Source: Amphiscolops sp. MND2022 (lineage: Eukaryota). From it: DNA of 64,000 nucleotides. A program made the translations under genes and the position numbers. The DNA lies in assembly GCA_964187785.1 (NCBI GenBank), contig OZ076409.1, positions 2,604,001 through 2,668,000 on the forward strand, given 5' to 3'. The notes under the pieces are model-generated. The model ran no database searches and had not been told where the DNA came from. It saw only the letters and a program-made list of their open reading frames with translations. Of the stretch, positions 1 to 64,000 are shown one piece after another; position 1 is the first letter of the stretch, and each line of letters opens with the position of its first letter.

Positions 1-11
1 TGAGATTGGTT

Positions 12-749
12 TCAGTTCAGTGCATTGCAGAATCTGCATGGTCCGTTGTTGTTGGGTTTATTTCTCGGTCGCGTGTTAAATTTGTCCATTCTCTGTATTG
101 GTTCTTCTTTGATTACTTTTTCTCGGCTTGATATCAATGCTTCCGGTATTGTGTTTTTGTTGTTTTTCTTTTCATATGTATTCTGTTTAATCATTTCTAT
201 CGTTTTTTTCATCTCGGGTTTCTTCTCTTTCATTAGTTTGTCTCGGAGTTTTTTGTCCGTAATTGCGGTCATGAATTTGGAAATGAGTAGTTCTTCGGCT
301 GTTATGCTTTCAAAATTGCATTCTTTTTCGATTTCTATCATTCTCCGCCAAAAGTCCTCCGGTGTTTCGGCTTCAGTTTGTTTAGTCCAAAAGAATTCTC
401 CCCGGTTGTGATATGTATTTCTTTTCGGTAAGAAGTACTCGTTGAATAACCGAATTAATTCTTTGATTGCGATTTTGTCCGGCTCGGTCTTGTATTCTGC
501 TCTTGTCTTTTGGTATAGAGCATCTGGGCCAATACCCCATACAAAATCATCTTGTATCTGGTTTTCTTTTGTGGCCCAATCTGCTTGTGTCATTTCTTCA
601 CCCCGGATTAGTTCCGCAATGTCCATTTTGTATTTCCGTTTTGTGTATTGCCGGAATCGCTCAAGCCATTGCTTCGGTGTGAAGATTTTCTTTCCGTCTG
701 TTGTTGCTTCGAAGTTCGGCACCTCGAGTTGTGTTGCTTCTTGTGTCAT
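12..749 (-). pseudogene. gag: Mag-like Gag with a premature stop in the zinc knuckle
   Basis: Retrotransposon-gag-like motif FFWTKQTEAETPEDFWRRMIEIEKECNF. The ORF ends CRFCNALN-TGA just as a C-x2-C knuckle begins; a TGG>TGA change is plausible. Confidence 0.75.
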
Positions 750-788
750 TGTTTCTTTTTTTCGTCGAAATTAAGATAAGTTAGTTTG

Positions 789-800
789 CTGACTGCGCCA
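789..800 (-). promoter_or_regulatory. primer-binding site
   Basis: TGGCGCAGTCAG directly follows ...CAACA on the minus strand and precedes gag. Confidence 0.7.
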
Positions 801-1215
801 TGTTGTATTTCCACTTGGTAAGTTAAAAGACGAATTGCAGTACTAAAGTATCTTTGTGCCAAACTATATTCTATATCAAAACTAAGCAACAATTGTTCCA
901 AAAGATTAATCTAACATACTAATGTATATATAAATATGTATCAACAAAAATAGGAACGATTATAGTTTGTTGTTCAACAGTCTGTTTTCAGTTTGATTGG
1001 CCCTTGATGAACCGAATAAATTCGGACACGGTATCACACCGTATAACAAGATATAGCGCCGACTTTAGACGTTCTCGTCTTGTTTGTAGCAAGTTTGACC
1101 ACCATCCAAACTGGTAATTGTCGACTCATTTACGGAATCTTGGAACAAATGCGAAAAGTTGATATACTATTATGTTTCATCCGGAAAAGTTTCACTATGG
1201 GTTAGGATTTCTACA
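801..1215 (-). repeat. putative 5' LTR of the first element
   Basis: It ends in CAACA next to the PBS. A candidate start TGTAG lies at 1215, but there is no second copy to verify it. Confidence 0.5.
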
Positions 1216-1840
1216 TCACCAGTTTTTGGCTAATCACCGAACCGCTAATTTTAAAATCGCTATTTGGCTGAATAACTTTTTCTTTGAACTATTAATGCTT
1301 TTTGACTTCAGTGTGTTTTAAAATTGAACAATAACTTGTTTCAGTTTTTGCAAAAAAGACAGATTAGTTTCATACTAAGTTTTTCACGTGTAAGAGTTTG
1401 AAATTTTCGAAAATCATTCTGAAACTCCGTGTATATTTTGAATTTAAACAGTTTATTAGTTTCCGCTAATTTGATACGCTAATAAAATCGGTGAAAAACT
1501 TTGCGCGGGCGCTAATCGCTAAATCGATGATCACTCTGCTATAGATCCCCGCTTAAATAACAACTTTTCCTATATTGCTGTTCGAAGATATTGCTCTCTT
1601 ACTAAATTGGTTGCGGGTATGACATGTAAGCAAATGGGCACGAGTTTGAAAATTTTGAAAAAAAAAGAAACATTGAATCTGTTCAAAATGAAAACAAAAT
1701 TGAACTAGGACATTCACTTAGAAATCAGACATAAACGAGATGTTTTTTGATAATGATCATTTTTTTCTGTTTCCTAATTCCCCTCTCGGTCGGTACTTAT
1801 CCTGTCATAAAAGGTGATTTTGGAAGATTTTATTGCTTAA

Positions 1841-2204
1841 TGTCACGAGGTTGGTCCGAGCGGTGGACTATGAATTTTATAAAGAACATTTTGCATCGCT
1901 TTTATACTTCAGATTTAGCCTGGGTTATTTTCCTTTACTCAGAGTGAATAAAGTTTTGTTGAAGAAATTAGTTTTAATGTTGAAGAGAAGTTGAAGAGAA
2001 GTTACAACTGAGTAATATAATTTACAACAGTTAGAGCGAGTGTTCTTTAGATTGAAAAAGTTGTCTTCTGTTCTTGTGTTTAACCACTTCGTCGTATCGT
2101 CATCCATCTCAGTGTTGTCAGCCTCTGATTGGTCCACAACGTTTATTGGCTAAATACATTCTGTCATCGAATTATTGTAAATGTATCATGATTGTATCAT
2201 GACA
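1841..2204 (-). repeat. 3' LTR of Gypsy A
   Basis: Direct repeat of 14015-14378 with 10 substitutions counted by eye (~2.7%). Confidence 0.96.
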
Positions 2205-2216
2205 CTCCCCACTTTT
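2205..2216 (-). promoter_or_regulatory. polypurine tract of Gypsy A
   Basis: AAAAGTGGGGAG lies immediately upstream of the 3' LTR on the minus strand. Confidence 0.85.
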
Positions 2217-3240
2217 AAGAAAAAGGGGAACTGCCGGGTTGTAGTCCATTTCAGGGCGGAGATGGTGAAGTGGCATGAAACAAAAGAACGCAATGAATCC
2301 GTGAAACCAAGAAGAGCCAACACAAATGCCCGAAAGGAAAGAAAAATGAAAGAATACATATGACATAAGGGGGGTGTCTCGAAAGGAAGAAAGAAAAGAG
2401 CATGTGAAGCATGCGATGCAGAAAAGGTTATGCTAAAGGTTACAAGGAGTGACTAGATGAAAAGAAGGCAGCAAATCAGCAAACAGTGAATCAATATTGA
2501 CTGAGTGAAGTAGAGAAAGAGCAACGGTGTTTGTTAACAAAACTTATGCTCGAGAGGGCACGTGGCAACGTGTGCCAAGTGTAAGCTATGGTATTTGCTG
2601 AGCAAGAAAACGGGCTGCGATAGTCGCAGATAAGGCGAGAGAGGGCCTTGTCGATGATTAACAGTGCAAAGAAGAAATGACAGAAGGCGGAAACTTTTAT
2701 TATTACAGTGATCAGTTAATCTGTGTTTAACAAACACGAAGAGAAATTTACAACAAAACCAAAGCGGAAAGTGTACAATGTCTCAAGAAAGCAACATTGA
2801 TAGCGGATGTGGATTACAGAGTAAGCAGTAAGAGGGGGCCGGAGTCAAATGCGAAGCTATGACTCAAGAGCAAAAGACAATGAAATATACAACGAAAATA
2901 CAAGCGGACAAAAGATCGTCCAAAGGTCAGTGATAAAAATATCGGACTGTGATCAGGAAATATTAAAGAAGCAGGTATATATTAATGAGAAACAGAACTG
3001 CTGAGAAGACACCAAAAGGAAGGGGTTACAATATCATAGTAACAGAGCACATAATGTTTTGAAAAAAAGATTGATGGTAGAATCTGACTGTGAAGCAGTC
3101 AGAGACTGTTAGAGTGGAGCGGTGAAAGTTACTAACAGAGTAACATGAAAGTACAATAGAAATGTACTGAAAAGAACACACAGCACTCATGAGTCCAAAA
3201 GGACGGGCGAAATGGCGCTATCAGAGAACGCCTTGATAAA

Positions 3241-3858
3241 TCAGAGGGGGAGGGTTGTGTATCGTTGATCATCATGTGTATCATTTGGGTGTTCTGTAAG
3301 AAGACAACGACCCTGCCAACGGAAGTTGGGGTCGTTTTGTATGACACTCAGGTGCTGTTTAGGGACAGATAGCACGTGTTTCACTTTTACTTTCTGTTGC
3401 ATTTCATCTTTATCTTTGTAAGTGTGTTTGAATGGCATGAATTTATGTAAATTGTTACAACGATGAAAAATGTACATGAATAACAAATGTAACAGCATCG
3501 ATATTATAAAACTTGCTATGCCTATTAGTATAGTGGATGTAAAAGGGGTTACGTGGCTAAGTTCGCGTCGAAAAGGATTTTTCAAAGCAGTCATATGCAT
3601 GACATTTGGTTCAGCAAATTTTTGAAGCGCTTTTAGAAGATGGGCGAGGTCAGACTTGATGGAGACGGCGAACTGAGAGAAGGGAAGGAGAAATTCCACA
3701 TTAATAAACTTTTCAGCGAGCAATATTTTTTTGTTCTCATGAAAGATGATGCTTTTTTTCAAAGGACCATCAGAATCGTCGGAAGCAGCAATCGGCGATT
3801 GACTGATGCCCAAATATGGAAGGAAGAGAAACAAAAAAGATTTGCAAATCCCAAACAT
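3241..3858 (-). CDS. short env-like membrane protein (205 aa)
   Basis: Sense ORF in the usual env position. It has an N-terminal hydrophobic signal (MFGICKSFLFLFLPYLGISQS), one TM helix (TILIGIASFIISMLLHLLFMYIF) and a cytoplasmic tail. The ectodomain is only ~90 aa. Confidence 0.55.
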   Translation of the reverse strand: MFGICKSFLFLFLPYLGISQSPIAASDDSDGPLKKSIIFHENKKILLAEKFINVEFLLPFSQFAVSIKSDLAHLLKALQKFAEPNVMHMTALKNPFRRELSHVTPFTSTILIGIASFIISMLLHLLFMYIFHRCNNLHKFMPFKHTYKDKDEMQQKVKVKHVLSVPKQHLSVIQNDPNFRWQGRCLLTEHPNDTHDDQRYTTLPL

Positions 3859-4277
3859 TCTGCGAGATGGTTCAGGGCAAAACGCGATGGGACGATGATC
3901 TTTAGATTTATTGGTATGTGGAGAAATGTGATTTATAACAATGTGATATTTCGAATTGAAACTGCAAGTTTGTGAAAAGAAAATATCAAAGTTGAAATTC
4001 TTTTGTTCGAGTAGGTGGTGTGATCACAAGAAAGATTCAGAAGTCGAATGATCGATCAAAAATGGAAATCGTACGATATAAGGATGAACAAATGCGTAGT
4101 TTGCTATTTAAACCGGATGTTTGAGAAGTTTTGTCGAATCTTCAAGAAGTGAGACCAAGTGTCGTATTTGAGTTTTTGAATTATTCGTTTAATAAGTAGT
4201 CGTCATATTTGAGTCTCATTGTTTCAAACGTAAGTGTGTTTAACATGTGTATTCGAGTTCGTCTGAGTCTGTCAAAA

Positions 4278-4607
4278 ATGAATTGCCCAAAGGCAAGTTT
4301 CGAGGGTTTTATCCTCTGGTGCTGTCCCGAGGGGACATACGTGGAACGAGGGGGTCGACTCCTCTCGTTCACGAAAGTGCCCCGACCCGAGTGCTCTCCG
4401 CCAGTCGCGACAATGACTGAGAACACCGGGGGAAGTCAGGTCGGTGTGTGGGTGAGTCTGACGTTGTCAGTACTCATCACCATTTTTGTCTTTTTGTGTT
4501 GCCGGTTGTTCCGAAAGCAACAGCAAGAGTTTGCAGTCGAAGAGAAAAAAAGGAAGATCAAAAAGAGCGGCCTAAAAAGCAAAAGAAGAAAAGGTCTGTT
4601 GGCTTGA
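4278..4607 (+). CDS. small Cys-rich single-pass membrane protein (109 aa), antisense to Gypsy A
   Basis: ATG at 4278 within ORF 4209-4607. TM helix VGVWVSLTLSVLITIFVFL is followed by CC and a polybasic tail (KKRKIKKSGLKSKRRK). Confidence 0.5.
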   Translation: MNCPKASFEGFILWCCPEGTYVERGGRLLSFTKVPRPECSPPVATMTENTGGSQVGVWVSLTLSVLITIFVFLCCRLFRKQQQEFAVEEKKRKIKKSGLKSKRRKGLLA

Positions 4608-4950
4608 GAGCAAAAAAAGAGTTCGAAAGAAAACAAAAAGAAAGAAAAATGAAGAAGAACTAGACGGTGGAAGAGAAGAAAAAGCCAAAAAAAAAGAAAA
4701 TACTGTAGATACAAACAAAATGGAAAAAAGAAAGAAGAAAAGGAAAAAACAGTGAAACAGAAAAGAAGAAAAAAAAGTTGTATTTGTGTAGTACGATGTG
4801 TAAAACTAGATATAGTTGCTACGTTTGTATAAAATGTACTGGTAAAAAAGTACACAGAAAAGAGAAAGAAACGAAAAAAAGGAGTAAAAGGCCAGAAAAA
4901 AAGAAAAAAAAGTAGTCACAGTAAAGAAAGTAAAAAGTAAAAAGAAAGAG
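4608..4950 (+). repeat. A-rich purine low-complexity tract
   Basis: Runs of A punctuated by G over ~340 bp. Confidence 0.8.
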
Positions 4951-5080
4951 AAAAAAGAAATTTGGCTGAAACGTCTTTTGTATTAATCAAACAGTTGAAG
5001 TTAGAAGTGAGTAGCAGTAAAGAGAACGGTAGGTGGGTGTGGTCTAACAAAATCGTTGGTTTGTATTTCAGATCGTCATA

Positions 5081-6367
5081 ATGGAGAGATTTTTGCACGA
5101 AGCTATCGTGAAGTACTTGAATGATGGAGTGCTCGATACATCAGTATTAAAGACGTCAGAGAAGAGGGAGAACTTTAAGAAGGTGTGTCGCAGTCTGAAG
5201 GTGGAAAAGGGTGTGCTTATGTATAAGGGGAGAAGAAACGAGTTCTTGCCAGGTCCAACGCCAGAACAAGTGGACAATCTCCTATACAAAGTTCACGTGA
5301 TAAAGTGGAAAGAAGGAGAGAACGATGTCGGAAAGAAGCACTACCGGGGGGTACAGCTTCACATCGACGCCTTGTCTGGAGCCGGTTGGGCGTATCCAGC
5401 ATCACTGGGAGGCCTGAAGGCGCTAGCGGAAGAGTAAGTTACGTTTGACATTTTCTAATATATATTTACAATATGCGTTGTCCTTCGTGTAAGATATAGT
5501 GTGCAATATTCAACAAGAAATAGGAATGCAAAAAAGCACAGAGTATACAGATAGGAGTGTTAACAGGTTCTTGCATAATTGCCAAACCTGCTATTTTGAC
5601 AGTGAGGAGGGAAAGCGGGCACAATTGTATATGCCTGTACCGCTGAAACGGAGTGTCGAGCTTTGTGAAAAGTTCGATTATACATGTATTTGGGAACCCA
5701 TCAGTGGGAAAATGGCCAATAGCACGGCAGTGGTATTGGACTGTTCGAAGAGTAAGGAGCCATTGGGCGAGCTGGCAGAATTCGGAGGCGAGTGTTTCTT
5801 CTCCAGTGGATACTATTTGATGGTTGGAAGGAAATCAGGTAAGAGGATTTAAAAAAAAATTGTGAAGCATTAAAAAAACTGGGAGCAAAAAGTGTGTTAT
5901 ATATAGAACGGAAGAACAGTGCACCAAGTAGGAAGTGCAAGGGGCTGTGTGTGGCAGCTACAGAGGCGATGCAGACTGCCGAATTTAAGGAGTACTGCCG
6001 TTCATGTCTTGGGACCGCGCCCAACGATTTCTTGGGACAGGAGTGTGCAAAAGTGACGGCCAGCATTTCCGAGGAGGCGGTAAGGGTCAGATGGTGGATT
6101 TATTGTATGTGTATTTCCATTGTAAGGATGAGTGGCTATGTGGAGGCAAAAAAAATATTTCAGATCTTAGCAACTGCCTGGGTACTGCAAACAGACCTCA
6201 TTGTGTACTGGCAGTACTGGAATATGGGCGGATGGATCCGTTACAAATACGGACCATCAAGCAATAGGCGAGGTGGCAGCTTCTTGTGCCAAGCCATCCA
6301 GGGAGGCGAGAGGTTTCGGACTCGCTTCCATTGCGAACCATTACCCGATTTTCCTGAGCCAGAGTGA
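5081..6367 (+). CDS. predicted spliced antisense gene: integrase-type H2C2 zinc domain plus OTU-like domain; exons 5081-5433, 5567-5838, 5907-6079, 6164-6367 (333 aa)
   Basis: Three GT-AG introns (donors GTAAGT, GTAAGA, GTAAGG; 133, 68 and 84 nt) join in phase to 1002 nt. Splicing restores LKALAEE-FLHNCQTC and ISEEA-ILATAWVLQTDLIVY. Confidence 0.65.
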
Positions 6368-7513
6368 GTAATATCGAATATTACATAGAGAGTCAGTAAG
6401 TCTTTTAGTGTGATTCTATAAAAAGAGGGGTATGTTTATTAGATTACTGACATCAGTGAGGGTGCGAGGGCCTGTTGTGGATCCCTGGGAAGAGGAGGAA
6501 GAGCAGGGAGCCTGTGGAAGTAGCTCCATGCAAACATAAAGGTAAGAAAATGCGCTTGTTTATAGAAAAATATAGGAAAAATGAAAATTACCAATTTTTT
6601 TGCAAGTTTTTTGGGTCAAACTCCTATGAAAGCGATAGGTATGGGGTATTTTTTTGCATAGGAATATCATAGAAAACTAGGAGAGAGGTTTGGGTGCCAT
6701 TACAGTTGAGAAAAAGAGAAAATTACATAAAATTGGCAAAAAAGGCTATGGGAGACTAAAGGGCCAAAAAGTCCCCCATAAAAACTTTTTAATTTTTTTT
6801 TGGATTTTTCGGATTTTTTGGCCTAAATCAAAAATTTGGGGTAGAAAAGGGGGATCACCGCTATTCCGGGATCAAAATTCTAAAAAATGGGATTTTTAGG
6901 GGTCTTTGAGGGTCAGATTTTTCAGGGGTCAAAAAATGGTCAAATTTTTCTGAAAAACGGCTAAGTAAAAGAGGTTGGTATGGGACCAAGGGGCCTGAAA
7001 ACTATACCTAGGGGATGTGGGGGATCCCACAGTGAGAATGAGGTATCATTCAGGTCGATAAGGAAAGGGTATGAAACAATTTTTGGTCAAAAATTGTCAA
7101 AAAACAGCGATATTTGAAAAAAAAATCGAAAATTTCATCGAGAAATGTCAATAAAAAGGGGGTAATTCAGGGCTTTAGGTGGGTGAAATAGGAACTAGAG
7201 GGATAGCAGAGGGTAGTAGAAGGCGCAAAGGGTACATTAAGAAAGGTTAAGTAGGGAAAAAATAGAATACTTATCCAAAATCATGGAAAAAATGGGGTGA
7301 AAAATTACAGTAAAAAGTGGTGTTATTTTCATGGTTTGGAACTAAAAAAGGTTGTACGGCTCGGTTTGGGTCGTAAACGAGTGTCACGACAGTTAGAGGA
7401 AGCTGAGGTGGTGATCGCAACAGTGGATGTGGTGGTAGGAGTATTAGTGTTACGAAAACCAGTAGTTGGGACAGTGTGATTTCGAATAAAGGCAGCTAGG
7501 TCTGTGGTTTGTA

Positions 7514-10500
7514 TTACAGGAGTGGTTGATGGGCGGTATAACGGAGCTCCTTGTGAAAGAGAAGTAGTAGGGGGTTTATTACCGTAAAGGGTAGGGTTGT
7601 TGGGGTAGGAGTAGTAGGACGCGGAATGCGTGACGAGGGTGGGCGAATGTAGTAGGGTTTAGCATTGGGGTGACTTGAATAAGTAGGAGTATTATAACGG
7701 TCAAATAGGGGTGTGACGTTCGATCGAGGAGTAGTGGAAGTTGGCGAGGCAATGGCTCGTGCTCGATTTACGAGCGTGTCAGAAAATCCTGAAAACGAGG
7801 AGGAGGAGGAGGAGGAACTCTCATGACCGGGTGTATATATGGATATACGTCTAGAAGTTTGAGAGTCCAAACCTAATGATTCCGAGTCCAGGGTTGGCAT
7901 AGGTTTTTGGGTTAAACCAGAAGGACTAGGAAAGTAGGAAAGTGAGGTATGACTCGAAATAGGGGTAGAATGCATTAAAGGTGGGTAAGGCGTAGAAGAG
8001 GTAATAGTCGTTACTATACCCGAAGTCGGCTGTGCGACAGTAAAAACATCGTCAGAAGTATATGTTGTTTCTGGGGTGGGAAAAAACGAAAAATGGGGCA
8101 TATTTACTGATGAACAGGGTGTTCCTGAGGAAGAGGAAACGAAAAACGAATGATGGTGTTGATCTTGGAGTGGTACAGTCGAAGTATCAAGCCGAGCTTG
8201 ATAAATAACGGGAGGAAGATCAACATGATATTCTACGTGTGGGAAGTCGCGGTTAGGAGGGACTTCAGATTGAGGTAGGGCATGTAAAGGCTGCGGTAGA
8301 CCCGGAGGGGGAACCAGGAGAGCCTGAGGTGCCGGTGGTGCCGGGGGAGCCGGTGGTGGCGCCGGTGGCACACGGCGTGGAACATAATGGAATACGACGG
8401 CAGGCGTATCTTCAACTTCGTCAGCCGTTTTGAAGGTTCGATCGGTCAAAAGGTCTGGAAGAGCCTGGTCAAAAAGAGCAGGTTCTGACACAAGTCGAGT
8501 GGATGGATCAGGAACGAAATTAGACTGGTTAACATTATCAAGGTCATCGACTGTATATTGTGGGGTGATTGGACGAAGTCGAATTCGGTGTACACACTGA
8601 GTGTAATAGGTGCCTACCTTTCGAACGATGTAATTTGAGTTCGTTAGTACAGATTCAACTCTATACAGAGGTAGCCATTTGGTGAGCGATTTTCCCATAT
8701 GGTCGTTGGTATTTGAAAGTTTTGGATTCAAGAGTAAACAAAACGAATAATTTTTCAATGGGGCGGCTGACGCTTTTCGGTCATAAAAATGCCTGTATTT
8801 ATTGTAAGTAGTGATGGTAGCATCACGTGCTAGAGAAAAGACTTCGTTCATTTTATCTTGAAGAGTACTCGTGAATTCATAGCGTGTTTCAAGGGTTTGC
8901 AAAAGTTTATTATCAAACCGTAAATCAAGTTGTGAATGGGGTTGTCGGCCATGGAGCAAAAATGTTAGAGTGCATCCAATTGAAGCATGGTAAGCCGTAT
9001 TATGTACAAACACGGCCAGATCTACGTATTGGTGTTAATAACGTATAATTTTGTTCTCATATATGCCCAGATACTTTTTCAGAGACGCATGAGAGCGCTC
9101 GACGGACCCAACAGTTTGTGGGTGTTTCACAGTGGCATATTCTAGTTTGATTTCAAGTAATCGACTTAGTTCAGTCATGACACGGGAGGTAAACGCTGTT
9201 CCCATATCCGAAAGAACAACTTTTGGTATATAGGCGGATCTCATAAAAATATGAAATAACTGCTTCGCAACATTTGGTGCGCTGGCGTTGCGCAGAGGAG
9301 TCGCAAAAAGATATTTACTAAAAGTGTCTTTGGCTGTGAGGATATGTGTATACCCAGCAGAATCGGGTAGTTCACCTACAAGATCTACTTGAAGCATATC
9401 ACCTGGATAGTATTTGTCAGTTGCAAGGGACAAAAGTGGTGTTTTCAACGTTTGATGTTTAACGGGTTTGATTTGAAGACAAGAGCTACAATTTTTTACA
9501 TAAATGGCTAGAAATTCAACAAAACCAGGGAAACAGAAATGTTTACGAAAGAGTTCTGCTGTTTTAGCAAAGCCAGGGTGGCCTGCATACTTGCTATTAT
9601 GGACTCGATAGAGAACTTCATTTCGCAAATGTTTGGGAATGACATATTGGCGAATAAAATTTCGGCCAGTGTCATCAAAAAATTTACGGTATAAAAAACC
9701 ATGGTGATTTTCTAAACGGTCAATGTGTTTGAGATACATTCGAAGTTCGGTACTCATATGAGGAAAGTCAGAAGGCGGCCCTGTTTCCAACCATGATAAC
9801 ACTAATCTAATAGTGTTATCTTTCTGTTGTTCCTCACGCAAATTTAAGGGTGTTAATTTATCAGAAAGGTCCATATCATCCAAAGGGTTCGGAGAATGGA
9901 GGGTGTTAATTTCGGGAAAAGATTCACGGAGACTTTTCGGAAGATTGAACGTTTCACGGTCAAATTTGAATGAATTTACTGAGTTATCAGGAACCTGCAT
10001 GCCCAAATGGAGGTGGACATCAGCTACAGGTATTTTAGAATTGAAGCGGAGTTCTAGCTTAGTGTGTGGTTGGATATGGATTTATGGATTCTAGACAGAT
10101 AATCTGCCGCTGCATTGGCTTTTCCTGGTATGTGACCTAGGACAAAGTTAAAATTCAAAACGTGATCCACACACGTCCAAAGGCTTGACGGAATTGTTTT
10201 AGCTTAGAAAAATCCAGTTAGACTTTTATTATCGGTGAGAACTAACACTGGTTTAGAACTTCCCCATAAAATATGTGCAAATGTGTCAAACGCAAAGTGC
10301 ACAGCTAAAAATTCCTTAGCATAAAAGGACAGCTTTAGATAGGTTGGGGTGAAGATTTTAGAACCAAAAGAGACTGACACATATGTCTTGTGAGTTTTGC
10401 CTGTTTGATCAATGGAATAGTCTTCAATTAAGAGGACGTATACAGCTGCGTAGAAAAACTAGCATCAGTCAAGATTAAATTTTGTGCATTTGGTTTAGGT

Positions 10501-12600
10501 AGGCGGAGCGACATTTGACATGCTTGTTCAAGATCTTTTCGTAAAGTAGTGATACTTTTATGGTGTTCTTCTGTTAAAACAATGTCTGATTCTTTTCGTA
10601 ACAATTGGTAGAATGGTAGCAGTTTTTCACCAAGTTTGGGAATGAATGAACGAAAATACTGGAAAAAACCAATGAATCGTCGAATCTGCTTTATGGTTTT
10701 AGGAGGTTTCAGAGTGGCTAAAAATCTGTTATTTTTGTTTTGTTGGGAGACATTCCTTCGCTTGTAATCGTATTTCCCAAAAATGTCATTTCTTTTAGAC
10801 CAAATTCGCATTACTGGGTGTGAGTCGTAGACCTGTCTTTTGTATGTTTTCAAAGATGGCTTCTAAATTGGCAATAAATTCTTCAAAGGTTTTAGCTGCA
10901 GTGCCTAGATCATCAACATATTGAAAGCACTGGTCGGCAACTATACAAGGGTATAAGTATTTTTCGCATGAAGGAACTAATGGCGCTAACTGAGCGGCTT
11001 AGTCCTTGAGCTAAGCGCAAATATGCGAATGTCCTTGAAAGAAAATTGAAAGCCAGCAGTTGCACTGACAATGGGTCAGTCATTTGTATGACATGATACG
11101 CTTGACTGCAATCCAATTTTGCAAAATACTTCTTGCTTGCAAGATGCGCATTTACATCTGCTAGTGTTGCTATTGGAAAATTGTGATTATCGTAATCATG
11201 CCTGATTAAATGATTGATTCGTTTAAGGTCTACTAAAATTCGCAATTTACCCGAGGGCTTACGGACGGCAAAAATTGGGCTTGAGTACTTAGAGTACGTC
11301 AAGGTTGTTATTACTCCCCAATATTGCAAAAGTGCCAATTCCACTAGGACTTCATCGCGGTAGTGAATCGGGGTCGGTGGACCTTGGGTATACATCGGGT
11401 TATCATTTTCGGGGGTAAATTTCACTTTAAATTCTTCATTTGCTCCAATGTCTAAGCGATGTCTTGCGAAAATTTGGGGATATTTTAAAAGTAACGTTTC
11501 AACTATGTTAATCTGTTCAGCGTTAAAAACTGAGTTTTCCCACGTAAATTGTGATAGAAATTTCTTTCGGTCTTCTAAATTTTTGTCTGGTTCCAGCTTT
11601 TCTCGTGCTTTTAGAGCAACGATCTCGTCATAAATTCTTTTGTGGATTCCTGTGAGGTTTTCTGGGTCTTTGCAATTTTCCGGTGTAGGTAACCAAAACT
11701 CATCTGTTAATGGGTATACTTTGGTTTCAGAGTCTTCAATGAGACCATTAATGCTTTTAGTTAAATGGTCAAAGAGAAGTTCAGGGTTGATGGGATGCAA
11801 GTATTGAGCTTGCTTGGCTGTTAAGATTGTTACTTTCGCAACAAGAACATTTTTTGTGACTGTTACTTTGTATGGCAAGATATTAAGTATCCCAAGGGAA
11901 ACTTGTTTTTGGTCGTTCAGTTTTGCAATTGCGCTGGTGACGCAAAGTCCTGTTTGTTTTTCAAAAAGCGGATTCGGTTCTACAATAGCTACTGTTCCTT
12001 CAGGGAAGGATTCAGCTGAGAGAGAACAAGTGATTATTTCGGATGTATTCGGTTGTATCGAATAGTTTTGAATAGAGTGTGAGAAAAGGTTTTTCTTCGG
12101 AGTAAGAGAACTTACTTTTCCGTCTTTATGTATCCGTTCGGTCAATTGTAAAGTCATATTGGGTAGTTCAAGCGTTCTCGTTCTAGGGTGAATAAAAATA
12201 TCATTTTTCTCAAAAAGTGGTAATCCCAAAAAAGTCTGGTTCATGGTTTGCAATAAAATGAAAGGTTCAGTGAAAGATTCACCTGCAATTTTAAAAGAAG
12301 CTCGAAAAGGACCATAGGTGGTTACAGAGTCATCATTTGCCACTTTTACAGAGCTAGTTGCTGGATTATAGTTTGTTATAGCTGTTGGACAAAGACGTTG
12401 TAGTTTTTGAAAAATGGTTATGGGCATGGCGCTTGAGAATGGCGCACCTGTATCGATTAAAGCTTTAACTGGGAAAGAAAAGTTAAGTGGTACAGAGAAA
12501 AGTGAAGTGCGAGGCTTTGAGGAAAGGATGTTTATAAATGATGAAGAGTTAATCATATTAGTAGATAAAGAAGGAGAAATATGGGCAATGTGTGGCTTAC
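7514..12600 (-). pseudogene. pol: Gypsy A pol (protease, RT, RNase H, integrase with long P/S/T tail), disrupted
   Basis: Protease ALIDTGA; RT YSSPIFAVRK...LRILVD and QYVDDLG; integrase H-H-C-C plus QVDLVG and VVLSDMG. It is split across ORFs 10913-12556, 10428-10853, 9035-10006 and 7514-9013 by frameshifts and stops. Confidence 0.93.
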
Positions 12601-13819
12601 TTAGTTTTTTGGATTGGAGGCTTGTTGGTTTACGTCATAGTGGGGTGACAAATATGGAGGCATTTGAGTGATGGGTACCATCTGCTGAGGCTGCATCGTG
12701 GGTTGTGGAGCTGTGAAATTCGGCGCTGAGTATTGGGTGTATGGTAGGGCTGGAGGTTGATGTCGTTGTGGACGAAACCAGCATTGTGAGAGTATGTGTC
12801 CGAACTTGTTGCAATAGTTGCAGTCATTTTGGCTAGATTGCGCAGTATTATTGTTTCGTTGCTGATTCCAGTTGGGTTTCTGATTTTGCAAATTTGGGTT
12901 TGGCGGTCGCCAATTTTGCTGATGGTTGTTGTTATTTTTCCACTTCTGCTGGTTGTTTCTCCATTGCTGAGGGTTGTTTCCACGAAGACCATTATTTTTG
13001 TTCCAATTTTGCTGCTTGTTTTTGTTGTAGTTGTTATTGTTTCTGTTGTTGCTGTTGTTATTGGAAGTTTGGGCTGTAGTGAGCTGGTTAATGGTTGGTT
13101 GCAAGGTTTTGGTCAATTCTTGCAATTCAGTGGACAACTTTCTAGTTTCTTGCTTGAGAACATCTTTTGCTTTTGACAACTCATGGATTCCTGTGAGGAG
13201 ATCTTTTGTGGAGAAGTTCTGAAGCTCGTTGAAGGCGGTGTCGTCATCTTCCGGGTAAAGACGATCTACAATCATTCTGCTAGAAGCTTTTGCGCATAAC
13301 TCCTCAATTGGAGTTTCATCTGGTTGTGTCATTAAGAAGCGTTTGAGTTTGATAGGCATTCCATTAATGAATGCTTCTCTCACTCGTCGTGTTCTTTCTT
13401 GAGCACGATCCTCTGCTGCTACTGCAGGTCGTCCACCTGCGGCGGCTCTTGCTACAACGTTGCCAATCCAAAGCCAATCGTTGCAATTCAGTAAGGAAAT
13501 CCTGAGCGCTTTCCTCCGAGGGTTTCATTTTGCGGGAGTTGAAAAGCAACTTTTGAAGCTGAATTCTCTGGTCGTTTTGATATCTGTCACATAGGGCTGC
13601 TACTGCTTGATCGTAGTCATCTCGAACTGCTGCTTCTTGTTGGTCGAAAAATGTGAGTGCACCTCCTTTCAGATGAAGGTGAAGGTATCTATGTCTGTCA
13701 CCATTAGGTACAGCAGCTACTTGAATACAGCTTTCAAGTTGTCGTAAAAATTCATTGAGGTTTTCCTTTTCTGTGCCTTTAAAAGGCTGTAGGTTAACGA
13801 AAGGTTGAATAGCGGCCAT
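12601..13819 (-). pseudogene. gag: Gypsy A gag, frameshifted near 13370-13470
   Basis: ORFs 13364-13819 (LQPFKG...FLRQLE...LHLKGGALTFF) and 12601-13383 (CCHC knuckle CNYCNKFGHILSQC, N/Q-rich region). Confidence 0.88.
12604..12610 (-). promoter_or_regulatory. -1 ribosomal frameshift slippery heptamer A AAA AAC
   Basis: It precedes the gag TAA, and the -1 frame runs open into pol ORF 10913-12556. Confidence 0.8.
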
Positions 13820-14000
13820 TTGAAGGTTTTGTGAAGAAAGCTTAAATTATGAAGAATGCGTGTCGAATGAGAATTTTCTGGAGATTTTCAGGCAAAATTT
13901 TGTATAATTATCAACTGGAATCGATGAACATAGCTTTGTTTTAATCAGAAGTTGTTGTGTTTCAGTTGTTCAGGAAGGAGGCTGAGTGAACAGGAAAGGA

Positions 14001-14014
14001 GACTCCTGTCACCA
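14001..14014 (-). promoter_or_regulatory. primer-binding site of Gypsy A (tRNA-Leu-like, tentative)
   Basis: TGGTGACAGGAGTC abuts the 5' LTR end. Confidence 0.85.
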
Positions 14015-14378
14015 TGTCATGAGGTTGGTCCGAGCGGTGGACTATGAATTTTATAAAGAACATTTTGTATCACTTTTATACTTCAGATTTAGCCTGGGTT
14101 ATTTTCCTTTACTCATAGTGAATAAAGTTTTGTTGAAGAAATTAGTTTTAATGTTGAAGAGAAGTTGAAGCGAAGTTACAACTGAGTTATATAATTTACA
14201 ACAGTTAGAGCGAGTGTTCTTTAGATTGAGAAAGTTGTCTTCTGTTCTTGTGTTTAACCACTTCGTCGTATCGTCATCCATCTCAGTGTTGTCAGCCTCT
14301 GATTGGTCAACAACTTTTATTGGCTAAATACATTCTGTCATCGAATTATTGTAAATGCATCATGATTGTATCATGACA
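14015..14378 (-). repeat. 5' LTR of Gypsy A
   Basis: Direct repeat of 1841-2204, adjacent to the PBS. Confidence 0.96.
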
Positions 14379-14561
14379 CTTAATATTGTGAATTTCATTG
14401 ACACTTTTTGAGCCTTTTCAGGACAAAAACCTTCATTTCATAATGCAAGCCACTGTTTTGATCCATGTGTCAAAATTCCCGGGGCGCAGCATCTTTTCAG
14501 AAAGTTTCAAGGCACTGAAATGGACACTGAAAAGTGACGCTTCTGTTTATCTACAGTCATG

Positions 14562-15028
14562 CAGGGGTGTGAAATATTGTATTTAAGTATATTTTTTCAA
14601 AAAAACAAATATATTGTTTGATTCAATTTCAGCAATAAATTTATTGTATTTATTGTCCTGCAATATTTTAGAAAAACAAAAAATTGTGAAATTTTTTATT
14701 GGGCAGAGAAACATTCATTTACAAGGCAAACATCCCAATGTTGTTTATTTGTATAAAGAAAGACTACACTCTCGAAATTAATAGGAAGCGAAAAGCTTAG
14801 TGAATTTCTCTCTTAATAGTCTTTCACTTCTATAGTCCGCTTAAAATGCATTTTAAATGAAACTTTATTTCTATTTTTCAATAATTTTTTTGCGCAATAT
14901 ATTGTAGAGCTCTGACAATATTTGCCTTATTTCAATAAATATATTGTATTTTTGCTCCAACTAAATAAATATATTAATTGTATTTTATTGCAATATATTG
15001 CAATACAATATAAATTTTTACACCTCTG
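14562..15028. mobile_element. hAT-type MITE (467 bp)
   Basis: Imperfect TIRs CAGGGGTGTGAAATATT / AATTTTTACACCTCTG with an 8-bp TSD CAGTCATG (14554-14561, 15029-15036). The interior is AT-rich and non-coding. Confidence 0.8.
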
Positions 15029-15830
15029 CAGTCATGTACGAAAGTTATTGATGGTCAAGCATAACAATTTAATTCATTTCAGTTCTTAAAGGTCAACTTT
15101 AGATGTAAATAACTTTCGAACTAATTGTCGTGGGAAGATGATTGACATCTCATTTGACAGGTATTTGAGTCTACTTTCTCATGAAACTCATTTCCTTTTT
15201 GCAAAATGTCACAAACACCGCTTGAAACTCGTAAACAAATTGTAACTCTTTATCTGAATGTTCAATCAATTTGGTTCATCGCAAAACAATTGAAAATGAA
15301 CATTCCATTACATAGTTAAACGTTATAAAGAAGACCCCTCCTCCCTCGAAAACAGAAAAAGGTCAGGCCAGCCACGCAAAATCGATAAAAGATGCGAAAG
15401 ATTTATACTCCGGCAGGTGACCGAAAACCCTTCTATGACAAAAAATGTGGGATTACGGACACATTCCAAACGCCAGACCAGAATTCAGCCAGCAGAATTC
15501 GAAGAGGGTTGATCAAAACAAATTAAAATGCAGGGTTACTGTGAGAAAAACGGTCATATCTGGAACAAATGTCAAAAAAAGAAAACTCTTCTGTTTGGGA
15601 CACACCAATTTTCAGTAGAACAAGGTGGTTTTTTTTCCGATGAAACAAACGATCCTATTCCCCCTCCCAAAATAGCTATGGCTCAGTTGGTGAAGGTCAA
15701 AAGGGAGGAAAATATCCCGGTGCTTAGCGGGCGTCTCGTAATGACCATACAAAGGAAAAACATTCAACTTATCCAACGTCCCTAAAATGGTGTTTTTATG
15801 GTCTAAATGTCTTCCATACATGGCAAATTA
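15029..15830 (+). pseudogene. degenerate Tc1/mariner transposon remnant
   Basis: Reads SGQPRKIDKRCERFILRQVTENPSMT (GRPR-type HTH linker) near 15363-15440 and FSDE near 15630. The end resembles TA-CAGT. No right TIR was found. Confidence 0.65.
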
Positions 15831-16959
15831 GCATAATGTAGTCAATTAACACTCAGAGTGATGCTCCTTTGTTGGCTGCTCCTTAACCTTGAACGAATTT
15901 CTTTCAAAAGTTAAAAATTTCATCACAATCGCCATTTTTTAGTATCTAGTCCTGACTTTTTTAATGATTGATTTTGTTTGAAGCACAAATTTATTTCTCT
16001 GCCTGTAACAAAAAACATTGCTTATGTAAAAAGAAGTCAAAGAAATTCTGTTAATTCTTGATAGTTTGCGTATGCAAAGATCTTCAATGTATCCGTTTTT
16101 GCCATTACTATTCGAAAGGTTTCTTAGAAAAAACTTTAATCTTTTATCGAAATCATGCATGTCATACAATGGCCATAATAAATACACTTAGATCATAAAA
16201 TGACTGGATATGAAAACAGATGGTTCATACAAAATACTGACCCTTTATGAAAACATTTTAGTCATAGCATGATCATAAAAATGGTTTTTTTTCGATGACA
16301 TCTTGTTTCCATTTTTGGAAACATTGTATGAAGTAGATATTATGTCAACCCGGGCTCCTCAAACCTAACAGATTATATCGTCCGACTGCTTTGAAACTTA
16401 GGTCTTTCCTCCAGAAGGAATTTCTTCGTTTTTCCCAATTTTTTTTCCTGATAAAAGTTTGTTTCGTAATGAAGTTCTAAATTGTCAAAAATATTTTCGC
16501 TGTCATATGACAGCCGTCAAAGGCTGCTTTTTTGTCTTAGCAACCACATGAAATGAATTCTTTTTTTTTCAATTTAGAAAAATAGATGCAATGGCAGAAA
16601 TTTATTTTCTTTCGTGGCCTTAAAGGCGAGAAAAGCGAACTAAGCACAAGGATTTGAACTTTTACAGAACAAAATTATAACAATGACTGAGTTTATGACG
16701 GGATATCTATTTTGATGCAAGAATTGGTGCCTATTCAATTCGTCGAACATTCAAATCGTCGAAAGATGAAAAGCTATTCAATGCGTCGAAAGAATTCCAT
16801 ATCAGCGATTAATTTCATTTGGTTATATTTTGTAGCGATTAGCATATTTGTTGTATGGCTCGGTCGCTTCGCTCCCTTCGCCAAGTAGCAATATTGAGGC
16901 ATGGCCATATGGCACGTCGCTCCGCTTCGCTTCGCTCCTGCATTTAGGGCACTAGGAGT

Positions 16960-19166
16960 TGTCACAGCCCCACTTGAGCTGTGAGTATTGCAGCAGAATC
17001 AACCCAGTCTTCGAAGAATAAATTAGGAAATGGAAAAGGAGAAATGAAAACAGAAAACCAGAAAACAATCAGTTTAATCCATACAACCTGAAATAATGGC
17101 GCTAAATAATATAATAATTAGAAGAAATTATATATTAATATTTATGTAGTTATATATACTTACATACAGTATACTAACCGGGATAAAGCTACTTGTGCAG
17201 TTATTAGTATTAATACGGTGCTATATAATTAATAGTAATACAATCACACCGCTCAGTAAGCGGCCTGAATGAATAATGGCGGAACTGCGGCCTGGCAGCC
17301 GGCCTGAGATTTGCGCAGTGAAGCGGTGGCCTGGCGAGTGGCCTGAGAATGAAAGTGCTACGAATCAATCTCTAACACCAATTATGCTATTTTGTGAGTA
17401 CATGTAAACCTGTTGATGCGTTAAACGAGTATTAGAATAACGTTATACATGTAATTGTCCATATAAACAAGTATTGGAGCTAACTTTGAAATACCGATAT
17501 ACTGCGGCCCAGGACATGGCCTGAAATGTAAATCTATAAAATCCATTGTAGAAATGGAAATTGTTAATGTTAATAGTGATTTTTTTCTGCTCCTAATGAG
17601 CCTACCAATCAATGCCTGCAATCTCAAATGATGCCTGGAGACAAAGAATGAAGTATGATGCTATTTTTACAGATAAACCATGTTCAAGTGCTATACGAAG
17701 TAGACCGCGGCCTGAGACACGGCCTGAAATCTATTCTGACCAAATCCATCCTGGAATTGGAAATATCGACCCTCCCTAACCATTTCTCCGCTCTCACGAG
17801 AGAGCAGTGACGCAACGCATACAACAGTAAGCGGTATTGATTGATTGCATGCAATGTATGATGATTTTAACCATGTAAATGCAGTATTTAATTTGAGAAT
17901 GCCAAGCCTCGGCCCAGACCTTGGCCTGGGATTGAATGTTCGATTTAGCTTGTTTTAATCTCCATAAATGAGTTGTGTTGCCTTGTTTAGAGTCAATTTC
18001 CACTCAACTAGATTGGGAAGAGACTCGAACCGTATTTTCGAGTTGATGCTAATCACTGAATTGTTTGTTGTTGATATAATTAATCATTATTTTTCAGGAA
18101 ATCATTTCATTTTGCCTCAACCGTTCCAGACTTTAGCCTGGGACCGAGCTTTCCCATTTATACTCGAATTTGTGATTTTAAGCTCTCATGAGTGAACTTT
18201 ATGAGCTAATTTGTATTTCTTATTAAATAATCATCTCGCCGTGCAATATTTGAACCAAATTAATTTGGGAAGTTCTCATTTTCCCAATTTCCAATTTGTT
18301 GCTTTGTTCGATCATTTCGCTCTTTGGGCGTGCGCAGTGACTAATTTTTTCACACTTTGTTCAGTTTCGGCGTCTTGAAAAGGCGGGGATTGGAGGCGAA
18401 GGGAAGCGGAGTCGCAACTCAGACAGGAAGTGGACGCTTGCTTTCCTCGGAAAGCATGAACAAACTGAGAGTCTGAGTTCGACAAAGCGGAACTGAGCTT
18501 CCTGTTTCTCCGCCTTGGAGGGACGCCGGGCTGAATGAAGCGTGAAAGTGGTGCGGATTTTTCCCCGCTTCACGTGGGTGAAAAGTATATATACTTTGGA
18601 AGATTGAATAATTCCAGTGAGAAATAATCTTGATAATTTCAACAAGTTGATAATTTGACAATTTCGTTAGAATCTTGAAATTCAATAATCATTCGTTGTA
18701 AAACAACTTTACTCTTCACTTTGAAAATACAATTGAAGATTAAAAAATCTCAATCTTTTCCCTCAGATTCCCGTTGGATAGCCTCAAGCTTATAAACCTT
18801 AAACCCGAAAAATGCCTGAAAGATCCTCCAAAAGAAAGGCCAGGAGAGATTCAGTGACTAGTTCGTTAGGCGAGCCAGAAGCAACTAGTTTGAGAACTGA
18901 AAACGTTCCCAGTATTTCCGACCGAGACTTCTCTGAGTTATCTGAGAAAATTGAAAAGTCAGTGACTAGAAGAATAGGAGATGCCGAAGTTGGGCAGAGA
19001 GAGATTTTGAAAATGATCGAGAACTTATCCTCGAAAATAGACTCACTGTCCGGCCAACCACCCAATTGTGAAAACCTCGCCTTAGATTCCGACGAGATCG
19101 AAAATCAAGCCTCAACATCAAGGCCATCCATACTGAACGAGTTGCACCCATCGCAGGGTCAACACA
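16960..19166 (+). repeat. 5' LTR of Gypsy B (2207 bp)
   Basis: Near-identical to 31083-33289; 4 substitutions noticed by eye, not an exhaustive count. Confidence 0.97.
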
Positions 19167-20374
19167 TGGTGACAGGAGTGTTCCCCCAAGCAGAAGTCCC
19201 GCCCCGATCATCAAGCCTACCGCCCCCCAACCAGAAATACCCGGACCACATAGTGGAAAAGCTACTAGAATCGCTACAGAACGTAACCCAACAAAATATC
19301 GGGCTCCCTAGACTGCCAAAAGCGATGTCAACAACAATGCCTACTTTCAAAGGTAAAAACGACAAGTTTGAACACTTCGAAGACCTTTTTATGACTAGCC
19401 TCAAAGTGTATCCCAACATATCCGAAGAAGAGAAAATACACTATTTCCATTCCTTACTCAGGGATGACGCCCTGCAGACATACCGCAATATGACCGACAC
19501 AAACCGTGCCAGCCTGGAGGACATCATAGCAACCTTCAGACGACGATATGTCCGCCCCCAATCTATCGCAACAGCCCGCTGCAAATGGAATCAGCTCTAT
19601 TTTGACCCATCCCAACAAACTTTCCAAGATTTCTTGGAGCAGTATCAAAAACTGGCCCAAGAAGCATACGGAGATGACGCCCCCAAGTTCATTGAGACCT
19701 CCTTCTACGCCAAAATGCCGACCCACCTAAAACGAGTGCTAAACCAGGCAAGGTTAGAAACTGAATCGTACGAAATGATGGTCGAACACCTAGAAAGAGA
19801 GATGGAGCTAAACGGACTGTTGGCACCAAACGAGAGCAACATAACAGGAGTGCACCAAATTGACGTGCAAGACCCACAACAAGCTCCGAATCCCCCCAAA
19901 CCATCAGGACCATGCTACGGATGTGGGCAATCCGGCCATGTTGTCAAAAATTGCAGAAAAGTAGCCCGCGAAGCTCGCAATCGGGGTAACAGAGTGCCCA
20001 ACAAAATAGTTAACCCATGCGAAACTTGTGGCAAGAAAAGCCACACAACTGAAGAATGCTACTCAGGCGCCAACTGGGCAAATCGACCACAATGGTGGAA
20101 AACCCCCAAGGCTACGTCCTCAAACAGCATACCGCTACCACCACAGTCACAAGGTCAGTATGCCAAAACCAATTTACCAGTGACCCAACCGCCATATCAA
20201 AATCAAACAACCAGCCAAATGGGCTACCTACCTCCCCTTTCAATGACAACCCAACCCCAAACCCAAACCCAGTACCACAACCAGACAACTGACCACATGG
20301 GATTCATACCTCCAAGGCAAGTGACTACCCAACCTCAAACCCAACCTCAAAACCAAACCCAGTCAAAAAACTAG
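18812..20374 (+). CDS. gag: Gypsy B Gag (520 aa from the first ATG, which lies inside the LTR)
   Basis: Capsid-like MPTFKGKNDKFEHFEDLF...YFHSLLRDDAL and two CCHC knuckles (CYGCGQSGHVVKNC, CETCGKKSHTTEEC). Confidence 0.93.
   Translation: MPERSSKRKARRDSVTSSLGEPEATSLRTENVPSISDRDFSELSEKIEKSVTRRIGDAEVGQREILKMIENLSSKIDSLSGQPPNCENLALDSDEIENQASTSRPSILNELHPSQGQHMVTGVFPQAEVPPRSSSLPPPNQKYPDHIVEKLLESLQNVTQQNIGLPRLPKAMSTTMPTFKGKNDKFEHFEDLFMTSLKVYPNISEEEKIHYFHSLLRDDALQTYRNMTDTNRASLEDIIATFRRRYVRPQSIATARCKWNQLYFDPSQQTFQDFLEQYQKLAQEAYGDDAPKFIETSFYAKMPTHLKRVLNQARLETESYEMMVEHLEREMELNGLLAPNESNITGVHQIDVQDPQQAPNPPKPSGPCYGCGQSGHVVKNCRKVAREARNRGNRVPNKIVNPCETCGKKSHTTEECYSGANWANRPQWWKTPKATSSNSIPLPPQSQGQYAKTNLPVTQPPYQNQTTSQMGYLPPLSMTTQPQTQTQYHNQTTDHMGFIPPRQVTTQPQTQPQNQTQSKN
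19167..19180 (+). promoter_or_regulatory. primer-binding site of Gypsy B (tRNA-Leu-like, tentative)
   Basis: TGGTGACAGGAGTG starts exactly where identity to the 3' LTR ends. It matches the Gypsy A PBS at 13 of 14 positions. Confidence 0.9.
20365..20371 (+). promoter_or_regulatory. -1 ribosomal frameshift slippery heptamer A AAA AAC
   Basis: Directly before the gag TAG. The pol ORF is in the -1 frame and open from this point. Confidence 0.85.
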
Positions 20375-20376
20375 CT

Positions 20377-23300
20377 TTGCCACATCTTCAGTTTGGGGAG
20401 ATTGTCGAAACCCGACATTTCACAACATCAGAACCCCCAAATACCTACGACCACGAAGAAAATGACGAGCGACATGAAGAACCATCCCTCGACTGGCAGC
20501 GAAGATGGCAGATTCACAAGCTCAACAAACAAAATAGACAAAACATGACTAAAAAGGACTACCCCCAATGGTACCTTGACAACCCAACCGACTACAGTAC
20601 CCCAAAACGACCACTACCCGAAAGTACTGCCCCTGAAACCTACATACATGACCCTGACTACAACTGCGACCCCTACTACAATCCCAAAATCTACGACCAA
20701 TTGACTCTAACCTTTAAACAACAAGAGTGTACGCCATTTGAGGAATTTATCAAGAAAACTGGGATGAATATCTCGACAGAACCACGTCACAGACCGAAGA
20801 CCGTCCAACCAGTCCCAGAATACGACCAGGACGCGGAACAAGTGACAGAAATAATAGTCGACGAGTCGACTAACAAACCCAAGTCCATACTCAAAGATCA
20901 CGGATCACAAACAACGGCTCCACAATCGCCACCAAAAAACCAACCAGTTAACCTAATCAGAGCCGGAAGAATACGATCCCCAACAATGGACGTGGCACCC
21001 GACTGCCACCAACATGAAAATCTCACCGGCAGGACCACGACTGAAGCCGTGGACCTGACCCAAACCACAACCAACACGGAGATAACAATCTCCACACCGC
21101 AAACAAGGAGAATAAAAAGGTCTCTACTCCTAGAGCCCCTCTCCCACAACGAGGCGTCGTCCTCACTCTCCTCCCCAAGAAGTCAGTCCGCAAATGAAGT
21201 CGAGGACCCTCGACCCAATACGACTGACGAAACGAACATGCAGTCTGAATCCCTACCCGGTGACGCAAATGGCACACCACTCCAGGACGTACCTAGGTCC
21301 TACCCCAACGACCAGACTGCAGAATACCCGAATCAAGATCATTCAGGCAGAGGGACACAAACCCCCCTCTCTTCCAACACCAGGCAGTCCGAAAATGAGA
21401 CCAAGAACCCTCGTCCCATTACGATTGCCGCAACCAACATGCAATCTGCATCCCCCTCAGGTGCTGTAAACGACACACCAACCCAGGACGAACCCCAGTC
21501 CTACCCCCTGGCGCAGATTGCAGAATACCTCACAAGAGACCCAATCACCAAAGAGGAATGCATCCCAATCTTCTCAGCGGTGACTCTTAAGAAAAAGAAG
21601 AAGATGCTATTCGCCCCAATGGACTTCCAGGACCTCACCCTGGACGCCCTCATTGACTCTGGAGCGCTGGTCAACTGCATCTCCGAAACCGACTATAACA
21701 AAATCCTTCAGATGTCCCCCAAGGACATAGTCAAAGAAATGGAACCACCCCCGTTCAAACTCCAAGTCGCAAACGGCGACATTGAAGCCCCCACCAAAAC
21801 AATAATCCTCCAATTTGAAATAGGGGACTGGAATTTCAAAGAGACGTTCATCGTTGCAAAACGACTAACAGGCCCAATACTTGGTCTCACATTCCTGAAA
21901 AACAACAGCGCCATTCTGGATGTAAGCCAAGGCCTACTCCACTTCCCCCATCTAACGTACTCAATTGAAACCGACGAGTACACCCGCAACCGAAAGATGT
22001 ACAAGGTACAAGTAAAGAATCCAATCACCATTCCTCCTGAAACAACCCAGACAATCACCGCGTACACAGACATAACGTCTACCATCGGCACAACCGGTGT
22101 CATCAACCCAGCTACCAACCATTGTAGCGGTGACCCCCTAGTAGTAGCCAGCTCAATATCTACAGCCTCCAACAGGAAAATTGAGGTAAGGGTGACCAAC
22201 ACTACCCCCACACCCTACACAATAAAAAAGAACACGACGGTTGCTGAATTCAAAATTATGTCGCCCGAAGAAGCCAAAGAGCTCAAACCGCTCAACACCG
22301 CAGCACTAAAAGTACTCACGGAGGATGACTCAGAAGATGCGATACTATACATCAACGAACTCCTGAAAACTTCGGACCAACCTTCCCAGAGTCAAAACTT
22401 TTGGTTCCCCACACCAGACAATCCTGGCGACCCTAGTACCCACACGCCGATTCAAAGCAGAATACTGAGGGAAATCAAGGAACTGGAAGAGATCCAGAAA
22501 CTGGACCCCAATAACAATGCTGAAGACCGAGAGGCTTTCCTCAAAAACTTTAAATGGGATGATTCCCAATTAACAGAAAATGACCAAAAAGACATTGAGG
22601 AAATCTTGATAGAGTTCAATGACATTTTCGCGAGGCACCGACTAGACATCGGAATCAACCACGACTTTAAAATCAAGCTCACGCCAAAAACAGACGACCC
22701 AGTCTACTCGCAAAGCCTGCCTTGCCCCATTAACTTGAAAGAGGACTTGACAGTGGAACTGGCATTAATGCATTATTTCGGGATTATAACAACCCTCCCG
22801 TTCAGCAAGTACGCCAGCCCGATTTTCGCTCAACGAAAACCGAACGGCCGCCTACGGCTCCTAGTAGATCTCAGAAAGATCAACAACCTGATTTCCGATG
22901 ATTACATCAATAACAATCATCCGGTCAGCACCCTCACGGACGCGGCACAACACCTCGCCGGCAAGAAGTTGTTTTGTAAGCTTGATTGCTCACAAGCTTA
23001 CCACGTACTGCAGATGGCAGACCAGAAGTCAGTCCAACTCCTAGCTTTCAACTTCGCCAGCAGGACGTTCGCGTACCTCAGGCTAGCCCAGGGACTGAGC
23101 CGCTCATTGTCATCCTTCTCAAGCTTCATGAGGGAGTATCTGGACAAAGCCATAAAGGCGGATAAATGCGCCCAATACGTGGACGACATTGGAATCGCCA
23201 CAAACACTCCTGAAGAGTTGAAAAACAATTTGAGAGAGGTCTTCCAATGCATCCGCGCTGCAGGACTCCGGCTCACAATGGCGAAATGTCAGTTCGGCGC

Positions 23301-26160
23301 CAAGGAAGTCGAATTCCTTGGGCGGACGATCTCCCCATCAGGCGTAGCACCCCAGAGCCACAAGATACAGAAATATCTGCAAACACTCAAGTTCCCCCGA
23401 ACGAAGAAAGGACTTCAACGATATATCGGATTTGTGAACTATTACAGAAATTACATTCCTCGATTATCCGAGAAGATTGCCCCTTTCCACGAACTCATCA
23501 AATCTGACAAGCCTGCCAAAATCGACCAAGAGCTCATAGCAAACTTTGAGGCCATCAACAAGTCCTTAGACAACGCGTGCGGGCTCTACCTCAAACAGCC
23601 GCTGCCAAACCGGCAGTATGTCCTGATGACTGACGCCAATTTCAAGAACGCAGGATACGCCTTAATGACCGAAGAGGACCCAGAACAGAAACTCACCTCC
23701 ACCAAGAAAACCTATGCTCCTGTGGCATTTGGATCTAAAACTTTCTCTCCGTCACAATTGAAAATGTCAATTTATGCCAAGGAGTTTTTAGCCATCTATT
23801 TCGCCTTCATGGAGTATAGTCACATCTTGTGGGGTTCCTCTAAGCCAACCATCGTCCTAACAGACAATAAATCAGTCACAAGGTTTTTTCAAACCAAAAT
23901 GATTCCACCCTCCCTGTGGAACGCTTGTGATTTCGTGCTTCAATTCCATTTCAAAATCGCCCATGTGCCCGGAAGGATGAACACGGCGGCAGACTTCCTC
24001 TCCCGATTGGACATCAGTCCCAAAGAAAAAGTCCTTCTCCAAATCAGAGAAGATATCCAGACAACACCCATCCAAGTGAACATCCAGTCCTCAGATATAC
24101 ATGAGGAGGACCAATTTTACTTCTTGCCAGAAGACGATTCCGAAACTGAGGAAGACATCTGGGAACGCAAACGGAGTGCCCGAAAGAAAATCTATAACCC
24201 CCAAGAACAACCAACTGATACTCAAACTGATACGACTGAACCAAAACCCCAAACGGAGAATCTACCCCTGGTCTGCAACAGCATCCAAGACCCGGAACAG
24301 AAACAAAGGCGCCAGCTATACAACGAAAACAGTTTTCCACGCAGCCTCAGACCACACCAGGACCAGGACCCTGTCCTCAGAAATCTCAAGCTCAAAATAT
24401 TGAAGGAGCCGTACGACACCCAACTCCTCAATGACGACCCCAGAGCAGCGAAGTACCTAGCCCAAGAAGATAGGATCATCATCAAAGACGGCCTCTTGTA
24501 TAGAAAATATTTTGGGGATACGGGGAAGGTCAAATATTTACAAGTGCTGCTCCCCCAACAACTGGTCAATGAATTCATACACCACCATCATGGCAAATAT
24601 GGAAGACATCCGGGCATAGCCAAAACCATTCAACAATGCCGCGAGAAATACTACTACCCAGGACTTGCCGCCCGGATAGCCAACCATATCTCACAGTGTA
24701 TGGAATGCGCCCAAACAAAGCGGACACCCAATAGCACCATCACACCACCACTAATCGACATGTCAAAAATAGCAATGGGACCCGAAGACGCACTCCAGAT
24801 GGACATAGTCCCCTTCGACGACCCATCAGGAGGTTACACCGCAGTCATCACAGCAATGGATGTCTTCTCCAGGTACCTATTCGCCTACAGTGTCGCTAGA
24901 ATCGACACCAGAACGGTCACCAGAGTCCTAATGGACATCATCACCAGACATTGCTATTTACCCACAACAATCATAACGGACAAGGGATCCCAATTCATAT
25001 CAGAAGCGATGCAACAAACCACCGCTGCACTGGGAATCCAACTGAAACACGCCACCACGAAACACGCTCAGACAATCGGCATCCTGGAGAGGACTCACGC
25101 CTCCCTGAAGGAAAGCCTCAAAATAATGGCAGGGGAACGGCGCACGATGTGGCATCAATTTCTACCGATGGCGGTATTGAATTACAATACCTCATACCAC
25201 ACATCACTAGGATGCGAACCCAGCAGAGTGTTTCACGGAAGAGTGCCCTACAATGTACTCGACCTGAAATATGGACTCAAGCCGCAGCCCCCTACCCCAA
25301 TCAACCACGAGATAGCCGAGGGAGTGTTACAACAAACACAACAGATCCTCAACCAAAGCCAGCAAGCTCTGATGCAAGCCTATGTCCGTCATAAACGCTA
25401 TTATGACAGAAAGGCATCAGCAAACCCACTGGTAGTAAACGACTACTGCTATGCATTGCATCCAAAGGCGCATAGCCAAGCGACAAAACTGCCGTTTCGG
25501 GAATACCTTTGGACGGGACCATATATCGTGGTCAAAACCCTACCCAATAATAACTATTTAATCCGAAAACTCCAAACGAACCTCACCCAAATCCTGCACA
25601 GAATCAGACTACGGCCATTCGCAAGCAGCCACAAACTGCCTGACATCTCAGTTGCGCCTAAAGATTTCCAGCAGGACACCGAAGTGCCTATACAGCACGA
25701 TGACCTTTTCGCAATGGCTTGGCAGGAACTTCACCAGGAACACCCTACCCACCCCACAAATAGTCAGCCACCCGAACCCGAAGTAATACCCCAAGCTCAG
25801 GAACCAGATACTGACCCAATATACCCCAGCCCTTCGAACCCCGACCCAGAGCATGGACCTGGAAGCAGTAATAACCACCCAGAAACCCAGACAGATGACC
25901 CAGACCTAGACACCGAAGATGAACCCGAAGATCGTCCACCCGTTCCTAAATCCCCCCGAAAATCTCATTACAATCTCCGACGAAACCCAGCTTCAAATTG
26001 GAAACCAGATTTCGCATACTATAATGCAGTAGAAATAAACTCCGAAAATCCCGCAATTCAAAACGAAGGCCTGAGCGATGGCCCAGAAATACAGATCCTA
26101 GCAGACCTCGGCCCAGACGGGGGCCCAAGATCAGGAAATCAATGTGGCCCCAGGCTCTAA
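20377..26160 (+). CDS. pol: Gypsy B Pol (PR-RT-RH-IN), intact, expressed by -1 frameshift
   Basis: Protease LDALIDSGA; RT YASPIF...LRLLVD and QYVDDIG; RNase H LMTDANF...FAFMEY...TDNK; integrase HHGKYGRHPG...CMEC, QMDIV, ITDKGSQF, ERTH; GPY motif. Confidence 0.96.
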   Translation: MPHLQFGEIVETRHFTTSEPPNTYDHEENDERHEEPSLDWQRRWQIHKLNKQNRQNMTKKDYPQWYLDNPTDYSTPKRPLPESTAPETYIHDPDYNCDPYYNPKIYDQLTLTFKQQECTPFEEFIKKTGMNISTEPRHRPKTVQPVPEYDQDAEQVTEIIVDESTNKPKSILKDHGSQTTAPQSPPKNQPVNLIRAGRIRSPTMDVAPDCHQHENLTGRTTTEAVDLTQTTTNTEITISTPQTRRIKRSLLLEPLSHNEASSSLSSPRSQSANEVEDPRPNTTDETNMQSESLPGDANGTPLQDVPRSYPNDQTAEYPNQDHSGRGTQTPLSSNTRQSENETKNPRPITIAATNMQSASPSGAVNDTPTQDEPQSYPLAQIAEYLTRDPITKEECIPIFSAVTLKKKKKMLFAPMDFQDLTLDALIDSGALVNCISETDYNKILQMSPKDIVKEMEPPPFKLQVANGDIEAPTKTIILQFEIGDWNFKETFIVAKRLTGPILGLTFLKNNSAILDVSQGLLHFPHLTYSIETDEYTRNRKMYKVQVKNPITIPPETTQTITAYTDITSTIGTTGVINPATNHCSGDPLVVASSISTASNRKIEVRVTNTTPTPYTIKKNTTVAEFKIMSPEEAKELKPLNTAALKVLTEDDSEDAILYINELLKTSDQPSQSQNFWFPTPDNPGDPSTHTPIQSRILREIKELEEIQKLDPNNNAEDREAFLKNFKWDDSQLTENDQKDIEEILIEFNDIFARHRLDIGINHDFKIKLTPKTDDPVYSQSLPCPINLKEDLTVELALMHYFGIITTLPFSKYASPIFAQRKPNGRLRLLVDLRKINNLISDDYINNNHPVSTLTDAAQHLAGKKLFCKLDCSQAYHVLQMADQKSVQLLAFNFASRTFAYLRLAQGLSRSLSSFSSFMREYLDKAIKADKCAQYVDDIGIATNTPEELKNNLREVFQCIRAAGLRLTMAKCQFGAKEVEFLGRTISPSGVAPQSHKIQKYLQTLKFPRTKKGLQRYIGFVNYYRNYIPRLSEKIAPFHELIKSDKPAKIDQELIANFEAINKSLDNACGLYLKQPLPNRQYVLMTDANFKNAGYALMTEEDPEQKLTSTKKTYAPVAFGSKTFSPSQLKMSIYAKEFLAIYFAFMEYSHILWGSSKPTIVLTDNKSVTRFFQTKMIPPSLWNACDFVLQFHFKIAHVPGRMNTAADFLSRLDISPKEKVLLQIREDIQTTPIQVNIQSSDIHEEDQFYFLPEDDSETEEDIWERKRSARKKIYNPQEQPTDTQTDTTEPKPQTENLPLVCNSIQDPEQKQRRQLYNENSFPRSLRPHQDQDPVLRNLKLKILKEPYDTQLLNDDPRAAKYLAQEDRIIIKDGLLYRKYFGDTGKVKYLQVLLPQQLVNEFIHHHHGKYGRHPGIAKTIQQCREKYYYPGLAARIANHISQCMECAQTKRTPNSTITPPLIDMSKIAMGPEDALQMDIVPFDDPSGGYTAVITAMDVFSRYLFAYSVARIDTRTVTRVLMDIITRHCYLPTTIITDKGSQFISEAMQQTTAALGIQLKHATTKHAQTIGILERTHASLKESLKIMAGERRTMWHQFLPMAVLNYNTSYHTSLGCEPSRVFHGRVPYNVLDLKYGLKPQPPTPINHEIAEGVLQQTQQILNQSQQALMQAYVRHKRYYDRKASANPLVVNDYCYALHPKAHSQATKLPFREYLWTGPYIVVKTLPNNNYLIRKLQTNLTQILHRIRLRPFASSHKLPDISVAPKDFQQDTEVPIQHDDLFAMAWQELHQEHPTHPTNSQPPEPEVIPQAQEPDTDPIYPSPSNPDPEHGPGSSNNHPETQTDDPDLDTEDEPEDRPPVPKSPRKSHYNLRRNPASNWKPDFAYYNAVEINSENPAIQNEGLSDGPEIQILADLGPDGGPRSGNQCGPRL

Positions 26161-26480
26161 CCTGGATGGCCGATCTACAACTGAATCTCAAATCTCCTCA
26201 ACCTACAGTGGCTTATCACTCTTTCACTCTACGACTTGGATGAAAACGATACAGAGGCTAAATACTAAATTGAATAACCCAGTGGAACACCGAGCTGCCT
26301 CAATTTTTTCTCTTTCGCTCCATACTACCAGAGCATAACAATTTTTTCTCCTTCTCTTTCTCTATAATAACGGAACCGACTGGCGGACCACTACAACATC
26401 AGGACAATGGGTATACAATAAAGAAACAACAAAAGAAAATAAATCAAAGCTATTCATCATAGTTTAGTTTCAAACAGTCT

Positions 26481-29400
26481 TCAACAAGATTTCTCTTGAC
26501 GGGACCCTTTTTTTGACCCTGTTTTCCTCTTCCGCGCCGACGAACTTGTAGAGGCCTGCAATGCATCGGATACTCCAGCTACAGAAACAGCTTCAGCAGC
26601 AGACGTGGTCCCAGATTGCAAACCACGCGATGATCGCCCATCAGCCATACGGGACCTCCACCCCTCGACTTGACCAGTGTAATAAGCTGTGTAACAGCGA
26701 AACAAACTTTCAAAAATTTCTCTCCAGGCATGACGACTAATATCGATGAAAGGATCAAAGGAAGTGCGCGACAAGAACTGATGCCCCACAGGCAAATTAG
26801 TCTTTAACTCTCCCAAACACTCCACGGTCAGCAAATCATTTGAGACAAACTTGGGATGGAGAACAAATGACTGCACCGCACTGATCCCTGAACGAATTAC
26901 AGACGCAGGAAGACCAACTCCACTACTTGAAATCTCAACAGGAGGCATAGCACTTGGCCCAGGACACACAATAACTCGCAATAGGCGCACCACTTGCTTG
27001 ACATGACCCCGACATTGATAAATGTCACTAGCTTCCAGGAACTCGAACACGTCACAAACCTGGGCAGGATCAGAAGACCGGCGACGCAGATCCACAACCA
27101 GAGATTTGAATTCATTTACAGATGCCTCTCGATCAACGCCACTCAGGAAGCTAGCATCCTGTAAACAACTCACCAGATCCTGGAACAATTCTACCACGTA
27201 CTCAGCATCTCCACACAGCAGCATATCCACACTCAAGCAGCTGAGAGAACGGGCCACACGGGAACTTGAATATGCTGAAGACCCAAGGTGTTTCAACAAC
27301 TCCAACAAAGAACCCTGGCACTCACGCAGGAAAGCGCGGCGCGGAGCATCATCAAAACCACGCAATGCCGTCACGATGCTGGGCTCAGACTGCAGACATT
27401 CCCCAGCGGTAACATTCGCCCAATTGGTCAAAGGCTGATCGATGTACTCGAACCAATTGTCGACTGATGGAAGCTGACTGACCTTCTTCACTTTGCCCAA
27501 AAGACTCCAGTAAAAAAAGCAAAAGTCAGTAAAATTGCGGCACGCGTAATCCCGAATTTTTGGATCCAGCTGCCGTCTGAAATTTGACCTGTAGCAAAGT
27601 AACACAACATGTAAGAAGGCGAATCGCGGCAAGACCAAACGGTCAGCACACAGAAGAGAATCCATATCCACAATAGTCGTCGACTTCTTCATTAACAACA
27701 CATTGTTGGATAAACACAGCTTCACGTCAGCCCAGTTATCCAGAAGTTCCTGCAGAACCTCACACAAGGACTCAAAAGGCACGACTCCAGATTCCAGACA
27801 CAAACGTAACTGGGGCAGATTCAACAACCACGCCTGATGGCGCACCCGCTTGAGACGCTGAACCAAGTACTCCAGAGCCGAGAACGGATCCACAGACCCC
27901 ACACACACAATACTAGAATCATTGATGAGACGACGCAACAAATCTGGATTAAAACTCACAGCAACAACAGGGACTGGTCGGCCCACTGCCCGACACCAAT
28001 CGATATACCCGTTAAACAGAACGGGAGGACAGTCCATAATCGCCGCAGGTCCTTGACTGGTTGACACAAGGGATAGTACACGCGCTAAACAACGCATCTC
28101 AGCCTCACAGGATGTCTCACTATGCTCTTCATCACAAAGGTGCACTTCTCGCAGACAGTCATCGGGGCAGCATCGGACGATACACCTCACACCGGAGTAT
28201 GAAGACTGCAGCGCCAAGCTAAACGGGCCGTCCCCAAGCCATGACTTTACGCGACGAAGCACACGCGGATAAAGAGTCTGCACCAAGACCACTAAGGTCT
28301 CAGTTTTACTCCAAGTGACTGAAGCGTATGGACTCTCGACTGGCAAGGTAGTCCGGAACTGATTCCACAGCCGACGCAGGAATAACTGGGACCCACCACT
28401 TTTCAGCAGCTCCAATAAGCATCCCACAAGAGTGGTCGGGGGCACATTAGATGGGACGCCAACAAGTGCATCTACTTCATCTTCGACGAACTTGTTCATA
28501 CGACCCAATACCACAGGAGGAGTTTCCTCAATCTCGGCACGTTGTTCAGCGGTCAGGTCAGCAACTCGGATGGGATCGAACTTCTCGGTATAAATCACAT
28601 CCTCATGGTCGTAACGGTACCGACGATCTTTGAGGTAATGACCCTTACACTTGAAGTGCCTCTAGATTCCGCGTGGACCCCGGGATAGAAAGGAAACATC
28701 TTTCTTGCAGATCGAGCAATTGAACCCATTTGGGCCCTTATCATTCCGCCGGCTGACAAACAATCGGGGAATCGCATGGTCACTCATGGCTTTCGTCAAC
28801 ACGTGACGCTCCGTCCGCTTCCTTGATCGATCTTCATCCCGAGCCAACAGTTTAGCCTTCTTCACCTCTAAAGGATCCAGAACACGACCAGGATTGTTGA
28901 CATCGATGCCCTTCCCTTTCAAAAGACGAGACAACTCTTCAAATTTTAAACACAACACCAAGGGGCTAAACAAGTAACTACATACCACAACTCTTCATGC
29001 AGACAATCAAAGATAGTGGCAAACAAAACCATCCCAAAAGAAACAATCGCAACAGTCAGGAAAGCCAAGCAATAGAATAATAACAACACCCTTACGTTTT
29101 GACAGGCTCTTCGTCTCTTTTAAAACTTCCGTCCGTTCAGCTCGGGCAGCACTTCGGGCCAGCATCACACACTGCGCCGCGGACATCACCATTGGAGAAC
29201 CAGGAGGAACTGTATCCAGGCCAGCTGATAACAAATGAGCAAATTTAACAACACTGCGAAATGAGGCTAAACTACCACACAAAGAAATCGCACAACACGG
29301 AGATGACACAAACAGTACAATGAACATGAAAATTTCAACGTACCCTTTTCCCAGTCATTGTAAACAACTGAGGCCTCCACCCCAACAGCGGCTCGTGCAT

Positions 29401-30322
29401 GTTGAGTCCTGCCACGCTTGGACGACTCTCCGGGGAGTTCAGAGACAGCATCACTGACAGGGGCAGGAGTATCAATCGCCGCCTCGCACACAAACACGTC
29501 ACTGTCTTCAGAAGACCCAACCCCAGGTCCAGGTTCTGCTCCAGTAACTGTAATACAAAATGAAGTATGACTAACAAGAAAATGCAGAACAAGTGTCCCT
29601 AAAAGCAACAAATGAACCCATTTCATCTACACAACACCCGAAGAAAGAGAGCGAATACCTACTTTCAAGAGTCCGAGAAGCAGAAATCATGGGGGGCATG
29701 TAGTCATCTCCTGAACTGTCATGAGCAGATGGCAACTTGGAAATGGAACCAGAGATGACGTCAGCCAACCGAACTCGCTTTGCCGACTGCACACTAGTGG
29801 TCGACAACTCCCGACTAGCCCTTGGTTTCTTCTCCCGCCGGGACTTTGTACTATGGGTCGGGACATAATCCTCATCAGACCCATCATCGCTAGCTACAGA
29901 AAGTAGATGAATAGAACGCGTTCAACGAAACCTAGAAAGGGCTGGCCACCCATTAATTTCTAGAAAAGATTACCTTTCTTCCGTGCCAAGTAGTCAATGT
30001 CATGGCGCTCATCACTGGTTGCAGAATGGAAAGACCCAGTTGCAACAATGCTCGCATGTTCTTCAACGCCGTCATCATCAGAAACTGCCTTTTCACCAAA
30101 GCCTGGCACATGCAGTTCTCCGTGACCAACAGAGACACCAGCTTCCTCCTGATTGCCTCCACCACTCGCCTCTCCACTCTCATCATCACTGCCATCTCCA
30201 CTAACTCTCTCCCCAACACGCACCACTGATCCCACGACGGACTCTACTTCTGCCTCACTCTCCTTCAGACCGACTTCCTGACTTCGACACAGCACAGCAT
30301 TATCCTCCTCGGTGGAGCTCAT
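26481..30322 (-). CDS. predicted 5-exon antisense gene: acidic N-terminus, BED-type zinc finger and hAT-transposase-like body (1122 aa, one in-frame TAG at 28662-28664); exons 30322-29974, 29893-29663, 29547-29344, 29224-29096, 28936-26481
   Basis: Four phase-1 GT-AG introns (80, 115, 119 and 159 nt) give 3369 nt in frame. Motifs: CSIC...I*RHFKCKGH, GPFSLAL, and a C-terminal LLRVIVCPGPS...E segment resembling the hAT dimerisation region. Confidence 0.7.
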
Positions 30323-30544
30323 GTTTCAAACTTGTCTAAAAATAACAAACCATGAAAAATTCAAAGAAGATGTGGCGTAAAACAATGGAATTATTAATAC
30401 TAGAAGTTATCTACTATATAAGGAGAGTTGTTCAGTCTGCCAGCTGAACAATTCATAGAGTTGACACAAACCGTGTGAACAAATTTTCCAAGCGAAGCAA
30501 ATCAGTTGTACTGAAAACTGATTGACACTCAGCTTGCTATTATA

Positions 30545-31144
30545 ATGAATCATCCCATTTCAAATAACCAAGCAGACGAAGACGTTTTTATTCTTGAACG
30601 AGATCAACAGCCAACACCGACTGAACAAAGGCCCAGTACTCCACCGCCTAATTATCGTATCATCAACCCGACGCAAGCTGCTATTGTTTATAAAATAGTC
30701 AAGACGGAAGACATACACGTAGTCCTTGTTCACGAACAACCAATTGCGAACGCAATTAACGTCGAAAATGAACACGGAATAATACGGAGGTTCACCACAG
30801 AAAACCCGGTTATCCCAGATGACGAATTCATGAGCCCCATCAGACGATTCAATCACGAGGACCAAAATAGCCATGATTATTTCGTCGACAGCCCTATGAG
30901 CTCAATAAGCGAGGCCGACATCAGCTCAGAAGGCTACTGGTCAGGCAGCAGTTGGGAAAGCAGCTCTTCATGGCGATCATACGATTCAATGAGAGATGAC
31001 CTCACCACTTTGTTTGATACACCGATACGATCCATTTCCCAATTTCTCCTTCCTGAGGGAACTGGGCAACGAAGCCGAGGACTGTCACAGCCCCACTTGA
31101 GCTGTGAGTATTGCAGCAGAATCAACCCAGTCTTCGAAGAATAA
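30545..31144 (+). CDS. hypothetical acidic/Ser-rich protein (199 aa) reading through the PPT region into the 3' LTR
   Basis: ATG-started 600-nt ORF with TATATAA at 30415-30421 upstream. The last 62 nt lie inside the LTR. Confidence 0.45.
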   Translation: MNHPISNNQADEDVFILERDQQPTPTEQRPSTPPPNYRIINPTQAAIVYKIVKTEDIHVVLVHEQPIANAINVENEHGIIRRFTTENPVIPDDEFMSPIRRFNHEDQNSHDYFVDSPMSSISEADISSEGYWSGSSWESSSSWRSYDSMRDDLTTLFDTPIRSISQFLLPEGTGQRSRGLSQPHLSCEYCSRINPVFEE

Positions 31145-33289
31145 ATTAGGAAATGGAAAAGGAGAAATGAAAACAGAAAACCAGAAAACAATCAGTTTAA
31201 TCCATACAACCTGAAATAATGGCGCTAAATAATATAATAATTAGAAGAAATTATATATTAATATTTATGTAGTTATATATACTTACATACAGTATACTAA
31301 CCGGGATAAAGCTACTTGTGCAGTTATTAGTATTAATACGGTGCTATATAATTAATAGTAATACAATCACACCGCTCAGTAAGCGGCCTGAATGAATAAT
31401 GGCGGAACTGCGGCCGGGCAGCCGGCCTGAGATTTGCGCAGTGAAGCGGTGGCCTGGCGAGTGGCCTGAGAATGAAATTGCTACGAATCAATCTCTAACA
31501 CCAATTATGCTATTTTGTGAGTACATGTAAACCTGTTGATGCGTTAAACGAGTATTAGAATAACGTTATACATGTAATTGTCCATATAAACAAGTATTGG
31601 AGCTAACTTTGAAATACCGATATACTGCGGCCCAGGACATGGCCTGAAATGTAAATCTATAAAATCCATTGTAGAAATGGAAATTGTTAATGTTAATAGT
31701 GATTTTTTTCTGCTCCTAATGAGCCTACCAATCAATGCCTGCAATCTCAAATGATGCCTGGAGACAAAGAATGAAGTATGATGCTATTTTTACAGATAAA
31801 CCATGTTCAAGTGCTATACGAAGTAGACCGCGGCCTGAGACACGGCCTGAAATCTATTCTGACCAAATCCATCCTGGAATTGGAAATATCGACCCTCCCT
31901 AACCATTTCTCCGCTCTCACGAGAGAGCAGTGACGCAACGCATACAACAGTAAGCGGTATTGATTGATTGCATGCAATGTATGATGATTTTAACCATGTA
32001 AATGCAGTATTTAATTTGAGAATGCCAAGCCTCGGCCCAGACCTTGGCCTGGGATTGAATGTTCGATTTAGCTTGTTTTAATCTCCATAAATGAGTTGTG
32101 TTGCCTTGTTTAGAGTCAATTTCCACTCAACTAGATTGGGAAGAGACTCGAACCGTATTTTCGAGTTGATGCTAATCACTGAATTGTTTGTTGTTGATAT
32201 AATTAATCATTATTTTTCAGGAAATCATTTCATTTTGCCTCAACCGTTCCAGACTTTAGCCTGGGACCGAGCTTTCCCATTTATACTCGAATTTGTGATT
32301 TTAAGCTCTCATGAGTGAACTTTATGAGCTAATTTGTATTTCTTATTAAATAATCATCTCGCCGTGCAATATTTGAACCAAATTAATTTGGGAAGTTCTC
32401 ATTTTCCCAATTTCCAATTTGTTGCTTTGTTCGATCATTTCGCTCTTTGGGCGTGCGCAGTGACTAATTTTTTCACACTTTGTTCAGTTTCGGCGTCTTG
32501 AAAAGGCGGGGATTGGAGGCGAAGGGAAGCGGAGTCGCAACTCAGACAGGAAGTGGACGCTTGCTTTCCTCGGAAAGCATGAACAAACTGAGAGTCTGAG
32601 TTCGACAAAGCGGAACTGAGCTTCCTGTTTCTCCGCCTTGGAGGGACGCCGGGCTGAATGAAGCGTGAAAGTGGTGCGGATTTTTCCCCGCTTCACGTGG
32701 GTGAAAAGTATATATACTTTGGAAGATTGAATAATTCCAGTGAGAAATAATCTTGATAATTTCAACAAGTTGATAATTTGACAATTTCGTTAGAATCTTG
32801 AAATTCAATAATCATTCGTTGTAAAACAACTTTACTCTTCACTTTGAAAATACAATTGAAGATTAAAAAATCTCAATCTTTTCCCTCAGATTCCCGTTGG
32901 ATAGCCTCAAGCTTATAAACCTTAAACCCGAAAAATGCCTGAAAGATCCTCCAAAAGAAAGGCCAGGAGAGATTCAGTGACTAGTTCGTTAGGCGAGCCA
33001 GAAGCAACTAGTTTGAGAACTGAAAACGTTCCCAGTATTTCCGACCGAGACTTCTCTGAGTTATCTGAGAAAATTGAAAAGTCAGTGACTAGAAGAATAA
33101 GAGATGCCGAAGTTGGGCAGAGAGAGATTTTGAAAATGATCGAGAACTTATCCTCGAAAATAGACTCACTGTCCGGCCAACCACCCAATTGTGAAAACCT
33201 CGCCTTAGATTCCGACGAGACCGAAAATCAAGCCTCAACATCAAGGCCATCCATACTGAACGAGTTGCACCCATCGCAGGGTCAACACA
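31083..33289 (+). repeat. 3' LTR of Gypsy B
   Basis: Direct repeat of 16960-19166, followed by TSD GGAGT. Confidence 0.97.
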
Positions 33290-34680
33290 GGAGTATGTGA
33301 ACATATCTGACTACGTTATCGTAATTTTGAATGCTCGAATTTGATTGGCCGAAATCAATTCATTCCATTACGTCATATATTGCTCGCTAAAGTAATACGT
33401 GTTCGACGAATTGAATGTTCGACGAATTGAACAGTCCCCGCAAGAATTGACGTAGTGGAAAAAAGTTAGCGCTCAAGGCATGCTGTGTGCAGAAAGTGTC
33501 AATAGTGAAGAATCTCATTGTTCACATGTTGATCACATGTTGAGTTTAATTTAGTTCAGTGGTAAAAATAGTCAACAGCACAGCCGGTCAGTTGTGACGT
33601 CAAATAACAAAAATGTCACGTGTGTTAGTGAATCGTGAAGTGACAGTGGTTCAATAGAACAAAGGTTAGTAGAAAGAAAAAAGCAGATCGGTTCAATGGT
33701 ATTTTTACGAAGTAATTCAAAATAACAAATACTCTAGTGTGAGTAGAATTCGAATTGTAAACAAGACGGGAACGAATAAAGTCGGCGCTATATCTGAGGC
33801 TCAGTAACATCCAATTTGGTGAAAAATATCAGAAAAATCAGATGAAGAGCCTTCGGAGACAAAAAAAAGTTCGAAAAAAGTCTCACAGCGGCGAAAAAAA
33901 ATCGAAACAAACTCCTTTTAGTCTTTTCCGTCTTTGTATAAAGGTTAAAAAAATCAAAACTGAAAAGGGGGACCCTTTGCAATAACTTAGATGTGTAACA
34001 AAAATTTCGTCGCATTCGAGACTGTCTCAAGGAAAAAAACGAGTTATTGTAATAGTCGGGCTCTTGTATTATATGAAAGCGCCGACTAAAAACACTTTAA
34101 GTCTCTTTTCTCCTTAAAGCGCAGTTTAAAAGAATGTTTGGCTTCAGGCGTAGTAAGAACAGCACAAATCTCCACTCAGTGACATAATCCATTTGATGAG
34201 TACCCTAGTTGAAAGTGCTCAAAAGTTTTACATGCTTTTATAGGTTGCAAGGCTAAGTTATTAGGTTTTTTGGAGCTGCTTAGAGAAGTTTTCATGCTCA
34301 ATATTTTCATGCCGCGTCACTAATTTTTCAGGTATTTATCAAGATATCTCTACTACTGGTAAGCACGAGGAGGTTCAAAATTTTGCGCTATATCAGGACT
34401 TTTGACTTTATATCCAAAGTAAATTGCGTTATTCTAAAGAGGAGACAGAGGTTCGAAAAAAGTGATCCCATGTGACACCCATCACATTATATCCAAAGTA
34501 ATATTCAGCTTAAACTTTGATCCAAAAGGCCCAATTTGGGATTTTTGAGAACTATGGAAGAGAATATATGACACGCTGAAGTACTTTTTGCTATTTTTGA
34601 CTTTCGTTTAGTATTAGGCAGGGCGGGGGGGTTGTGGTTTCGCCGACATATGCCGTTCCTGGCTGGTTGTACTTAATGTT

Positions 34681-34978
34681 TGTTGTTGACAAACATAAGC
34701 AAGTGACAACTAATGATTGACAGTTCTTTTTGAGCATGAAACCCCTAAAACTAATATGATTGACAACAACTTTTGACCTCTTACATAACAGGCTGGTATT
34801 TTCGCGTCTGGTTCAGACTGTATTCAATAATAAAGCACTAAAAAACCTTTCATACGGAAATTGTAAACCTCATGTGCAGTAAATACATACATGAAAACGA
34901 TCGCTATTTCTTTTGACATCATTACAGCTTCAAATTAACTCTTCGAGTTTTTACTCCTTTTTACTGTCGTCAGTAAAA
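34681..34978 (+). repeat. 5' LTR of Bel/Pao C
   Basis: Matches 42692-42989 with one substitution seen. Confidence 0.95.
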
Positions 34979-34981
34979 TTC

Positions 34982-35000
34982 TGGTGCCGCGACCCGGGAT
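34982..35000 (+). promoter_or_regulatory. primer-binding site (tRNA-His-like, tentative)
   Basis: TGGTGCCGCGACCCGGGAT lies 3 nt after the LTR. Confidence 0.8.
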
Positions 35001-35021
35001 TACCAAAAGCTCTCCCAAATT

Positions 35022-35182
35022 ATCCATCCTCCAATCGAGGGAATATCCATCCTCCAATCGAGGGAATATCCATCCTCCAATCGAGGGAATATCCATCCTC
35101 CAATCGAGGGAATATCCATCCTCCAATCGAGGGAATATCCATCCTCCAATCGAGGGAATATCCATCCTCCAATCGAGGGAAT
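35022..35182 (+). repeat. tandem array, 7 perfect copies of 23-nt ATCCATCCTCCAATCGAGGGAAT
   Basis: Units start at 35022, 35045, 35068, 35091, 35114, 35137 and 35160, with no spacers. Confidence 0.97.
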
Positions 35183-35499
35183 GTTCCTGGAACCCGCTGT
35201 TTCTGGGCCTGTCGAGTGGTCGGAGTGTGGAGTTGCTGGGCTGTCACCCGTGCTGTAACGAAGAAGGCAACCCCGTTCGAGGGGTCGTGAGTAAAACACT
35301 TGACAAAAAAACTAAACTGAAAAAAAATTTAATGTTTTTCTTGAATCTCTGAGGCATCAGCGCCTTCCCCTCCCTTTGTTTACTTTTCTCTGACACTTGC
35401 GTAGATCCTTGAGCACTTTTGATTTTTTCGAATCATAGTCACAATACCAGACGCAAAAGTGTAACCAGACCTTGATTTGATACTGATTTTGATTAGTCG

Positions 35500-36099
35500 A
35501 TGGTGTACATCATAGGCGCAAGCGGACTCAATGGATTGTTTCGAAAAATTTCCTATGCAGAAAAACGCCGGTACGGGCCAAAGATCTTCGCCGTGGGTGG
35601 CTTGAGTTTTAATCCTAAAGCAAAAAACAGGTTGAAAATCTTACAAAATTTGCTTAGGCAAGGTCCCCTGCGAGGTAGGCGGGACATTGTGATTTGGCAC
35701 GGGGTCATTAGCAACACTGTCTCTGCACATTCAACCAACAATTTCCAACCCTGTTCGGCCGAGGATCTTTTGCTCATACTTGCTGAGTTTAAAGACCGTA
35801 TTGCGGCAATTTTATACCTGCAACGCACTAGTGAAAGGATAAACATCGTTCGAAAACTCTTCCAAAGTAAAATTTTGATTTTGGACGTTCGCAGACACCT
35901 AATATCCCGCCTCAAAAGGCAAAATAGTTCTGTCCAGTCCGATTTGGGGCAAGTACATCCTAGTGTACGTTGCGAAAAACGTCTTTTTGAAACAATCCTT
36001 CGCCATCAAAATAACCTTAAAAGTCTTCTCCGGTTCAGAGCAGAAACCAAACGCCTTTCAAAGGAGAGAAGAGCGAGACTGAAATCCAAAGTCTTGTAG
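35500..36099 (+). CDS. ORF0: SGNH/GDSL-hydrolase-like protein (199 aa)
   Basis: Blocks YIIGAS, VGGLSFN, DIVIWHGVISN and GQVHP. Homologous to 60934-61542 in Bel/Pao D. Confidence 0.65.
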   Translation: MVYIIGASGLNGLFRKISYAEKRRYGPKIFAVGGLSFNPKAKNRLKILQNLLRQGPLRGRRDIVIWHGVISNTVSAHSTNNFQPCSAEDLLLILAEFKDRIAAILYLQRTSERINIVRKLFQSKILILDVRRHLISRLKRQNSSVQSDLGQVHPSVRCEKRLFETILRHQNNLKSLLRFRAETKRLSKERRARLKSKVL

Positions 36100-36396
36100 A
36101 AAATAACTCACCTTTTTGATAAGAGCGAATTATCAATCCAGCCCGTTTTTTGTTTCTCTAGCGCCTTTCTATCTCTTGGTTCATTTTTGCCCCAACTCAT
36201 TGGACACTAGACCGCCTAAGACGGTCGTGGCCTACCGAGTTGGGACTTGAGAATCATTACCTCCGCCCCGCACAGTTTCGTTTTGGCTAGGTTCTCTCTA
36301 CTCAACGGACAATAGACCGCTTTAGACGGTCGTGGCCTACTGAGTTGAGAGTCCTCGTTTTTTGCTCTTTTTTTCGACTTTTTTTTGAAGCAAAAA

Positions 36397-39300
36397 ATGG
36401 AAGCGTGTAGTTCTAAACCGGAATCATTGCTTGAAACAGCCTCCAGGCTGTTCAAATCCCGTAATAGATTTGAGAATGAGCTCAGAAATACATATGAAGA
36501 CCTCGAATCTGTGCTCACCTCTGATACCAAACGGAAAACGAAGGTCGAAAGCCTTTTAGGACGCGCCGAAGAGAAGTTGCAAAAGGCTATTACTACTAAC
36601 AACCAACTGAGAGACCTTGCCCCAAACACTAATGATCCTCAGAAAACTATCGAAGACCTAGACCAATGGCTCCAAAATGCAATGGCTTGTCACGACAAAA
36701 CCACGACAATGGCTCGGGATTATTTGGACGGCACTAGCGATAAGGCCACGGAAGATGCGGAATCTGTTCCATCCCATAAAAGCATTGGCTCACGCTCGCA
36801 TAAAAGTTCACAACCTTCTTCACGAGCTGCTTCCATGACTTCTAGCCAACGGCGACGCGCCCTAGAGGCTACTAAGTTACGAGCTCAAGAAGCCGAACGT
36901 CAAACTGCAGCTGCGATGCAACTTGAAAAGGACCGCTTCGACCTAAGACTAAAAGAAATTGCTGAAGAAAAACGGCGCAAATTGAATGAGCTAAAAATAG
37001 ACGAAATGGAGTTAGCAGATGATTCAAGTGTTGCGAATGTAAACTTGGCGCCTTTGGGTGTCAACGATGAGGATGGTGGCACTGGTAATCTAACTGCGGA
37101 TTGGGTGCACTCGATCGTGAATCAGACCGAACGGGAGATGGGCGTTCCTCTCCCAACTGATGTCGTTTCCCCAGCGAGCCGTGGCTTAGACCAGGCTACC
37201 AGCTCTATCCTCGACAATGTGAAATCTACTACTCACATTGAAGATAACCTGAATCAGTTTGCAGACAACGCGGCGACTGACCAATCTAATGTTATTGACA
37301 ACACCATTGTGCCATCACTTCAGCAACACTTGAACTTTAACTCCGAAGCCGTGGCAGAACTGCGACCCAACGTCTTTGGTTCGACTGTCATCTCCACTTC
37401 GCATTCGCAACAACGTCCTATTTTTAATGGACAGTCTTCGCTTCTGACTAATTCGTACGTTCCGAAAATGTCTCTTTGGGTGAATAACCATGCAGCCACT
37501 ACGACGTCATCGTCTCTTACAACTACGCGGCCTGCTCCGATCTTTACTGCTTGTACAAACACGAACGTCGTGTCAACAACTGCAGTAATTCCGCCGCGTG
37601 CACATGGTTTTGTTCATTATGGGAGCTCGCCCTTTCCCACACAAACGCTCGTCTTACCGAATACTGGGCCAATATCCGCGCCAACAGGTCACCTTACTCC
37701 TTTCGCTGCCTCAACAATTAACGTCGCTCAGCCCGGAGTCACAATGCAAAACTTAGTCGAAGCCTTGAAATCGAACCGCAAGGGCCTCTCCCGGAGTGGA
37801 CACTTTCCAAGTATGACGGAGACCTGTTGTCATGGCATGAGTGGTCGGGTCAATTCAAGAGTGCGATCGACTCAGCTAATTTGACGGACGACGAGAAACT
37901 CACCTATCTGAAAACTCTTGTGACTGGTAAAGCCAAATTAGCCATCGCTGACGTTGCGTACTCTGGACGGTTCTATAGAGATAGTCTGAAAACGTTAGAA
38001 CGCAAATTTGGCCAGCCAAAAGTAGTCGTGGGTGCCTATTTTGATAAGTTAGCTAGTTACACCCCTGTCAAAATACATAGCTCCGAACAAATATTTGATT
38101 TCGCGAATTTCATTGCAAGTATTATAGGTGTTTTCCGTTCACTGAACTACGAGAATGACTTGAGAGGAGCTGCTATGTTGAACCAAGCTGTTTACAAACT
38201 ACCACCAAATCTTCGCGAGCAATGGTCCATGCACACAGTAGTGAAAGACATGCTGCGACCTACGCTTATCGACTTTAACGATTGGCTCAAACGAAAAGCA
38301 GAAGCCCATGAGCGAATGAACGTCTCAGGAACAAGCAAGCCAAAGGCCGAAGAAAGCAAAGTCAAAAGTAACAGTAAGTCCTTTTCCGCCACAGCAGCAG
38401 CTACCGGGTCCACTTTGTCCACTACTCCCAGGCATGCGCGACGGACCAACCCGGAAAGTAAATTTTTGCCCTGCCCGTGTTGCAAAAGCAAACACCCATT
38501 GTGGAAGTGTGATGAATTTAAGACGAAAACACCTACGCAGCGCGCGAAACTTGCCGCTGATAACAATTTCTGCTTTCGATGCGTGAATGGTGTACATAGA
38601 GCCAGTGAATGCGACAAGGGCATACAATGTACATCTCCAGACTGTCAAAATCCACGGCAGCATAATACTTTGTTGCACGGCGCAAGTCGCATCTTTCCAT
38701 TGCGTCAGAAAAAGTCTTCTTCAATGAAGTCGAATAAAACAGCTAGCGCTACTGTCTCGAGCGGTAGTAAGTCTACCTGTAGTTATGCCGCAACGGATAT
38801 CGACACAAGGGGTCTTATACCTGTCGTTTTGGTGAAAGTCTCCAGTCGTTGTGGATCTGCGGAAGTCTTAGCTTTGTGTGATACTGGAAGCGTTCACTCT
38901 TGGGTATCTGACAGGCTAGCCAAATCATTGTCTCTCACCGGCTCTCCCTCGAAGGTTGCCCTCAGTGGCATTTTATCCAATCAAGAAGTCATAACCGAAC
39001 GTGTTGAAGTTGTAGTTTCGTCCCTGTATGCCGATCCTCCCTTTTCATTTGACCTTAAACCATTCACGAAGTCTTTGACACTCGGAAAGGAGCTCATTGA
39101 CATACCTGAACTACAAAAGCAACATCCGCATCTCGCTCCCATCCCTCCCATCGTTTATAATTTTTCCGATATTCAGCTCATCATTGGTCAAGACGCGTAT
39201 TACGCTATTCACCCAATTAATGCCTTCAAGGGTGACCCCATGAATGACCCGTGGGCTGTTCAGCTGCCGTTAGGGTGGGCTCTATGTGATGCCACATCTG

Positions 39301-42300
39301 AGCGAACGTCCGCTTCGTTTGTCTCTACGTGTTTTAAGGCTACAGTAGAAGACCTCTCATTGGCGGAACAGGTGAAAGCGTGGTATGATCTGGAATCTTA
39401 TGGTTCCTGCGTTCAAGCCGATCCTCGCTCTGCTGCGGATAAGCGTGCCAACAAAATCCTCGAGACAACCACCGTGCACGATGGAGACCGATACTCAGTC
39501 GGTATGCTGTGGGCGACAGACAACGTAACGCTGCCTAACAATTACTACGCTTCACTGGTCCAGCTGAAATCACTTGAACGGAGACTGGAAAAGGACCCAG
39601 AACTCAAATCAAATTATATCAAAACTGTCCACGATGATCTTCAAAAGGGTTATGTGATCCCCGTTGGTGAGTTCAACCCCGAATGCCGTTCCTCACGAGA
39701 TTGGTATTTGCCACATCACCCCGTGGTAAACCCGAACAAGCCGGGGAAAGTTCGACGGGTACTAAACGGGGCGTCAAAGTTCCATGGCAAGTCGCTGAAT
39801 AGTTGCCTGTTAACAGGCCCTGATCTCTTACAAGACCTGTTAAACGTCCTCCTTCGCTTCCGACAGTATCAGTATGCAGTTTCAGCAGATATTGAAGGAA
39901 TGTTCCTTCAGGTCGGTGTGCCTCCTCCAGATCAAACATGCTTGCGTTTTTTGTGGCGGGAGGACCCCACACAGAATGTGGAGACACTCCAGTACACGAG
40001 ACACATTTTTGGAGCGAGAGACTCGCCGACGTGCGCTAACTTTGCGCTTCAACAAACAGCTAGAGACAATGAAGCCACCTATCCTCTTGCCGCAAAAGCC
40101 GTCCAACAGAAGTTCTATATGGACGACTACCTCGACTCTGTTGAGTGTCCTGAAACTGCTTTGAAACTGAGTCAAGAGCTAATTGAAATGCTCAAACTAG
40201 GGGGCTTCAAGTTAACAAAGTTCATTAGTAACGTAAACGATTCATCTGAAACACTTGAACCGTCCGTTCCTGTCCCACAAGTTGAAGAAATAGTCCAACA
40301 CCCAACGATCACGTCGCATGTTTTAGGTCTCAAATGGGATCACAAAGCTGACACTTTGAATGTGAGCCGAGGCGTTAAGTTGAAGGAAAATCGACCCAAC
40401 ACACAACGCACTGTGTTGAGCACGGTCTCTGCCGTTTTCGATCCGCTGGGAATTGTCGCACCCTTTACCGTCGTTGCTCGCGTGCCCTTGAAAGATATTT
40501 GGAAACTCAAAGGGCAACAGTGGGACTATCCACTGCCCGAAGACCTCTCTCGCCGATTTGATGATTGGTGTTCCGGACTACCGTTGCTTCAAGACTTAAC
40601 AATCCCTCGCGCATATTTTTCTAGCCCAGTCGAAGAAATTGAACTGCATATGTTCGGTGACTGCTCCAAGGACATATTCTGCGCTGTAGGCTTCCTTCGA
40701 GCTAAGTGTCAAGGCTCAAATGTTGCGCATTTGTCATTCGTAGTAGGCAAAGCACGTGTTGCGCCTATGAAACCAATAACAATTCCTAAACTCGAGTTGC
40801 AAGCTGCCCTCCCCGCTTCACACTTACGTCAGAAAATCCTCGGTGCATTAACTTTTGATGTGCCACAGTCTTTCATGTGGACTGATAGCAGCACAGTGCT
40901 TCAATGGCTTGCTTCGGCAGACAAACAGCCTGTTTTTGTTGCGAACCGCGTAGCGGAAATTCTGGAAACCACAACAATCGACCAATGGTTTCACGTTCCT
41001 ACTGCTAATAACCGTGCAGATGCTGGAACGCGCGGACTCGCTGCAGCAGATCTTCCAAGTTGTTGCTGGGTTAAAGGGCCTAATTTCCTTAGAACATCCG
41101 ACTGGCCGTTTGAACCAGAACCATCTGCCATTTACAATATTAAACCAACGGAAACGTGTGCAACTGACGAATTACAGTCCAACTCGCTGGCAGCAGCGTC
41201 GCCGCCTAACTCCCCCGTCATAGTTTGGAGTAACTATAGTTCTTATCGCAAGCTAATACGAATTGTCGCTTTCCTGCGGCTTTCGCCTCGTTAACGCCAT
41301 TTTCGTTCCATAAATGGCAAAATTGAGGACCCGAGCGAGTTGGAGAATGCCGAAAAGAAACTACTTTACTTGTCGCAAGTAGAGTCTTTTTCTAACGATC
41401 TTCTTGCCGCCAAAGGACAAAAGTCCGGCAAACTCCGTCTCCTATCATATTCCCCTTTCGTTGGGCCTGATAATTTGTTACGCTCACGGAGCCGACTGTG
41501 GCGTCTTTCAGACGTTAGATACGACACCAAACACCCCGTAATACTTGATGGCAAACATCCTTTCGTCAAGTTAATGCTGATACATCTGCATCAAATGTAC
41601 CATCACCTGGGCTTTGACTACGTAAGAGCCCAAGTGGGCCATAAGTACATCATTCTGAAGATCCGCTCCATCCTCCGAACCATCCGCTACCAATGTATTC
41701 CTTGTCGAAAACGTGACGCCGTAATCGTAAACCCCATGATGGCAGACTTACCGAAAGAAAGGCTTGGTTATCTGGAACCACCCTTCAGTAACTGCGGAGT
41801 GGATTACTTTGGCCCTTTCTTTGTTTCTATTCGGCGCAGCTCGGAGAAAAGATGGGTGTTCCTGTTTACGTGTCTCACCACCCGAGCAATACACCTGAAA
41901 ATTGTTAGTTCTATGGACACCAGCGCGTGCGTTTCCGGAATTGAACGCTTTATAGCTCGGCGAGGAATGCCCAATGTAATATGGTCCGACAAGGGAACTA
42001 ATTTTATCGGGGCCGAGAAAGAGCTCCTCGAGGTCACCCGTCGCTGGAATGACTACGCACCAGCGGCACTCGTGTGTAAGGGTATTCGGTGGAAGTTCAA
42101 TCCGCCCAGCGCCCCGCATCATGGTGGGTCCTAGGAAAGAATGGTCCGGAGTTGCAAGAGAGTTTTCTACAGTATCCTAGGGAACCGTAGAGTGACAGAT
42201 GAGACTCTGAACACCACCTTCTGCTTGGTTGAACAAGCACTGAATAATCGCCCGCTGACGCCCGTTAGTGACGACCCGAACGAATTGGAAGCGCTAACGC

Positions 42301-42731
42301 CTAATCATTTTCTTTTAGGCCGATCATTCCAAGCATTACCAAGTCTAGTTCCGGGAGATGAACCAGATCTCCGCCGTCGGTACACTAAAGCCCAAGCCTA
42401 TGCCAACGCAATATGGGTTAGGTGGATGAAAGAATACGTACCATCGTTGCATAAGCGTGGTAAGTGGAACAAGCACTCTGATATCAGCCTGAAATCAGGG
42501 GACCTCGTGTGCGTTTTCGACAGTGCAAACCCACGAGGCTGTTATCCACTCGCTCGCATAACATCGTTGCGTTATGGAGCCGATTCCGTGTCCCGCTCCG
42601 CCGAGCTGCGAACTTCTACCGGTTCACTTGTTCGTCCGCTGGTCAAACTTGCTCCTGTCTTCGGGCCAACATCTTCATTGGAGGCGGAGGATGTTGTTGA
42701 CAAACATAAGCAAGTGACAACTAATGATTGA
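36397..42731 (+). pseudogene. Bel/Pao C gag-pol polyprotein, disrupted
   Basis: Frameshift near 37785 (apparent 2-nt insertion in LPEW), stop at 41292-41294, and TAG at 42132-42134 where GGVW is expected. Contains Cys/His knuckles, protease LCDTGS, RT, RNase H and integrase (VDYFGP, WSDKG). Confidence 0.93.
42680..42691 (+). promoter_or_regulatory. polypurine tract of Bel/Pao C
   Basis: GGAGGCGGAGGA abuts the 3' LTR. Confidence 0.8.
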
Positions 42732-42989
42732 CAGTTCTTTTTGAGCATGAAACCCCTAAAACTAATATGATTGACAACAACTTTTGACCTCTTACATAAC
42801 AGGCTGGTATTTTCGCGTCTGGTTCAGACTGTATTCAATAATAAAGCACTAAAAAACCTTTCATACGGAAATTGTAAACCTCATGTGCAGTAAATACATA
42901 CATGAAAACGATCGCTATTTCTTTTGACATCATTACAGCTTCAAATTAACTCTTCGAGTTTTTACTCCTTTTTACTGTCGTCAATAAAA
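42692..42989 (+). repeat. 3' LTR of Bel/Pao C
   Basis: Direct repeat of 34681-34978, followed by ATGTT. Confidence 0.95.
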
Positions 42990-44936
42990 ATGTTAGCTTC
43001 AAGCTCCGATATTAATTTGTCTGTGAAAACAAAACAGCCTGAATAGTTTCCAGTTTGTAGAATTTTCGAAATTGGACCATGTGGTGCTCAGTAATAATTC
43101 AACAACTGTAAAATTCATTTTCTATATTTTTCTCTCCCACAAGTTTTCCGGATGAAATCTTGCTTCAAGAAAGTGTCTGCAACTGAATGTTTCAATTTCA
43201 TGCAGATTTCTCTGAACAGTCCAGATGTTTGCGATTTTATGAATTTATTGTTTAATGAATAAATTTGATGGAAGTTTCCTCAATAGAGTTTCTCTAGCAT
43301 AGTAGTAACACTTTGCTCTTTTGAAACCTTGAACGTTGGGCCTGTTCGGCAATGCCCGCCTTGTTGTTCATTTGAGTTGCGTGGCTGCTTTTTGAGCCTC
43401 GCTTTGTCCACACGTTTTGTTTTGCAGTAGGAGTGTGGCGGAAAAAATCCCGGTGCTTACCGGGAGTTTTGTAAACACTACTACAGTAGCGTTCTAAAAG
43501 ATCACAAATGCATTTCAAAAAACGACACAATTCAAAAAGAAATTGTCACAAATAGACAGAATTGACCGCTACAAAAGTTCCTTGGAATTTCATCTGGTTT
43601 ACTAAAATGTTTGTTGGTATTTTCTACAACCCATATTGGAAAAGTTGAAACATTACAAGTTTTAGGAAATTTAATTTGAAATCTGAAGATATTAGAAAAA
43701 ATGTACTCTATTTTGTGCCTATGAACACTGCAATACAAGTATCAAAATGGGCTAGAAGATCATGATTTCTATTTGAAGTCGAAAAGGTTTTGAAATCAAA
43801 CTATACCAGCATCCATAAGAGATTTGGGGCAAATGATTGACCAAAACATTTTCCAGAACATTTTTCAACTTTGCGAAAATTGAGAGAAAGGGCAATTTCG
43901 ATAAATTTTTTGTCAAAATTAACGATTCGCTTTCTTTCCTATTCGTGACAGCATTCAAGATATTAGGATTTCAAGTATTCAATTTTATTCAACCTATTTG
44001 CAAAAAGTGGTGGGATGGTATTGAAAAAATTCGGTCAAACGGTGGTTTTTTTCCTCGGAAAACGAAAAATGATAATCTATTGGTTCACATCGAAACACGT
44101 ACAAAATCGACAAAAGTACAAGTAAAGGTCGTCACTTGCGTCGTGAAAAAATGAAAGAGAACCGTGACAAGAGCTTGAGAACAAGAAAAATGACTTTCCT
44201 GACACATTCTTTCAAGAATCATACAAGCTGCAGACATAAACTTCGAAGAACCTTATAAGATTCTTGCAAGATGTATCTGGTCCTGACAGGAAACATCTGA
44301 GATGCCAAATTTTTGCAGATAATTCCTGATCTTCAGGGTTCTTCAAAGATCTTTGAAGATACATTATGACAGTAAATCAAACTAAGGATGTTTTCCTTTG
44401 AGAGATTTCTCCTTCTTTTTCAATCGAAGTTTTTGTGGAGCTTGGTCTAAGCACATTAACGCCTATGTTTGTGAATTCGAAGTGATTAATTAACAAAAAG
44501 GCGTCCTCCGTTTTTAGAAGATTTGCGATGCTTTCATTTTAAACAAGCAGGAAACTTCAAAAATGTTAATCCAACCTTTTTATTTCTTTTCAACAAAAAA
44601 CACGATGTCTGAAATCCTCCAATTGTTTGAATCCTGCCAAGTTTTGTAAGGCTTTTCATTTTTATTTCAATTTTTTGAGTTTGAAGTTTATCGGCAAAAA
44701 CTCTTTTGATTCTCCCTGAAGTTTTGTCGAATTCCTTCAAGCAGATTAGCTTTAAGTGCTGGTGATGTATTGATAATAGCAGCATTCAGTCATGATTCCA
44801 TTTGAAGAACGCTCCATTTTCCAATTCTTTTGTTATTTTCAAGTGTTCGGATAATCCCTTGAAGCAAAAAATATAATGTTCAAGAGTGGAAACTTTCTTT
44901 AAAAGTTCTTAACGGTCAAGATGAAAAACTCTTCTA

Positions 44937-47900
44937 TTGACTTAGAAGTTTTCTTAAGTATTTTTTAAAACAAACAAGATTTCAGGTGACTAAACAAAAA
45001 AACAGATTTAGCAAGATTAAAAGGAAAAAAAGGACTCACCCATTTTTAAGGTTCAAAGCAAGGAATAGAAAAAGAGGGAAGGTTTTTGATTCGTACTCAA
45101 AAGTGTTATGGCTGACTGATTCAGCCAAACTTCGTTTCTTTTTGGAAATCAAACAATCTCGTTAAAATAATGTTATGGTAGAAAATTTAAATTCAATCGA
45201 ATCGTTGAAAGTTGACCATTGTCAAAATTTTGACAAAGACCTTCGAGATAGGGTCCACAAAAAATAATTATAAAAATCTGATCTTTTAACAAAAGATCTT
45301 TTCGGTACAAATTGGAGTGTTTTATTCTACTGCTAACTCCGTTTTATGTCAAACGAATTATTCTAATTTGATATTGCATTGCTGATGTTTTGTTTAAAAG
45401 AGTTACTGTCACTGCAGAATTCTCTAGGCTATCGATCATGTGAGACAGAGGTTTGAACCAGGGGCGGAAATAAAACACGGAGTGAAATCGCGTGAAATTC
45501 CATGTAATTCGACTAATCAAATCTTGCTGTGATATAGCATGAAATTACTGATTTATTTCTTCCCTCGTTTTCTGCGTCGGAAGAGCGAACGAACATTCTC
45601 GTTTTTCAATAAATTACTAAGCGAAGAAAGGGAAATATGGATGAAACTACCATAAAACACCTTTTGTTTCTTTACGTCAATGCAAAATTCATTGAATAAG
45701 TATGTGTTGATTGATTTTTTTGCGTGAAAAAGCGTGTTTTTTATACATTTGCCGGAATTTTTCCGTGTAATTTGTTTGAATCTAACGTGAAACTTTCCGT
45801 GGTTTTTCAGTTGTCATGTCCGTGTAATATTACCGCTCCTGGTTTGAACAAGGACCATCGCAAAGCGGTCATTAGCCTAAACGGCACAATGGAGAGATTT
45901 GGTTGCTCAAAATGTTTGCTAAACCGCACACCCCCACCCAGTGTTATGGGATCGCTTTTTGAAACCGCTTTTCGCTTTGCGTTTTGTTGAAATTGCGCTT
46001 TTCCAAATTCTCTTTCTTTGAAGACCGCTTTTACCGCTTTCGCCATTTTTTGTGTGAATTAAAACAACATTCCATTAAAAGAGTTGAACTTATTCAGAAT
46101 TTATTATTTAATTAGAATTGAACAGCCACACCTAATCAGTGTTTTTTCTAAGCACGTTTCGTGAGACAATTCAATATCGGCAAATCCTATATGGGTCATA
46201 ATTACAAATACGAGTTAAATTCAAAACAGTTCGCTCAGAAAATAAAAATTTTAAGTAGCTTTTTCCGCTTGAGCGACCGCTTTTGTCTATCATAATAATT
46301 CAATTTATCAGAGGGCATAAATAACAGACAATAAATTAAATTAAACATTAAGAATTTACAAAGAAGCCCCTAAAAAGGACCCCTAAAAGCACTAGGTTTT
46401 TCAAGAGGGATCTTTATTATTGGAACAAAGATAATTGTTGACTTAGAAGTTTTCTCAAGTATTTTTTAAAACAAACAAGATTTCAGGTGACTAAACAAAA
46501 AAACAGATTTAGCAAGATTAAAAGGAAAAAAAGGACTCACCCATTTTTAAGGTTCAAAGCAAGGAATAGAAAAAGTGGGAAGGTTTTTGATTCGTACTCA
46601 AAAGTGTTATGGCTGACTGATTCAGCCAAACTTCGTTTCTTTTTGGAAATCAAACAATCTCGTTAAAATAATGTTATGGTAGAAAATTTAAATTCAATCG
46701 AATCGTTGAAAGTTGACCATTGTCAAAATTTTGACAAAGACCTTCGAGATAGGGTCCACAAAAAATAATAATAAAAATCTGATCTTTTAACAAAAGATCT
46801 TTTCGGTACAAATTGGAGTGTTTTATTCTACTGCTAACTCCGTTTTATGTCAAACGAATTATTCTAATTTGATATTGCATTGCTGATGTTTTGTTTAAAA
46901 GAGTTACTGTCACTGCAGAATTCTCTAGGCTATCGATCATGTGAGACAGAGGTTTGAACCAGGGGCGGAAATAAAACACGGAGTGAAATCGCGTGAAATT
47001 CCATGTAATTCGACTAATCAAATCTTGCTGTGATATAGCATGAAATTACTGATTTATTTCTTCCCTCGTTTTCTGCGTCGGAAGAGCGAACGAACATTCT
47101 CGTATTTCAATAAATTACTAAGCGAAGAAAGGGAAATATGGATGAAACTACCATAAAACACCTTTTGTTTCTTTACGTCAATGCAAAATTCATTGAATAA
47201 GTATGTGTTGATTGATTTTTTTGCGTGAAAAAGCGTGTTTTTTATACATTTGCCGGAATTTTTCCGTGTAATTTGTTTGAATCTAACGTGAAACTTTCCG
47301 TGGTTTTTCAGTTGTCATGTCCGTGTAATATTACCGCTCCTGGTTTGAACAAGGACCATCGCAAAGCGGTCATTAGCCTAAACGGCACAATGGAGAGATT
47401 TTGTTGCTCAAAATGTTTGCTAAACCGCACACCCCCACCCAGTGTTATGGGATCGCTTTTTGAAACCGCTTTTCGCTTTGCGTTTTGTTGAAATTGCGCT
47501 TTTCCAAATTCTCTTTCTTTGAAGACCGCTTTTACCGCTTTCGCCATTTTTTGTGTGAATTAAAACAACATTCCATTAAAAGAGTTGAATTTATTCAGAA
47601 TTTATTATTTAATTAGAATTGAACAGCCACACCTAATCAGTGTTTTTTCTAAGCACGTTTCGTGAGACAATTCAATATCGGCAAATCCTATATGGGTCAT
47701 AATTACAAATACGAGTTAAACTCAAAACAGTTCGCTCAGAAAATAAAAATTTTAAATAGCTTTTTCCGCTTGAGCGACCGCTTTTGTCTATCATAATAAT
47801 TCAATTTATCAGAGGGCATAAATAACAGACAATAAATTAAATTAAACAATAGGAATTTACAAAGAAGCCCCTAAAAAGGACCCCTAAAAGCACTAGGTTT

Positions 47901-47940
47901 TTCAAGAGGGATCTTTATTATTGGAACAAAGATAATTGTT
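44937..47940. repeat. head-to-tail tandem duplication, period 1501 bp
   Basis: Copies start at 44937 and 46438, with about 10 substitutions seen. Confidence 0.95.
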
Positions 47941-49830
47941 TTTTTTGTGTGTGCGTGGTAGAGATTTCACATCTAGTACTCAATTTTTATTCACTTGTAA
48001 TGAATTGGTCAGTTCTTTCTAGCAGGATAATCAATATTTGAATGTTCACGAACGGTTCTACTAACAATATTAAACGTATAATTTTCTCAATGTGAAGCGT
48101 ATTTTTTGCGTTTAAAGTAGTTTGAGATCGAGTTTTGTTAACAAGAACCGCTAGTTTTTTGGCTGCAATGGAGATGTAAAAATTAGTTCAAAAATTTTGA
48201 ATAGCTTTCCCGCTTTTGCTTTTCTAATTAATCACTCGCTTTTTCCGACCGCTTACGCTGTCCTGCGGTGGTAGACCGTATTGTCTTCCAGATCGACGGC
48301 TGTTATCAGCTCAGGTGTGAGTTCTCTTGAGGCGGGTTCCAGTCCAGGCTTATAGAAAGTTCATTTCCGCAATTCCGCGGGGTGGACGCCGAATAAGCAG
48401 TTCTACCTTTCTAAGTCGGAGCACTTTCGGATGCCATCTCCCCATAGCAAGCTAGTACCAAATTTGCAGCCAAGTGGTCAAGAATGGTGGACTTGAAGCT
48501 GTTGTTTCAAAGTGGCTTGCTCGAGGTCACAAAGATCTTACTGCTCACCGTTGCTTTTTTTTTGTTTCTGGAATCACTAGTATGGTCCATTGGGTCATGG
48601 GTCAAGTCCACTCACTTTTTTTAACTTTTACAACACTCCGTTAGATTTCTGAACCTGACTTTAACGCCAGTGAGAAAGATTGCTTCAGCTGCGTCACTGT
48701 TTCGATCATTATGGCATCTTACTTTTTTCTTGTTTTGCTGGGGAAAGACTTGTTTGCGATGTTGGATCTTTTGGTTCGCTTTCCGTGTTAAAAAATTGGA
48801 CTGAAGTTTCACTGGTTTTAAAAGTTTTCTTGAGTTAAAACCTACAATTTCCGTTGTTACATTCGATCGATTAGCAGATTTTCAATCAAAAAGTAGCACT
48901 TTCTGAAAAAAGAGCATTCCAACTTGCAAAGGAAACTTTGGAGCTAGCTCGTAGCCTAATTTTGCGTACCTCATTCGTTTTTGTTGTGAGAATGCCACCT
49001 CGAGGAACCAAAGAATTGCAAACAATGTCCTAAAACTGAACGCTGAAACGAACGCTTTTGGCACCTTACAAAAACAACTTATCATTTTTGTTGGAGTATC
49101 ACTTTTTCTGTACGATTTGAAACTTGTATCCGCATACCTTTGTCATTCAAAAAACGGGGTCTTAGCAACAGTACATGAACTGTTCAACGAGAGAGTATGG
49201 AAACGGAAATTCAAGAAAGAAACGAAATACAGTTGCTACCACACTTGCTAAAAAGTAACCCAAATCCAGATACAAACTTTGTTCACGCATTTTTCCTTAT
49301 GAAGTCACGCATTCTTGTTGAATATTCAATAGCTTCCTGTTTCGAGTCACTAAAAACAGTTAATTTTTAACATATTTACAGTCAAAATGTGAGAAAAATG
49401 TTTTGTTCAAATACTTGATATTGTTTGTTCAGAAACTGCCACGATCCCTCTCCAAAACTGTAAAACATTTTTCATAGCCACGGGTTCAAACACGTCTACA
49501 TTTTTCATGTTTCCATGGATACGGATATCTAGATATTTCGAAAACAGATCAATCATTAACTAAATTAGGAAATGTTTGTTGAGAGAAATCCACACTTTAT
49601 TATTTTAAAAAAAGCCTTTATGTTCACAAAAAAAAGCAAAAATGGAAATTTTTAATTTTTTGCACTTTGAGACGATTTTTGTCCATTTAATGTTTTTTAT
49701 GGTATTACTACACTCAAAAGCCAGCCGTGAATTCAGTATCTATGTGGCATGCTCTTTAGGATAGATAGGTAAGTTAAAGAAGCCTCACAGTGACTATAAA
49801 AATTCGAAAATCCGAATATTTCCAGTTTTT

Positions 49831-50191
49831 GAAAACTTAGTGACCATTGTATTCGGTTTCAAACATTTTTGTAGTTTACAATAGGCAGCGAATTCAATTA
49901 TGAATAAAACAACTATGCAGCACGTTTTTGCAACAGAAAAATTTTTCCTTTCTCTCAATACCCGTACTGGCAAAAATGTGAATTCCAGGACTGCCAAGGA
50001 TTCTTAAGGACAGGTAAGGACTTGTCAAGTTCCGGACCAGACCTTACATGTGCCACCTTTAACCTTACAAGTCTTTACAGGTACCAAGAATCCCAAAAAA
50101 GCAGCGCTTATCAAATTTAACTGTTTCAATCATAATCCTATTGCAAACAACAAAAATGTTTGAAACCGAATACAATGGTCACTACGTTTTC
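49831..50191. mobile_element. MITE-like element with ~55-bp imperfect terminal inverted repeats
   Basis: GAAAACTTAGTGACCATTGTATTCGGTTTCAAACATTTT is mirrored by AAAATGTTTGAAACCGAATACAATGGTCACTACGTTTTC. Confidence 0.65.
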
Positions 50192-50325
50192 TTTGAACTG
50201 TTTGGTTGGTATGAATAATGACAATGTTCGGAGAGACGATAAATGCTTCTGTATCAATTTCTCAAATAGAAAAAAGTGACGGTATGTAGTTTTTTAATTT
50301 ACACAAAATGCCCAAGAAGGTATAC

Positions 50326-50694
50326 GGAAAACTCGTCGAAAACAACTCGTTGAAAATAAAAGGCGGAAAACTGGTCGAAAATTAACTCGTCGAATAATAA
50401 TTGAGCGCAAACTCGTCGAATAATTGCAGATTACAACTAAGGATTATCCAGTGCTAATTATGGATTAGTTTTATTTAATTGATTTTCATTTTCGCGCATA
50501 ATAGTTATAAAATTATTAAAATTTTATAGTAACAGAGTAATACGTCATAATAAGTTGGAACTTAGAAGCACAGTACGATCTGAGATTGTTTTCCGTTCTT
50601 GCGACGAGTTATTTGCCGGAAAATTTTCGGCGAGTTGCTTTTCGACGAGTTTTCCGCCTAGTACTTTCGAACAGTTGTTTTCGACGAGTTTTCC
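50326..50694. mobile_element. MITE-like element with reiterated ACTCGTCGAA subterminal motifs
   Basis: GGAAAACTCGTCGAAAACAACT is mirrored by AGTTGTTTTCGACGAGTTTTCC, and the motif is repeated inward on both arms. Confidence 0.65.
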
Positions 50695-51328
50695 TAAATT
50701 CGCCCAAGCAAGAGCCCAAAACGTTCATTTTCACCTTTCAGCCTCAACAAAATGTCATTGCTATATTAGTGCGGGCAGGAAAATATCCTGCTACTCAGTG
50801 GGCGTCTTGTTTTTTAAATCGACATTTTTTTTCACCTCGACAGCTAGTGCTTTGAAGATGATATGAAAGAAATGATTGCTTTTAAGGTGTTGGTGTTTTC
50901 TGGTTTGATTGAGTCAGATCACACGAATTGAGAATAATTCCAGGAGATTATCTTCAATTGCAGCGTTGCTTCGAATATTGAAGCCTTTCCTCTTTAAACG
51001 CATTAAACGCATTAAATTGTCAAGTTTTTTGATGGTTGCAAAGATCCCTTTATATCTTTAATTGTCAATTTACTGACTTAATTTTTGTGTTTGAAAATTA
51101 AATGTGAAGGGTATAACAGAAAAAAGAGAAAATCTTAACACTGTGGAGAGAATGGGTTCAAAAGAGACAGTTGTCAAATCGACTCCGATTTTTGACGAAT
51201 GACCACTTTGACCAAAATCATCGAAGACAAAGTCGGCTTCTGATATACAACATGAATCACAATCAACGTGCAAAGATGTAATGTCAGTTGGTAAGCTTCA
51301 AGAATTACATAATTACAAAATCATGTAC

Positions 51329-51545
51329 TAGGTGAACCAAAAAAAAACGGAAGGCTTCCAAATTTTTGTGCTTTGAAAATGGCAAATATTTGTCAACAAA
51401 CATTTCAAAACAACTTTGAACAATGAATGTCAGATTGTCAATCATTCAAGTTGGCAAAATTGCTTTCACTCATTCGAGTATCAAAGAACTTTCACACACC
51501 AGAAGTGCTAACAACGAGACTGGTGAAGATGTCTAGACTTTCTCT
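51329..51545 (+). repeat. dispersed repeat, related to 63626-63870 and more weakly to ~52960-53170
   Basis: Shared blocks GAACCAAAAAAA, AAATATTTGTCAACAAA, TTGTCAATCATTCA, AAAGAACTTTCACAC and AAGATGTCTA. Confidence 0.7.
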
Positions 51546-53577
51546 TTATTGCTATAATGTTCAACACGGAATGGAGGTTGAAATTTCTGGATGCATCCAA
51601 AATTCTGGTGCTTAAAGTTTAAACCGCAATATCTCCTAAGCTATTCAAGTCCGACGAAACAATTTATACAGCGTTCGAAAGAGGAGCATCAGGACTTTTA
51701 AATCAATATTTAAACTGCTGGGCTGGGGGCCCGGTAGCACTGGCTCCGGACTTTGCCCCAAAGCTTTGCACGCGTGGTGTCTCTGGCTGCAGTTCAGCTT
51801 GTTCGAAAACATGCTATGGCTGCTTGACCTACTCTTGTCACCAATATTATAAAGTGGCCACACAAGGAAACAGCAAAAACTGAAAATTGGCGCATTTTTT
51901 TAATTTATTTTTTTGGTCCCGTTTCTTTTATTTTGGAGACATCAAGTCAACAATCCGTGAGAATGCGTGCAATGCTCTGTGAAATATTTTGTCTGAAAAT
52001 CTAACTCAAGAGTTGTTTTTATCATACGGTGGGCTGGTGCCTTCAGAAGTTTGCAGATCTTAAGTGGTGCAAATACCTACCGCGATGCTAATTAGAATTA
52101 AAGCCTGCCTATTTGAAGATGATTACGCCACTATGTTGAAAAACAATGCAATTCTTGAAATCACCTTGCAAGACGTCTTGCAAAATCTTGCAAATCAATG
52201 CATTATTTTTGCAAACTGCCTTGCAAGATTCTTGCAAGAAACGAATTGAAATTGCGAGAGATATGCAAAGAAAGTATCAAACTTTCAAGATATTTGCATG
52301 CTTCGACCGTCCAAAGAACAAAGCGTTCGTATTTTTCTCTCCTTTGAACATCACCAAATGATCAACTCCGGTCGCTAGTCCTTATTCTCACTTACTATCA
52401 GATGAACGATTCCACACTTTTATTCAGACGTTTTGAAATGAGATGCTTAATAGACAGAAATCTTGCCTCACTCACCTCAGTTTTGTCAATTTAATATTAA
52501 CTGACAAGAGACAGCTAGATAGATACGGAGTTTCACCTAATAAATGCGATCAACTCCAAATACCAAACTCTTGTAAAACTATATCTCTGGAAGTGTAATT
52601 TTAGTAATTTGGTCTGAAAAATTGTTCTTTGTATAAAAGAGCCGACATTTGAACTACAGTTTCGATGTACATTAGAAAACAAACAACACTTTTCAATTCA
52701 ATTTTGTACACGATTAAGATTGAAATCAGGCCGAACAAACCTAAATTGATCACAGGCATAAATTGTTCTGCAAAAATCGAACAAGAACCTGTGAAAAATG
52801 CTCAATTTGGATAATTGGTGGAGTTTGTGGCTACGTTATCATAACTTTGATGTATTGCAAGTTTCTATATTATCATCTTGCAAGATTTCAATTTATCCCC
52901 AAACTAGTGCAATGAAAGCTTCGTTTTGAATGCTTGACGGAAAAGCGGAAGCTTCTCGGCACCTTGTTTACAAATTTTGCAATTTTAAAGAGTGAAATTT
53001 TTGTGCGTTTCCTTCATTTTGGATTACTTATTGGGTGAACCAAAAAAAAGAAATGCATGCACAAAAATTTATTTCTGAGCTCTCAAAGTTTTTAATATTT
53101 GTAAAGAAACAAAGAAGTTTCGCACAACAGAAGTGAGAAAGAAACTTAGTTGAAGATTTGATTACGTAACAAGTGTTTCATTTTAAACGATAGACAGAAA
53201 ATTGGCAGAATTTCAATGTCTTGTTTGCAAATGATACAATTTTGGAGACGAAAAGACTTTGTGCGTTCCGGTTTTTAGGTTCACCGGTATGCGCGGAAAT
53301 AGGATAAAACTGACAAAAAATCGAATCCAATAATTTGAGAATGTTTGCGTTGTCAGACGTAAATTTTCAGAACAGGGGTATTTTGATTGACAATAAAAAA
53401 GAATCTACATTTCTATAGCTCGTTTCCAGGAAGGGATAATACTAAATTGGATTCTGTATCAACATCAGCTCAATAATTATTCGAATGATTCACCGTACAA
53501 ATTGAAACGACTGTCAAAGACAAATTATCATTGACAAAAATTATCAAATCAGTACATTTGATTTTTGAGATAGAAAA

Positions 53578-53936
53578 TAAAGGAACTGTAGATAGATAAT
53601 ACAGCCCGTTTTTGTTCAAAAACGAAGAGGAACGAAAACTCCAATTATCTTGATCTGAAATCTGCCCAGTATGATATTTCAAACCAATGTTTAAACAATA
53701 TCAAATCAATAAATCAGCATCGAATTGTTTACAAACATTATTAAACAAATCAAAGTTTCGAGATAGCAAATTGATTGAATATTATTTGAAAAATATATTT
53801 TACTATTTTCAGAACTATCAAATATTTGACGGTTTCGGGAATCGAACCGGTAATCTTCATGTTCCGAGTCCCGTACTCTACCGATCGTGTCACTTAATTT
53901 TGTTTGTTTTAATTCAACCATATTTGCTTTGCAACA
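53578..53936 (-). repeat. 3' LTR of Bel/Pao D
   Basis: Matches 62617-62975 with one substitution seen. PPT-like GGGCCCGGAGGA is adjacent (53937-53948). Confidence 0.95.
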
Positions 53937-54105
53937 TCCTCCGGGCCCAAGAAAGTGTAAATGCAAAAAACGAAAAAAAACTGAAAACTTTATAGCGAAT
54001 TTTTTTGGAAAACGGTTTACATGGATTTTCGACGATGTACATGTTACATTTTATTCATATTAGGTACCATTACAAGAGAAAACGAAAACTAGGAATTATT
54101 ATAAA

Positions 54106-57100
54106 TCAAGTAAGATTGGGAGAATCGGGGAACGGGAATACGGGTGCGAGTTTGACAACGGGTCGAACAATGTTTCCTGTTGCGGTTTTCAGTTCCGCAG
54201 AACGAGCGACAGCGTCGGTACCGTAGTTCAGCTTGACCACACGTGCAAGTGGGTAATGTCCTCGTGGACTCGTGGGCTCCACAATCCAGACAAGGTCACC
54301 GGCCTTGAGATCTCGATTTGGTTGGGCTGACCACTTCGAACGGCGGTTAAGCGACGGAACGTAATCTTTGAGCCAACGGTCCCAAATTGCATCTGAGTAC
54401 GCTTGCGCGCGTGCGTAGCGTTTCCTGTGGTCTACGTCGGCTCTTTGGTGCGATGGCATTGTGGAACCCGCGGTTCCCAAGAGGAAGTGGTTTGGTGTCA
54501 AGGCATCCAAATCCGTAGCGTCGGAGCTAACGGGTACCAGTGGACGGGAGTTGAGACTCTGCTCTACCAGACAGAAGGTAGTTGTTAGTATCTCGTCAGT
54601 TAGGCGACGGTTCCCAAGGATTGCGTAAAACACATGTTTGAAGCTCCTTACAATTCTTTCCCAGACGCCTCCGTGATGAGGAGCACTGGGAGGATTGAAC
54701 TTCCAATGGATCCGTTTTCTGACCAGAGCTTCAGACAGAGTCTGTTGATTCCACGCTGACACGTTTTGTAGCAACTCCTTTTCACTGGCGATGAAATTGG
54801 TTCCGTTGTCAGACCACAAAACTGATGGGACGCCCCGACGGGCGGCAAATCTTTCGATTCCCATAACACAGCTACTAGTGTCCATTGACGGGACAACTTC
54901 AAAATGGACAGCTCTGGTTGTTAAGCAAGTGAATAGGAATCCCCATCGTTTTTCGGTTGATCTTTTCACAGCTACGTAAAACGGACCAAAATAGTCAATT
55001 CCGGTGTTCGTAAATGGACGCTCTTGAAATGCCAGTCTTTCCTGTGGAAGGTCGGACATTATCGGGTTGACAGTTTCCGCTCGACGTTTGCGGCAAATGA
55101 CACATTTGGAAACAATTGACCTCAAGGCGGTTCTAAGCTTGACGATGGCGAACTGTTGCTGCACCAACGCTCTCAAGTAGTCGACACCCTGATGGCAATG
55201 CGTTTCGTGGAGCTGTTCTAAGTACAAGCGTACGGCGGGGTGACGGCTGTCCAGTAAAATTGGGTGCTTTGCGTCGAAGGTGGAAACTGTTAGTTGTTTG
55301 ATCCGGCCGGTTGCTCGCAGTAGGCCTTGAGGCCCAATGAAAGGGGAGAATTGGGAAAGTTTAGAAGAGTTGCTGACGGGGGATTGTTTCAGCAAGCACC
55401 TCAGTTCGACGGGAAATGACTCTTGTTGGATGAGATAGAAAAGTCTCATTTCAGCATTTTGCATTTCATTCGGATCGGTTACTAAACCAGAGTCGGAGCG
55501 GTAACCTTCGTTTTTTGGCAGTAGGCGCAAAATGTAAGCAACAACGCGTAGAAGTTTCTCGTACGAGCTGTACTTCTGCCACTCGAAAGTTGTCGCGATG
55601 CCGATTACAGTTGCACTTAAAGCTGTCAAGAATTCCGAAGATTCTTGATCCGAAACTGAAAAGTCCGACTTTTTCGCTTTCAATTTGACCTCAATGTGTT
55701 TTGGTGGTTTGAACGGCCAGTCGTGTGTTCGCAAGAAGGAAGGACCTTTAAGCCAAGGACTGTCACGAAGTGAATTGGCTGAAACACCACGCGTTCCTGC
55801 ATCAGCGGGGTTGTCACTTGATTTGACATAGTTCCATTCATCCACTGTTGTTAGCTCAAGGATTTCGGCAACACGGTTGGTGACAAACACCGGTTGCTTC
55901 TCTAATGAATGGAGCCACTGAAGGACTGTCGTACTGTCCGTCCACATGAAAGTGTTGTCCACTCTGACCGTTAAAGCATTTTCAATTTCTTTTCGGAGTC
56001 GTGCAGCAAGCAATGAGGCCTGTATTTCAAGCTTCGGGATCGTGAGGGCTTTCATGGGTGCCACTCTGGCTTTCCCGAAGACGAAGGCTAACTCTGTTGT
56101 GTAGCCAGTCGCGGTGGCAACTTTACCTCGTAGAAAGGCGACGGCGCTGAAGACATCTTGAGAGCTGTCACCGAACATATGAAGCTCCAAGGTTTCAACT
56201 CGCTCTTCGAAATAGCTCCGTGGGATTTGAATTTCGCTCAAAGTTGGCAGTTCCTTGCTCCATTCGTTGAACTTAGTTACGATTTCGTCTGGCAGATCGT
56301 CATCCCACTGTTGACCACTTAATCTCCAGATGTCTTTCAACAATAGTCTTGCTTGGACGGTAAACGGAGCAACGAGTCCAATGGGATCGTAGACAGCTGA
56401 AACTACGCTCAGTACCACTCGTTGAGTAAGTTTCTTGTTCGTAGCAGGGCTCGTTCCCCGGCTTACTACGAGAGTGTCACAGGCATGATTCCATTTAAGT
56501 CCCAAGACATGTGAGGACTCGTCTGGTTTCGGAATCACCTTCTCATCGGTTGGTGTTAGTTCACCGCTTTGTTGCAGTTCGGCTGGAAGGTAGGTAATGT
56601 TGGAGACAAACTTGGTTAGATTGAAGCCACCTTTTGCAAGCAGTGTGACCAAGTCCTTTGCTTTGTTACTGGCCTCTTCGACAGTAGGGCTTGACTCCAA
56701 GTAGTCGTCCATGTAAAAACTGCGATGAACGCTTTTCGCTGCTTCGGGGAAAGTGTCTTGGTTATCGCTACCAGTACGCTTCAGTGCGTAGTTCGCACAT
56801 GTTGGTGAGTCCTTCGACCCAAAGATGTGCCGGACGTACTGATACACAGCGATTTCTGCAGCTGGGTCTTCCCGCCACAGAAAACGAAGTGATGGTTGAT
56901 CTTTTGGTATGACTCCGACTTGAAGAAACATACCTTCGATATCGGCAGAGACGGCGTACTTGTGTTGACGAAAGCGGATCAGTATGTGTATCAAATTTTG
57001 TAGCAAGTCCGGTCCGGTTAACAAGGCGTTGTTCAAAGATTGACCCTGGAACCTTGCTGCGCCATTCAATACTCTGCGAACTTTGCCAGGTTTGTGCGGG

Positions 57101-60100
57101 TGCACAACGGGATGATGTGGCAGGTACCACTCGCGGGGTTGGTCTAATTTGAAACAGTCGCTTTTGTCAACTTTGGTGATGTAACCTTTGTTGAAGTCGT
57201 CGTGAATTGTTTTGGCGTAAAGTTGTTTCAATTCGGGATCTTTGTCGAGGCGACGTTCCAACGATTTTAGCTGCACGAGCGCGGCAAAGTAGTTATTCGG
57301 CAAACTACTGTCTTGTTCGGTCCATAACATTCCCACATGGTACCGGTTACCATCGTGGTAAGTCGTTTCTTCAAGTATTTCCACCGCTCTCGCATCGGCA
57401 GCGGAACGCGAATCTACTTGTTTGTACGCTCCATACGATTCGATATCGTACCAGCTTCGGAGTTGGTCGGCAAGTTCGGAGTCCAATTCCTTGTTAGAAG
57501 CAACAGCTTTAAAACAAGTTGAATAGAGACCTGAGGACGAGGGGAGCGGTCCACTCAAAACCCAACCCAACGGTAAGCGAACGGCAACTGGAGCATTTTT
57601 GCGGTCGGAATCAAAATACTCCAGCGGGCGGATCGAGTGGAAAACATCCTGACCTAGGATCATTTCAACATCGCCGTAGCTGTACTTTTTCAAAGAGATT
57701 GGTTGCAAATGGGGGTACTTTGTTTTCAAAAGTTCGACATCGATGGTGTCAGTTCCGACTTTGAGGTCTTCCCTGACGTACGGTTTAACAACAAAGGGAG
57801 AGCAAGAGCCACCCGAATGAACGGGTGTCAACTTAAGCTCCACCAGTTGCGTGTCTACGACTTGGTTAGAATTTATGCCATGGACAGTAAGCTTGGTCGG
57901 GGTGCCATGAACGTTCAACTTCGTTGCCAGATTTGCTGAGATCCAGGAATGGCTACAGGCAGAATCACACAGTGCTAAGACTTTTTCACTTTTGCCATTC
58001 GCGTGAAGTTCAACTTCCGTTACTTGTAAGAGGCCTTTAACATCGGCAACGGAGGGCATGCCTGAGCTCTCGTCTGATCTTTCGTTGTTCATTGACGTCC
58101 CAATACAACCAGATGTTTCAGTTTTGTCCTTGTTCACATTAGTGGCTTTCTTGGCAAATATTCTGTCGGCTCCGTGCAAGAAAGTGTTGTGTGAACTCCC
58201 GCATCCATCTTTCGTACACTTGCGGGGTTGTGGGCACTGGCGAAACGTGTGATTTTGGTTGAAGCATGAAAAGCAGAGCTTATTGTCTGCCACAATTCTT
58301 GCTCTCTCCGTGGGTGTCTTTTTTCTGAAAAATGGACATCTCCACAACGGGTGTTTGTCTTTACAGGCGACACAGTTTGGCGGTTGTTCCACTTTACTCT
58401 TCGAGTTCGAACTTTGTTGGCTAGACGAGGCTGTCGAGGCAAAAACTTTGGAGACAGTTTTAGTCTTTGTTGCAGTAGTGGTACTGTCTTCGGTTTTCGG
58501 CTTGGTTGAGGCAGACTTCATGCGCTCATGCGCTTCCGCCTTATCTTTGAGCCAATCGTTGAAATCGATCAGTGTTGGCCTGTCCAATGTCCGCTTCACC
58601 GTGTGCATTGACCATGCTTCTTTCATATTCGGTGGAAGCTTTTGCACAGCTTGTCCCAGCAGTGATGCACTGGATAGATCTTGAAGGTAATTCAGTGACC
58701 GGAAGACTCCGACTAAAGAACAGATGGTCGCTGAGTAACTGATGATGCTCTCACTGTTGTGCATCTTTACAGGTGGGAAGTTCGATAACTTGTCCAGGTA
58801 CGCAGTTACTACAGTCTGGGGTTGACCGAATTTCTGTTCTAAAGTCTTCAGAGCGTCTCTATACATCGCTCCACAATAGGCGAACTCAGAGATTGCAGTT
58901 TTGGCTTTGCCTGTTACGAGGGTTTTCAGGTATGTTAGCTTAACATCGTCTGTTAGTGGTGCCGCATCGATCGCGCTTTTGAATTGGCCGAACCATTCGT
59001 GCCATTGTAGCGGATCTCCGCTGTATTGTGCTAACTTCCACTCGGGCAAATGATCTTTCTTGGTTGAAGCTAACAAAAGAGCAAGATCTTGAATAGAAAA
59101 CCCAGTTGTACTTGGTTGCGGGATTGGCGTAGTTCCTGTTGGCACAAATGTAGCGGCTGTTGGACTAAGGGAAGTCGTCGGTTGTGCAGCTGTACTGTAC
59201 ACAATTGGTGTGGTAACGGTTGCTGGGGGTACATAATAAACAGTTCCACCAGCGGTAACGGGTACGGTCGGAGCGGCATAGGTTGGCGCGTGAGCGAGCG
59301 GCATGAAAGTAGGTGCCGTCGGCTGTGTCGGGGGCGGAATTGTTGTTACAATTGGTGCGGTGGTAACGGTCGGGTTCGGGAAGGTCCATGCGGACAAGTT
59401 TGGGAGGATGTGATTCACCGGCATTGTGAACGTGGGCATCCGTGCTGTCGTTTGTGGCGGTAAAACTTGCGCATTGAAACTTCCAGTTTGGGTCGGGATG
59501 ATTGTCGGTTGAACTTGTTGTTGTACTATGACAGCTGATGTTGAAGGTCCGATATTCCCCAAGTTTTGCGCTGTCAATGGAGGAGTCTGAGTTTGTACCG
59601 CAGGAGTGTGATTTACACTCATTGATGGAAGGGTAGTTGTTGGTAGTTGTACTGCCGCGTTTGTTTCGTTGGGATCACCTGGTGTGAAAGTCGGCTGAGA
59701 GACATTAACCAGAGGTGGGTGAGATGGGATGGAAACGGTAGTGTTTGCGACAGAAGTCGCTAGACTTGCAGTCACTGCTGTTACTGTCTCATGTTGAGTC
59801 GTGGTAACGATTGGCGAGTTGTTAACCCAGTCACTAACTCGGCGCGTTTCGCTAGCATCTGTTGTTCTGCTCAACCGCGAAAGAATCTCATGAGCATCTT
59901 CGTTAGCTTCAGATGGGTCTTCCTGAAGTTCAAGTTCAACTAGATGCGCTTCTGCAAGTCGTTTGCGGTTCTCTTCTTGCAGTTGTTCAAGCTCGAGCTC
60001 TTGTTTTTGCTTAGCTAATCGTAAAGCAGCTTCGTTTTGCCGTTCAACTTCTTCTCGCTTGTGTTTGGCAATAAGCAAGTCTCGTTGGCGCTGACTTGAA

Positions 60101-60510
60101 GTTTTCGACGCTTTGCTGCTTGAATTTTTGCTAGACTTGGTCTTCACGGTGGCAGCTTTGACTGAAGTTTGTGAAGAATTATCTGTTTTGGGACATTGGT
60201 CGATATATTCCCTTGCGCTTCTCAAAATTTCATCATTTTGTATGCTCGTGACGTTCAACCATTTTTCTAAGTCCGCTGTGACAGTTGCCGGGTCGTTGGT
60301 TTTCTTGGCAAGCTCGAGTAGCTGTTCGTTCTTAGCGAAAGCTTTTGTCATAGCCTCTTCGCAAGAAGTGACCAACCGTTCGACGCGGACGCGTCTGTCG
60401 GCATTGTTTACTGCTTCTGTCACGTCCTTTTGATATCTGTTCAAGTCGGCTTCGGCTTTCGCGCGACTGTCATACAACTTTTGCACCTTTTCATTAACGG
60501 GGTCAGACAT
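54106..60510 (-). CDS. Bel/Pao D gag-pol polyprotein (2134 aa), intact
   Basis: LPEWKLAQYSGDP gag, Cys/His knuckles, protease LCDSAC, RT WYLPHH and FYMDD, RNase H LHMFGDSS, integrase IDYFGP / WSDNG / GGVWER. Confidence 0.96.
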   Translation of the reverse strand: MSDPVNEKVQKLYDSRAKAEADLNRYQKDVTEAVNNADRRVRVERLVTSCEEAMTKAFAKNEQLLELAKKTNDPATVTADLEKWLNVTSIQNDEILRSAREYIDQCPKTDNSSQTSVKAATVKTKSSKNSSSKASKTSSQRQRDLLIAKHKREEVERQNEAALRLAKQKQELELEQLQEENRKRLAEAHLVELELQEDPSEANEDAHEILSRLSRTTDASETRRVSDWVNNSPIVTTTQHETVTAVTASLATSVANTTVSIPSHPPLVNVSQPTFTPGDPNETNAAVQLPTTTLPSMSVNHTPAVQTQTPPLTAQNLGNIGPSTSAVIVQQQVQPTIIPTQTGSFNAQVLPPQTTARMPTFTMPVNHILPNLSAWTFPNPTVTTAPIVTTIPPPTQPTAPTFMPLAHAPTYAAPTVPVTAGGTVYYVPPATVTTPIVYSTAAQPTTSLSPTAATFVPTGTTPIPQPSTTGFSIQDLALLLASTKKDHLPEWKLAQYSGDPLQWHEWFGQFKSAIDAAPLTDDVKLTYLKTLVTGKAKTAISEFAYCGAMYRDALKTLEQKFGQPQTVVTAYLDKLSNFPPVKMHNSESIISYSATICSLVGVFRSLNYLQDLSSASLLGQAVQKLPPNMKEAWSMHTVKRTLDRPTLIDFNDWLKDKAEAHERMKSASTKPKTEDSTTTATKTKTVSKVFASTASSSQQSSNSKSKVEQPPNCVACKDKHPLWRCPFFRKKTPTERARIVADNKLCFSCFNQNHTFRQCPQPRKCTKDGCGSSHNTFLHGADRIFAKKATNVNKDKTETSGCIGTSMNNERSDESSGMPSVADVKGLLQVTEVELHANGKSEKVLALCDSACSHSWISANLATKLNVHGTPTKLTVHGINSNQVVDTQLVELKLTPVHSGGSCSPFVVKPYVREDLKVGTDTIDVELLKTKYPHLQPISLKKYSYGDVEMILGQDVFHSIRPLEYFDSDRKNAPVAVRLPLGWVLSGPLPSSSGLYSTCFKAVASNKELDSELADQLRSWYDIESYGAYKQVDSRSAADARAVEILEETTYHDGNRYHVGMLWTEQDSSLPNNYFAALVQLKSLERRLDKDPELKQLYAKTIHDDFNKGYITKVDKSDCFKLDQPREWYLPHHPVVHPHKPGKVRRVLNGAARFQGQSLNNALLTGPDLLQNLIHILIRFRQHKYAVSADIEGMFLQVGVIPKDQPSLRFLWREDPAAEIAVYQYVRHIFGSKDSPTCANYALKRTGSDNQDTFPEAAKSVHRSFYMDDYLESSPTVEEASNKAKDLVTLLAKGGFNLTKFVSNITYLPAELQQSGELTPTDEKVIPKPDESSHVLGLKWNHACDTLVVSRGTSPATNKKLTQRVVLSVVSAVYDPIGLVAPFTVQARLLLKDIWRLSGQQWDDDLPDEIVTKFNEWSKELPTLSEIQIPRSYFEERVETLELHMFGDSSQDVFSAVAFLRGKVATATGYTTELAFVFGKARVAPMKALTIPKLEIQASLLAARLRKEIENALTVRVDNTFMWTDSTTVLQWLHSLEKQPVFVTNRVAEILELTTVDEWNYVKSSDNPADAGTRGVSANSLRDSPWLKGPSFLRTHDWPFKPPKHIEVKLKAKKSDFSVSDQESSEFLTALSATVIGIATTFEWQKYSSYEKLLRVVAYILRLLPKNEGYRSDSGLVTDPNEMQNAEMRLFYLIQQESFPVELRCLLKQSPVSNSSKLSQFSPFIGPQGLLRATGRIKQLTVSTFDAKHPILLDSRHPAVRLYLEQLHETHCHQGVDYLRALVQQQFAIVKLRTALRSIVSKCVICRKRRAETVNPIMSDLPQERLAFQERPFTNTGIDYFGPFYVAVKRSTEKRWGFLFTCLTTRAVHFEVVPSMDTSSCVMGIERFAARRGVPSVLWSDNGTNFIASEKELLQNVSAWNQQTLSEALVRKRIHWKFNPPSAPHHGGVWERIVRSFKHVFYAILGNRRLTDEILTTTFCLVEQSLNSRPLVPVSSDATDLDALTPNHFLLGTAGSTMPSHQRADVDHRKRYARAQAYSDAIWDRWLKDYVPSLNRRSKWSAQPNRDLKAGDLVWIVEPTSPRGHYPLARVVKLNYGTDAVARSAELKTATGNIVRPVVKLAPVFPFPDSPNLT

Positions 60511-60933
60511 GACCGTAGTAAAATTTGAGGATCGGTGGGCGATTGTACTTTTTCAGACGTCAACCAAACAATTAAGTTTTGACACAGTTCAAGAAAAAGT
60601 TCGGTAGAAGAACGGTGTTTATCGGTGACAACACTGTGTTTGTACAGTGCTTCTACAAAGAAACTGGCGATTTTTTTTGTTTTAAGTTAAAAGTAGTCAC
60701 AGACTACGAGGACGGAACACGATAAACTCAAAGTCGCGTCGACGAAACGCGGTCTCAGTTGACGGTGGTGCGGCTGAGGGACGAAACGATCTTTCAGAGT
60801 ATCAACCAGTCAGTCAAGACTGGACACAACTCTGAAAGAAGTAGGAAGAGCTGAAGAAACTTCAACCGATCAGTGAAGTTCGGACACTGTCTCGACAGCT
60901 GGAAGAAGTGGGGGGGGGGGTAGCCAACTGAGT

Positions 60934-61542
60934 CTAAAAGGAGGCAGCGGCTCTCTTAGCAGCGTTCCGGGCACGCTTGCTTGGCCGTTTGGGTCGGCTT
61001 TTATCAGTTATTTTACTGAGATCATTCTCTTTACGAAGAACAAAATCCAAATTCTTCAGTTCAAGCTCTGGGCTCTGATGCAACGCCTTGAATTGTTTAA
61101 GAATCTCGGGATCCTTTTGTTTTTTCACGGATATAAAATATTTGACGATACTGAACACTTTGATATTATGATCAGTTTGCAAAACTTTCAATTCTTCGAA
61201 AATGTGCGGGGTGCGGTAACGTTGGCAATACACCAGAGCACAAAGCTTGTCTTGAAGACTTTTCAATGTTTTAATTAGATCTAGCACTGATAACGCACGG
61301 AAATTGTTGCTATCATGTTTCTAAATACTATTGTTCAAAACATCATGCCAAATCACAATGTCTTTTTTATCTTTCAGATCTTTCGAAAGTAAATTTTGAA
61401 CAATCTTCTTGGGATTTTTCGTGTTCGGATTGAGACTCAGGCCCGGGATGGTATGAGTTTTTTCTTTAAATTGTCCTTTTTTTTCGGGAGTTAACGTTTC
61501 TATTGCATGGTGCAAAGAACTAGCAGCCAATATGAAAACCAT
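60934..61542 (-). pseudogene. ORF0: SGNH-hydrolase-like protein (202 codons) with one in-frame TAG at 61321-61323
   Basis: ORFs 61321-61590 and 60934-61287 are in the same frame. Reading through gives DIVIWHDVLNNSI*KHDSNNF, collinear with DIVIWHGVISNTVSAHSTNNF of element C. Confidence 0.75.
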
Positions 61543-62594
61543 ACGTGTTTTGTTTACAATAATTTGCGCAAAATTGAATTTTTTTTTCAAGATTTCTTCA
61601 TTCGTCTACACGGATTATCAAAGGGCGGATACAACAATTTTTCAAATTGGAACAAGTTTACATGGAAAATTCGGGACACTTTTTTATTTTTACAAGAAGC
61701 AAAAATGAAATAAGCGCTCAGCTTTCCAAAATTTTTGCCGAGTTTCAGTCGATAAATATGATTTGGACCCTTTTTTGGGTTTTGTTTAAAAGAAAGGTAT
61801 CGAATTTTTGTGCTTTTTAGCAAAGTGTTACATTGGATTTTTTCATCAATCACACTTTCCAAATTTCGTAAGAAATTGGAAGTTTTACATAACACAAAAA
61901 AGTGTCTCGAATCTGACAAACTTTGCTATCTCGAAAATGTTAGCACAATGATGTTTCGTCGGGTTATTGGTTTTTTACAAGGAACGCTTTGCAAAAAAAA
62001 TAAAAACTGATGCGCAAAGCTGTTAAATTTTTTTTCTCAGGTACTCACGACCATGAATTCATCTGCGGGTTAAGCCTTCAACGAGTCTGCAATGATAGAT
62101 GTCTACTGTTGAGGTGAATATGTGAAAACGGAGTTCCAGGGATAGCTTCTGGGGATTCGGGGCCTTTTCTAAGCGACTTTTTCGGGTTGAGCTTCCAGGG
62201 TTTGCTTTTTGTTGAGGGTCGGTGTTCAAAGTACAACAAATTCAAATGGGTTTCATTCGTGCATCACTGTTCCTGAACATCATTTGTTTTCCGAAAGAAA
62301 CGGAAATTTAAAGTCTTTCGTATTGACTATTTCAGTAAATGTTGTGCTGCTGCTCGGTAAAAAGTAATTCAGCTGCTGGTTGTTCCGAGAAACCATTGAT
62401 TCAACTCCATTAATGCTGAGTCACTATCGCTGAAATTTTGTTCACACAGTCCCGAAGAGATAAGTTTTTTGGCGGGGATCTGATTCAAATTTGGCAGTTC
62501 AAATCGTAGAATGGAGCAGTGAGTTCGTTGCTTTAGGCGGCAAATTGAAGATGCGAAATATAAATATGCAGTAGCTGTTGTACTGTGGGCTGTG

Positions 62595-62616
62595 TCGAGC
62601 CTCTCTATGGCCACCA
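62595..62616 (-). promoter_or_regulatory. primer-binding site of Bel/Pao D (tRNA-Ile-like, tentative)
   Basis: TGGTGGCCATAGAGAGGCTCGA directly follows the 5' LTR. Its complement resembles a tRNA T-arm and acceptor end in CCA. Confidence 0.8.
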
Positions 62617-62975
62617 TAAAGGAACTGTAGATAGATAATACAGCCCGTTTTTGTTCAAAAACGAAGAGGAACGAAAACTCCAATTATCTTGATCTGAAAT
62701 CTGCCCAGTATGATATTTCAAACCAATGTTTAAACAATATCAAATCAATAAATGAGCATCGAATTGTTTACAAACATTATTAAACAAATCAAAGTTTCGA
62801 GATAGCAAATTGATTGAATATTATTTGAAAAATATATTTTACTATTTTCAGAACTATCAAATATTTGACGGTTTCGGGAATCGAACCGGTAATCTTCATG
62901 TTCCGAGTCCCGTACTCTACCGATCGTGTCACTTAATTTTGTTTGTTTTAATTCAACCATATTTGCTTTGCAACA
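62617..62975 (-). repeat. 5' LTR of Bel/Pao D
   Basis: Direct repeat of 53578-53936. Confidence 0.95.
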
Positions 62976-63014
62976 GAAAACATTGAGTAGTATTTGCAAA
63001 AAAGATTAGCAATT

Positions 63015-63060
63015 ACTGAGATTCGAACCGTCGACCTTCTGATTAGAAAGCTTTCACGAT
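63015..63060 (-). repeat. tRNA-derived (SINE-like) fragment
   Basis: Minus strand reads CTAATCAGAAGGTCGACGGTTCGAATCTC, a variable loop plus B box. No full cloverleaf forms. Confidence 0.4.
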
Positions 63061-63625
63061 TCGAGATCATTTGGCACATATGCCGACTAATATTTTGACT
63101 TTCCTCAATCTTCAAAATTTTGTTTTCAGTCCAAAAATTTTCAGTAGAAATTTTCTACAAAAATTTTTGATACCTTTAAACAGCTCATCAGTGATTATCT
63201 TGAAAACTAACATTTTCTTTCGTCTGAATGATTCTCACTAACACGATCACTTTGTGTGAGTTGTTCTACAATTAGATAATAATCGTATAGAATCCCTATG
63301 ATTCCTAAGTAATCCAAACAATTCTAAAGGGAGGCTCTTATGAAAAGTATCATATATAATCAATCAGTAGCGCAAAAGTTCGTCTTTTTGTAGTTTGCTA
63401 GACTTCAGAGAAAAACCATCTTCAGGTACGTTGAAATGTTTTTGAAAACTGCACGGCATGGAGCTTCGTTCTTTGGACTGTGATTTGATATCAAAACCGC
63501 GGGTGACATTTGATTGTTTGATTTATTGACAGTCAAAACGAAGGATTATCAGATGTTTGTTCACTAACAACACTTGAGGAGCATAATTTTTCGTGCATTC
63601 CATTTCTTCGTTCACTCAAATATAC

Positions 63626-63870
63626 TAGATGAACCAAAAAAACGGAACGCACAAAATTTCTCGTACTCTCAAAATGTCAAATATTTGTCAACAAAATGTT
63701 TCAAAACAACTTCGAACGCTGAAAGTCAGCTTGTCAATCATTCACTTTGACAACATTGCTTTCACACATTCGAGTGTCAATTGACACTCAAATGTGTGAA
63801 AGACACTCTTTAAAGAACTTTCACACTTCAGAATTGCAAACAAAGTGATTGGTAAAGATGTCTACAATTT
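63626..63870 (+). repeat. dispersed repeat copy containing a 44-bp palindrome
   Basis: Homologous to 51329-51545, with a palindrome at 63759-63802. Confidence 0.7.
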
Positions 63871-64000
63871 CACTGAGGGTTCAAATAATCTTTTGTTGAA
63901 GTTTCGATTACGTAATTAGAGCTCCGATTTGAAAGATTGAGTTTGACAATTTTCTGAACCTTGTTTACAAATATTACAATTTTGAATAGCGAAATTTTTG

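Follow-up and report, generated by a model that had tools for sequence, protein, structure and literature searches.

Antisense genes in an exchangeable slot between pol and the 3' LTR of Gypsy retrotransposons in Amphiscolops sp. MND2022

Antisense additional open reading frames between pol and the 3' LTR (aORF-3R) are known from the plant elements Retand, Grande and RIRE2 and from the fungal Gypsy element Boty; gene23 of Grande has its own upstream promoter, and the aORF of Retand encodes a Transposase_28 domain (PMC7264820, PMC11963269). The antisense genes of the two Gypsy elements described here, A and B, are likewise aORF-3R, since they lie in antisense orientation behind pol and ahead of the 3' LTR, in a region of 3–6.5 kb, in most copies of a family. 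However, they differ from the described cases in having an animal host, in being spliced, in belonging to several unrelated and mutually replacing types of cargo, and in their head-to-head arrangement with either env or a different sense ORF. Their origin in DNA-transposon and chromatin enzymes can be traced, whereas the accessible text of the review finds no such origins in plants (PMC7264820).

The ORF3 pool of bdelloid rotifers resembles the present cargo in that enzyme-like ORFs (DEDDy, GDSL) are exchanged among diverse retroelements; unlike that pool, in whose accessible description neither antisense nor intron-bearing ORFs appear, the present cargo has JmjC, OTU and hAT folds and reaches Polintons (PMC5408684). 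The Tor elements of Oikopleura are Gypsy-like and carry env, with splicing from the 5' LTR (Tor3a) or an internal promoter (Tor3b/4b), but the accessible text describes no protein-coding unit that runs antisense in the interval from pol to env (PMC4402516). Errantivirus-like metazoan Ty3/Gypsy elements share with ours an F-type env with signal peptide, furin-type site, fusion peptide and anchor. The survey that describes them capped the distance from pol to env at 1,000 nt, whereas antisense genes of ∼2.5–4 kb intervene here; the words acoel and antisense are absent from its accessible text (PMC13524379). Our search of mainly open-access literature returned no description of this system and no paper linking JmjC, Polintons and LTR retrotransposons.

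The window analysed is a stretch of 64,000 nucleotides of contig OZ076409.1 (positions 2,604,001 to 2,668,000) that holds both elements (Table 1). Both are Ty3/Gypsy elements by their paired LTRs with target-site duplications, tRNA primer-binding site (PBS), and gag followed by PR-RT-RH-IN. A first-pass annotation of this DNA had quoted divergent starts at 3858(−) and 4278(+) in A and at 30322(−) and 30545(+) in B, with TATA-like words TATTTAAA at 4105–4112 and TATATAA at 30415–30421, and all six positions proved exact. The interval from pol to the 3' LTR, given there as ∼5 kb, measured 5.3 kb in A and 4.9 kb in B, and the antisense intron-containing genes that it reported have five coding exons each, with GT-AG borders kept across copies.

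Table 1. Features of elements A and B, in window coordinates.
Feature	Position	Strand	Remarks
Element A 3' LTR	1841–2205	−	97.3% identity to 14014–14380; target-site duplication CTTAA (5 bp)
F-type env remnant of A	3241–3858	−	signal peptide ... membrane anchor; ∼1.6 kb absent at 3632/3633
TATTTAAA	4105–4112	+	kept in most A copies, not between families
Donor-like GTAAGT	4230–4235	+	upstream of smTM ORF; GT kept in 15/15 copies
smTM ORF	4278–4607	+	small Cys-Cys membrane protein; antisense to element, head-to-head with env
Spliced antisense gene A2	5081–6539	+	exons 5081–5433, 5555–5838, 5907–6079, 6164–6363, 6443–6539; 368 aa
Element A gag-pol	7514–13846	−	interrupted by stops and frameshifts; slippery site AAAAAAC 12604–12610
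PBS of A (tRNA-Leu)	14002–14014	−	13 bases, identical to PBS of B
Element A 5' LTR	14015–14378	−	LTR pairing and target-site duplication
Element B 5' LTR	16960–19166	+	2,207 bp; gag frame opens inside LTR
Element B gag and pol	18803–26160	+	gag to 20374; open pol 20293–26160, PR-RT-RH-IN; slippery site 20365–20371
PBS of B	19167–19179	+	same 13 bases as PBS of A
B swapped module	26272–30365		identity to three otherwise near-identical copies collapses inside limits
B spliced antisense gene	26481–30322	−	exons 30322–29974, 29893–29663, 29547–29344, 29224–29096, 28945–26481; 1,125 aa
B gap conserved non-coding core	30411–30450		TATATAA and 8-bp inverted repeat
B sense ORF	30545–31144	+	199 aa, acidic, Ser-rich; ends within 3' LTR; not env; no family found
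Element B 3' LTR	31083–33289	+	99.8% identity to 5' LTR; target-site duplication GGAGT (5 bp)

The sense ORF of A was present as annotated but had gone unrecognised as env; it is the remnant of an env of ∼740 aa. The ∼1.6-kb deletion at 3632/3633 is common to the window copy and one further copy, and other A copies therefore have ∼6.9 kb after pol. The F-type features (signal peptide, furin-type site, fusion peptide and C-terminal anchor) were judged by eye, and Pfam Baculo_F matched 2 of 23 relatives (E 9e-7). A Pfam search with the env of L032 returned no informative match, and a PDB sequence search with env alone returned nothing. Weak matches to class I fusion peptides were also seen; the window copy is without the middle part of the protein.

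The codons that had been paired as divergent starts in A are real, but the one at 4278 opens a separate small membrane-protein ORF (smTM), the spliced gene starting only at 5081. An smTM-like ORF was found by a hydropathy filter in 23 of the 33 env loci probed. The product is small, crosses the membrane once and has a basic region next to the membrane (the basic tail, seen in the A clade, was judged by eye); in one clade its start resembles a signal peptide. In size, single pass, basic tail and residence in an LTR element it is like the sORF2/FAST-like fusogens of MDG1; it differs from the accessible description of these in being antisense, in coexisting with env and in the signal-peptide-like start (bioRxiv 10.1101/2025.03.14.642691). 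A FAST fusogen was set aside as its identity, because the myristoylation motif MGxxxS/T is absent (0/23 smTM start with MG) and env is present as well.

The spliced gene A2 is predicted from its sequence to encode a Ginger-like integrase N-terminus with an H2C2 finger, followed by an OTU-like domain, without the DDE core. Like Ginger1, it has a YPYY motif with the H2C2 finger at the N-terminus, a C-terminal OTU and GT-AG introns. It differs in its length of 368 aa, in being without the DDE core and GPY/F, and in being housed in retroelements and a Polinton (PMC2836005). A search for rve gave no match, and the OTU follows the finger directly. The evidence for this architecture is indirect: an A2 profile was collinear with a Pfam-OTU-positive BEL/Pao ORF at 25 bits (3.2 for shuffled sequence), positions 1–278 of 322 being aligned with BEL/Pao ORFs above the Pfam OTU cut-off, and the Cys and His residues are invariant. 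In the reverse comparison, a profile made from six genomic OTU matches gave A2 only 2.7 bits. With A2 alone, Pfam matched none of the exons, and PDB returned nothing with exon 2 and chance matches with exon 4.

The antisense product of B has an acidic N-terminus, a BED-like zinc finger with conserved C-x2-C...H...H, and a hAT-transposase fold, in which an RNase H fold carries a helical insertion. Hermes was the top fold match of the model (Z 14.3, 399 aligned, E 1e-3). Unlike Hermes, the B cargo does not conserve an acidic residue where the first two catalytic positions are expected: mapped through secondary structure rather than structural alignment, the end of strand 1 (columns 189–193) has no conserved Asp, and after strand 4, located in the same way, Asp stands in 4 of 29 rows. 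The modelled B cargo is predicted to be a hAT-transposase-fold protein that has probably lost its cutting residues. Pfam was uninformative for this protein and for the B sense ORF, and the ESM Atlas gave nothing usable for either.

Relatives of these elements carry a third cargo, which modelling predicts to be a KDM2/7-like JmjC dioxygenase. The metal triad H-x-D/E...H (H161, E163 and H237) is invariant in 17/17 sequences. The best fold matches of the model (pLDDT 79) were KDM7/PHF8/KDM2 (E about 1e-7 for KDM7/PHF8); TYW5, FIH and JMJD5/6 score nearly as high, so the substrate is not fixed by the fold. The cargo has an invariant H-x-E...H but, unlike KDM7/PHF8/KDM2, is a bare domain of 340–450 aa with a basic tail and without a reader domain. 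Pfam JmjC did not match these ORFs, and a PDB sequence search gave only a weak KDM7 match (E 0.52).

The OTU-type and JmjC cargo are shared among element classes, lying antisense in BEL/Pao and Polinton elements too. The 20 JmjC loci comprise 15 Gypsy, 4 BEL/Pao and 1 Polinton, and a single clade of BEL/Pao JmjC genes was rejected (p-AU 2e-7). A2 was present in both Polinton loci examined and groups with Gypsy A2 (96/98), and an OTU ORF lies antisense after pol in each of the three BEL/Pao elements examined. The sole Polinton locus with JmjC (L136) is rearranged; another candidate (L131) was rejected as a Polinton, being a Gypsy element with insertions. The first-pass annotation was right about spliced accessory genes but missed their origin in DNA-transposon and chromatin enzymes, which other element classes share.

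Its claim of a single Gypsy lineage is supported by features that A and B have in common, namely the PBS TGGTGACAGGAGT, which matches the 3' end of a tRNA-Leu(CAG) in the same genome, and an AAAAAAC-stop −1 frameshift site. The layout is near-universal within this tRNA-Leu-primed lineage, and none of 19 Gypsy loci sampled from other lineages had it (ORFs of at least 140 aa, and probes). The exchangeable slot that had been proposed was demonstrated directly by module swaps. Three copies (L072, L073 and L076) are 96–100% identical to window B in pol and, for most of the LTR side, 94–100%, but only 58–84% across the antisense coding module, and L044 is the reciprocal mosaic. Among env families, sisters bear either A's gene or a JmjC gene: L110 (JmjC) and L105 (A2) share 85% identity in pol and env, with no homology in the interval that separates pol from env, and the integrase tree places the two loci as sisters (SH-aLRT 100; a quick tree from which six loci with short or no matches were left out). 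By these sequence comparisons, the slot is exchangeable between near-identical elements.

Whether A and B inherited one slot is a separate matter. Their integrases are just 36% identical, and their gaps and sense ORFs, like the cargo already called unrelated in the annotation, have nothing in common, so that a single ancestral slot is only a possibility. The two layouts could have arisen independently if DNA-transposon genes placed after pol survive only backwards; we consider this possible though on balance doubtful, and it is compatible with the reading that we prefer. It would fit the separate, long-branched clade that B-type elements form in the integrase tree, the resemblance of both spliced cargoes to DNA-transposon genes, and the use of the same position by BEL/Pao elements. 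The contrast between the tRNA-Leu lineage and the 19 loci sampled from other lineages stands against it, as does the intronless yet antisense state of the JmjC and BEL/Pao OTU ORFs; the latter also means that intron protection alone is insufficient to explain the orientation.

The annotation had further proposed an internal bidirectional promoter, which would drive the sense ORF and the antisense genes from the gap and so extend the internal env promoters mapped in Tor3b/4b (PMC4402516). Parts of the evidence are in its favour. The core of the B gap is near-invariant (28/30 columns at 30411–30440 in 13 copies), carries a near-symmetric TATATA and marks a swap boundary, and in the A and P0029 clades the gaps are 300–550 nt and env has its own start codon. 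As a general mechanism, however, it is poorly supported. The TATA-like words are present as quoted but not above chance (P = 0.30 in A and 0.27 in B against resampled sequence), and they occur in 5 of 21 env-family gaps where 4.7 are expected. In JmjC-env families the start-to-start gap is only 63–178 nt, with back-to-back acceptors, and env lacks its own start codon in 7 of 9 loci, beginning at a splice acceptor; in four elements the env signal peptide is completed in phase by a leader exon that lies after the 5' LTR and ahead of gag. For the env of the A clade and of L134, on the other hand, a strong leader donor was looked for and not found. BEL/Pao cargo starts 50–86 nt from the 3' LTR without any sense partner, and a core motif with room for two starts is conserved only within B, not across families. 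We regard a shared bidirectional promoter as unlikely, a little more so than independent origin. A local promoter inside the B gap is possible, in view of the conservation of the core and its position at the swap boundary, and the conserved donor at 4230 of A could, as a sequence signal, serve cis-splicing from a gap promoter.

Acceptor-like sites stand at many of the cargo starts. Of the smTM starts 16/21, and of the JmjC starts 7/13, have such a site no more than 25 nt away (0/14 gag starts; background 13%), and a published acoel spliced leader has 1,752 copies in the genome (control, 0); both observations point to an antisense unit matured by trans-splicing. An acceptor-like CAG also immediately precedes the env start codon of A.

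The cargo is fixed in each family, the opposite of the copy-specific cargo by which the annotation would have judged its own proposal refuted. In the case of B, 30 of 36 matches span >4 kb of the region, and the B layout recurs in 8/8 copies of a family whose pol is 53% identical to that of B. Divergent A2 matches adjoin env in the same layout in 19 of 20 sampled loci, and a more distant env clade has it in 9 of 10. Four ORFs of A and B are under purifying selection (pN/pS 0.10–0.25): 0.10 for A2, 0.25 for smTM (P 9e-20), 0.15 for the B antisense gene and 0.22 for the B sense ORF. For antisense ORFs of plants and for micropia, it has been proposed that the antisense region acts mainly as RNA, through self-limiting dsRNA or small RNAs with the proteins secondary (PMC7264820); here this is improbable, because purifying selection on codons is strong in a single frame and catalytic-type residues of the JmjC and OTU cargo are conserved. 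Neutral nested insertions or copy-specific captures might be suspected from the broken window copies (the A env, and the B gene, whose codon 399 is a stop and whose last acceptor is non-canonical) and from B genes with stops or frameshifts in 9 of 13 copies, open in the other 4, but they are scarcely credible, being already contradicted by the selection data and by a position constant across many families at 24–77% protein identity with mostly synonymous shared changes.

We favour the reading, rather probable when its parts are taken jointly, that A and B belong to one Gypsy lineage with a swappable post-pol slot for conserved antisense genes, and that the antisense cargo would be a separate backward unit from the 3' end of the element, finished by the spliced leader and acting against silencing. 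Its RNA may start within or close to the 3' LTR (for B, alternatively inside the gap), and the host spliced leader would free each ORF at an acceptor just 5' of the start codon. The packaged RNA would be the opposite strand, on which cargo introns would never be spliced, and intron-bearing cargo could persist for this reason. The env of at least some families would come from the ordinary sense RNA by splicing, which would give head-to-head starts without the need for a common promoter. Template switching during reverse transcription would replace the module between conserved flanks, the cargo proteins would target chromatin or ubiquitin marks, and smTM may pair with env. We advance more tentatively a wider version in which env-bearing Gypsy, BEL/Pao and Polinton elements would trade a JmjC demethylase, a Ginger-derived deubiquitinase and a disarmed hAT DNA-binder as an anti-silencing market, through one antisense slot and a backward spliced-leader operon, with smTM co-expressed opposite env.

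How retrotransposons escape silencing in the animals that they dominate is largely an open question, and even for plants the origin and role of aORFs are not settled. The present cargo shows recognisable enzyme folds, occurs in alternative forms in near-identical elements, which amount to natural swap experiments, and is found in three element classes, so that its function is testable; the OTU-type and JmjC cargo, predicted to modify ubiquitin and histones, are likely tools against host silencing that these classes share. Surveys that demand env close to pol would overlook these env elements. If the proposed expression is true, they would be a case of retroelements running an antisense gene unit via spliced-leader trans-splicing.

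We re-checked the coordinates quoted in the first-pass annotation for two Ty3/Gypsy elements, A and B, and all were exact. The genome is 1.07 Gb in size, and the window holds two Gypsy and two BEL/Pao elements. The region between pol and the 3' LTR measures 5.3 kb in A and 4.9 kb in B, in keeping with the ~5 kb described. The shared signals were also borne out: the PBS of both elements has the same 13 bases, matching the 3' end of tRNA-Leu(CAG) (the full tRNA was present at one of three loci read), and the -1 frameshift signal is identical. The first nine PBS bases recur in most related elements read. A tRNA-Leu 3'-end motif forms a long tandem array (G000:C8, ~35.60-35.66 Mb), with 753 matches genome-wide.

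Features of the window; pN/pS was restricted to codon states present in at least two copies
Feature	Coordinates	Strand	Properties
Third Gypsy element (also at L065)	1-900		Different PBS; internal deletion; no post-pol cargo
Element A	1841-14378	-	LTRs 97.3% identical; pol broken
smTM of A, small Cys-Cys membrane protein	4278-4607	+ (opposite env)	pN/pS 0.25
A2 of A, five exons, 368 aa	5081-6539	+ (opposite env)	pN/pS 0.10 (15 copies, L023 excluded)
Element B	16960-33289	+	LTRs 99.8% identical; pol open
Start of B gag frame, within LTR	18803-19166		~120 codons therefore repeated in 3' LTR (32926-33300); similar gag start in L112 family
B antisense gene, five exons, 1,125 codons	30322 to 26481	-	pN/pS 0.15
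Recurring GCGGCCTGA-like words in B LTR	31380-31470, 31625-31650, 31825-31850, 32030-32050		
Young BEL/Pao element	34681-42989	+	LTRs 99.7% identical; post-pol space too small for cargo
23-nt tandem repeat in this element	35021-35182		
Tandem duplication of 1.5 kb	44937-47940		99.3% identical
Young BEL/Pao element	53577-62975	-	LTRs 99.7% identical; post-pol space too small for cargo

Other copies of A carry ~1.6 kb of additional env sequence at 3632/3633. In these fuller copies the sense ORF encodes a glycoprotein of ~740 aa, in which inspection by eye showed a signal peptide, a membrane anchor and, after an RPRR site, a hydrophobic peptide. Pfam Baculo_F matched two of the 23 relatives scanned (E 9e-7), which identifies the sense ORF of A as an F-type env. 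A second A copy (L012) has the same env deletion as the window copy, and therefore the deleted form has been copied. The splice dinucleotides of the antisense gene A2 are conserved in nearly all copies, and indels are tolerated in its introns. Library searches for known domains or structures gave no match to the A2 product. A profile built from 20 A2 rows was nevertheless collinear with intronless OTU ORFs from position 1 to 278 of 322, scoring 25 bits against 3.2 for the best of 300 shuffles. The aligned part takes in an integrase-like N-terminus, the H2C2 finger and the Cys loop of the OTU domain; the C-terminus of these ORFs scores above the Pfam OTU cut-off. This layout is that of Ginger1, as outlined in PMC2836005, without the DDE core. 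In three loci (L058, L063, L064) the A2 module is tandemly duplicated within elements.

The antisense gene of B is intact in four of 13 copies and broken in the window copy; for its last exon, 93 of 6,757 candidate matches were scored. The structure modelled for this exon (pLDDT 81) resembles that of the Hermes hAT transposase, with E 1e-3 and Z 14.3 over 399 residues. Conservation extends to the BED-like finger, while the first two expected catalytic positions, as mapped from secondary structure, lack a conserved acidic residue. The sense ORF of B (199 aa) is under selection (pN/pS 0.22); it is not env, and domain and protein searches found no known family. The GCGGCCTGA-like words in the B LTR are possible binding sites, for example for B's own zinc-finger cargo.

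The cargo is family-wide rather than a property of single copies. For B, 30 of 36 matches span >4 kb of the region, and a family with pol 53% identical has the antisense homologue and terminal sense ORF in all eight copies. For A, env adjoins A2 in the same order at 19/20 loci picked around divergent A2 hits, and at 9/10 loci of an env clade 41-44% identical, among the matches listed; smTM is present in 23 of 33 env loci. The layout was found in none of 19 control Gypsy loci sampled via Pfam rve (one 2-kb locus excluded), where small exons could escape detection: nine carried accessory ORFs in the sense direction only, and the other ten had nothing behind pol. A separate Gypsy lineage (L093-L101) has three to four post-pol sense accessory ORFs, one of them ~900 aa and glycoprotein-like. 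In the P0029-type env clade, an additional sense ORF of ~110 aa, for which no family was found, separates smTM from the enzyme cargo (L102:4996-5370, L105:5128-5508, L110:5008-5346), and the pol C-terminus (L102:339-3044, L110:3-2501) has a weak Macro-domain match (E 0.04-0.08).

The proposal that the slot is exchangeable was upheld. In pol, three loci (L072, L073, L076) match window B at 96-100% identity, but from 26272 to 30365 their coding exons and introns are only 58-84% identical to it; from ~30366 into the LTR, identity is mostly 94-100%. The opposite pattern holds for L044. In the env clade, L110 has neither A2 nor a relative of it but an intronless ORF, in whose family H-x-E...H is invariant (17/17) and whose model matches KDM7/PHF8/KDM2 JmjC domains. 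In pol and env, L110 is 85% identical to L105, which carries A2; the sequence separating pol from env is not homologous between the two. A quick integrase tree of 41 rows, with six left out, joins them at SH-aLRT 100 and requires three changes of the A2 label.

The same cargoes occur in other element classes. The 20 JmjC loci comprise 15 Gypsy, four BEL/Pao and one next to a Polinton polymerase; in Gypsy and BEL/Pao the ORF is antisense behind pol. A single BEL/Pao JmjC clade was rejected (p-AU 2e-7, with one long branch in the tree). In 3/3 BEL/Pao elements, the intronless OTU ORF is antisense and located between pol and the 3' LTR. Spliced A2 belongs to a Polinton in both loci read and groups with A-clade Gypsy A2 (support 96/98), the direction hinging on a long-branch root. 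The Polinton JmjC locus, a single rearranged one, shares both flanks with an A2-bearing Polinton.

How are the two strands expressed? The internal bidirectional promoter proposed earlier does not hold as a general mechanism: of 21 env-smTM gaps, five have TATA-like words, against 4.7 expected, and those in the A and B gaps would arise by chance in 27-30% of such gaps. A local promoter nevertheless has points in its favour, namely the almost invariant core of the B gap (28/30 columns), which bounds the swap, a conserved donor in A at 4230, and the internal env promoters reported for Tor3b/4b (PMC4402516). Splicing may offer another route. JmjC-env families have gaps of 63-178 nt, and at 7/9 loci env is without a start codon of its own and would begin at a phase-1 acceptor. 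Four elements (two nearly identical) have, between their 5' LTR and gag, a candidate leader exon of 28 bases ending in a GTAAGT donor of the matching phase, which would complete the env signal peptide; a search for such an exon gave nothing in L134 and no strong candidate in the A clade. The JmjC ORF of BEL/Pao elements starts 50-86 nt from the 3' LTR, so that antisense RNA would have to begin within the LTR or beyond it. An acceptor-like site lies within 25 nt of the start in 16/21 smTM and 7/13 JmjC genes, versus 0/14 gag and 13% of background windows, the counts being non-independent among related families. The spliced-leader motif published for an acoel flatworm, in which 30% of genes are reported to be trans-spliced (PMC9911081), matches the genome at 1,752 sites with at most one mismatch, and its reversed control at none; the host is therefore probably an acoel that uses trans-splicing. 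Given such a leader, unpaired acceptors ahead of each ORF are what trans-spliced units would be expected to look like. Dispersed leader copies followed by non-donor sequence (L180-L182) resemble reverse-transcribed leader-capped mRNAs.

Plants and fungi are known to have elements with antisense ORFs behind pol (PMC7264820; PMC11963269), accessory-ORF pools are shared among elements in bdelloids (PMC5408684), and F-type env Gypsy elements occur across animals (PMC13524379), although the 1,000-nt pol-env limit given for that survey would exclude the present elements. The likeness of smTM to the MDG1 small fusogens, as presented in bioRxiv 2025.03.14.642691, is superficial. In the literature searched, whose coverage is incomplete, antisense enzyme cargo that is spliced, swappable and located beside env was not described, nor was the sharing of such cargo with BEL/Pao and Polintons.

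Retroelements switch templates between co-packaged RNAs, and such switching at the conserved flanks would most likely give rise to the slot swaps. Introns are kept when the packaged RNA is the other strand, the principle of retrotransposition reporters, and the cargo introns may survive for this reason. Intron protection alone does not account for the orientation, since intronless cargo is antisense as well. The three unrelated cargoes, predicted to be a protein with a demethylase fold, a zinc-finger protein with a deubiquitinase domain behind the finger, and a DNA binder with a transposase fold, point to the nucleus, and for this reason we tentatively favour counter-silencing or self-regulation as their possible function.
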